Assembly (NCBI GenBank): GCA_964016885.1
Contig: OZ024740.1
Span: 21,390,001-21,454,000 of the forward strand
Reading direction: 5' to 3'
Length of the DNA: 64,000 bases
From: Eledone cirrhosa
Taxonomy: Eukaryota
Within the stretch, counting starts at the first letter, position 1; the number at the start of each line of letters is the position of its first letter. The notes under the pieces are model-generated. The model had not been told where the DNA came from, did not search any database, and saw only the letters and a list, made by a program, of their open reading frames with translations. A program made the translations under genes and the position numbers. Shown piece after piece: positions 1 through 64,000 of the stretch.

Positions 1-800
1 GATGTGTCCTTCCATTTCTGTTGGGTCGCACATGCTGGACACATTCTTCATCACTCGTACCAAATCTGCGATCAGAATATTAAACTTAGCACTACTGGAC
101 ATTGCTGAGTTTTTGAGTATCAGGTATTTGGAGGCCATGGGTTTAGCATAGTGTGAGTGGAGAATTTGGGCTCTCTCGTCTATAGTGTTAATCCAGAGTT
201 CTGTGTCTAATACAGGTAGTCTATTGTTAGGGTGTTTGGAAGGGAAGTCTATAGTTACAGTTATACTCTGGTGTATGGAATTAGCTATCTGCTGGATGCT
301 TTCCATCGTGCTACGTTCTAAATCAAACTTGTTAGTGCTCTCTAGTGGGGGTGTTCTTATAACTATATTGATATCGTCTACATAACGAGAGTACATGATG
401 AGGTCTATGGAGCTTTCATTAAGGAGATCTTTAAGTCTCCTTTCCCACCATACCATGAAAAGGTTGGCAACATCACCAGCTATGCTGACGCCGATGGCTG
501 CTCCCTCATTTTGGGTGTAGATTTTCTCATTGAACTTAAATATGTGGCCCTTTAGGGTAGTTTTGATACTAGCCCCTATTGCATGTGCGACCATTTTTCT
601 TACCTGATCAGTGTTTTGGGGGGCCCGTATAGCTTTGGTCCACCCAATCCACCTTCCTATGGGAGTCTTTTTAGCCATTGAGGTTATGGTGGGGGGTCTA
701 CCTCTTATAGGTCTACTAGGGCAGAAACATCTAAGGTCATGGCTGTCTAGGTAGTCAGTGTCGTAGGTAAGTCTAAGTAGGAGGCCCAGTTCGTCTGTGT
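1..800 (-). mobile_element. Inverted partial copy of the same PLE (RT core), running off the left edge of the window
   Basis: 1-800 is the reverse complement of 2661-3460 (position x pairs with 3461-x). The track ORFs 185..385(+) and 3076..3276(-) give identical peptides. No mismatch seen in spot checks. Confidence 0.97.
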
Positions 801-878
801 TTTAGCCGTTCAGCTTGTGTTTTGTTCAATAATATTATTGAACAAAACACAAAACACAAGCTGAACGGCTAAAACACA
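796..878. repeat. Fold-back hairpin at the inversion junction
   Basis: Perfect 38-bp palindrome at 815-852. Outer arms TGTGTTTTAGCCGTTCAGCTTGTG / CACAAGCTGAACGGCTAAAACACA, with a 7-nt duplication (AAAACAC) in the right arm. Confidence 0.95.
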
Positions 879-892
879 CAATAACAGTTAAT

Positions 893-3800
893 ATGAAAAG
901 AACAACATACACAAAAGTCAACGCACTCTACAGACAAAAACGCATCAACGGTAAGGAAATCCGAAATCTCATCACAGCAAACGAGAGAGATGACTTCATG
1001 AGCGTCATCCGACGCGAAACGAAATATGCTCAAAACGAATGCTGTAGGCATTTCAAGAAGAAATTAGAATGGATGAATAAGAAAAAACTACAAGAAAGGA
1101 AAATCGAATATTCTCAAAAATACCCAGATAACATCGACAACATCCGTATGAGTGATGTAAAACTACCGGAAGAATTTACCAATGACTACACAGTAAATAT
1201 CTATGGGAACACTTTAATCAGTGAACAAGAACAACAAATCCTAAAGTTACCACCAAAATTTGCCATCTACAAAAAGATTAACCCTATGGAATGCAAAACG
1301 GAGCTGGAAAAGTGTTTCACAAAAATACGTTGGAATGCAAAGGTAAACAACAACAACAATAATAACGGTAGTAGTAATATAAACAATAACTCTGGGTATA
1401 GAAATAACAGCCATAACCATAACAATGGCAGGAAAGTGAGAAATAGTGATAATGGTAATAATACTAGCGATAGACAGAACAACAACAACCACAATAATAA
1501 TAATAATAGAAACGTTAACCACAGACACAGCAACAGTGACCACAGTAGTAATAACGGTAACAATACGAACAACAACAACAACAATAACCACAGTGGTAAT
1601 AATGGAAATAGTACATGTAGCAACATCAACAAAAACAAGAAACATAATAATAGTAACAACCACAATGGTAGAAATAGCAGTAACAACAACAACAATAACG
1701 GTGAAGTAAACAACAATACATCTAGCAATCATAATAATAATATTAATGCTAATGATAGAAACAACAACAACCACCATGATAACAATAATAGCAACACACA
1801 CAACTATGACGATAGAAATAACGACAACCCCTTAGAGAAACTATTTTTCAACCCAGCTGACAAAACATATAAGATGGGTAATATCTATCCTACGAGGTTA
1901 CCCTTTAATAAAAGAGTTTGCATACCACAGCAAATAGATGACGAGACGGAGGCACAGTTCACCATAGCTAGAAATAAGATTAGACAAGTAGTAGACAGGT
2001 ACACTATGAGACAGAGCAGACCAGAGGCCCAACAACTTGGGATAAAACCTGTAGAAGGCTTGGTTAGCCTCAAGCAGCGCACAAGGGATGGTGAGGTAGT
2101 GTGTCTACCCACAGATAAGTCTGGTAGGATGTCAATAGATAGCATGCCGAACTACATCGAGGCAATGCAACCCCACATCACCAACACGAGCGAAGTTGCA
2201 CAACTAACACACGATGGGAGAGAAAAAATCCTCAACGCTCACATGATGATGTGGACTGACATCCTAAAGCCAAGCAGACGCACTGCCAACAACTTCCAGG
2301 CGTCTAACAATGGCATACCACCCTTGTATGGGCTCCGCAAAGACCACAAGACAGTCGACGACCCGACAACAGGACCACCAACAAGACCCGTATGCGGAGC
2401 TAATATAGCTAGCAACTACAGGATCTCCTACTTCCTCTCAATGGTTATACGCCCCATAATCAAGATGTCCCCAGATGTATGTGAAAGTACAGAGGACCTC
2501 CTCAGCAGAATCAGTGAGTGCAACAAAAACAGGAGCCTATCCAACTGCATAATAGGCAGCATGGATGTGGTGTCACTGTACCCATCCATTAACATTGATT
2601 TTGCTGTGAAAAGATGTGTGGAGATGATCATTGAGAGTGAGGTGGAGTTCTGCGACGTCGACACAGACGAACTGGGCCTCCTACTTAGACTTACCTACGA
2701 CACTGACTACCTAGACAGCCATGACCTTAGATGTTTCTGCCCTAGTAGACCTATAAGAGGTAGACCCCCCACCATAACCTCAATGGCTAAAAAGACTCCC
2801 ATAGGAAGGTGGATTGGGTGGACCAAAGCTATACGGGCCCCCCAAAACACTGATCAGGTAAGAAAAATGGTCGCACATGCAATAGGGGCTAGTATCAAAA
2901 CTACCCTAAAGGGCCACATATTTAAGTTCAATGAGAAAATCTACACCCAAAATGAGGGAGCAGCCATCGGCGTCAGCATAGCTGGTGATGTTGCCAACCT
3001 TTTCATGGTATGGTGGGAAAGGAAACTTAAAGATCTCCTTAATGAAAGCTCCATAGACCTCATCATGTACTCTCGTTATGTAGACGATATCAATATAGTT
3101 ATAAGAACACCCCCACTAGAGAGCACTAACAAGTTTGATTTAGAACGTAGCACGATGGAAAGCATCCAGCAGATAGCTAATTCCATACACCAGAGTATAA
3201 CTGTAACTATAGACTTCCCTTCCAAACACCCTAACAATAGACTACCTGTATTAGACACAGAACTCTGGATTAACACTATAGACGAGAGAGCCCAAATTCT
3301 CCACTCACACTATGCTAAACCCATGGCCTCCAAATACCTGATACTCAAAAACTCAGCAATGTCCAGTAGTGCTAAGTTTAATATTCTGATCGCAGATTTG
3401 GTACGAGTGATGAAGAATGTGTCCAGCATGTGCGACCCAACAGAAATGGAAGGACACATCCAACACTTCATCAACCGCATGCAGTTCTCTGGCTACAACC
3501 AAAGAGACAGAGTCAGAGTATACGAAGGAGCCATGGAAAAGTATAAGACCCTCATAGAACTGGACATGAAAGGAATTTGCCCACTATACAGGAGCAAATC
3601 ATGGAATAGCTTAGATAGGGCTAGACATAAGATAGGGAAGGCCACATCATGGTACGACAACCAGAGATATCAGAGTGTCATGTTTGTGGACGCCACCCCT
3701 GGAGGGAAATTAGCTAACCAGTGTAGAAAGGCCCTGAGAAAGACCCACTTAAAAATAAAGGTGGTAGAAAAGCCAGGAACCACCATAAAATCCCTGATCA

Positions 3801-4234
3801 GCAAAACCTACCCTTTTAAGAAAACCCACTGTACCAATAGGAAATGTATCATATGTAAGGTGAACCCCCGGATAAACTGTAAAACTAGAAACGTAGTCTA
3901 TAGCATAAGATGTACAGAGGGTACTTGCAGAAACACGACAACAACATACATAGGTGAGACAGCTCGTAGCATAGGTGAAAGGATAGACCAACACTGGGGG
4001 GAACTAAAAGGACGAAAAAACGGGTCAGTACTATACGAACATGCTAGACAACAACATGACGGTAACATAGACAACATAGAAATTAGAATAATATCTAAAC
4101 ATAGGAACGACCCAGCAGATAGGCAAATCAGAGAGGCCAGTGAAATAGAAATTAGAAGACCAAAGCTAAACAGAAAGAATGAGTGGAACAACAACAACAC
4201 CCAAACAAACAACACTGACCTAAGAGAAGTATAA
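893..4234 (+). CDS. Penelope-like element polyprotein: reverse transcriptase + Cys-rich linker + C-terminal GIY-YIG endonuclease (possibly Naiad-like clade); probably 5'-truncated
   Basis: 1113-aa ORF with PLE RT motifs in order: PTDKSG, PPLYGLRKDHK, PPTRPVC, GSMDVVSLYPSI, QNEGAAIGVSIAGDVANLFM, YSRYVDD, LPVLDTEL, HYAKP. Then CTNRKCIIC linker and GIY-YIG motifs NVVYSIRC...YIGETARSIGERIDQH...H...REASEI...LN. Clade call is tentative. Confidence 0.95.
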   Translation: MKRTTYTKVNALYRQKRINGKEIRNLITANERDDFMSVIRRETKYAQNECCRHFKKKLEWMNKKKLQERKIEYSQKYPDNIDNIRMSDVKLPEEFTNDYTVNIYGNTLISEQEQQILKLPPKFAIYKKINPMECKTELEKCFTKIRWNAKVNNNNNNNGSSNINNNSGYRNNSHNHNNGRKVRNSDNGNNTSDRQNNNNHNNNNNRNVNHRHSNSDHSSNNGNNTNNNNNNNHSGNNGNSTCSNINKNKKHNNSNNHNGRNSSNNNNNNGEVNNNTSSNHNNNINANDRNNNNHHDNNNSNTHNYDDRNNDNPLEKLFFNPADKTYKMGNIYPTRLPFNKRVCIPQQIDDETEAQFTIARNKIRQVVDRYTMRQSRPEAQQLGIKPVEGLVSLKQRTRDGEVVCLPTDKSGRMSIDSMPNYIEAMQPHITNTSEVAQLTHDGREKILNAHMMMWTDILKPSRRTANNFQASNNGIPPLYGLRKDHKTVDDPTTGPPTRPVCGANIASNYRISYFLSMVIRPIIKMSPDVCESTEDLLSRISECNKNRSLSNCIIGSMDVVSLYPSINIDFAVKRCVEMIIESEVEFCDVDTDELGLLLRLTYDTDYLDSHDLRCFCPSRPIRGRPPTITSMAKKTPIGRWIGWTKAIRAPQNTDQVRKMVAHAIGASIKTTLKGHIFKFNEKIYTQNEGAAIGVSIAGDVANLFMVWWERKLKDLLNESSIDLIMYSRYVDDINIVIRTPPLESTNKFDLERSTMESIQQIANSIHQSITVTIDFPSKHPNNRLPVLDTELWINTIDERAQILHSHYAKPMASKYLILKNSAMSSSAKFNILIADLVRVMKNVSSMCDPTEMEGHIQHFINRMQFSGYNQRDRVRVYEGAMEKYKTLIELDMKGICPLYRSKSWNSLDRARHKIGKATSWYDNQRYQSVMFVDATPGGKLANQCRKALRKTHLKIKVVEKPGTTIKSLISKTYPFKKTHCTNRKCIICKVNPRINCKTRNVVYSIRCTEGTCRNTTTTYIGETARSIGERIDQHWGELKGRKNGSVLYEHARQQHDGNIDNIEIRIISKHRNDPADRQIREASEIEIRRPKLNRKNEWNNNNTQTNNTDLREV
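1346..1828 (+). repeat. In-frame (AAC/AAT)-rich low-complexity tract encoding an Asn-rich segment of about 160 aa
   Basis: Translation NNNNNNNGSSNINNN...HHDNNNSN; reading frame preserved throughout. Confidence 0.9.
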
Positions 4235-4501
4235 ATAAATAAGTAAATTAAATAAAATAAAATAAGATAAATAAATACATACACAAGCACATAAACACAC
4301 ACTAGTCACCCAGCAGACACAACACTATACACACTAGTCACACATCACACATAACACTATACACACACGCAAACGCATGCGCAAAGAAGACAAAATAAAA
4401 TAAGATAAACAAACAAGCAAATAAATAAATAAATATATAGACAGACTGAACAAAAAAAAAATGGCGTAGACATACAACACAACAGGAGGAACAATGAATA
4501 T

Positions 4502-4575
4502 AACACCACTGACGATGTTGCAGATGTGCAACGAAAGATTTATGTAAATTATGTAAACTATATATATATGTGTTT
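4502..4575 (+). ncRNA. Hammerhead-like core in the PLE 3' UTR/pLTR (stem I uncertain)
   Basis: CTGACGA-T-GTTGCA(GATG)TGCAAC-GAAA. A possible imperfect stem III ends at CTA (4558-4560). Stem I partner is not clean. Confidence 0.5.
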
Positions 4576-4762
4576 GTCTATATTGTATCTGTATTATTTT
4601 TGACCGCCGGTCAGTCAATGGCAACATTGAGGACCGAGTAAGTTAGATCGCAGATATATATATATAAAAGACAGCGAGAAGCGAAAACCAACCAAACAGT
4701 GAGTGTGTTCTGTTATTAATTCTGGCAATATTACGCAAATATGACCCTCCCCAAATATAACA

Positions 4763-4776
4763 ATATATATACATAC

Positions 4777-4846
<70 letters not shown>

Positions 4847-4870
4847 TCATATATATATATTCATATATAT

Positions 4871-4923
<53 letters not shown>

Positions 4924-4954
4924 AATATATATAAATATATATATATATATATAA

Positions 4955-5037
<83 letters not shown>
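4763..5037. repeat. (TA)n microsatellite
   Basis: Direct reading. Confidence 0.98.
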
Positions 5038-5040
<3 letters not shown>

Positions 5041-5086
5041 AATGAATAATAACAGGTAGACATCAAAAAAGGTAATTTATTCCGTG

Positions 5087-5198
5087 TGCTTACAAATGTT
5101 TCCACGGTGGTACTGCAGCCTAGTTATGCTATGTGCAAATTTACAAGAATTTGCAGAACTCAAATATCCAATGCTGTGACCACTGTATCCTCAGAGCA
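5087..5198 (-). ncRNA. Type I hammerhead ribozyme (inverted copy of 6258-6369)
   Basis: Same fold. Core reads CTGAGGA, differing only at the variable N of CUGANGA. Confidence 0.8.
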
Positions 5199-6257
5199 GA
5201 ATGGTAAAATGTACAATGTAAATACCCTTAAGTGGGGTTGTTGGGGAAGATAGAGTAGAAAAGGAAGACAGAAAGGTAGGGGAGAGGGAGAGAGAGAGAA
5301 AGATATGCAGGGGTTGAAGAAGTAGGAGAGAGTGGTTTGTAGATATCTTAATCAAAATGTTATGGTAGGGGTCTTATTATACTGGTTACTTTTGGAGAGA
5401 TGCGTTGATAGTTAAGGTCGGAATTATTTATTGCCCCGGAGGGCAGGTTCATAGATGTGGAGAGGGAGATAGGCCAAAGGCGAGAGAGAGAGAGTGTAAT
5501 GGATGTAGAGAGAGAGGTAGAGAGGGGACAGACGAAGTTTATGTGGTGAGTGAACTTTGGGTTTGTAGTAGTAATCTATGAATTGCACTGGGTTACCATT
5601 TATAGTGATAAGCAGTGTATTGTCTTGTAGTGTGGGGGAAGAGAGGGTGGTTAGCTAGAAAGCGATGTTATAGTTACGGGTTCGAATGTTAAGTTATTTT
5701 ATAGTGAGAGAATTTAGCTTTTAGTTTGTGGTTAAGCTAAATTCTCTCACTATAAAATAACTTAACATTCGAACCCGTAACTATAACATCGCTTTCTAGC
5801 TAACCACCCTCTCTTCCCCCACACTACAAGACAATACACTGCTTATCGCTATAAATGGTAACCCAGTGCAATTCATAGATTACTACTACAAACCCAAAGT
5901 TCACTCACCACATAAACTTCGTCTGTCCCCTCTCTACCTCTCTCTCTCTACATCCATTACACACTCTCTCTCTCGCCTTTGGCCTACCTCCCTCTCCACA
6001 TCTATGAACCTGCCCTCTGGGGCAATAAATAATTCCGACCTTAACTATCAACGCATCTCTCCAAAAGTAACCAGTATAATAAGACCCCTACCATAACATT
6101 TTGATTAAGATATCTACAAACCACTCTCTCCTACTTCTCCAACCCCTGCATATCTTTCTCTCTCTCTCCCTCTCCCCTACTTTTCTCTCTTCCTTTTCTA
6201 CTCTATCTTCCCCAACAACCCCACTTAAGGGTATTTACATTGTACATTTTACCATTC

Positions 6258-6369
6258 TGCTCTGATGATACAGTGGTCACAGCATTGGATATTTGAGTTC
6301 TGCAAATACTTGTAAATTTGCACATAGCATAACTAGGCTGTAGTACCACCGTGGAAACATTTGTAAGCA
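6258..6369 (+). ncRNA. Type I hammerhead ribozyme with long stem II
   Basis: TGCT-CTGATGA-[TACAGTGGT...ACCACCGTG, 85 nt]-GAAA-C(ATTT)G-TA-AGCA. GUA cleavage triplet. AATAAA follows at 6375. Confidence 0.8.
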
Positions 6370-6564
6370 CACGGAATAAATTACCTTTTTATGATGTCTA
6401 CCTGTTATTATTCATTCTTTATATACACTCCGAAATACAGAAGGATCAGGAACTAAGTTTCTTCAACAATTCTTCCATAACTCGTAGAGTAACCTCTCAC
6501 AGTACGTCAACCATATCCAGTGTAGTAATTGACCAGTACTACATCTTGGGTAATCCTATACCTA

Positions 6565-6908
<344 letters not shown>

Positions 6909-7015
6909 GAAGGCGGCGACCGGACTAGAAACTGCTAAATGTTTGGCCGCCTTCTTGTCTCCTGCCTTTTCAGCCCCATGGATTGTGTCTATTATATTCC
7001 CTTGTTAAATTTCGA

Positions 7016-7073
7016 ATACCTGATGATGTCACCGGATTCATACTGAGCCCGGTCATTGAAATGATCATAGTAT
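7016..7073 (+). ncRNA. Type I hammerhead ribozyme within a PLE pLTR-like remnant (~6909-7271)
   Basis: ATAC-CTGATGA-[TGTCACCGG...CCGGTCATT]-GAAA-T(GATC)A-TA-GTAT. Palindromic stem III ATGATCAT, AUA triplet, AATAAA directly downstream. Base of stem II is imperfect. Confidence 0.72.
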
Positions 7074-7517
7074 AATAAAACTTAAAAGAATTACACCAGT
7101 CCAGTCTCCTGTTATTTTATAATAATTAACTCCGTACTCATACCACCAACTACACAAACGCAGACGGGTGAGTTGCATTACGTTAAGTGCTCTCCCTAAT
7201 ATTACATCAAGGTTGACTATACGGAATGACGAGTTCTATCCAGTGGTGAACCAACAAACCTAAATAATTAATATATATATATATATATAAACAATTAAGT
7301 TAAAAATGTACATCCACATATGTATACTGAAATACTAGTATGCATATGAATACACACACGTGTACATATGTAGATGTACCGAGTTTTTCACTGGTCACTT
7401 TACTGTGAGTGTCCAGCTATTCTGTATGTAAGTAAACACACAGACAAACCGGTTTTTAGAGTCATACTGGTTTTTGAGGAAACACCTTTCCTCTATTCTC
7501 CAGAAAGCCAGACAAGG

Positions 7518-7562
7518 AATATTGAACTAGTTTCGTTGTTGTTACAACTCATCAGCAATATT
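7518..7562 (-). ncRNA. Type I hammerhead ribozyme (inverted copy of 7995-8039)
   Basis: Exact reverse complement of 7995-8039. Confidence 0.9.
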
Positions 7563-7994
7563 TACCTATCTACCGGCCTTTCTGGAGAATCGTAAAAGCA
7601 CATATCGTTATATGCTTTTTCTATGAAAATTAGTAGTGGGCAGACTAATTTGCATAGAGTGTGAGTACGTACCGGTTCAACGGAGACGATAAAAACAAAT
7701 AACGAAACGAAATTAAATTTCGTTTCGTTTCGTGTATTCATATGCATACTAGTATTTCAGTATACATATGTGAATGTACATTTTTAACTTAATTGTTTAA
7801 GCGTCAGTCATACAAAAGTGAGTTACAAACGAAACGAAATTTAATTTCGTTTCGTTATTTGTTTTTATCGTCTCCGTTGAACCGGTACGTACTCACACTC
7901 TATGCAAATTAGTCTGCCCACTACTAATTTTCATAGAAAAAGCATATAACGATATGTGCTTTTACGATTCTCCAGAAAGGCCGGTAGATAGGTA

Positions 7995-8039
7995 AATATT
8001 GCTGATGAGTTGTAACAACAACGAAACTAGTTCAATATT
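7995..8039 (+). ncRNA. Type I hammerhead ribozyme
   Basis: AATATTG-CTGATGA-GTTGT(AACA)ACAAC-GAAA-C(TA)G-TT-CAATATT. 7-bp stem I, 5-bp stem II, palindromic AACTAGTT stem III, GUU triplet. Confidence 0.9.
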
Positions 8040-8327
8040 CCTTGTCTGGCTTTCTGGAGAATAGAGGAAAGGTGTTTCCTCAAAAACTAGTATGACTCTA
8101 AAAACCGGTTTGTCTGTGTGTTTACATACAGAATAGCTGGCCACTCACAGTAAAGTGACCAGTGAAAGACTTGGTACATCTACATATGTATACGTGTGTG
8201 TTTTCATATGCATACTAGTATTTCAGTATACATATGTGGATGTACATTTTTAACTTAATTGTTTAAGCGTCAGTCATACAAAAGTGAGTCACAAACGAAA
8301 CGAAATTTAATTTCGTTTCGTTATTTG

Positions 8328-8672
<345 letters not shown>

Positions 8673-8758
8673 GTAGGTCCCGGGTTGAGTCGGGGATAAC
8701 CACAGTAAGTAAGGTACTCAATACATGGCAGAGTAAAATTTTTTTATTCTATAGAAGG

Positions 8759-8809
8759 AGCTTCTACAGGACTAGTACTGTTTCATTCAGATGAAATCTT
8801 CAGGAAGCT
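8759..8809 (-). ncRNA. Type I hammerhead ribozyme
   Basis: AGCTTC-CTGAAGA-T-TTC(ATCT)GAA-T-GAAA-CAG(TACTAGTC)CTG-TA-GAAGCT. GUA triplet, AATAAA downstream. Confidence 0.85.
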
Positions 8810-8856
8810 TCCTGAAGATTTCATCTGAATGAAACAGTACTAGTCCTGTAGAATCT
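8806..8856 (+). ncRNA. Type I hammerhead ribozyme (mirror copy; one stem I mismatch)
   Basis: As 8759-8809, but the 3' strand of stem I reads GAATCT. Confidence 0.75.
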
Positions 8857-8873
8857 CCTTCTATAAAATAAAA

Positions 8874-8877
<4 letters not shown>

Positions 8878-8958
<81 letters not shown>
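8878..8958. repeat. (TA)n microsatellite
   Basis: Direct reading. Confidence 0.97.
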
Positions 8959-8960
<2 letters not shown>

Positions 8961-9037
8961 AAAACCACATACTTCGTCCGTTCCCATGTCGATTCAATTT
9001 GGATTGCCTCGGAAACATAACCTTATTATGTAACAAG

Positions 9038-9069
9038 CTGTCTGACGATGTCGCGAAACTAGCGCACAG
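9038..9069 (+). ncRNA. Degenerate minimal hammerhead
   Basis: CTGT-CTGACGA-TGTCGC-GAAA-CTAGCGC-ACAG. Stem I and both core boxes are present, but there is no NUH triplet. Confidence 0.4.
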
Positions 9070-9110
9070 AACAGTGTGGCCACTTTCGCCATTGAAATAT
9101 ATATCACAGC

Positions 9111-9307
9111 ATTATTATGTGGATTGGCAGTATCGGTAGAGGGTCGGACGCCATGCTTTGACGCAAAGAGTTACGGCCCTTGCCATTCTGAGTTCAAATC
9201 CCGCCGAGGTTAACTTTGCCTTTCATCCTTACGGGGTCGATAAAATAAAGTACCAGTAATACACTGGATAATTGCTGGCCTTGTGCCAAAAGTAGAAACA
9301 ATTATTA
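9111..9307 (+). mobile_element. tRNA-derived SINE
   Basis: A-box-like TGGCAGTATCGG, B-box GAGTTCAAATCC, conserved core CTTTGCCTTTCATCCTTACGGGGTCGATAAAATAAAGTACCAG, ATT-type tail. Second copy at 15165-15360. Confidence 0.85.
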
Positions 9308-9346
9308 AAATACTTAAACATCTGAAACTACTTCGCTTTTCCTTAT

Positions 9347-9399
<53 letters not shown>

Positions 9400-9431
9400 A
9401 GATCAAAAGATGGTTAAAGGAGTTCAATATA

Positions 9432-9498
9432 TTTTATTATGCGCATTTCAAAAACAAACATCATCAAACAATAATATTTGTGTTTTCATCAGATAAAA
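9432..9498 (-). ncRNA. Type I hammerhead ribozyme (inverted copy of 9606-9672)
   Basis: Exact reverse complement of 9606-9672. Confidence 0.88.
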
Positions 9499-9605
9499 CA
9501 GGAGAACATGATATGAAGGCTAAAAAAACACTTGTTGATAGTGCAGTTTTAAATCAACTGCACTATCAACAAGTGTTTTTTTAGCCTTCATATCATGTTC
9601 TCCTG

Positions 9606-9672
9606 TTTTATCTGATGAAAACACAAATATTATTGTTTGATGATGTTTGTTTTTGAAATGCGCATAATAAAA
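9606..9672 (+). ncRNA. Type I hammerhead ribozyme
   Basis: TTTTAT-CTGATGA-[AAACACAAATATTATT(GTTT)GATGATGTTTGTTTTT]-GAAA-T(GCGC)A-TA-ATAAAA. Palindromic ATGCGCAT stem III, three G-U pairs in stem II, AUA triplet. Confidence 0.88.
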
Positions 9673-9798
9673 TATATTGAACTCCTTTAACCATCTTTTG
9701 ATCTTATATTATGCATACTCCAGTCCCACAAACTGTAGAGTGCTTCTTATCCGATATCTGCATTGCTTTATTGTACTACAATAAAACTCACCTCCTAC

Positions 9799-9836
<38 letters not shown>

Positions 9837-10147
9837 CGAGGCTAATATCAACCTCTACTTTAAACATATTAGACAGGGTTGTCCAGACATTTACTAATTA
9901 TCAGACAATTGACGATTAGAAAAAAATATGAAATTGAATGTATTTATTTATTTAATCTCTTTAAATGTCAGTATAGAACCAATAAGCTATGACAGGCAAG
10001 CGGAGGTATCCAGCACCCTTGCACAAAAACAAGAGAGTGACGCAGATAAAAAATAAGACAGTGGGAATAAAAATAAACATTAAAAAGTTAAAAATCTTTA
10101 AAAACGAGCAACTCTAATGTACCTAAGGATTTCTGTTGAAGATTTTC

Positions 10148-10266
10148 GTAGACTTTATGTACTGAAATATCTTGAATATAATTGCTGGTAGACTTTATGT
10201 ACTGAAAGATCTTGAATATAATTGCTGGTAGACTTTATGTACTGAAAGATCTTGAATATAATTGCT
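10148..10266. repeat. 40-bp tandem repeat, about 3 copies
   Basis: GTAGACTTTATGTACTGAAA(T/G)ATCTTGAATATAATTGCTG at 10148, 10188 and 10228. Confidence 0.92.
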
Positions 10267-10324
10267 AGAGCTTTAATAACATTGTGTACCAACAGTTTTG
10301 GTCTCTATTTTAAAGATATCTTGA

Positions 10325-10560
10325 TATCTTGCCTGCAACCCATTCAAGGTCTATAAAAAAGTACTAGCTTAGTACTGGGGTTAATTCTTGCTCTAAATCT
10401 CTTTCTCACTTCCATTCTCTCACTCTCTATCCTTCAGGAAGAAATCTACTGTATTCAGTCCTGAAGAGGAGATGGGCTCCACCAGGATTTAACAAAATGC
10501 TCCTAAAATGTCTTATGTCAATACGGTACCCCTACAACTCTGGGAGTTACGGGGCAATGC
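10325..10560 (+). mobile_element. Degraded SINE core and 3' body, same family as the minus-strand copy at 15470-15770
   Basis: Decayed core ...AAAGTACTAGCTTAGTACTGGGG. Blocks TCTCACTTCCATTCTCTCA, GGAAGAAATCTACTGTATTCAG, CTCCACCAGGATT and GAGTTACGGG match the reverse complement of 15472-15604. Confidence 0.7.
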
Positions 10561-11099
10561 ATGCATCAAGATATTTTCTCTTTCTGATTGGTAGTTTTTA
10601 CATTGAAGCAATTGTGCCAAAGAGTTTCTGGGTAATCTCCACAAGAACATTGCGGTGATTCCTTACGACCTCTTTATGATTTTATGATAAAATATAGTTC
10701 GACTATATATGGCCCGTTCGAAAAACTACGTAGGAAAATGAATGAGAAATATTCTAATTGTGGGGAATTCTGGTGTTTGAAGGACACATTCTTTAGGAGG
10801 ACACATTGAAAATATTCGTTTAATTTCTATTGTGGTAAGGGACAGATGTTATTTACCATCCATTCCACATTCACTTCCTGAGATCAAAGAACTCATAATG
10901 TAAACTATTGATAAGAGTATCAAATTTAGTTCTAATAGGGCTCTTCAGACATATGGGGTCCCAAATAAATATTCTAATCCATTAGTAATGACGTAATGCA
11001 AACATCCAGACATACAGACAGATATTATAAGGGCGCAACGTTATATCTATGTATCTATCTAAAAAGAAAGACTAAGAATTATAGAGAGAGATCGCTAAA

Positions 11100-11278
11100 T
11101 CGCCTAATGCAGTCCCTATGGCATTGAAAATTGGAAATATATTTTGCTTAAAACACTCACAGGACCATAAGTATTACATGTGTAAAGTTTGAAAACAATC
11201 GGTTGGGTGGTTCTCGAGTTTTAGTGAGCTGACAGACAGACAGACAGACAGACATTATCTGTTTTAGGTATATAGATG
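11100..11278 (-). mobile_element. Possible non-autonomous Helitron-like 5' end with internal (CTGT)n
   Basis: Minus strand begins A|TCTATATACCTAAAA, then (TGTC)n, then AACCGATTGTTTTCAAACTTT, the layout of Lep1-type invertebrate Helitron heads. No 3' CTAG/hairpin located. Left boundary uncertain. Confidence 0.4.
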
Positions 11279-11677
11279 ATTGCTTATTTTAAAATTCACT
11301 TCTTTTAAAATGTTCAAATGTCAATACATCCGGTTATGATATAACGGACGCTATATCATTTCGCTTATATAAACGTTATATAACGTTTATATTTCCGTCG
11401 CTTATTTTCTGCTCTTTCATTTTCATTACATTTCACCATAATGTAGTTTATATATAATATCGTCTTTTTTTAATGTATCATGGATTACTTCACTGATTAC
11501 AGAAGAGAGTGTAACACAGTCTCTCTTCAATTTCTGTGTATATCGTCAATTACGATTTTATTGGACGTATCATATCTACATGCATATCTAATTGCGTATA
11601 ATATCAATATGCACACAACACCTGTTAGAAGAAAACCACCTGAAGGGTGGTTTTCTGCTAGTACGATCAATACTAAA

Positions 11678-11881
11678 TTCTTCTTCTTCTTCTTCTTCTT
11701 CTTCTTCTTCTTCTTCTTCTTCTTCTTCTTCTTCTTCTTCACCGACTTATTCCTGAGAGGGTCGTGAGGGCAGAATGCTCAAACACTCCTCTCAGCAGGT
11801 CTTGTCAGAAGCAACCGTTTCCAACTCATCCGGCTGGATCCCCAAGCGTCACCAACCAAGCTCATGGATGTTATCCAACCA
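11678..11881 (-). mobile_element. 3' end of an RTE-clade LINE (decayed) with (GAA)n tail
   Basis: Minus strand from 11881 translates WLDNIHELGW*RLGIQPDELETVASDKTC*EECLSILPSRPSQE*, resembling RTE/Rex3 ORF C-termini. About 21 GAA units follow (11678-11740). Confidence 0.75.
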
Positions 11882-12159
11882 TAATTTTTACTTATGTTCA
11901 TTCAACCCTCTTCATTTTTCTTTTGTAGTGTGTGTGTAGTGTATGGGTGAGTGTGTGTGTGTGTGTGTTTATGTGTGTGTGTTTATGAAATATTATCGTG
12001 GCTATAAAAGCAAAGTTTTATGGAAAAATTAGCCATTTTTCATACTTTCTCGGCATAAGCAAATAGAAAATAATAGCTGCTGTCCAAGGACAAAATTCGT
12101 GTTACCTAGTGTTATCAAACATAACATTCTTAGTTAAAACGTATATGTATTTATTCATG

Positions 12160-12582
12160 ATCTCTCGGTTCTCGAATAATCGTCCCACGCCCCACCCACT
12201 CATTAATTTTATCAACTTTTTTCCAAACTCACGCCGCCGCTCTTATTCCAAGCCCCTTTACTTATTGAATTTTGCTAATCTATCTCTGGAGAAATTTTAT
12301 TTTAAGTGGTTGCATTCCTGCGACAATTAATTTTCTTTATAAATTAAAAAATATTATACATGAAAAAAAGAAAATTACTAGAAATTCCATACGATATAAA
12401 ATAAATAGGATGGGTTGGGGGTCTCGATATGTAAACTAAACGACTAATTCTGTTTTTTTTTTTTAATCAACGGAGACAACCTAGAAAGATAACCGATTTT
12501 CCACCCCATCCCCGCTTATCTCTCCATCCAACCCCTGCTTATTCCAACCACCAGCCCTCCCTGTATTTGGGACCCGAAGGTA
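12160..12582. mobile_element. Possible degraded MITE
   Basis: Imperfect terminal inverted repeats TCTCTCGGTTCTCGAATA / TATTTGGGACCCGAAGGTA and internal CCCC..CTTATT subrepeats. Confidence 0.35.
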
Positions 12583-12721
12583 TGTATGTACGTATATATC
12601 CTTTTGGAAGTAAATCAAATCCACAGGCGCCATCACCATAAATGAAACTTAAGGGTCAGTCTTTCTTGTGGTCCCGGCCGACTTATTGACAAATATAGTG
12701 ATGTAATGAGAGAATTTATTG

Positions 12722-14892
12722 ATACAATTATATAACACATCTATATAACATATTTATATAACACAATTATGTAACACATTTATATAAAATATCTATATAA
12801 CACATTTATATAACACAATTATATAACACGTTAATATAACACGTTTATATATCACATTTATATAACACATTTATATAACACATTTATATAACACATTTAT
12901 ATAACACAATTATATAACACATTTATACAACACAATTATATAACACATCTATATAACACAATTATATAACAATTATATAACACATTTATAGTACAATTAT
13001 ATAACACAATTATATAACACACATAACACAATTATATAGTACAATTATATAACATATTTATATAACACAATTACATAATATTTATATAACGCATCTATAT
13101 ACACATTTATATAACACAATTATATAACATTTATATAACGCATCTATATGAAACAAATCTATATAACAAAACTATATAACAAATCTATGTAACACATTTA
13201 TATAACACACATATATAACACATGTATATAACACATTTATATAACACATTTATATAACACATTTATATAACACATTTATATAACACATTTATATAACTGA
13301 ATTATATAACGCATTTATATAACACAATTATATAACACATTTATATAACACATTTATATAACACATTTATATAACTGAATTATATAACGCATTTATATAA
13401 CACAATTATATAACACATTTATATAACACAATTATATAATATTTATATAACGCATCTATATGAAAAAATCTATATAACAAAACTATATAACATATCTATA
13501 TAACACATTTATATAACACATATATATATATAACATTTATATAACAAATTTATATAACATTTATATAACACATGTATATAACACATTTATATAACACATT
13601 TATATAACAGAATTATATAACACAATTATATAACACATTTATATAACACAATTATATAACACATCTATATAACACATTTATATAACATATATATAACACA
13701 TCTATATAACACATATATATAAAACATCCATATAACACATCTATATAACACATCTATATAACACATTTATATAACACAATTATATAGCACAATTATATAA
13801 CAAAATTATATAAAACATATAACACAATTATATAACACATTTATATAACACAATTATATAACACATTTATATAACACATGTATATAACACATGTATATAA
13901 CACATGTATATAACACATTTATATAACAGAATTATATAACACATTTATATAACAGAATTATATAACACATTTATATAACAGAATTATATAACACATCTAT
14001 ATAACACATTTATATAACATATATATAACACATCTATATAACACATATATATATATAACACATCTATATAACACATCTATATAACATATCTATATAACAC
14101 ATCTATATAGCACAATTATATAACAAAATTATATAAAACATATAACACAATTATATAACACATTTATATAACACATTTATATAACACATTTATATAACAC
14201 ATTTATATTACACATTTATATAACACAATTATATAACATATTTATATAACACAATTATATAACACATCTATATAACACAATTATATAACACACATAACAC
14301 ATTTATATAACACAATTATATATCACATTTCTATAACACATTTATACAACACAATTATATAACATAATTATATAACACATTTATATAACACATTTATATA
14401 ACACATTTATATTACACATTTATATAACACAATTATATAACACGTTTATATAACACAATTATATAACACATTTATATAACACAATTATATAACACACATA
14501 ACACATTTATATAACACAATTATATATCACATTTCTATAACACAATTATACAACACAATTATATAACATAATTATATAACACATTTATATAACATTTCTA
14601 TAACACATTTCTATAACACAATTATACAACACAATTATACAACACAATTATATAACACAGAACACATTTATGTAACACATTTCTATAACACATATATATA
14701 ACAATTATATATCACATTTCTATAACACAATTATACAATACAATTATATATCACATATAACACATTTATATAACACATTTATGTAACACATTTATATAAC
14801 ACATCTATATAACACATATATATAACACATTTATATAACACATTTATGTAACATATTTATATAGCACAATTATATAATACATTTCTATAACA
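12722..14892. repeat. AT-rich minisatellite, about 13-bp unit TATATAACACA(T/A)T
   Basis: About 2.2 kb of tandem TATATAACACATT / TATATAACACAAT variants. Confidence 0.95.
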
Positions 14893-15164
14893 ATCGTATT
14901 CAGTTCCAAATCAAAATAATACAGTTACATAGCAAACAGAAGTTATTAAGAAGCAGACATGGTTATCTAAGAAAGCCTATTGGAGGTATGATAAGAGAAA
15001 TATTGATGTGATACCAGATTGGACCTTCCAAAGTGATATTTCAATTTAGATGGTATTTAGTAAGCAGCATATGGCATGATAACTATCACCTTATCTCTGG
15101 TATACACTTCACAATTTTTCGTTGTTTAACACATTACATTATTGCCCTTGATTATTTAGGAAGA

Positions 15165-15360
15165 TATTATCATACATTGGCAGTATCGGTAGAGGGTCAG
15201 ACGCCATGCTTTGCAGCATAGAGTATGCCTCTTTATAGCCCGAGTTCAAATCCCAACGAAGTTGACTTTCCCTTTCATCCTTACGGGGTCGATAAAATAA
15301 AGTACCAGTAATGCACTGGGATAATTGCTGGCCTTGTGCCAAAAATAGAAACAATTATTA
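15165..15360 (+). mobile_element. tRNA-derived SINE (same subfamily as 9111-9307)
   Basis: TGGCAGTATCGG A-box, GAGTTCAAATCC B-box, near-identical core and tail. Confidence 0.85.
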
Positions 15361-15469
15361 CATAATATAACACACATAATATCACAGTGATAACATCTTG
15401 TGATGGTGTAGCGACACTTCCTATTCACCTTCACTACAAAATATTCAGAGATGAATATGGAATGACATG

Positions 15470-15770
15470 AACCCGTAACTCTAGGAGGCGCCGTATACGG
15501 CATTTTCTTGGGCAATTTTAATCCTGGTGGAGGTCAGCTCCAGGTCTGAATACAGTAGATTTCTTCCAGAGAAAGATAGAGAGAATGAGAGAATGGAAGT
15601 GAGATATAGATATAGAGGAAGAATAGACCCCCATCGCTGTATTTGTATTGTTTTATCGACTTGGAATCGATGAAAGGCAAAGTAAACCTAGGTGGGATTC
15701 GAACTCAGGGAGCAGGGAGCTGAAATGGATACTGAAAACCATTATATCTGACGTTCTAACCACTCTGCCA
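15470..15770 (-). mobile_element. tRNA-derived SINE whose 5' head merges with the satellite
   Basis: Minus strand: A-box TGGCAGAGTGG (15760-15770), B-box GAGTTCGAATCC (15695-15706), core TTTACTTTGCCTTTCATCGATTCCAAGTCGATAAAA, 3' body shared with 10380-10555. Confidence 0.82.
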
Positions 15771-18700
15771 TTCTATCTGACGTTCTAACCACTCTACCAT
15801 TCTATCTGACGTTCTAACCACTCTGCCATTCTATCTGACGTTCTAACCACTCTACCATTCTATCTGACGTTCTAACCACTCTACCATTCTATCTGACGTT
15901 CTAGCCACTCTACCATTCTATCTGACGTTCTAACCACTCTACCATTCTATCTGACGTTCTAACCACTCTACCATTCTACCTGACGTTCTAACCACTCTAC
16001 CATTCTATCTGACGTTCTAACCACTCTACCATTCTATCTGACGTTCTAACGACTCTACCATTCTATCTGACGTTCGAACCACTCTACCATTCTATCTGAC
16101 GTTCTAACCTTTCTGCCATTCTATCTGACGTTCTAACGACTCTACCATTCTATCTGACGTCCTAACCACTCTACCATTCTATCTGACGTTCTAACCACTC
16201 TACCATTCTATCTGACGTTCTAACCACTCTACCATTATATCTGACGTTCTAACGACTCTACCATTCTACCTGACGTTCTAACCACTCTACCATTCTATCT
16301 GACGTTCTAACCACTCTACCATTCTATCTGACGTTCTAACCACTCTACCATTCTATCTGACGTTCTAACCACTCTACCATTCTATCCGACGTTCTAACCA
16401 CTCTACCATTCTACCTGACGTTCTAACGACTCTGCCATTCTATCTGACGTTCTAATCATTCTACCATTCTATCTGACGTTCTAACGACTCTACCATTCTA
16501 CCTGACGTTCTAACGACTCTACCATTCTACCTGACGTTCTAATCACTCTACCATTCTATCTGACGTTCTAACCACTCTACCATTCTACCTGACGTTCTAA
16601 CGACTCTACCATTCTACCTGACGTTCTAATCACTCTGCCATTCTATCTGACGTTCTAATCACTCTACAATTCTATCTGACGGTCTAATCACTCTACCATT
16701 CTATCTGACGTTCTAATCACTCTACAATTCTATCTGACGGTCTAATCACTCTACCATTCTATCTGACGTTCTAACCACTCTACCATTCTATCCGACGTTC
16801 TAACCACTCTACCATTCTATCTGACGTTCTAACGACTCTGCCATTCTATCTGACGTTCTAATCATTCTACCATTCTATCTGACGTTCTAACGACTCTACC
16901 ATTCTACCTGACGTTCTAACGACTCTACCATTCTACCTGACGTTCTAATCACTCTACCATTCTATCTGACGTTCTAATCACTATACAATTCTATCTGACG
17001 GTCTAATCACTCTACCATTCTATCTGACGTTCTAACCACTCTGCCATTCTATCTGACGTTCTAACCACTCTACATTCTACCTGAGGTTCTAACGACTCTA
17101 CCATTCTACCTGACGTTCTAACCACTCTACCATTCCATATGACGTTCTAAGTACTCTACCATTCTATCTGACGTTCTAATCAATCTACCATTCTACCTGA
17201 CGTTCTAACCACTCTACCATTCTACCTGACGTTCTAATCATTCTACCATTCTATCTGACGTTCTAACGACTTACCATTCTATCTGACGTTCTAACTACTC
17301 TACCATTCTACCTGACGTTCTAACCACTCTATCATTCTATCTGACGTTCTAATCACTCTACAATTCTATCTGACGGTCTAATCACTCTACCATTCTATCT
17401 GACGTTCTAACCACTCTGCCATTCTATCTGACGTTCTAATCACTCTACCATTCTATCTGACGTTCTAACCACTCTACCATTCTATCTGACGTTCTAATCA
17501 ATCTACCATTCTATCTGACGTTCTAACGACTCTACCATTCTACCTGACGTTTTAACCACTCTACCATTTTATATGACGTTCTAACCACTCAACCATTCTA
17601 TCTGACGTTCTAATCACTCTGCCATTCTATCTGACGTTCTCATCACTCTACCATTCTATTTGACATTCTAACCACTCTACCATTCTATCTGACGTTCTAA
17701 TCACTCTACAATTTTATCTGACGTTCTAATCACTCTACCATTCTATCTGACGTTCTAACCACTATGCCATTCTATCTGACGTTCTGATCACTCTACCATT
17801 CTATCTGACGGTCTAACCACTCTGCCATTCTATCTGACGTTCTAACCACTCTACATTCTACCTGAGGTTCTAACGACTCTACCATTCTACCTGACGTTCT
17901 AACCACTCTACCATTCCATATGACGTTCTAAGTACTCTACCATTCTATCTGACGTTCTAATCAATCTACCATTCTACCTGACGTTCTAACCACTCTACCA
18001 TTCTACCTGACGTTCTAATCATTCTACCATTCTATCTGACGTTCTAACGACTTACCATTCTATCTGACGTTCTAACTACTCTACCATTCTACCTGACGTT
18101 CTAACCACTCTATCATTCTATCTGACGTTCTAACTACTCTACCATTCTATCTGACGTTCTAATCACTCTACCATTCTATCTGACGTTCTAACGACTCTAC
18201 CATTCTACCTGACGTTCTAACCACTCTACCATTCTACCTGACGTTCTAACCACTCTACCATTCTATCTGACGTTCTAATCATTCTACCATTCTATCTGAC
18301 GTTCTAATCACTCTACCATTCTATCTGACATTCTAATCACTCTACCATTCTATCTGACGTTCTAATGACTCTACCATTCTACCTGACGTTCTAACCACTC
18401 TACCATTCTACCTGACGTTCTAACCACTCTACCATTCTATCTGATGTTTTAACCACTCTACCATTCTATCTGACATTCTAACAACTCTACCATTCTATCT
18501 GACGTTCTATCCACTCTAGCATTCTATCTGATGTTCTAACCACTCTACCATTCTATCTGACGTTCTAACTACTCTACAATTCTATCTGACGTTCTAATCA
18601 CTCTAGCATTCTATGTGACGTTCTAACGACTCTACCATTCTACCTGACGTTCTAATCATTCTACCATTCTATCTGACGTTCTAACGACTCTACCATTCTA

Positions 18701-21700
18701 CCTGACGTTCTAACGACTCTACCATTCTACCTGACGTTCTAATCACTCTACCATTCTATCTGACGTTCTAACCACTCTACCATTCTATCTAACGTTCTAA
18801 CCCCTCTACCATTCTATCTGACGTTCTAACCACTCTACCATTCTACCTGACGTTCTAATCATTCTACCATTCTATCTGACGTTCCAACGACTCTACCATT
18901 CTACCTGACGTTCTAACGACTCTACCATTCTACCTGACGTTCTAATCACTCTACCATTCTATCTGACGTTCTAACGACTCTACCATTCTAGCTGACGTTC
19001 TAATCACTCTACAATTTTATCTGACGTTCTAATCACTCTACCATTCTATCTGACGTTCTATCGACTCTACCATTCTATCTGACGTTCTAACCACTCTACC
19101 ATTCTATCCGACGTTCTAACCACTCTACCATTCTATCTGACGTTCTAACGACTCTGCCATTCTATCTGACGTTCTAATCATTCTACCATTCTATCTGACG
19201 TTCTAACGACTCTACCATTCTACCTGACGTTCTAACGACTCTACCATTCTACCTGACGTTCTAATCACTCTATCATTCTATCTGACGTTCTAATCACTCT
19301 ACAATTCTATCTGACGGTCTAATCACTCTACCATTCTATCTGACGTTCTAATCACTCTACCATTCTATCTGACGTTCTAATCACTCTACAATTCTATCTG
19401 ACGGTCTAATGACTCTACAATTCTATCTGACGGTCTAATCACTCTACCATTCTATCTGACGTTCTAACCACTCTACCATTCTATCTAACGTTCTAACCCC
19501 TCTACCATTCTATCTGACGTTCTAACCACTCTACCATTCTACCTGACGTTCTAATCATTCTACCATTCTATCTGACGTTCCAACGACTCTACCATTCTAC
19601 CTGACGTTCTAACGACTCTACCATTCTACCTGACGTTCTAATCACTCTACCATTCTATCTGACGTTCTAACGACTCTACCATTCTAGCTGACGTTCTAAT
19701 CACTCTACAATTTTATCTGACGTTCTAATCACTCTACCATTCTATCTGACGTTCTAACCACTCTACCATTCTATCCGACGTTCTAACCACTCTACCATTC
19801 TATCTGACGTTCTAACGACTCTGACATTCTATCTGACGTTCTAATCATTCTACCATTCTATCTGACGTTCTAACGACTCTACCATTCTACCTGACGTTCT
19901 AACGACTCTACCATTCTACCTGACGTTCTAATCACTCTATCATTCTATCTGACGTTCTAATCACTCTACAATTCTATCTGACGGTCTAATCACTCTACCA
20001 TTCTATCTGACGTTCTAACCACTCTGCCATTCTATCTGACGTTCTAATCACTCTGCCATTCTATCTGACGTTCTCATCACTCTACCATTCTATTTGACAT
20101 TCTAACCACTCTACCATTCTATCTGACGTTCTAATCACTCTACAATTTTATCTGACGTTCTAATCACTCTACCATTCTATCTGACGTTCTAACCACTATG
20201 CCATTCTATCTGACGTTCTGATCACTCTACCATTCTATCTGACGTTATAACCACTCTGCCATTCTATCTGACGTTCTAACCCCTCTACATTCTACCTGAC
20301 GTTCTAACGACTCTACCATTCTACCTGACGTTCTAACCACTCTACCATTCCATATGACGTTCTAACCCCTCTACCATTCTATCTGACGTTCTAATCAATC
20401 TACCATTCTACCTGAAGTTCTAACCACTCTACCATTCTACCTGACGTTCTAATCACTCTACCATTCTATCTGACGTTCTAACCACTCTACCATTCTATCT
20501 AACGTTCTAACCCCTCTACCATTCTATCTGACGTTCTAACCACTCTACCATTCTACCTGACGTTCTAATCATTCTACCATTCTATCTGACGTTCCAACGA
20601 CTCTACCATTCTACCTGACGTTCTAACGACTCTACCATTCTACCTGACGTTCTAATCACTCTACCATTCTATCTGACGTTCTAACGACTCTACCATTCTA
20701 GCTGACGTTCTAATCACTCTACAATTTTATCTGACGTTCTAATCACTCTACCATTCTATCTGACGTTCTAACCACTCTGCCATTCTATCTGACGTTCTGA
20801 TCACTCTACCATTCTATCTGACGTTCTAACCACTCTGCCATTCTATCTGAAGTTGTAATCACTCTACCATTCTATCTGACGTTCTAACAACTCTACCATT
20901 CTATCTGACGTTCTAACCACTCTACCATTCTATCTAACGTTCTAACCACTCTACCATTCTATCTGACGTTCTAACCACTTTACCATTCTACCTGACGTTC
21001 TAATCATTCTACCATTCTATCTGACGTTCTAACGACTCTACCATTCTATCTGACGTTCTAACGACTCTACCATTCTACCTGACGTTCTAACCACTCTATC
21101 ATTCTATCTGACGTTCTAATCACTCTACAATTTTATTTGACGGTCTAATCACTCTACCATTCTATCTGACGTTCTAACCACTCTGCCATTCTATCTGACG
21201 TTCTAATCACTCTACCATTCTATCTGAAGTTCTAATCACTCTACCATTCTATCTGACGTTCTAACCACTCTACCATTCTATCTAACGTTCTAACATCTCT
21301 ACCATTCTATCTGACGTTCTAATGACTCTACCATTCTACCTGACGTTCTAACCACTCTACCATTCTACCTGGCGTTCTAACCACTCTACCATTCTATCTG
21401 ACGTTCTAATGACTCTACCATTCTACCCGACGTTCTAACCACTCTACCATTCTATCTGACGTTCTAACGACTCTGCCATTCTATCTGACGTTCTAATCAT
21501 TCTACCATTCTATCTGACGTTCTAACAACTCTACCATTCTACTTGACGTTCTAACGACTCTACCATTTTACCTGACGTTCTAATTACTCTACAATTCTAT
21601 CTGACGTTCTAACCACTCTACCATTCTATATGACGTTCTAAACACTCTACCATTCTATCTGACGTTCTAACCACTCTACCATTCTATCTGACGTTCTAAT

Positions 21701-24700
21701 CGCTCTACAATTTTATCTGACGTTATAATCACTCTACCATTCCATCTGACGTTCTAATCACTCTGCTATTCTATCTGACGTTCTGATCACTCTACCATTC
21801 TATCTGACCTTCTAACCCCTCTACCATTCTATCTAACGTTCTAACACATCTACCATTCTATCTGACGTTCTAACCACTCTACCATTCTACCTGACGTTCT
21901 AACCATTCTACCATTCTATCTGACGTTCTAACGACTCTACCATTCTACCTGACGTTCTAACGACTCTACCATTCTACCTGACGTTCTAATCACTCTACCA
22001 TTCTATCTGACGTTCTAACGACTCTACCATTCTACCTGACGTTCTAATCACTCTACAATTTTATCTGACGTTCTAATCACTCTACCATTCTATCTGACGT
22101 TCTAACCACTCTGCCATTCTATCTGACGTTCTGATCACTCAACCATTCTATCTGACGTTCTACACCACTTTGCCATTCTATCTGAAGTTCTAATCACTCT
22201 ACCATTCTATATGACGTTCTAACCACTCTACCATTCTATCTGACGTTCTAACCACTCTACCATTCTATCTAACGTTCTAACATCTCTACCATTCTATCTG
22301 ACGTTCTAATGACTCTACCATTCTAAATGACGTTCTAACCACTCTACCATTCTACCTGGCGTTCTAACCATTCTACCATTCTATCTGACGTTCTAATGAC
22401 TCTACCATTCTACCCGACGTTCTAACCCCTCTACCATTCTATCTAACGTTCTAACCCCTCTACCATTCTATCTGACGTTCTAACCACTCTACCATTCTAC
22501 CTGACGTTCTAACCATTCTACCATTCTATCTGACGTTCTAACGACTCTACCATTCTACCTGACGTTCTAATCACTCTACCATTCTATCTGAGGTTCTAAC
22601 GACTCTACCATTCTACCTGACGTTCTAATCACTCTACAATTTTATCTGACGTTCTAATCACTCTACCATTCTATCTGACGTTCTAACCACTCTGCCATTC
22701 TATCTGACGTTCTGATCACTCTACCATTCTATCTGACGTTCTACACCACTTTGCCATTCTATCTGAAGTTCTAATCACTCTACCATTCTATCTGACGTTC
22801 TAACCACTCTACCATTCTATCTAACGTTCTAACATCTCTACCATTCTATCTGACGTTCTAATGACTCTACCATTCTACCTGACGTTCTAACCACTCTACC
22901 ATTCTACCTGGCGTTCTAACCACTCTACCATTCTATCTGACGTTCTAACGACTCTACCATTCTACCTGACGTTCTAACGACTCTACCATTCTACCTGACG
23001 TTCTAATCACTCTACCATTCTATCTGACGTTCTAACGACTCTACCATTCTACCTGACGTTCGAATCACTCTACAATTTTATCTGACGTTCTAATCACTCT
23101 ACCATTCTATCTGACGTTCTAACCACTCTGCCATTCTATCTGACGTTCTACACCACTTTGCCATTCTATCTGAAGTTCTAATCACTCTACCATTCTATAT
23201 GACGTTCTAACCACTCTACCATTCTATCTGACGTTCTAACCACTCTACCATTCTATCTAACGTTCTAACATCTCTACCATTCTATCTGACGTTCTAATGA
23301 CTCTACCATTCTACCTGACGTTCTAACCACTCTACCATTCTTCCTGGCGTTCTAACCACTCTACCATTCTACCCGACGTTCTAACCCCTCTACCATTCTA
23401 TCTAACGTTCTATCCCCTCTACCATTCTATCTGACGTTCTAACCACTCTACCATTCTACCTGACGTTCTAACCATTCTACCATTCTATCTGACGTTCTAC
23501 CGACTCTACCATTCTACCTGACGTTCTAATCACTCTACCATTCTATCTGAGGTTCTAACGACTCTACCATTCTACCTGACGTTCTAATTACTCTACAATT
23601 TTATCTGACGTTCTAATCACTCTACCATTCTATCTGACGTTCTAACCACTCTGCCATTCTATCTGACGTTCTGAACACTCTACCATTCTATCTGACGTTC
23701 TACACCACTTTGCCATTCTATCTGAAGTTCTAATCACTCTACCATTCTATCTGACGTTCTAACCATTCTACCATTCTATCTAACGTTCTAACATCTCTAC
23801 CATTCTATCTGACGTTCTAATGACTCTACCATTCTACCTGACGTTCTAACCACTCTACCATTCTAACTGGCGTTCTAACCACTCTACCATTCTATCTGAC
23901 GTTCTAATGACTCTACCATTCTACCCGACGTTCTAACCCCTCTACCATTCCATCTGACGTTCTAATGACTCTACCATTCTATCTGACGATCTAACCACTC
24001 TACCATTCTACCTGGCGTTCTAACCACTCTACCATTCTATCTGACGTTCTAACCACTCTACCATTCTATCTAACGTTCTAACATCTCTACCATTCTATCT
24101 GACGTTCTAATGACTCTACCATTCTACCTGACGTTCTAACCACTCTACCATTCTACCTGGCGTTCTAACCACTCTACCATTCTATCTGACGTTCTAATGA
24201 CTCTACCATTCTACCCGACGTTCTAACCCCTCTACCATTCTATCTAACGTTCTAACCCCTCTACCATTCTATCTGACGTTCTAACCACTCTACCATTCTA
24301 CCTGACGTTCTAACCATTCTACCATTCTATCTGACGTTTAACGACTCTACCATTCTACCTGACGTTCTAATCACTCTACCATTCTATCTGACGTTCTAAC
24401 GACTCTACCATTCTACCTGACGTTCTAATCACTCTACAATTTTATCTGACGTTCTAATCACTCTACCATTCTATCTGACGTTCTACACCACTTTGCCATT
24501 CTATCTGAAGTTCTAATCACTCTACCATTCTATCTGACGTTCTAACCACTCTACCATTCTATCTAACGTTCTAATATCTCTACCATTCTATCTGACGTTC
24601 TAATGACTCTACCATTCTACCCGACGTTCTAACCCCTCTACCATTCTATCTAACGTTCTAATGACTCTACCATTCTATCTGACGTTCTAACGACTCTACC

Positions 24701-27700
24701 ATTCTACCTGACGTTCTAACGACTCTACCATTCTACCTGACGTTATAATCACTCTACAATTCTACCTGACGTTCTAACCACTCTACTATTCTATATGACG
24801 TTCTAAACACTCTACCATTCTATCTGACATTCTAATGACTCTACCATTCTACCCGACGTTCTAACCACTCTACCATTCTATCTGACGTTCTAACCACTCT
24901 GCCATTCTATCTGACGTTCTAATCATTCTACCATTCTATCTGACGTTCTAACGACTCTACCATTCTACCTGACGTTCTAATCACTCTACAATTCTATCTG
25001 ACGTTCTAACCACTCTGCCATTCTATCTGACGTTCTGATCACTCTACCATTCTATCTGACGTTCTAACCCCTCTACCATTCTATCTAACGTTCTAACCCC
25101 TATACCATTCTATCTGACGTTCTAACCACTCTACCATTCTACCTGACGTTCTAACGACTCTACCATTCTACCTGACGTTCTAATCACTCTACCATTCTAT
25201 CTGACGTTCTAACGACTCTACCATTCTACCTGACGTTCTAATCACTCTACAATTTTATCTGACGTTCTAATCACTCTACCATTCTATCTGACGTTCTAAC
25301 CACTCTGCCATTCTATCTGACGTTCTGATCACTCTACCATTCTATCTGACGTTCTACACCACTTTGCCATTCTATCTGAAGTTCTAATCACTCTACCATT
25401 CTACCTGACGTTCTAACCACTCTACCATTCTACCTGGCGTTCTAACCACTCTACCATTCTATCTGACGTTCTAATGACTCTACCATTCTACCCGACGTTC
25501 TAACCACTCTACCATTCTATCTGACGTTCTAATCATTCTACCATTCTATCTGACGTTCTAACGACTCTACCATTCTACCTGACGTTCTAACGACCCTACC
25601 ATTCTACCTGACGTTATAATCACTCTACAATTCTACCTGACGTTCTAATCGCACTACAATTTTATCTGACGTTATAATCACTCTACCATTCTATCTGACG
25701 TTCTAATCACTCTGCCATTCTATCTGACGTTCTGATCACTCTACCATTCTATCTGACGTTCTAACCACTCTACCATTCTATCTGACGTTCTTATCACTCT
25801 ACAATTTTATCTGACGTTCTAATCACTCTACCATTCTATCTGACGTTCTAAACACTCTGCCATTCTATCTGACGTTCTGATCACTCTACCATTCTATCTG
25901 ACGTTCAAACCACTCTGCCATTCTATCTGAAGTTCTAATCACTCTACCATTCTATCTGACGTTCTATCCACTCTAGCATTCTATCTGACGTTCTAACCAC
26001 TCTACCATTCTATCTGACGTTCTAACTACTCTACAATTCTATCTGACGTTCTAATCACTCTACCATTCTATGTGACGTTCTAACCACTCTGCCATTCTAT
26101 CTGAAGTTCTAATCACTCTACCATTCTATCTGACGTTCTAACCACTCTACCATTTTATCTGACGTTCTAACCACTCTACCATTCTATCTAACGTTCTAAC
26201 CTCTCTACCATTCTATCTGACGTTCTAACCACTCTACCATTCTACCTGACGTTCTAATCATTCTACCATTCTATCTGACGTTCTAACGACTCTACCATTC
26301 TACCTGTCGTTCTAACGACTCTACCATTCTACCTGGCGTTCTAACCACTCTACCATTCTATCTGACGTTCTAACCACTCTACTATTCTATCTAACGTTCT
26401 AACCCCTCTACAATTCTATCTGACGTTCTAACCACTCTACCATTCTACATGACGTTCTAATCATTTTACCATTCTATCTGACGTTCTAACCCCTCTACCA
26501 TTCTATCTGACGTTCTAACGACTCTATCATTCTACCTGACGTTCTAACGACTCTACCATTCTACCTGACGTTCTAATCACTCTACCATTCTACCTGACGT
26601 TCTAACCATTCTACCATTCTATCTGACGTTCTAACGACTCTATCATTCTACCTGACGTTCTAACGACTCTACCATTCTACCTGACGTTCTAATCACTCTA
26701 CCATTCTATCTGACGTTCTAACGACTCTACCATTCTACCTGACGTTCTAACCATTCTACCATTCTATCTAACGTTCTAACCCCTCTGCCATTCTATCTGA
26801 CGTTCTGATCACTCAACCATTCTATCTGACGTTCTACACCACTTTGCCATTCTATCTGAAGTTCTAATCACTATACCATTCTATATGACGTTCTAACCAC
26901 TCTACCATTCTATCTGACGTTCTAACCACTCTACCATTCTATCTCACGTTCTAACATCTCTACCATTCTATCTGACGTTCTAATGACTCTACCATTCTAC
27001 CTGACGTTCTAACCACTCTACCATTCTACCTGGCGTTCTAACCACTCTACCATTCTATCTGACGTTCTAATGACTCTACCATTCTACCCGACGTTCTAAC
27101 CCCTCTACCATTCTATCTAACGTTCTAACCCCTCTACCATTCTATCTGACGTTCTAACCACTCTACCATTCTACCTGACGATCTAACCATTCTACCATTC
27201 TATCTGACGTTCTAACGACTCTACCATTCTACCTGACGTTCTAATCACTCTACCATTCTATCTGAGTTTCTAACGACTCTACCATTCTACCTGACGTTCT
27301 AATCACTCTACAATTTTATCTGACGTTCTAATCACTCTACCATTCTATCTGACGTTCTAACCACTCTGCCATTCTATCTGACGTTCTGATCACTCTACCA
27401 TTCTATCTGACGTTCTACACCACTTTGCCATTCTATCTGAAGTTCTAATCACTCTACCATTCTATCTGACGTTCTAACCACTCTACCATTCTATCTAACG
27501 TTCTAACATCTCTACCATTCTATCTGACGTTCTAATGACTCTACCATTCTACCTGACGTTTTAACCACTCTACCATTCTACCTGGCGTTCTAACCACTCT
27601 ACCATTCTATCTGACGTTCTAATGACTCTACCATTCTACCCGACGTTCTAACCCCTCTACCATTCTATCTGACGTTCTAATGACTCTACCATTCTATCTG

Positions 27701-30700
27701 ACGATCTAACCACTCTACCATTCTACCTGGCGTTCTAACCACTCTACCATTCTATCTGACATTCTAATGACTCTACCATTCTACCCGACGTTCTAACCAC
27801 TCTACCATTCTACCTGACGTTCTAACCATTCTACCATTCTATCTGACGTTCTAACGACTCTACCATTCTACCTGACGTTCTAACGACTCTACCATTCTAC
27901 CTGACGTTCTAATCACTCTACCATTCTATCTGACGTTCTAACGACTCTACCATTCTACCTGACGTTCTAATCACTCTACAATTTTATCTGACGTTCTAAT
28001 CACTCTACCATTCTATCTGACGTTCTAACCACTCTGCCATTCTATCTGACGTTCTGATCACTCAACCATTCTATATGACGTTCTAATGACTCTACCATTC
28101 TATCTGACGTTCTAACCACTCTACCATTCTATCTAACGTTCTAACATCTCTACCATTCTATCTGACGTTCTAATGACTCTACCATTCTACCTGACGTTCT
28201 AACCACTCTACCATTCTACCTGGTGTTCTAACCACTCTACCATTCTATCTGACGTTCTAATGACTCTACCATTCTACCCGACGTTCTAACCCCTCTACCA
28301 TTCTATCTGACGTTCTAATGACTCTACCATTCTATCTGACGATCTAACCACTCTACCATTCTACCTGGCGTTCTAACCACTCTACCATTCTATCTGACGT
28401 TCTAACCACTCTACCATTCTATCTAACGTTCTAACATCTCTACCATTCTATCTGACGTTCTAATGACTCTACCATTCTACCTGACGTTCTAACCACTCTA
28501 CCATTCTACCTGGCGTTCTAACCACTCTACCATTCTATCTGACGTTCTAATGACTCTACCATTCTACCCGACGTTCTAACCCCTCTACCATTCTATCTAA
28601 CGTTCTAACCCCTCTACCATTCTATCTGATGTTCTAACCACTCTACCATTCTACCTGACGTTCTAACCATTCTACCATTCTATCTGACGTTCTAACGACT
28701 CTACCATTCTACCTGACGTTCTAATCACTCTACCATTCTATCTGACGTTCTAACGACTCTACCATTCTACCTGACGTTCTAATCACTCTACAATTTTATC
28801 TGACGTTCTAATCACTCTACCATTCTATCTGACGTTCTAACCCCTCTGCCATTCTATCTGACCTTCTGATCACTCTACCATTCTATCTGACGTTCTACAC
28901 CACTTTGCCATTCTATCTGAAGTTCTAATCACTCTACCATTCTATCTGACGTTCTAACCCCTCTACCATTCTATCTAACGTTCTAACATCTCTACCATTC
29001 TATCTGACGTTCTAATGACTCTACCATTCTACCCGACGTTCTAACCCCTCTACCATTCTATCTGACGTTCTAATGACTCTACCATTCTATCTGACGATCT
29101 ATCCACTCTACCATTCTACCTGGCGTTCTAACCACTCTACCATTCTATCTGACATTCTAATGACTCTACCATTCTATCTGACGTTCTAACGACTCTACCA
29201 TTCTACCTGACGTTCTAACGACTCTACCATTCTACCTGACGTTATAATCACTCTACAATTCTACCTGACGTTCTAACCACTCTACTATTCTATATGACGT
29301 TCTAAACACTCTACCATTCTATCTGACATTCTAATGACTCTACCATTCTACCCGACGTTCTAACCACTCTACCATTCTATCTGACGTTCTAACCACTCTG
29401 CCATTCTATCTGACGTTCTAATCATTCTACCATTCTATCTGACGTTCTAACCCCTCTACCATTCTATCTAACGTTCTAACCCCTCTACCATTCTATCTGA
29501 CGTTCTAACCACTCTACCATTCTACCTGACGTTCTAACCATTCTACCATTCTATCTGACGTTCTAACGACTCTACCATTTTACCTGACGTTCTAACGACT
29601 CTACCATTCTACCTGACGTTCTAATCACTCTACCATTCTATCTGACGTTCTAACGACTCTACCATTCTACCTGACGTTCTAATCACTCTACAATTTTATC
29701 TGACGTTCTAATCACTCTACCATTCTATCTGACGTTCTAACCACTCTGCCATTCTATCTGAAGTTCTAATCACTCTACCATTCTATCTGACGTTCTATCC
29801 ACTCTAGCATTCTATCTGACGTTCTAACCACTCTACCATTCTATCTGACGTTCTAACTACTCTACAATTCTATCTGACGTTCTAATCACTCTACCATTCT
29901 ATCTGACGTTCTAATCACTCTACCATTTTATCTGACGTTCTAACCACTCTACCATTCTATCTAACGTTCTAACCTCTCTACCATTCTATCTGACGTTCTA
30001 ACCACTCTACCATTCTACCTGACGTTCTAATCATTCTACCATTCTATCTGACGTTCTAACGACTCTACCATTCTACCTGTCGTTCTAACGACTCTACCAT
30101 TCTACCTGACGTTCTAACCACTCTCCCATTCTATCTGACGTTCTAACCACTCTACTATTCTATCTAACGTTCTAACCCCTCTACAATTCTATCTGACGTT
30201 CTAACCACTCTACCATTCTACATGACGTTCTAATCATTTTACCATTCTATCTGACGTTCTAACCCCTCTACCATTCTATCTGACGTTCTAACGACTCTAT
30301 CATTCTACCTGACGTTCTAATCACTCTACCATTCTACCTGACGTTCTAACCATTCTACCATTCTATCTGACGTTCTAACGACTCTATCATTCTACCTGAC
30401 GTTCTAACGACTCTACCATTCTACCTGACGTTCTAATCACTCTACCATTCTATCTGACGTTCTAACGACTCTACCATTCTACCTGACGTTCTAACCATTC
30501 TACCATTCTATCTAACGTTCTAGCCCCTCTGCCATTCTATCTGACGTTCTGATCACTCAACCATTCTATCTGACGTTCTACACCACTTTGCCATTCTATC
30601 TGAAGTTCTAATCACTCTACCATTCTATATGACGTTCTAACCACTCTACCATTCTATCTGACGTTCTAACCACTCTACCATTCTATCTAACGTTCTAACA

Positions 30701-33700
30701 TCTCTACCATTCTATCTGACGTTCTAATGACTCTACCATTCTACCTGACGTTCTAACCACTCTACCATTCTACCTGGCGTTCTAACCACTCTACCATTCT
30801 ATCTGACGTTCTAATGACTCTACCATTCTACCCGACGTTCTAACCCCTCTACCATTCTATCTAACGTTCTAACCCCTCTACCATTCTATCTGACGTTCTA
30901 ACCACTCTACCATTCTACCTGACGATCTAACCATTCTACCATTCTATCTGACGTTCTAACGACTCTACCATTCTACCTGACGTTCTAATCACTCTACCAT
31001 TCTATCTGAGTTTCTAACGACTCTACCATTCTACCTGACGTTCTAATCACTCTACAATTTTATCTGACGTTCTAATCACTCTACCATTCTATCTGAAGTT
31101 CTAACCACTCTGCCATTCTATCTGACGTTCTGATCACTCTACCATTCTATCTGACGTTCTACACCACTTTGCCATTCTATCTGAAGTTCTAATCACTCTA
31201 CCATTCTATCTGACGTTCTAACCACTCTACCATTCTATCTAACGTTCTAACATCTCTACCATTCTATCTGACGTTCTAATGACTCTACCATTCTACCTGA
31301 CGTTCTAACCACTCTACCATTCTACCTGGCGTTCTAACCACTCTACCATTCTATCTGACGTTCTAATGACTCTACCATTCTACCCGACGTTCTAACCCCT
31401 CTACCATTCTATCTGACGTTCTAATGACTCTACCATTCTATCTGACGATCTAACCACTCTTCCATTCTACCTGGCGTTCTAACCACTCTACCATTCTATC
31501 TGACATTCTAATGACTCTACCATTCTACCCGACGTTCTAACCACTCTACCATTCTACCTGACGTTCTAACCATTCTACCATTCTATCTGACGTTCTAACG
31601 ACTCTACCATTCTACCTGACGTTCTAACGACTCTACCATTCTACCTGACGTTCTAATCACTCTACCATTCTATCTGACGTTCTAACGACTCTACCATTCT
31701 ACCTGACGTTCTAATCACTCTACAATTTTATCTGACGTTCTAATCACTCTACCATTCTATCTGACGTTCTAACCACTCTGCCATTCTATCTGACGTTCTG
31801 ATCACTCAACCATTCTATATGACGTTCTAACCACTCTACCATTCTATCTGACATTCTAACCACTCTACCATTCTATCTAACGTTCTAACATCTCTACCAT
31901 TCTATCTGACGTTCTAATGACTCTACCATTCTACCTGACGTTCTAACCACTCTACCATTCTACCTGGCGTTCTAACCACTCTACCATTCTATCTGACGTT
32001 CTAATGACTCTACCATTCTACCCGACGTTCTAACCCCTCTACCATTCTATCTAACGTTCTATCCCCTCTACCATTCTCTCTGACGTTCTAACCACTCTAC
32101 CATTCTACCTGACGTTCTAACCATTCTACCATTCTATCTGACGTTCTAACGACTCTACCATTCTACCTGACGTTCTAATCACTCTACCATTCTATCTGAG
32201 GTTCTAACGACTCTACCATTCTACCTGACGTTCTAATCACTCTACAATTTTATCTGACGTTCTAATCACTCTACCATTCTATCTGACGTTCTAACCACTC
32301 TGACATTCTATCTGACGTTCTGATCACTCTACCATTCTATCTGACGTTCTACACCACTTTGCCATTCTATCTGAAGTTCTAATCACTCTACCATTCTATC
32401 TGACGTTCTAACCACTCTACCATTCTATCTAACGTTCTAACATCTCTACCATTCTATCTGACGTTCTAATGACTCTACCATTCTACCTGACGTTCTAACC
32501 ACTCTACCATTCTACCTGGCGTTCTAACCACTCTACCATTCTATCTGACGTTCTAATGACTCTACCATTCTACCCGACGTTCTAACCCCTCTACCATTCT
32601 ATCTGACGTTCTAATGACTCTACCATTCTATCTGACGATCTAACCACTCTACCATTCTACCTGGCGTTCTAACCACTCTACCATTCTATCTGACGTTCTA
32701 ACCACTCTACCATTCTATCTAACGTTCTAACATCTCTACCATTCTATCTGACGTTCTAATGACTCTACCATTCTACCTGACGTTCTAACCACTCTACCAT
32801 TCTACCTGGCGTTCTAACCACTCTACCATTCTATCTGACGTTCTAATGACTCTACCATTCTACCCGACGTTCTAACCCCTCTACCATTCTATCTAACGTT
32901 CTAACCCCTCTACCATTCTATCTGATGTTCTAACCACTCTACCATTCTACCTGACGTTCTAACCATTCTACCATTCTATCTGACGTTCTAACGACTCTAC
33001 CATTCTACCTGACGTTCTAACCACTCTACCATTCTCTCTGACGTTCTAATCACTCTACCATTCTATCTGACGTTCTAACCCCTCTACCATTCTATCTAAC
33101 GTTCTAACATTTCTACCATTCTATCTGACGTTCTAATGACTCTACCATTCTACCCGACGTTCTAACCCTTCTACCATTCTATCTGACGTTCTAATGACTC
33201 TACCATTCTATCTGACGATCTATCCACTCTACCATTCTACCTGGCGTTCTAACCACTCTACCATTCTATCTGACATTCTAATGACTCTACCATTCTATCT
33301 GACGTTCTAACTACTCTATCATTCTACCTGACGTTCTAATCACTCTACCATTCTACCTGACGTTCTAACCATTCTACCATTCTATCTGACGTTCTAACGA
33401 CTCTATCATTCTACCTGACGTTCTAACGACTCTACCATTCTACCTGACGTTCTAATCACTCTACCATTCTATCTGACGTTCTAACGACTCTACCATTCTA
33501 CCTGACGTTCTAACCATTCTACCATTCTATCTAACGTTCTAGCCCCTCTGCCATTCTATCTGACGTTCTGATCACTCAACCATTCTATCTGACGTTCTAC
33601 ACCACTTTGCCATTCTATCTGAAGTTCTAATCACTCTACCATTCTATATGACGTTCTAACCACTCTACCATTCTATCTGACGTTCTAACCACTCTACCAT

Positions 33701-36700
33701 TCTATCTAACGTTCTAACATCTCTACCATTCTATCTGACGTTCTAATGACTCTACCATTCTACCTGACGTTCTAACCACTCTACCATTCTACCTGGCGTT
33801 CTAACCACTCTACCATTCTATCTGACGTTCTAATGACTCTACCATTCTACCCGACGTTCTAACCCCTCTACCATTCTATCTAACGTTCTAACCCCTCTAC
33901 CATTCTATCTGACGTTCTAACCAATCTACCATTCTACCTGACGATCTAACCATTCTACCATTCTATCTGACGTTCTAACGACTCTACCATTCTACCTGAC
34001 GTTCTAATCACTCTACCATTCTATCTGAGTTTCTAACGACTCTACCATTCTACCTGACGTTCTAATCACTCTACAATTTTATCTGACGTTCTAATCACTC
34101 TACCATTCTATCTGACGTTCTAACCACTCTGCCATTCTATCTGACGTTCTGATCACTCTACCATTCTATCTGACGTTCTACACCACTTTGCCATTCTATC
34201 TGAAGTTCTAATCACTCTACCATTCTATCTGACGTTCTAACCACTCTACCATTCTATCTAACGTTCTAACATCTCTACCATTCTATCTGACGTTCTAATG
34301 ACTCTACCATTCTACCTGACGTTCTAACCACTCTACCATTCTACCTGGCGTTCTAATGACTCTACCATTCTACCCGACGTTCTAACCCCTCTACCATTCT
34401 ATCTGACGTTCTAATGACTCTACCATTCTATCTGACGATCTAACCACTCTTCCATTCTACCTGGCGTTCTAACCACTCTACCATTCTACCTGACGTTCTA
34501 ACCATTCTACCATTCTATCTGACGTTCTAACGACTCTACCATTCTACCTGACGTTCTAACGACTCTACCATTCTACCTGACGTTCTAATCACTCTACCAT
34601 TCTATCTGACGTTCTAACGACTCTACCATTCTACCTGACGTTCTAATCACTCTACAATTTTATCTGACGTTCTAATCACTCTACCATTCTATCTGACGTT
34701 CTAACCACTCTGCCATTCTATCTGACGTTCTGATCACTCAACCATTCTATATGACGTTCTAACCACTCTACCATTCTATCTGACATTCTAACCACTCTAC
34801 CATTCTATCTAACGTTCTAACATCTCTACCATTCTATCTGACGTTCTAATGACTCTACCATTCTACCTGACGTTCTAACCACTCTACCATTCTACCTGGC
34901 GTTCTAACCACTCTACCATTCTATCTGACGTTCTAATGACTCTACCATTCTACCCGACGTTCTAACCCCTCTACCATTCTATCTAACGTTCTATCCCCTC
35001 TACCATTCTCTCTGACGTTCTAACCACTCTACCATTCTACCTGACGTTCTAACCATTCTACCATTCTATCTGACGTTCTAACGACTCTACCATTCTACCT
35101 GACGTTCTAATCACTCTACAATTTTATCTGACGTTCTAATCACTCTACCATTCTATCTGACGTTCTAACCACTCTGACATTCTATCTGACGTTCTGATCA
35201 CTCTACCATTCTATCTGACGTTCTACACCACTTTGCCATTCTATCTGAAGTTCTAATCACTCTACCATTCTATCTGACGTTCTAACCACTCTACCATTCT
35301 ATCTAACGTTCTAACCACTCTACCATTCTATCTAACGTTCTAACATCTCTACCATTCTATCTGACGTTCTAATGACTCTACCATTCTATCTGACGATCTA
35401 ACCACTCTACCATTCTACCTGGCGTTCTAACCACTCTACCATTCTATCTGACGTTCTAACCACTCTACCATTCTATCTAACGTTCTAACATCTCTACCAT
35501 TCTATCTGACGTTCTAATGACTCTACCATTCTACCTGACGTTCTAACCACTCTACCATTCTACCTGGCGTTCTAACCACTCTACCATTCTATCTGACGTT
35601 CTAATGACTCTACCATTCTACCCGACGTTCTAACCCCTCTACCATTCTATCTAACGTTCTAACCCCTCTACCATTCTATCTGATGTTCTAACCACTCTAC
35701 CATTCTACCTGACGTTCTAACCATTCTACCATTCTATCTGACGTTCTAACGACTCTACCATTCTACCTGACGTTCTAACCACTCTACCATTCTCTCTGAC
35801 GTTCTAATCACTCTACCATTCTATCTGACGTTCTAACCCCTCTACCATTCTATCTAACGTTCTAACATTTCTACCATTCTATCTGACGTTCTAATGACTC
35901 TACCATTCTACCCGACGTTCTAACCCTTCTACCATTCTATCTGACGTTCTAATGACTCTACCATTCTATCTGACGATCTATCCACTCTACCATTCTACCT
36001 GGCGTTCTAACCACTCTACCATTCTATCTGACATTCTAATGACTCTACCATTCTATCTGACGTTCTAACGACTCTACCATTCTACCTGACGTTCTAACGA
36101 CTCTACCATTCTACCTGACGTTATAATCACTCTACAATTCTACCTGACGTTCTAACCACTCTACTATTCTATATGACGTTCTAAACACTCTACCATTCTA
36201 TCTGACATTCTAATGACTCTACCATTCTACCCGACGTTCTAACCACTCTACCATTCTATCTGACGTTCTAACCACTCTGCCATTCTATCTGACGTTCTAA
36301 TCATTCTACCATTCTATCTGACGTTCTAACGACTCTACCATTCTACCTGACGTTCTAATCACTCTACAATTCTATCTGACGTTCTAACCACTCTGCCATT
36401 CTATCTGACGTTCTGATCACTCTACCATTCTATCTGACGTTCTAACCCCTCTACCATTCTATCTAACGTTCTAACCCCTCTACCATTCTATCTGACGTTC
36501 TAACCACTCTACCATTCTACCTGGCGTTCTAACCACTCTACCATTCTATCTGACGTTCTAATGACTCTACCATTCTACCCGACGTTCTAACCCCTCTACC
36601 ATTCTATCTGACCTTCTAATGACTCTACCATTCTATCTGATGTTCTAACCACTCTACCATTCTACCTGACGTTCTAACCATTCTACCATTCTATCTGACG

Positions 36701-39700
36701 TTCTAACGACTCTACCATTCTACCTGACGTTCTAATCACTCTACCATTCTATCTGACGTTCTAACGACTCAACCATTCTACCTGACGTTCTAATCACTCT
36801 ACAATTTTATCTGACGTTCTAATCACTCTACCATTCTATCTGACGTTCTAACCCCTCTGCCATTCTATCTGACGTTCTGATCACTCTACCATTCTATCTG
36901 ACGTTCTACACCACTTTGCCGTTCTATCTGAAGTTCTAATCACTCTACCATTCTATCTGACGTTCTAACCCCTCTACCATTCTATCTAACGTTCTAACAT
37001 CTCTACCATTCTATCTGACGTTCTAATGACTCTACCATTCTACCCGACGTCCTAACCCCTCTACCATTCTATCTGACGTTCTAATGACTCTACCATTCTA
37101 TCTGACGATCTATCCACTCTACCATTCTACCTGGCGTTCTAACCACTCTACCATTCTATCTGACATTCTAATGACTCTACCATTCTATCTGACGTTCTAA
37201 CGACTCTACCATTCTACCTGACGTTCTAACGACTCTACCATTCTACCTGACGTTATAATCACTCTACAATTCTACCTGACGTTCTAACCACTCTACTATT
37301 CTATATGACGTTCTAAACACTCTACCATTCTATCTGACATTCTAATGACTCTACCATTCTACCCGACGTTCTAACCACTCTACCATTCTATCTGACGTTG
37401 TAACCACTCTGCCATTCTATCTGACGTTCTAATCATTCTACCATTCTATCTGACGTTCTAACAACTCTACCATTCTACCTGACGTTCTAATCACTCTACA
37501 ATTCTATCTGACGTTCTAACCACTCTGCCATTCTATCTGACGTTCTGATCACTCTACCATTCTATCTGACGTTCTAACCCCTCTACCATTCTATCTAACG
37601 TTCTAACCCCTCTACCATTCTATCTGACGTTCTAACCACTCTACCATTCTACCTGACGTTCTAACCATTCTACCATTCTATCTGACGTTCTAACGACTCT
37701 ACCATTCTACCTGACGTTCTAACGACTCTACCATTCTACCTGACGTTCTAATCACTCTACCATTCTATCTGACGTTCTAACGACTCTACCATTCTACCTG
37801 ACGTTCTAATCACTCTACAATTTTATCTGACGTTCTAACCACTCTGACATTCTATCTGACGTTCTGATCACTCTACCATTCTATCTGACGTTCTACACCA
37901 CTTTGCCATTCTATCTGAAGTTCTAATCACTCTACCATTCTATCTGACGTTCTAACCACTCTACCATTCTATCTAACGTTCTAACATCTCTACCGTTCTA
38001 TCTGACGTTCTAATGACTCTACCATTCTACCTGACGTTCTAACCACTCTACCATTCTACCTGGCGTTCTAACCACTCTACCATTCTATCTGACGTTCTAA
38101 TGACTCTACCATTCTACCCGACGTTCTAACCCCTCTACCATTCTATCTGACGTTCTAATGACTCTACCATTCTATCTGACGATCTAACCACTCTACCATT
38201 CTACCTGGCGTTCTAACCACTCTACCATTCTATCTGACGTTCTAACCACTCTACCATTCTATCTAACGTTCTAACATCTCTACCATTCTATCTGACGTTC
38301 TAATGACTCTACCATTCTACCTGACGTTCTAACCACTCTACCATTCTACCTGGCGTTCTAACCACTCTACCATTCTATCTGACGTTCTAATGACTCTACC
38401 ATTCTACCCGACGTTCTAACCCCTCTACCATTCTATCTAACGTTCTAACCCCTCTACCATTCTATCTGATGTTCTAACCACTCTACCATTCTACCTGACG
38501 TTCTAACCATTCTACCATTCTATCTGACGTTCTAACGACTCTACCATTCTACCTGACGTTCTAACCACTCTACCATTCTCTCTGACGTTCTAATCACTCT
38601 ACCATTCTATCTGACGTTCTAACCCCTCTACCATTCTATCTAACGTTCTAACATTTCTACCATTCTATCTGACGTTCTAATGACTCTACCATTCTACCCG
38701 ACGTTCTAACCCTTCTACCATTCTATCTGACGTTCTAATGACTCTACCATTCTATCTGACGATCTATCCACTCTACCATTCTACCTGGCGTTCTAACCAC
38801 TCTACCATTCTATCTGACATTCTAATGACTCTACCATTCTATCTGACGTTCTAACGACTCTACCATTCTACCTGACGTTCTAACGACTCTACCATTCTAC
38901 ATGACGTTATAATCACTCTACAATTCTACCTGACGTTCTAACCACTCTACTATTCTATATGACGTTCTAAACACTCTACCATTCTATCTGACATTCTAAT
39001 GACTCTACCATTCTACCCGACGTTCTAACCACTCTACCATTCTATCTGACGTTCTAACCACTCTACCATTCTATCTGACGTTCTAATCATTCTACCATTC
39101 TATCTGACGTTCTAACGACTCTACCATTCTACCTGACGTTCTAATCACTCTACAATTCTATCTGACGTTCTAACCACTCTGCCATTCTATCTGACGTTCT
39201 GATCACTCTACCATTCTATCTGACGTTCTAACCCCTCTACCATTCTATCTAACGTTCTAACCCCTCTACCATTCTATCTGACGTTCTAACCACTCTACCA
39301 TTCTACCTGGCGTTCTAACCACTCTACCATTCTATCTGACGTTCTAATGACTCTACCATTCTACCCGACGTTCTAACCCCTCTACCATTCTATCTGACCT
39401 TCTAATGACTCTACCATTCTATCTGATGTTCTAACCACTCTACCATTCTACCTGACGTTCTAACCATTCTACCATTCTATCTGACGTTCTAACGACTCTA
39501 CCATTCTACCTGACGTTCTAATCACTCTACCATTCTATCTGACGTTCTAACGACTCTACCATTCTACCTGACGTTCTAATCACTCTACAATTTTATCTGA
39601 CGTTCTAATCACTCTACCATTCTATCTGACGTTCTAACCCCTCTGCCATTCTATCTGACGTTCTGATCACTCTACCATTCTATCTGACGTTCTACACCAC

Positions 39701-42700
39701 TTTGCCGTTCTATCTGAAGTTCTAATCACTCTACCATTCTATCTGACGTTCTAACCCCTCTACCATTCTATCTAACGTTCTAACATCTCTACCATTCTAT
39801 CTGACGTTCTAATGACTCTACCATTCTACCCGACGTTCTAACCCCTCTACCATTCTATCTGACGTTCTAATGACTCTACCATTCTATCTGACGATCTATC
39901 CACTCTACCATTCTACCTGGAGTTCTAACCACTCTACCATTCTATCTGACATTCTAATGACTCTACCATTCTATCTGACGTTCTAACGACTCTACCATTC
40001 TACCTGACGTTCTAACGACTCTACCATTCTACCTGACGTTATAATCACTCTACAATTCTACCTGACGTTCTAACCACTCTACTATTCTATATGACGTTCT
40101 AAACACTCTACCATTCTATCTGACATTCTAATGACTCTACCATTCTACCCGACGTTCTAACCACTCTACCATTCTATCTGACGTTGTAACCACTCTGCCA
40201 TTCTATCTGACGTTCTAATCATTCTACCATTCTATCTGACGTTCTAACGACTCTACCATTCTACCTGACGTTCTAATCACTCTACAATTCTATCTGACGT
40301 TCTAACCACTCTGCCATTCTATCTGACGTTCTGATCACTCTACCATTCTATCTGACGTTCTAACCCCTCTACCATTCTATCTAACGTTCTAACCCCTCTA
40401 CCATTCTATCTGACGTTCTAACCACTCTACCATTCTACCTGACGTTCTAACCATTCTACCATTCTATCTGACGTTCTAACGACGCTACCATTCTACCTGA
40501 CGTTCTAACGACTCTACCATTCTACCTGACGTTCTAATCACTCTACCATTCTATCTGACGTTCTAACGACTCTACCATTCTACCTGACGTTCTAATCACT
40601 CTACAATTTTATCTGACGTTCTAATCACTCTACCATTCTATCTGACGTTCTAACCACTCTGCCATTCTATCTGAAGTTCTAATCACTCTACCATTCTATC
40701 TGACGTTCTATCCACTCTAGCATTCTATCTGACGTTCTAACCACTCTACCATTCTATCTGACGTTCTAACTACTCTACAATTCTATCTGACGTTCTAATC
40801 ACTCTACCATTCTATGTGACGTTCTAACCACTCTGCCATTCTATCTGAAGTTCTAATCACTCTACCATTCTATCTGACGTTCTAACCACTCTACCATTTT
40901 ATCTGACGTTCTAACCACTCTACCATTCTATCTAACGTTCTAACCTCTCTACCATTCTATCTGACGTTCTAACCACTCTACCATTCTACCTGACGTTCTA
41001 ATCATTCTACCATTCTATCTGACGTTCTAACGACTCTAGCATTCTACCTGTCGTTCTAACGACTCTACCATTCTACCTGACGTTCTAACCACTCTACCAT
41101 TCTATCTGACGTTCTAACCACTCTACTATTCTATCTAACGTTCTAACCCCTCTACAATTCTATCTGACGTTCTAACCACTCTACCATTCTACATGACGTT
41201 CTAATCATTTTACCATTCTATCTGACGTTCTAACCCCTCTACCATTCTATCTGACGTTCTAACGACTCTATCATTCTACCTGACGTTCTAACGACTCTAC
41301 CATTCTACCTGACGTTCTAATCACTCTACCATTCTACCTGACGTTCTAACCATTCTACCATTCTATCTGACGTTCTAACGACTCTATCATTCTACCTGAC
41401 GTTCTAATCACTCTACCATTCTATCTGACGTTCTAACGACTCTACCATTCTATCTGACGTTCTAACCCCTCTACCATTCTATCTAACGTTCTAACCCCTC
41501 TACCATTCTATCTGACGTTCTAACCACTCTACCATTCTACCTGGCGTTCTAACCACTCTACCATTCTATCTGACGTTCTAATGACTCTACCATTCTACCC
41601 GACGTTCTAACCCCTCTACCATTCTATCTGACCTTCTGATCACTCAACCATTCTATCTGACGTTCTACACCACTTTGCCATTCTATCTGAAGTTCTAATC
41701 ACTCTACCATTCTATATGACGTTCTAACCACTCTACCATTCTATCTGACGTTCTAACCACTCTACCATTCTATCTAACGTTCTAACATCTCTACCATTCT
41801 ATCTGACGTTCTAATGACTCTACCATTCTACCTGACGTTCTAACCACTCTACCATTCTACCTGGCGTTCTAACCACTCTACCATTCTATCTGACGTTCTA
41901 ATGACTCTACCATTCTACCCGACGTTCTAACCCCTCTACCATTCTATCTAACGTTCTAACCCCTCTACCATTCTATCTGACGTTCTAACCACTCTACCAT
42001 TCTACCTGACGATCTAACCATTCTACCATTCTATCTGACGTTCTAACGACTCTACCATTCTACCTGACGTTCTAATCACTCTACCATTCTATCTGAGTTT
42101 CTAACGACTCTACCATTCTACCTGACGTTCTAATCACTCTACAATTTTATCTGACGTTCTAATCACTCTACCATTCTATCTGACGTTCTAACCACTCTGC
42201 CATTCTATCTGACGTTCTGATCACTCTACCATTCTATCTGACGTTCTACACCACTTTGCCATTCTATCTGAAGTTCAAATCACTCTACCATTCTATCTGA
42301 CGTTCTAACCACTCTACCATTCTATCTAACGTTCTAACATCTCTACCATTCTATCTGACGTTCTAATGACTCTACCATTCTACCTGACGTTCTAACCACT
42401 CTACCATTCTACCTGGCGTTCTAACCACTCTACCATTCTATCTGACGTTCTAACGACTCTACCATTCTACCTGACGTTCTAACGACTCTACCATTCTACC
42501 TGACGTTCTAATCACTCTACCATTCTATCTGACGTTCTAACGACTCTACCATTCTACCTGACGTTCTAATCACTCTACAATTTTATCTGACGTTCTAATC
42601 ACTCTACCATTCTATCTGACGTTCTAACCACTCTGCCATTCTATCTGACGTTCTGATCACTCAACCATTCTATATGACGTTCTAACCACTCTACCATTCT

Positions 42701-45700
42701 ATCTGACGTTCTAACCACTCTACCATTCTATATAACGTTCTAACATCTCTACCATTCTATCTGACGTTCTAATGACTCTACCATTCTACCTGACGTTCTA
42801 ACCACTCTACCATTCTACCTGGCGTTCTAACCACTCTACCATTCTATCTGACGTTATAATGACTCTACCATTCTACCCGACGTTCTAACCCCTCTACCAT
42901 ACTATCTAACGTTCTATCCCCTCTACCATTCTATCTGACGTTCTAACCACTCTACCATTCTACCTGACGTTCTAACCACTCTACCATTCTATCTGACGTT
43001 CTATTGACTCTACCATTCTACCCGACGTTCTAACCCCTCTACCATTCTACCTAACTTTCTAACCCCTCTACCATTCTATCTGACGTTCTAACCACTCTAC
43101 CATTCTACCTGACGATCTAACCATTCTACCATTCTATCTGACGTTCTAACGACTCTACCATTCTACCTGACGTTCTAATCACTCTACCATTCTATCTGAG
43201 TTTCTAACGACTCTACCATTCTACCTGACGTTCTAATCACTCTACAATTTTATCTGACGTTCTAATCACTCTACCATTCTATCTGACGTTCTAACCACTC
43301 TGCCATTCTATCTGACGTTCTAATCACTCTACCATTCTATCTGACGTTCTAACCACTCTACCATTCTATCTAACGTTCTAACATCTCTACCATTCTATCT
43401 TACGTTCTAATGACTCTACCATTCTACCTGACGTTCTAACCACTCTACCATTCTACCTGGCGTTCTAACCACTCTACCATTCTATCTGACGTTCTAATGA
43501 CTCTACCATTCTACCCGACGTTCTAACCCCTCTACCATTCTATCTGACATTCTAATGACTCTACCATTCTACCCGACGTTCTAACCACTCTACCATTCTA
43601 CCTGACGTTCTAACCATTCTACCATTCTATCTGACGTTCTAACGACTCTACCATTCTACCTGACGTTCTAACGACTCTACCATTCTACCTGACGTTCTAA
43701 TCACTCTACCATTCTATCTGACGTTCTAACGACTCTACCATTCTACCTGACGTTCTAATCACTCTACAATTTTATCTGACGTTCTAATCACTCTACCATT
43801 CTATCTGACGTTCTAACCACTCTGCCATTCTATCTGACGTTCTGATCACTCAACCATTCTATATGACGTTCTAACCACTCTACCATTCTATCTGACGTTC
43901 TAACCACTCTACCATTCTATCTAACGTTCTAACATCTCTACCATTCTATCTGACGTTCTAATGACTCTACCATTCTACCTGACGTTCTAACCACTCTACC
44001 ATTCTACCTGGCGTTCTAACCACTCTACCATTCTATCTGACGTTATAATGACTCTACCATTCTACCCGACGTTCTAACCCCTCTACCATTCTATCTAACG
44101 TTCTATCCCCTCTACCATTCTATCTGACGTTCTAACCACTCTACCATTCTACCTGACGTTCTAACCATTCTACCATTCTATCTGACGTTCTAACGACTCT
44201 ACCATTCTACCTGACGTTCTAATGACTCTACCATTCTATCTGAGGTTCTAACGACTCTACCATTCTACCTGACGTTCTAATCACTCTACAATTTTATCTG
44301 ACGTTCTAATCACTCTACCATTCTATCTGACGTTCTAACCACTCTGCCATTCTATCTGACGTTCTGATCACTCTACCATTCTATCTGACGTTCTACACCA
44401 CTTTGCCATTCTATCTGAAGTTCTAATCACTCTACCATTCTATCTGACGTTCTAACCACTCTACCATTCTATCTAACGTTCTAACATCTCTACCATTCTA
44501 TCTGACGTTCTAATGACTCTACCATTCTACCTGACGTTCTAACCACTCTACCATTCTACCTGGCGTTCTAACCACTCTACCATTCTATCTGACGTTCTAA
44601 TGACTCTACCATTCTACCCGACGTTCTAACCCCTCTACCATTCTATCTGACGTTCTAATGACTCTACCATTCTATCTGACGATCTAACCAATCTACCATT
44701 CTACCTGGCGTTCTAACCACTCTACCATTCTATCTGACGTTCTAACCACTCTGCCATTCTATCTAACGTTCTAACCACTCTACCATTCTATCTGACGTTC
44801 TAACGACGCTACCATTCTATCTGACGTTCTAACGACTCTACCATTCTATCAGACGTTCTATCCACTCTACCATTCTATCTAACGTTCTAACCACTCTACC
44901 ATTCTATCTGACGTTCCAACCACTCTACCATTCTATCTGACGTTCTAACCACTCTACCATTCCATCTGACGTTCTAACCACTCTACCATTCTATCTGACG
45001 TTCTAACCACTCTGCCATTCTATCTAACGTTCTAACCACTCTACCATTCTATCTGACGTTCTAACGACGCTACCATTCTATCTGACGTTCTAACGACTCT
45101 ACCATTCTATCTGACGTTCTAACGCCTCTACCATTCTATCTAAAGTTCTAACCACTCTACCATTCTATCTGACGTTCTAACCACTCTACCATTCTATCTG
45201 ACGTTCTAACCACTCTACTATTCTATCTGACGTTCTAACCACTCTGCCATTCTTTCTGACGTTCTAACGACTCTACCATTCTACCTGACGTTCTAACGAC
45301 TCTACCATTCTACCTGACGTTCTAATCACTCTACCATTCTATCTGACGTTCTAACCACTCTACTATTCTATCTAACGTTCTAACCCCTCTACCATTCTAT
45401 CTGACGTTCTAACCACTCTACCATTCTATCTGACGTTCTAACCACTCTACCATTCTATCTAACGTTCTAACCCCTCTACCATTCTACCTGACGTTCTAAC
45501 GACTCTACCATTCTACCTGACGTTCTAATCACTCTACAATTCTATCTGACGTTCTAACCACTCTACCATTCTATCTGACGTTCTAACTACTTTACCATTC
45601 TATCTGACGTTCTAACCACACTACCATTCTATCTGACGTTCTAACTACTCTCCCATTCTATCTGACGTTCTAATCACTCTACCATTCCATATAACGTTCT

Positions 45701-48700
45701 AACTACTCTACCATTCTATCTGACGTTCTAATCAATCTACCATTCTATATGATGTTCTAACGACTCTACCATTCTACCTGACGTTCTAACCACTCTACCA
45801 TTCTATATGACGTTCTATCCACTCTAGCATTCTATCTGACGTTCTAACCACTCTACCATTCTATCTGACGTTCTAACTACTCTACAATTCTATCTGACGT
45901 TCTAATCACTCTACCATTCTATCTGACGTTCTAACCACTCTACCATTCTACCTGACGTTATAATCATTCTACCATTCTATTTGACGTTCTAACGACTCTG
46001 CCATTCTACCTGACGTTCTAACGACTCTACCATTCTACCTGACGTTCTAATCACTCTACCATTCTATCTGACGTTCTAACGACTCTACCATTCTACCTGA
46101 CGGTCTAATCACTCTACAATTTTATCTGACGTTCTAATCACTCTACCATTCTAGCTGACGTTCTAACCACTCTGCCATTCTATCTGACGTTCTGATCACT
46201 CTACCATTCTATCTGACGTTCTAACCACTCTGCCATTCTATCTGAAGTTCTAATCACTCTACTATTCTATCTGACGTTCTATCCACTCTAGCATTCTATC
46301 TGACGTTCTAACCACTCTAATATTCTATCTGACGTTCTAACTACTCTACAATTCTATCTGACGTTCTAATCACTCTACCATTCTATGTGACGTTCTAATC
46401 ACTCTACCATTCTATCTGACGTTCTAACCACTCTACCATTTTATCTGACGTTCTAACCACTCTACAATTCTATCTATCGTTCTAACCTCTCTACCATTCT
46501 ATCTGACGTTCTAACCACTCTACCATTCTACCTGACGTTCTAATCATTCTACCATTCTGTCTGACGTTCTAACGACTCTACCATTCTACCTGACGTTCTA
46601 ACGACTCTACCATTCTACCTGACGTTCTAATCACTCTACCATTCTATCTGACGTTCTAACCACTCTACTATTCTATCTAACGTTCTAACCCCTCTACCAT
46701 TCTATCTGACGTTCTAACCACTCTACCATTCTACATGACGTTCTAATCATTTTACCATTCTATCTGACGTTCTAACGACTCTACCATTCTACCTGACGTT
46801 CTAACGACTCTACCATTCTACCTGACGTTCTAATCACTCTACCATTCTGTCTGACGTTCTAATCACTCTACCATTCTATCTGACGTTCTAACCACTCTGC
46901 CATTCTATCTGACGTTCTGATCACTCTACCATTCTATCTGACGTTCTACACCACTTTGCCATTCTATCTGAAGTTCTAATCACTCTACCATTCTATCTGA
47001 CGTTCTAACCCCTCTACCATTCTATCTGACGTTCTAACTACGTTACCATTCTATCTGACGTTCTAACCACACTACCATTCTATCTGACGTTCTAACTACT
47101 CTCATATTCTATCTGACGTTCTAATCACTCTACCATTCCATATAACGTTCTAACTACTCTACCATTCTATCTGACGTTCTAATCAATCTACCATTCTATC
47201 AGACGTTCTAACGACTCTACCATTCTACCTGACGTTCTAACCACTCTACCATTCTATATGACGTTCTAACCACTCTACCATTCTATCTGACGTTCTAATC
47301 ACTCTACCATTCTATCAGACGTTCTAACGACTCTACCATTCTACCTGACGTTCTAACCACTCTACCATTCTACCTGACGTTCTAACCACTCTACCATTCT
47401 ATCAGACGTTTTAATCATTCTACCATTCTATCTGACGTTCTAATCACTCTACCATTCTATCTGACGTTCCAACTACTTTACCATTCTATCTGACGTTCTA
47501 ACCACACTACCATTCTATCTGACGTTCTAACTACTCTCCCATTCTATCTGACGTTCTAATCACTCTACCATTCCATATAACGTTCTAACTACTCTACCAT
47601 TCTATCTGACGTTCTAATCAATCTACCATTCTATCTGATGTTCTAACGACTCTACCATTCTACCTGACGTTCTAACCACTCTACCATTCTATATGACGTT
47701 CTATCCACTCTAGCATTCTATCTGACGTTCTAACCACTCTACCATTCTATCTGACGTTCTAACTACTCTACAATTCTATCTGACGTTCTAATCACTCTAC
47801 CATTCTATCTGACGTTCTAACCACTCTACCATTCTACCTGACGTTATAATCATTCTACCATTCTATTTGACGTTCTAACGACTCTACCATTCTACCTGAC
47901 GTTCTAACGACTCTACCATTCTACCTGACGTTCTAATCACTCTACCATTCTATCTGACGTTCTAACTACTCTACCATTCTACCTGACGGTCTAATCACTC
48001 TACAATTTTATCTGACGTTCTAATCACTCTACCATTCTATCTGACGTTCTAACCACTCTGCCATTCTATCTGACGTTCTGATCACTCTACCATTCTATCT
48101 GACGTTCTAACCACTCTGCCATTCTATCTGAAGTTCTAATCACTCTACCATTCTATCTGACGTTCTATCCACTCTAGCATTCTATCTGACGTTCTAACCA
48201 CTCTACCATTCTATCTGACGTTCTAACTACTCTACAATTCTATCTGACGTTCTAATCACTCTACCATTCTATGTGACGTTCTAATCACTCTACCATTCTA
48301 TCTGACGTTCTAACCACTCTACCATTTTATCTGACGTTCTAACCACTCTACAATTCTATCTATCGTTCTAACCTCTCTACCATTCTATCTGACGTTCTAA
48401 CCACTCTACCATTCTACCTGACGTTCTAATCATTCTACCATTCTGTCTGACGTTCTAACGACTCTACCATTATACCTGACGTTCTAACGACTCTACCATT
48501 CTACCTGACGTTCTAATCACTCTACCATTCTATCTGACGTTCTAACCACTCTACTATTCTATCTAACGTTCTAACCCCTCTACCATTCTATCTGACGTTC
48601 TAACCACTCTACCATTCTACATGACGTTCTAATCATTTTACCATTCTATCTGACGTTCTAACGACTCTACCATTCTACCTGACGTTCTAACGACTCTACC

Positions 48701-51700
48701 ATTCTACCTGACGTTCTAATCACTCTACCATTCTGTCTGACGTTCTAACGACTCTACCATTCTACCTGACGTTCTAATCACTCTACAATTTTATCTGACG
48801 TTCTAATCACTCTACCATTCTATCTGACGTTCTAACCACTCTGCCATTCTATCTGACGTTCTGATCACTCTACCATTCTATCTGACGTTCTACACCACTT
48901 TGCCATTCTATCTGAAGTTCTAATCACTCTACCATTCTATCTGACGTTCTAACCACTCTACCATTCTATCTGACGTTCTAACTACTTTACCATTCTATCT
49001 GACGTTCTAACCACACTACCATTCTATCTGACGTTCTAACTACTCTCATATTCTATCTGACGTTCTAATCACTCTACCATTCCATATAACGTTCTAACTA
49101 CTCTACCATTCTATCTGACGTTCTAATCAATCTACCATTCTATCAGACGTTCTAACGACTCTACCATTCTACCTGACGTTCTAACCACTCTACCATTCTA
49201 TATGACGTTCTAACCACTCTACCATTCTATCTGACGTTCTAATCACTCTACCATTCTATCAGACGTTCTAACGACTCTACCATTCTACCTGACGTTCTAA
49301 CCACTCTACCATTCTACCTGACGTTCTAACCACTCTACCATTCTATCAGACGTTTTAATCATTCTACCATTCTAGCTGACGTTCTAATCACTCTACCATT
49401 CTATCTGACGTTCTAACTACTTTACCATTCTATCTGACGTTCTAACCACACTACCATTCTATCTGACGTTCTAACTACTCTCCCATTCTATCTGACGTTC
49501 TAATCACTCTACCATTCCATATAACGTTCTAACTACTCTACCATTCTATCTGACGTTCTAATCAATCTACCATTCTATCTGATGTTCTAACGACTCTACC
49601 ATTCTACCTGACGTTCTAACCACTCTACCATTCTATATGACGTTCTATCCACTCTAGCATTCTATCTGACGTTCTAACCACTCTACCATTCTATCTGACG
49701 TTCTAACTACTCTACAATTCTATCTGACGTTCTAATCACTCTACCATTCTATCTGACGTTCTAACCACTCTACCATTCTACCTGACGTTATAATCATTCT
49801 ACCATTCTATTTGACGTTCTAACGGCTCTACCATTCTACCTGACGTTCTAACGACTCTACCATTCTACCTGACGTTCTAATCACTCTACCATTCTATCTG
49901 ACGTTCTAACGACTCTACCATTCTACCTGACGGTCTAATCACTCTACAATTTTATCTGACGTTCTAATCACTCTACCATTCTAGCTGACGTTCTAACCAC
50001 TCAGCTATTCTATCTGACGTTCTGATCACTCTACCATTCTATCTGACGTTCTAACGACTCTGCCATTCTATCTGAAGTTCTAATCACTCTACCATTCTAT
50101 CTGACGTTCTATCCACTCTAGCATTCTATCTGACGTTCTAACCACTCTACCATTCTATCTGACGTTCTAACTACTCTACAATTCTATCTGACGTTCTAAT
50201 CACTCTACCATTCTATGTGACGTTCTAATCACTCTACCATTCTATCTGACGTTCTAACCACTCTACCATTTTATCTGACGTTCTAACCACTCTACAATTC
50301 TATCTATCGTTCTAACCTCTCTACCATTCTATCTGACGTTCTAACCACTCTACCATTCTACCTGACGTTCTAATCATTCTACCATTCTGTCTGACGTTCT
50401 AACGACTCTACCATTCTACCTGACGTTCTAACGACTCTACCATTCTACCTGACGTTCTAATCACTCTACCATTCTATCTGACGTTCTAACCACTCTACTA
50501 TTCTATCTAACGTTCTAACCCCTCTACCATTCTATCTGACGTTCTAACCACTCTACCATTCTACATGACGTTCTAATCATTTTACCATTCTATCTGACGT
50601 TCTAACGACTCTACCATTCTACCTGACGTTCTAACGACTCTACCATTCTACCTGACGTTCTAATCACTCTACCATTCTGTCTGACGTTCTAACGACTCTA
50701 CCATTCTACCTGACGTTCTAATCACTCTACAATTTTATCTGACGTTCTAATCACTCTACCATTCTATCTGAGGTTCTAACGACTCTGCCATTCTATCTGA
50801 CGTTCTGATCACTCTACCATTCTATCTGACGTTCTACACCACTTTGCCATTCTATCTGAAGTTCTAATCACTCTACCATTCTATCTGACGTTCTAACCAC
50901 TCTACCATTCTATCTGACGTTCTAACTACTTTACCATTCTATCTGACGTTCTAACCTCACTACCATTCTATCTGACGTTCTAACTACTCTCATATTCTAT
51001 CTGACGTTCTAATCACTCTACCATTCCATATAACGTTCTAACTACTCTACCATTCTATCTGACGTTCTAATCAATCTACCATTCTATCAGACGTTCTAAC
51101 GACTCTACCATTCTACCTGACGTTCTAACCACTCTACCATTCTATATGACGTTCTAACCACTCTACCATTCTATCTGACGTTCTAATCACTCTACCATTC
51201 TATCAGACGTTCTAACGACTCTACCATTCTACCTGACGTTCTAACCACTCTACCATTCTACCTGACGTTCTAACCACTCTACCATTCTATCAGACGTTTT
51301 AATCATTCTACCATTCTATCTGACGTTCTAATCACTCTACCATTCTATCTGACGTTCTAATCACTCTACCATTCTATCTGACGTTCTAATCACTCTACCA
51401 TTCTACCTGACATTCTAACGACTCTAACATTCTATCTGACGTTCTCACCACTCTACCATTCTATCTGACGTTCTAACCACTCTACCATTCTATCTGACAT
51501 TCTAACGACTCTACCATTCTATCAGACGTTCTATCCACTCTACCATTCTATCTAACGTTCTAACCACTCTACCATTCTATCTGACGTTCCAACCACTCTA
51601 CCATTCTATCTGACGTTCTAACCACTCTACCATTCCATCTGACGTTCTAACCACTCTACCATTCTATCTGACGTTCTAACCACTCTGCCATTCTATCTGA

Positions 51701-54700
51701 CGTTCTAATCATTCTACCATTCTATCTGACGTTCTAACGACGCTACCATTCTATCTGACGTTCTAACGACTCTACCATTCTATCTGACGTTCTAACGCCT
51801 CTACCATTCTATCTAACGTTCTAACCACTCTACCATTCTATCTGACGTTCTAACCACTCTACCATTCTATCTGACGTTCTAACCACTCTACTATTCTATC
51901 TGACGTTCTAACCACTCTGCCATTCTTTCTGACGTTCTAACGACTCTACCATTCTACCTGACGTTCTAACGACTCTACCATTCTACCTGACGTTCTAATC
52001 ACTCTACCATTCTATCTGACGTTCTAACCACTCTACTATTCTATCTAACGTTCTAACCCCTCTACCATTCTATCTGACGTTCTAACCACTCTACCATTCT
52101 ACCTGACGTTCTAATCATTTTACCATTCTATCTGACGTTCTAACGACTCTACCATTCTACCTGACGTTCTAACCACTATACCATTCTATCTAACGTTCTA
52201 ACCACTCTACCATTCTATCTGACGTTCTAACCACTCTGCCATTCTATCTGACGTTCTGATAACTCTACCATTCTATCTGACGTTCTACACCACTATGCCA
52301 TTCTATCTGAAGTTCTATTCACTCTACCATTCTATCTGACGTTCTAACCACTCTACCATTCTATCTGACGTTCTAACCACTCTACCATTCTATCTAACGT
52401 TCTAACCCCTCTACCATTCTACCTGACGTTCTAACGACTCTACCATTCTACCTGACGTTCTAATCACTCTACAATTCTATCTGACGTTCTAACCACTCTA
52501 CCATTCTATCTGACGTTCTAACTACTTTACCATTCTATCTGACGTTCTAACCACACTACCATTCTATCTGACGTTCTAACTACTCTCCCATTCTATCTGA
52601 CGTTCTAATCACTCTACCATTCCATATAACGTTCTAACTACTCTACCATTCTATCTGACGTTCTAATCAATCTACCATTCTATCTGATGTTCTAACGACT
52701 CTACCATTCTACCTGACGTTCTAACCACTCTACCATTCTATATGACGTTCTAACCACTCTACCATTCTATCTGACGTTCTAATCACTCTACCATTCTATC
52801 AGACGTTCTAACGACTCTACCATTCTACCTGACGTTCTAACCACTCTACCATTCTACCTGACGTTCTAACCACTCTACCATTCTATCAGACGTTTTAATC
52901 ATTCTACCATTCTATCTGACGTTCTAATCACTCTACCATTCTATCTGACGTTCTAATCACTCTACCATTCTATCTGACGTTCTAATGACTCTACCATTCT
53001 ACCTGACATTCTAACGACTCTACCATTCTATGTGACGTTCTATCCACTCTAGCATTCTATCTGACGTTCTAACCACTCTACCATTCTACCTGACGTTCTA
53101 ATCATTTTACCATTCTATCTGACGTTCTAACGACTCTACCATTCTACCTGACGTTCTAACCACTATACCATTCTATCTGACGTTCTAACCACTCTACCAT
53201 TCTATCTGACGTTCTAACCACTCTGCCATTCTCTTTGACGTTCTGATTACTCTACCATTCTATCTGACGTTCTACACCACTATGCCATTCTATCTGACGT
53301 TCTAACCACTCTACCATTCTATCTGACGTTCTAACCACTCTACCATTCTATCTAACGTTCTAACCCCTCTACCATTCTACCTGACGTTCTAACGACTCTA
53401 CCATTCTACCTGACGTTCTAATCACTCTACCATTCTATCTGACGTTCTAACCATTCTACCATTCTATCTGACGTTCTAACTACTTTACCATTCTATCTGA
53501 CGTTCTAACCACACTACCATTCTATCTGACGTTCTAACTACTCTCCCATTCTATCTGACGTTCTAATCACTCTACCATTCCATATAACGTTCTAACTACT
53601 CTACCATTCTATCTGACGTTCTAATCAATCTACCATTCTACCTGACGTTCTAACCACTCTACCATTCTATATGACGTTCTAACCACTCTACCATTCTATC
53701 TGACGTTCTAATCACTCTACCATTCTATCAGACGTTCTAACGACTCTACCATTCTACCTGACGTTCTAACCACTCTACCATTCTACCTGACGTTATAACC
53801 ACTCTACCATTCTATCAGACGTTTTAATCATTCTAACATTCTATCTGACGTTCTAATCACTCTACCATTCTATCTGACGTTCTAATGACTCTACCATTCT
53901 ACCTGACATTCTAACGACTCTAACATTCTATCTGACGTTCTAACCACTCTACCATTCTATCTGACGTTCTAACCTCTCTACCAATCTATCTGACATTCTA
54001 ACGACTCTACCATTCTATCAGACGTTCTATCCACTCTACCATTCTATCTAACGTTCTAACCACTCTACCATTCTATCTGACGTTCCAACCACTCTACCAT
54101 TCTATCTGACGTTCTAACCACTCTACCTTTCCATCTGACGTTCTAACCACTCTACCATTCTATCTGACGTTCTAACCACTCTGCCATTCTATCTAACGTT
54201 CTAACCACTCTACCATTCTATCTGACGTTCTAACGACGCTACCATTCTATCTGACGTTCTAACGACTCTACCATTCTATCTGACGTTCTAACGCCTCTAC
54301 CATTCTATCTAACGTTCTAACCACTCTACCATTCTATCTGACGTTCTAACCACTCTACCATTCTATCTGACGTTCTAACCACTCTACTATTCTATCTGAC
54401 GTTCTAACCACTCTGCCATTCTTTCTGACGTTCTAACGACTCTACCATTCTACCTGACGTTATAACGACTCTACCATTCTACCTGACGTTCTAATCACTC
54501 TACCATTCTATCTGACGTTCTAACCACTCTACTATTCTATCTAACGTTCTAACCCCTCTACCATTCTATCTGACGTTCTAACCACTCTACCATTCTATCT
54601 GACGTTCTAACCACTCTACCATTCTATCTAACGTTCTAACCCCTCTACCATTCTACCTGACGTTCTAACGACTCTACCATTCTACCTGACGTTCTAATCA

Positions 54701-57700
54701 CTCTACAATTCTATCTGACGTTCTAACCACTCTACCATTCTATCTGACGTTCTAACTACTTTACCATTCTATCTGAAGTTCTAACCACACTACCATTCCA
54801 TATAACGTTCTAACTACTCTACCATTCTATCTGACGTTCTCATCAATCTACCATTCTATCTGATGTTCTAACGACTCTACCATTCTACCTGACGTTCTAA
54901 CCACTCTACCATTCTATATGACGTTCTATCCACTCTAGCATTCTATCTGACGTTCTAACCACTCTACCATTCTATCTGACGTTCTAACTACTCTACAATT
55001 CTATCTGACGTTCTAATCACTCTACCATTCTATCTGACGTTCTAACCACTCTACCATTCTACCTGACGTTATAATCATTCTACCATTCTATTTGACGTTC
55101 TAACGACTCTACCATTCTACCTGACGTTCTAACGACTCTACCATTCTACCTGACGTTCTAATCACTCTACCATTCTATCTGACGTTCTAACGACTCTACC
55201 ATTCTACCTGACGGTCTAATCACTCTACAATTTTATCTGACGTTCTAATCACTCTACCATTCTATCTGACGTTCTAACCACTCTGCCATTCTATCTGACG
55301 TTCTGATCACTCTACCATTCTATCTGACGTTCTAACCACTCTGCCATTCTATCTGAAGTTCTAATCACTCTACCATTCTATCTGACGTTCTATCCACTCT
55401 AGCATTCTATCTGACGTTCTAACCACTCTACCATTCTATCTGACGTTCTAACTACTCTACAATTCTATCTGACGTTCTAATCACTCTACCATTCTATGTG
55501 ACGTTCTAATCACTCTACCATTCTATCTGACGTTCTAACCACTCTACCATTTTATCTGACGTTCTAACCACTCTACAATTCTATCTATCATTCTAACCTC
55601 TCTACCATTCTATCTGACGTTCTAACCACTCTACCATTCTACCTGACGTTCTAATCATTCTACCATTCTGTCTGACGTTCTAACGACTCTACCATTCTAC
55701 CTGACGTTCTAACGACTCTACCATTCTACCTGACGTTCTAATCACTCTACCATTCTATCTGACGTTCTAACCACTCTACTATTTTATCTAACGTTCTAAC
55801 CCCTCTACCATTCTATCTGACGTTCTAACCACTCTACCATTCTACATGACGTTCTAATCATTTTACCATTCTATCTGACGTTCTAACGACTCTACCATTC
55901 TACCTGACGTTCTAACGACTCTACCATTCTACCTGACGTTCTAATCACTCTACCATTCTATCTGACGTTCTAACGACTCTACCATTCTACCTGACGTTCT
56001 AATCACTCTACAATTTTATCTGACGTTCTAATCACTCTACCATTCTATCTGACGTTCTAACCACTCTGCCATTCTATCTGACGTTCTGATCACTCTACCA
56101 TTCTATCTGACGTTCTACACCACTTTGCCATTCTATCTGAAGTTCTAATCACTCTACCATTCTATCTGACGTTCTAACCACTCTACCATTCTATCTGACG
56201 TTCTAACTACTTTACCATTCTATCTGACGTTCTAACCACACTACCATTCTATCTGACGTTCTAACTACTCTCATATTCTATCTGACGTTCTAATCACTCT
56301 ACCATTCCATATAACGTTCTAACTACTCTACCATTCTATCTGACGTTCTAACGACTCTACCATTCTACCTGACGTTCTAACCACTCTACCATTCTATATG
56401 ACGTTCTAACCACTCTACCATTCTATCTGACGTTCTAATCACTCTACCATTCTATCAGACGTTCTAACGACTCTACCATTCTACCTGACGTTCTAACCAC
56501 TCTACCATTCTACCTTACGTTCTAACCACTCTACCATTCTATCAGACGTTTTAATCATTCTACCATTCTATCTGACGTTCTAATCACTCTACCATTCTAT
56601 CTGACGTTCTAATCACTCTACCATTCTATCTGACGTTCTAATGACTCTACCATTCTACCTGACATTCTAACGACTCTAACATTCTATCTGACGTTCTCAC
56701 CACTCTACCATTCTATCTGACGTTCTAACCACTCTACCATTCTATCTGACATTCTAACGACTCTACCATTCTATCAGACGTTCTATCCACTCTACCATTC
56801 TATCTAACGTTCTAACCACTCTACCATTCTATCTGACGTTCCAACCACTCTACCATTCTATCTGACGTTCTAACCACTCTACCATTCCATCTGACGTTCT
56901 AACCACTCTACCATTCTATCTGACGTTCTAACCACTCTGCCATTCTATCTGACGTTCTAACCATTCTACCATTCTATCTGACGTTCTAACAACGCTACCA
57001 TTCTATCTGACGTTCTAACGACTCTACCATTCTATCTGACGTTCTAACGCCTCTACCATTCTATCAGACGTTCTAACCACTCTACCATTCTATCTGACGT
57101 TCTAACCACTCTACCATTCTATCTGACGTTCTAACCACTCTACTATTCTATCTGACGTTCTAACCACTCTGCCATTCTTTCTGACGTTCTAACGACTCTA
57201 CCATTCTACCTGACGTTCTAACGAATCTACCATTCTACCTGACGTTCTAATCACTCTACCATTCTATCTGACGTTCTAACCACTCTACTATTCTATCTAA
57301 CGTTCTAACCCCTCTACCATTCTATCTGACGTTCTAACCACTCTACCATTCTACCTGACGTTCTAATCATTTTACCATTCTATCTGACGTTCTAACGACT
57401 CTACCATTCTACCTGACGTTCTAACCACTATACCATTCTATCTGACGTTCTAACCACTCTACCATTCTATCTGACGTTCTAACCACTCTGCCATTCTATC
57501 TGACGTTCTGATAACTCTACCATTCTATCTGACGTTCTACACCACTATGCCATTCTATCTGAAGTTCTAATCACTCTACCATTCTATCTGACGTTCTAAC
57601 TACTCTACCATTCTATCTGACGTTCTAACCACTCTACCATTCTATCTAACGTTCTAACCCCTCTACCATTCTACCTGACGTTCTAACGACTCTACCATTC

Positions 57701-60700
57701 TATCTGACGTTCTAATCACTCTACAATTCTATCTGACGTTCTAACCACTCTACCATTCTATCTGACGTTCTAACTACTTTACCATTCTATCTGACGTTCT
57801 AACCACACTACCATTCTATCTGACGTTCTAACTACTCTCCCATTCTATCTGACGTTCTAATCACTCTACCATTCCATATAACGTTCTAACTACTCTACCA
57901 TTCTATCTGACGTTCTAATCAATCTACCATTCTATCTGATGTTCTAACGACTCTACCATTCTACCTGACGTTCTAACCACTCTACCATTCTATATGACGT
58001 TCTAACCACTCTACCATTCTATCTGACGTTCTAATCACTCTACCATTCTATCAGACGTTCTAACGACTCTACCATTCTACCTGACGTTCTAACCACTCTA
58101 CCATTCTACCTGACGTTATAACCACTCTACCATTCTATCAGACGTTTTAATCATTCTACCATTCTATCTGACGTTCTAATCACTCTACCATTCTATCTGA
58201 CGTTCTAATCACTCTACCATTCTATCTGACGTTCTAATGACTCTACCATTCTACCTGACATTCTAACGACTCTACCATTCTATGTGACGTTCTATCCACT
58301 CTAGCATTCTATCTGACGTTCTAACCACTCTACCATTCTACCTGACGTTCTAATCATTTTACCATTCTATCTGACGTTCTAACGACTCTACCATTCTACC
58401 TGACGTTCTAACCACTATACCATTCTATCTGACGTTCTAACCACTCTACCATTCTATCTGACGTTCTAACCACTCTGCCATTCTCTCTGACGTTCTGATA
58501 ACTCTACCATTCTATCTGACGTTCTACACCACTATGCCATTCTATCTGAAGTTCTAATCACTCTACCATTCTATCTGACGTTCTAACCACTCTACCATTC
58601 TATCTGACGTTCTAACCACTCTACCATTCTATCTAACGTTCTAACCCTTCTACCATTCTACCTGACGTTCTAACGACTCTACCATTCTACCTGACGTTCT
58701 AATCACTCTACAATTCTATCTGACGTTCTAACCACTCTACCATTCTATCTGACGTTCTAACTACTTTACCATTCTATCTGACGTTCTAACCACACTACCA
58801 TTCTATCTGACGTTCTAACTACTCTCCCATTCTATCTGACGTTCTAATCACTCTACCATTCCATATAACGTTCTAACTACTCTACCATTCTATCTGACGT
58901 TCTAATCAATCTACCATTCTATCTGATGTTCTAACGACTCTACCATTCTACCTGACGTTCTAACCACTCTACCATTCTATATGACGTTCTAACCACTCTA
59001 CCATTCTATCTGACGTTCTAATCACTCTACCATTCTATCAGACGTTCTAACGACTCTACCATTCTACCTGACGTTCTAACCACTCTACCATTCTACCTGA
59101 CGTTATAACCACTCTACCATTCTATCAGACGTTTTAATCATTCTACCATTCTATCTGACGTTCTAATCACTCTACCATTCTATCTGACGTTCTAATCACT
59201 CTACCATTCTATCTGACGTTCTAATGACTCTACCATTCTACCTGACATTCTAACGACTCTACCATTCTATGTGACGTTCTATCCACTCTAGCATTCTATC
59301 TGACGTTCTAACCACTCTACCATTCTATCTGACGTTCTAACTACTCTCCCATTCTATCTGACGTTCTAATCACTCTACCATTCCATATAACGTTCTAACT
59401 ACTCTACCATTCTATCTGACGTTCTAATCAATCTACCATTCTATCTGATGTTCTAACGACTCTACCATTCTACCTGACGTTCTAACGACTCTACCATTCT
59501 ACCTGACGTTCTAATCACTCTACCATTCTATCTGACGTTCTAATGACTCTACCATTCTACCTGACATTCTAACGACTCTACCATTCTATGTGACGTTCTA
59601 TCCACTCTAGCATTCTATCTGACGTTCTAACCACTCTACCATTCTATCTGACGTTCTAACTACTCTCCCATTCTATCTGACGTTCTAATCACTCTACCAT
59701 TCCATATAACGTTCTAACTACTCTACCATTCTATCTGACGTTCTAATCAATCTACCATTCTATCTGATGTTCTAACGACTCTACCATTCTACCTGACGTT
59801 CTAACGACTCTACCATTCTACCTGACGTTCTAATCACTCTACCATTCTATCTGACGTTCTAACGACTCTACCATTCTACCTGACGGTCTAATCACTCTAC
59901 AATTTTATCTGACGTTCTAATCACTCTACCATTCTATCTGACGTTCTAACCACTCTACCATTCTATCTGACGTTCTAACCACTCTACCATTCTATCTAAC
60001 GTTCTAACCCCTCTACCATTCTATCTGACGTTCTAATGACTCTACCATTCTATCTGACGATCTAACCACTATACCATTCTACCTGGCGTTCTAACCACTC
60101 TACCATTCTATCTGACATTCTAATGACTCTACCATTCTACCCGACGTTCTAACCACTCTACCATTCTATCTGACGTTCTAACCACTCTGCCATTTATTCT
60201 GACGTTCTAATCATTCTACCATTCTATCTGACCTTCTAGCGATTCTACCATTCTACCTGACGTTCTAACGACTCTACCATTCTACCTGACGTTCTAACCA
60301 CTCTACCATTCTATATGACGTTCTAACCACTCTACCATTCTATCTGACGTTCTAATCACTCTACCATTCTATCTGACGTTCTAACTACTTTACCATTCTA
60401 TCTGACGTTCTAACAACTCTACCATTCTATCTGACGTTCTAACTACTCTCCCATTCTATCTGACGTTCTAATCACTCTACCATTCTATCTGACGTTCTAA
60501 CGACTCTACCATTCTACCTGACGTTCTAACCACTCTACCATTCTACCTGACGTTCTAACCACTCTACCATTCTATCAGACGATTTAATCATTCTACCATT
60601 CTATCTGACGTTCTAATCACTCTACCATTCTATCTGACGTTCTAATCACTCTACCATTCTACCTGACGTTCTAACCACTCTACCATTCTATCAGACGTTT

Positions 60701-63700
60701 TAATCATTCTACCATTCTATCTGACGTTCTAATCACTCTACCATTCTATCTGACGTTCTAAGCACTCTACCATTCTGTCTGACATTCTAACGACTCTACC
60801 ATTCTATGTGACGTTTTATCCACTCTAGCATTCTATCTGACGTTCTAACTACTCTACCATTCTATCTGACGTTCTAACTACTCTACAATTCTATCTGACG
60901 TTCTAATCACTCTACCATTCTATCTGACGCTCTAACCACTCTACCATTCTACCTGACGTTCTAATCATTCTACCATTCTATTTGACGTTCTAACGACTCT
61001 ACCATTCTACCTGACGTTCTAACGACTCTACCATTCTACCTGACGCTCTAATCACTCTACCATTCTATCTGACGTTCTAACGACTCTACCATTCTACCTG
61101 ACGGTCTAATCACTCTACAATTTTATCTGACATTCTAATCACTCTACCATTCTATCTGACGTTCTAACCACTCTGCCATTCTATCTGACGTTCTGATCAC
61201 TCTACCATTCTATCTGACGTTCTAACCACTCTGCCATTCTATCTGAAGTTCTAATCACTCTACCATTCTATCTGACGTTCTAACCACTCTACCATTCTAT
61301 CTGACGTTCTAACCACTCTGCAATTCTATCTGAAGTTCTAATCACTCTACCATTCTATCTAACGTTCTAACCCCTCTACCATTCTATCTGACGTTCTAAT
61401 GACTCTACCATTCTACCTGACGTTCTAACCAATCTACCATTCTACCTGGCGTTCTAACCACTCTACCATTCTATCTGACGTTCTAATGACTCTACCATTC
61501 TACCCGACGTTCTAACCACTCTACCGTTCTATCTGACTTTCTAACCACTCTACTATTCTATCTGACGCTCTAACCACTCTACCATTCTATCTGACGTTCT
61601 AACCACTCTGCCATTCTATCTGACGTTCTAACCATCCTACCATTCTATATGACGTTCTAACCACTCTACCATTCTATCTGACGTTCTAACCACTCTACCA
61701 TTCCATATAACGTTCTAACTACTCTACCATTCTATCTGACGTTCTAATCAATCTACCATTCTATCTGATGTTCTAACGACTCTACCATTCTACCTGACGT
61801 TCTAACCACTCTACCATTCTATATGACGTTCTAACCACTCTACCATTCTATCTGACGTTCTAATCACTCTACCATTCTATCAGACGTTCTAACGACTCTA
61901 CCATTCTACCTGACGTTCTAACCACTCTACCATTCTACCTGACGTTATAACCACTCTACCATTCTATCAGACGTTTTAATCATTCTACCATTCTATCTGA
62001 CGTTCTAATCACTCTACCATTCTATCTGACGTTCTAATCACTCTACCATTCTATCTGACGTTCTAATGACTCTACCATTCTACCTGACATTCTAACGACT
62101 CTACCATTCTATGTGACGTTCTATCCACTCTAGCATTCTATCTGACGTTCTAACCACTCTACCATTCTACCTGACGTTCTAATCATTTTACCATTCTATC
62201 TGACGTTCTAACGACTCTACCATTCTACCTGACGTTCTAACCACTATACCATTCTATCTGACGTTCTAACCACTCTACCATTCTATCTGACGTTCTAACC
62301 ACTCTGCCATTCTCTCTGACGTTCTGATAACTCTACCATTCTATCTGACGTTCTACACCACTATGCCATTCTATCTGAAGTTCTAATCACTCTACCATTC
62401 TATCTGACGTTCTAACCACTCTACCATTCTATCTGACGTTCTAACCACTCTACCATTCTATCTAACGTTCTAACCCTTCTACCATTCTACCTGACGTTCT
62501 AACGACTCTACCATTCTACCTGACGTTCTAATCACTCTACAATTCTATCTGACGTTCTAACCACTCTACCATTCTATCTGACGTTCTAACTACTTTACCA
62601 TTCTATCTGACGTTCTAACCACACTACCATTCTATCTGACGTTCTAACTACTCTCCCATTCTATCTGACGTTCTAATCACTCTACCATTCCATATAACGT
62701 TCTAACTACTCTACCATTCTATCTGACGTTCTAATCAATCTACCATTCTATCTGATGTTCTAACGACTCTACCATTCTACCTGACGTTCTAACCACTCTA
62801 CCATTCTATATGACGTTCTAACCACTCTACCATTCTATCTGACGTTCTAATCACTCTACCATTCTATCAGACGTTCTAACGACTCTACCATTCTACCTGA
62901 CGTTCTAACCACTCTACCATTCTACCTGACGTTATAACCACTCTACCATTCTATCAGACGTTTTAATCATTCTACCATTCTATCTGACGTTCTAATCACT
63001 CTACCATTCTATCTGACGTTCTAATCACTCTACCATTCTATCTGACGTTCTAATGACTCTACCATTCTACCTGACATTCTAACGACTCTACCATTCTATG
63101 TGACGTTCTATCCACTCTAGCATTCTATCTGACGTTCTAACCACTCTACCATTCTATCTGACGTTCTAACTACTCTCCCATTCTATCTGACGTTCTAATC
63201 ACTCTACCATTCCATATAACGTTCTAACTACTCTACCATTCTATCTGACGTTCTAATCAATCTACCATTCTATCTGATGTTCTAACGACTCTACCATTCT
63301 ACCTGACGTTCTAACGACTCTACCATTCTACCTGACGTTCTAATCACTCTACCATTCTATCTGACGTTCTAATGACTCTACCATTCTACCTGACATTCTA
63401 ACGACTCTACCATTCTATGTGACGTTCTATCCACTCTAGCATTCTATCTGACGTTCTAACCACTCTACCATTCTATCTGACGTTCTAACTACTCTCCCAT
63501 TCTATCTGACGTTCTAATCACTCTACCATTCCATATAACGTTCTAACTACTCTACCATTCTATCTGACGTTCTAATCAATCTACCATTCTATCTGATGTT
63601 CTAACGACTCTACCATTCTACCTGACGTTCTAACGACTCTACCATTCTACCTGACGTTCTAATCACTCTACCATTCTATCTGACGTTCTAACGACTCTAC

Positions 63701-64000
63701 CAATCTACCTGACGGTCTAATCACTCTACAATTTTATCTGACGTTCTAATCACTCTACCATTCTATCTGACGTTCTAACCACTCTACCATTCTATCTGAC
63801 GTTCTAACCACTCTACCATTCTATCTAACGTTCTAACCCCTCTACCATTCTATCTGACGTTCTAATGACTCTACCATTCTATCTGACGATCTAACCACTA
63901 TACCATTCTACCTGGCGTTCTAACCACTCTACCATTCTATCTGACATTCTAATGACTCTACCATTCTACCCGACGTTCTAACCACTCTACCATTCTATCT
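15745..64000. repeat. 29-bp satellite array, consensus TATCTGACGTTCTAACCACTCTACCATTC, roughly 1660 monomers, open at the right edge
   Basis: Period 29 (ACGTT at 15751, 15780, ...). One orientation, rare 28/30-bp variants, no non-satellite insert seen. Copy number estimated as length/29. Confidence 0.99.

Follow-up and report, generated by a model that had tools for sequence, protein, structure and literature searches.

Satellite arrays that end in a SINE remnant have been described in squamate reptiles as sSat1-3 (Vassetzky, Kosushkin and Ryskov 2023, PMC10702118); according to the text of that article, the arrays reach up to about 950 and over 1200 units and occupy many loci with a subtelomeric bias. 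In humans, minisatellites derived from transposable elements, Alu among them, have been reported (Ahmed and Liang 2012, PMC3389668, citing Jurka and Gentles 2006). Here we analysed a stretch of 64,000 nucleotides from Eledone cirrhosa (assembly GCA_964016885.1, contig OZ024740.1, positions 21,390,001 to 21,454,000, forward strand), hereafter the window, in which a 29-bp satellite adjoins a SINE. The locus has the architecture of the sSats, that is, a SINE-like unit, at least four head-to-tail middle monomers and a longer terminal SINE unit. The basic route from SINE to satellite is already in print, and the system is of a known kind. Its novelty lies in the very short unit, made of the A-box segment only, and in the clean zone at the junction.

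The array and the adjoining SINE

The following features carry the analysis:
15738..64000, minus strand: 29-bp satellite array of about 48 kb; on the plus strand its most frequent unit reads ACCATTCTATCTGACGTTCTAACCACTCT
15738..16462, minus strand: junction zone, the first 25 units, which are the most uniform, nearest to the consensus and to the SINE head, and outside the long duplicated blocks
18600..64000, no strand assigned: array interior, in which higher-order blocks are irregular and locally have periods of 96, 67, 34 and 132 units
15742..15770, minus strand: unit 1 in A-box phase, equal to the SINE head; the 9125 and 15178 copies have their heads in the same register
15760..15770, minus strand: A-box-like motif of the SINE, TGGCAGAGTGG, matching TRGYNNARYGG, a pattern taken from the preliminary description of this DNA
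15735..15738, minus strand: run of four T directly behind unit 1, a possible Pol III terminator
15695..15704, minus strand: B-box-like motif GTTCGAATCC, fitting the consensus pattern
15648..15708, minus strand: conserved SINE core, with an identity of 82% to the copy at 9188-9248 and of 77% to that at 15239-15300
15460..15647, minus strand: SINE 3' part, 82% identical over 120 nt to the copy at 10377-10492, with weak likeness to about 15460
9125..9306, plus strand: independent SINE copy for comparison, with one head only
15176..15360, plus strand: second independent SINE copy for comparison, likewise with one head only

Tandem Repeats Finder reported a single array at 15738-64000 (period 29, 1663.4 copies, 88% matches), so that the start lies at 15738 and not at 15640 as first proposed. 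Segmentation gave 1663 units, all head to tail, of which 1625 are 29 nt long, in 242 variants; the array is open at the end of the window (64000), beyond which lie its far end and the 5' end of the SINE, and 1663 is a lower bound. Only 191 of the 1663 units carry the exact consensus, which every later monomer had been said to follow, and the mean distance from it is 1.85 of 29 positions. On the minus strand of the array as a whole we found no inverted unit, no B-box and no run of four T. The longest repeated block of the interior comprises 69 identical units (2 kb) at a lag of 132; a single regular higher-order repeat was rejected, with the best global lag at only 11%. The left part of the window contains several near-perfect fold-back repeats.

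Segment 1 (15738-15766) and the commonest unit agree at 28 of 29 positions, the exception being 15744, which bears out the earlier observation of a one-base difference. The unit-boundary form TGGT is in the majority (1481 of 1625) and TGGC is the main minority. Monomers 1 and 3 do both read TGGC, as had been noted, but the form is not specific to the junction, being scattered along the array in 124 of the 1663 units, and as a sign of birth it was rejected.

The array passes gap-free into the minus-strand SINE, unit 1 being followed by the B-box, the core (motif at 15682-15669, minus strand) and the 3' part, in agreement with the preliminary description. The B-box-like motif was identified by its consensus pattern, and the central domain may be akin to that of the Nin-DC / Deu core SINE superfamily. 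Three related copies lie within the first 15.7 kb of the window. A- and B-box patterns are 64 nt apart in the array SINE versus 64 and 65 nt in its two sister copies, and in this family about ten further bases precede the A-box. The copy at 15176..15360 represents a dispersed, high-copy family in all four sequencing runs compared (14,195 to 234,857 matching records per run, in four of 13 runs). No tRNA was found in the SINE head by ARAGORN or by Rfam at E up to 10, as would be expected if the SINE is old. The core letters had no match in four supplement files of PMC4758252; a pattern search found 31-44 nt of the core in three metagenome contigs and in no genome contig. By eye, the heads of those three contigs differ from the monomer, and exact scans for the SINE head or the monomer gave no hit in metagenome, viral or prokaryote contigs.

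The relation of unit to SINE rests on position as well as on likeness. The array SINE and the copy at 15178 align without a gap over 123 nt, from A-box to core, with 83 identical positions. With the position fixed beforehand as the A-box place of each sister copy, the monomer matches the two heads at 18 and 17 of 29 positions (P 4e-5 and 2e-4). Because unit 1 occupies the A-box place of two other SINE copies, the 29-bp unit almost certainly derives from the part of a SINE head that holds the A-box, as had been suggested. An unrelated satellite, at whose edge a SINE inserted and whose likeness to an A-box is due to chance, could draw on the failure of Rfam and ARAGORN to find a tRNA and on the ease with which 17-18 of 29 is reached: in the window's left part, 10 of ~31,400 positions do so by chance, eight of them outside SINE heads. 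It would nevertheless have to explain why the match falls at the preset place in both sister copies with equal A-to-B spacing; it would leave the SINE without an A-box, and the same head sits on SINE bodies at other loci. This explanation is already largely refuted, and we give it hardly any credence.

The junction zone

Units next to the SINE are distinct from the remainder of the array. The first 10, 20 and 30 units are nearer to the SINE head than all 1547, 1537 and 1527 other windows of units, respectively, the uniformity of the first units exceeds every one of 1585 and 1575 other windows, and the closeness of the junction zone is equalled in none of ~1,620. The change away from the junction is gradual: over 50 units rho is 0.47, a value that none of 313 other windows reaches. 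Variants that are common in the interior are first met at segments 9, 11 and 25. In the first 10 units only 5 of 290 letters are off consensus, versus 13-17 expected (P 0.009 to 0.0004) had they remained untouched since the split from a relative that is 9-12% diverged and in which, as in E. cirrhosa, the monomer is abundant. At this level of cleanness, the junction units cannot have stood unaltered since that split.

That the junction or its clean zone is an artefact of assembly or polishing is very improbable. None of the contig pieces listed bridges from the SINE into unit 2 in the four runs, the near-perfect fold-backs lie in the same window, and consensus calling could smooth units. On the other hand, a same-species contig, which may come from the source sample, agrees with zero differences over 15585-15768, where it ends; the clean zone holds private variants and the gradual slope just described, and the interior was resolved into distinct blocks.

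We compared three toy models of the edge pattern, leaving out a junction formed secondarily. A plain clock produced a clean edge in none of 60 runs. Error-prone copying did so in 13 of 60, with a mean distance that overshoots the observed one (2.56 vs 1.85), and junction-anchored regrowth in 14 of 60, with an equally good fit. Regrowth predicts that the private base of unit 1 should spread; it is present in none of the nine following units.

Could the edge be kept clean by function? A run of four T can act as a Pol III terminator, and one stands directly behind unit 1 of the array SINE, where the two sister copies have three T. The distance to the B-box is ~55 nt for unit 1 and ~84 nt for unit 2, versus A-B distances of 30-67 bp reported for human tRNA genes. 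Laddered Pol III starts, which the preliminary description had envisaged, are unlikely because unit 2 lies outside the usual spacing and the four T follow unit 1. The picture of about 1660 A-boxes upstream of a single B-box did not hold either: TRGYNNARYGG is matched at 551 of 1662 unit boundaries, and mutations across the whole array fall more often on the A-box span than on the rest of the unit (9.7% vs 4.3% changed per site), with the A-box GG gone from 927 of 1625 units. Selection on A-boxes array-wide was rejected, the A-box span being more mutated than the remainder, and the array as a whole is likely to have no Pol III role.

An active Pol III/TFIIIC site at the junction, where the B-box would anchor TFIIIC, starts would be laddered and selection would keep the nearest units, is consistent with the intact state of all of the first 10 A-boxes (the longest intact run elsewhere is 7), with a B-box that fits its pattern, and with reports that TFIIIC is anchored on the B-box and scans for A-boxes via a flexible linker (PMC11811891). 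However, in the first 25 units the cleanness extends to positions outside the A-box (0.36 vs 0.77, below every other window), and the spacing of unit 2, the four T and the excess of A-box changes array-wide all count against it, so that we regard an active site as quite improbable. Also unlikely is a more speculative reading, a megabase-scale family born from half a Pol III promoter, whose seed would still be legible as a polar record and in which TFIIIC held by the B-box would shield or renew the nearest units (10 of 10 A-boxes) and the array beyond its reach would preferentially lose the A-box GG (927 of 1625). If this were true, the junction would mark a boundary in chromatin, and it would offer a direct way to test how satellites arise and what makes edge and interior differ in rate.

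Origin of the array

Our preferred explanation, towards which we lean without strong conviction, is that the array grew in place from this SINE copy by short tandem duplication and then by block duplications. The first dimer may have arisen when TG(G) at the start of the A-box slipped against, or exchanged unequally with, a second TG(G) 29 nt downstream. The 5-nt CCATT microhomology proposed earlier had to be abandoned as circular, its array-side copy being itself array DNA; the sister copies share only TG at 29 nt, and a direct repeat of 2-3 nt, TG(G), is what the sequence supports. The SINE's own base behind unit 1 gives TGGT and its A-box form is TGGC, and these two parental ends may underlie the two unit-boundary forms. 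Subsequently, the interior would have changed faster than the edge through error-prone block copying, and short-range exchange would have kept the edge uniform.

Several data bear on when and where this happened. The relative has the flank and the SINE 3' end (15374-15541), and the SINE is therefore an old resident. Monomer bins stand at ~190,000x single-copy depth in E. cirrhosa and ~230,000x in the relative; these values are summed contig depths, inflated, and were rejected as copy numbers. Relative to the SINE core, the monomer is about a hundredfold less abundant in a more distant organism. By subtraction of bin depths, another individual has about 300 raw reads that span the spacer and unit 1 and lack unit 2, and hence other loci carry the same head on a SINE body.

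It follows that the claim of a preserved birth junction stands in part. The junction zone is indeed the most SINE-like part of the array, whereas the monomer is abundant in the species and its relative, other loci bear the same head, and in the text of PMC10702118 a terminal SINE remnant is usual at many loci of SINE-derived satellites. Since the monomer is abundant in the relative, yet the junction units are cleaner than the split allows, the locus may not be the birthplace of the family, and that it was the first one for the whole family we consider doubtful. Birth in place before the split would require continued homogenisation of the edge, because the first 10 units are too clean.

An older family, derived from another subfamily copy, is possible but on the unlikely side. 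Here the satellite would have joined a resident SINE at the matching 29-nt head by recombination or repair, or a SINE-plus-array end would have been copied between loci. This secondary origin of the junction accords with monomer depths far above 1663 units, with a unit 1 that is 28/29 like the consensus next to a SINE core ~18-23% from its sister copies, with junction units that appear younger than the species split, and with squamate sSats, whose SINE end recurs at as many as thousands of loci. However, a random join would not place the cleanest zone there (0 of ~1,620 windows), so the donor would have to be another clean end, and the flank and SINE 3' end common to the relative speak against a recently moved cassette.

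The beginnings of satellites are rarely visible, because in most cases parent and array no longer adjoin or have been overwritten. As growth in place would have it, parent, junction and a gradient of change here lie in one contig, with the orthologous flank in a relative and about a hundredfold less monomer in a distant organism, and three questions are therefore testable at this locus: in-place birth versus secondary joining, edge versus interior rates, and the role of the lone B-box at the array edge.

Comparison with known systems

We found no description of this satellite family in the octopus and SINE-satellite literature searched, with subscription journals and repeat databases outside its scope, and neither the monomer nor the core letters in literature text. 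Among layered arrays, primate alpha-satellite as described in Logsdon et al. 2024 (PMC11062924) resembles the present one in its layers, block duplications and faster-changing interior. Its identity drops peripherally, whereas here uniformity is highest in the outermost 25 units, and there is no evidence for a centromere role here. The amphibian repeats PolIII/TAN, OAX, Rana/polIII and Hy/polIII, as summarised in PMC10702118, are likewise tandem repeats with a tRNA-like promoter; in that summary they measure ~200-360 nt and have no confirmed parent SINE, whereas the present array has its parent SINE attached and a unit without a B-box.

Human minisatellites derived from Alu and other transposable elements, as presented in PMC3389668, share the duplication in place of a SINE segment, in some cases seeded by short direct repeats, and some lie at the 5' end beside a near full-length Alu, as here. 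They average ~2.3-2.4 units, none forming a 48-kb array, and have flanking repeats of 5-20 bp versus 2-3 nt here.

The closest likeness is to squamate sSat1-3. According to the text of PMC10702118, their tandem unit is also part of a tRNA-type SINE, a longer terminal unit matches the SINE up to its end, and the satellite is common to related species. Our array is the same kind of structure and is not a member of sSat1-3: their units of 67 to ~290 nt come from Squam1-3 SINEs versus 29 nt here, the main snake unit includes box B (that text never mentions 'box A'), and the present array consists of the A-box segment only, from another SINE family and another animal group, with at least 1663 units and higher-order blocks. 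A clean junction zone is seen here and is not described in the text of PMC10702118, whose supplements may show A-box-only or edge patterns. This widens the range of SINE-derived satellites from reptiles to another animal group, and to a promoter fragment of only 29 nt.

The satellite array and its surroundings

In the window, the 29-bp satellite forms a single unbroken array (15738-64000; period 29, 1663.4 copies, 88% matches), which segmentation resolves into 1663 units in 242 variants (1625 of 29 nt, 31 of 30 and 7 of 28). The most frequent unit, ACCATTCTATCTGACGTTCTAACCACTCT, occurs 191 times, and the units lie at a mean distance of 1.85 from it. The array interior consists of copied blocks: it shows local periods of 96, 67 and 34 units, and at lag 132 a stretch of 69 identical units recurs. 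The first 50 units lie mostly outside such blocks (median 0). Other features of the window are as follows.

1-800, 100% inverted 800-bp copy of 2661-3460
893-4234, plus strand, intact ORF of 1113 aa that carries a YVDD motif and, C-terminally, a GIY-YIG nuclease-like stretch
5066-6390, 7288-8265, 8741-8874 and 9387-9717, near-perfect fold-back inverted repeats, arms of 67-462 bp
10148-10266, 40-bp unit repeated three times (98%), just upstream of a head-less SINE copy at ~10340
12724-14892, second minisatellite, AT-rich, 13-bp unit in 170 copies; distance to the main array, 850 bp

By its motifs the region resembles a young Penelope-like retroelement, and Pfam returned no match to the ORF at E 0.001. 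The fold-back repeats are either true palindromes or assembly fold-backs.

On the minus strand, reading out of the array, an A-box-like motif (15770-15760) is followed by T4 (15738-15735), a B-box-like motif (15704-15695) and the conserved core of the SINE adjoining the array's left edge (the array SINE). The window has related copies at 9125, 15176 and ~10340. Core identity is 82% to the first and 77% to the second, and the 3' part shares 82% identity over 120 nt with the third. Records matching 14900-15800 numbered from 14,195 to 234,857 per run in four runs and were concentrated on two SINEs. Since neither ARAGORN nor Rfam detected a tRNA, the box patterns and their spacing are what suggests a tRNA origin. 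The element looks like a SINE of octopuses, and its core may be of Nin-DC/Deu type. Such domains are listed without sequence letters in the excerpt of PMC4758252. The core recurs (31-44 nt, 84-97% identical) at 388-433 in three metagenome contigs, inside otherwise different elements, which points to a widely shared SINE domain. Many contigs of this species and of a relative, organism B, jump back from ~15360 to 15176, which suggests that elsewhere in both genomes copies of this neighbouring SINE family stand head-to-tail or close together.

Derivation of the unit from the SINE head

The satellite unit was, with little doubt, derived from the head of the SINE. From A-box to core, the array SINE, with unit 1 (the unit nearest to it) as its head, aligns gaplessly with the 15178 copy (83/123 identical) and with one gap with the 9125 copy (84/124), and the A-to-B distances in the three copies are 64, 64 and 65. 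The monomer matches the heads of the two sister copies at 18 and 17 of 29 positions, a score that, taken alone, is reached at 10 of the ~31,400 positions to the left of the satellite; at the pre-set place, however, the chance of such a match is 4e-5 and 2e-4. The first ~ten bases of the SINE family upstream of the A-box, seen in contig loose ends before 15176, are absent from the unit.

Raw reads of another individual gave ~307 reads' worth of depth over the spacer and ~319 more on unit 1 than on unit 2 (a subtraction of bin means). The array flank itself had 2 reads, and the spacer and unit 1 reads come from other loci. They represent copies with a single head or else further junctions between a SINE and an array, possibly at few loci, and read length may explain where they stop; under both readings, the SINE body is joined to this head at other loci too. 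The one-base difference in the junction unit at 15744, noted in the preliminary description, is present, and is likely private to the array SINE copy: 513 of 535 reads at 15744 carry the satellite's base. Within the array, 3 of 1663 units (15738, 16231 and 48466) have the base that the junction shows at position 7. The array is a real SINE-head-derived satellite.

As for the first duplication, the 5-nt CCATT pair proposed as its microhomology is circular, the array-side copy being the end of unit 2. Both sister copies carry the A-box TGG and then TGC 29 nt downstream, where the array SINE has TGG; a microhomology of 2-3 nt is thus demonstrated. Unit boundaries read TGGT in 1481 of 1625 cases, like the downstream end in the SINE, and TGGC in 124, like the A-box end, which would agree with two resolutions of one mispairing. 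Recurrent transitions could also have produced this split, as other sites of the unit are equally variable. The TGGC reported in A-boxes 1 and 3 is there but is not junction-specific, with 124 of 1663 units carrying it array-wide.

Age and structure of the junction

Summed contig depth on two monomers, which is no copy number, reached ~190,000x single copy in this species and 230,000x in organism B. Relative to the SINE core, monomer depth was 0.087, 0.123 and 0.0009 in this species, organism B and the more distant organism C, with 12, 5 and 1 contigs containing tandem joints, respectively. The monomer is far above 1663 units, common to organism B and scarce in C. Flank pieces of organism B differ at 24/258 (14900-15164) and 20/168 positions (15374-15541); since the latter includes the SINE 3' end, the array SINE is likely older than the split. 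Assuming that these pieces are orthologous, 13-17 changes are expected in the first 10 units if untouched since the split, vs 5 seen (P 0.009 to 0.0004), and 39-52 in the first 30, vs 28 seen. The changes being too few, homogenisation of the edge continues, or else the array arose at or joined this locus when the family was already present. This low count is the main result opposing a preserved birth junction; the accompanying claim that the satellite came from the SINE A-box segment holds insofar as the unit is the SINE head. We lean slightly towards growth of the array in place from this SINE copy. A secondary or copied junction is the less probable course. A kept SINE end is usual in squamate satellites and so marks no unique birthplace (excerpt of PMC10702118); that this locus was the family's first birthplace is doubtful.

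The first 10 and 25 units have mean distances to consensus of 0.5 and 0.84, below all 1624 and 1609 windows, respectively, starting past unit 30, and distance climbs away from the junction (rho 0.47 across 50 units, a value matched in 0 of 313 other windows). The junction zone is also the part of the array nearest the SINE head and the most uniform. A toy simulation, started from the junction with parameters of our choosing, placed the array minimum in the first 10 units in 0/60 runs under a plain clock, 13/60 under error-prone copying and 14/60 under regrowth from unit 1. Regrowth, however, should spread unit 1's private base; none of the 9 units that follow carries it, though it occurs once at segment 18. 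The clean, polar junction zone is an unexplained feature worth following.

Pol III motifs and comparison with known systems

The estimate of ~1660 A-boxes does not hold, as TRGYNNARYGG is matched at only 551 of 1662 unit boundaries. Per-site change is 9.7% in the A-box span vs 4.3% elsewhere in the unit, and 698 of 1625 units keep both last A-box G intact. These G (positions 23-24) rank first and third among the unit's sites in amount of change, with plus-strand forms CC 698, TC 427, CG 254 and TG 115 per 1625; this pattern was spotted post hoc, and CpG gain and decay may lie behind part of it. A-boxes are intact in 10/10 of the first units (longest run elsewhere, 7), but non-A-box sites of these units are likewise clean. 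In human tRNA genes, TFIIIC binds the B-box tightly and locates an A-box 30-67 bp off (excerpted text of PMC11811891). Unit 1 lies ~55 nt and unit 2 ~84 nt from the B-box, and no minus-strand B-box was found inside 15738-64000. T runs act as Pol III terminators, and T4 stands directly behind unit 1, so any junction transcript would likely be short. The laddered starts over many units that had been envisaged are unlikely, and a Pol III role of the junction units is improbable.

No report of this satellite family or of an A-box-only unit was found in searches of the freely accessible literature. In primate centromeres (PMC11062924, in excerpt), identity drops with nearness to the edge and the interior is the faster-changing part, whereas here the junction units are nearest the consensus and most uniform. 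Human TE-derived repeats, among them 5'-end duplications of part of an Alu, average ~2.3 units (PMC3389668, part of text), vs 1663 here. SINE-derived satellites in 56 squamate genomes, as described in the available part of Vassetzky et al. 2023 (PMC10702118), occupy up to thousands of loci with up to >1200 units and are mostly arrays closed by a longer terminal unit that matches the SINE as far as its end; the terminal SINE is kept as here, but their units measure 67 to ~290 nt vs 29.
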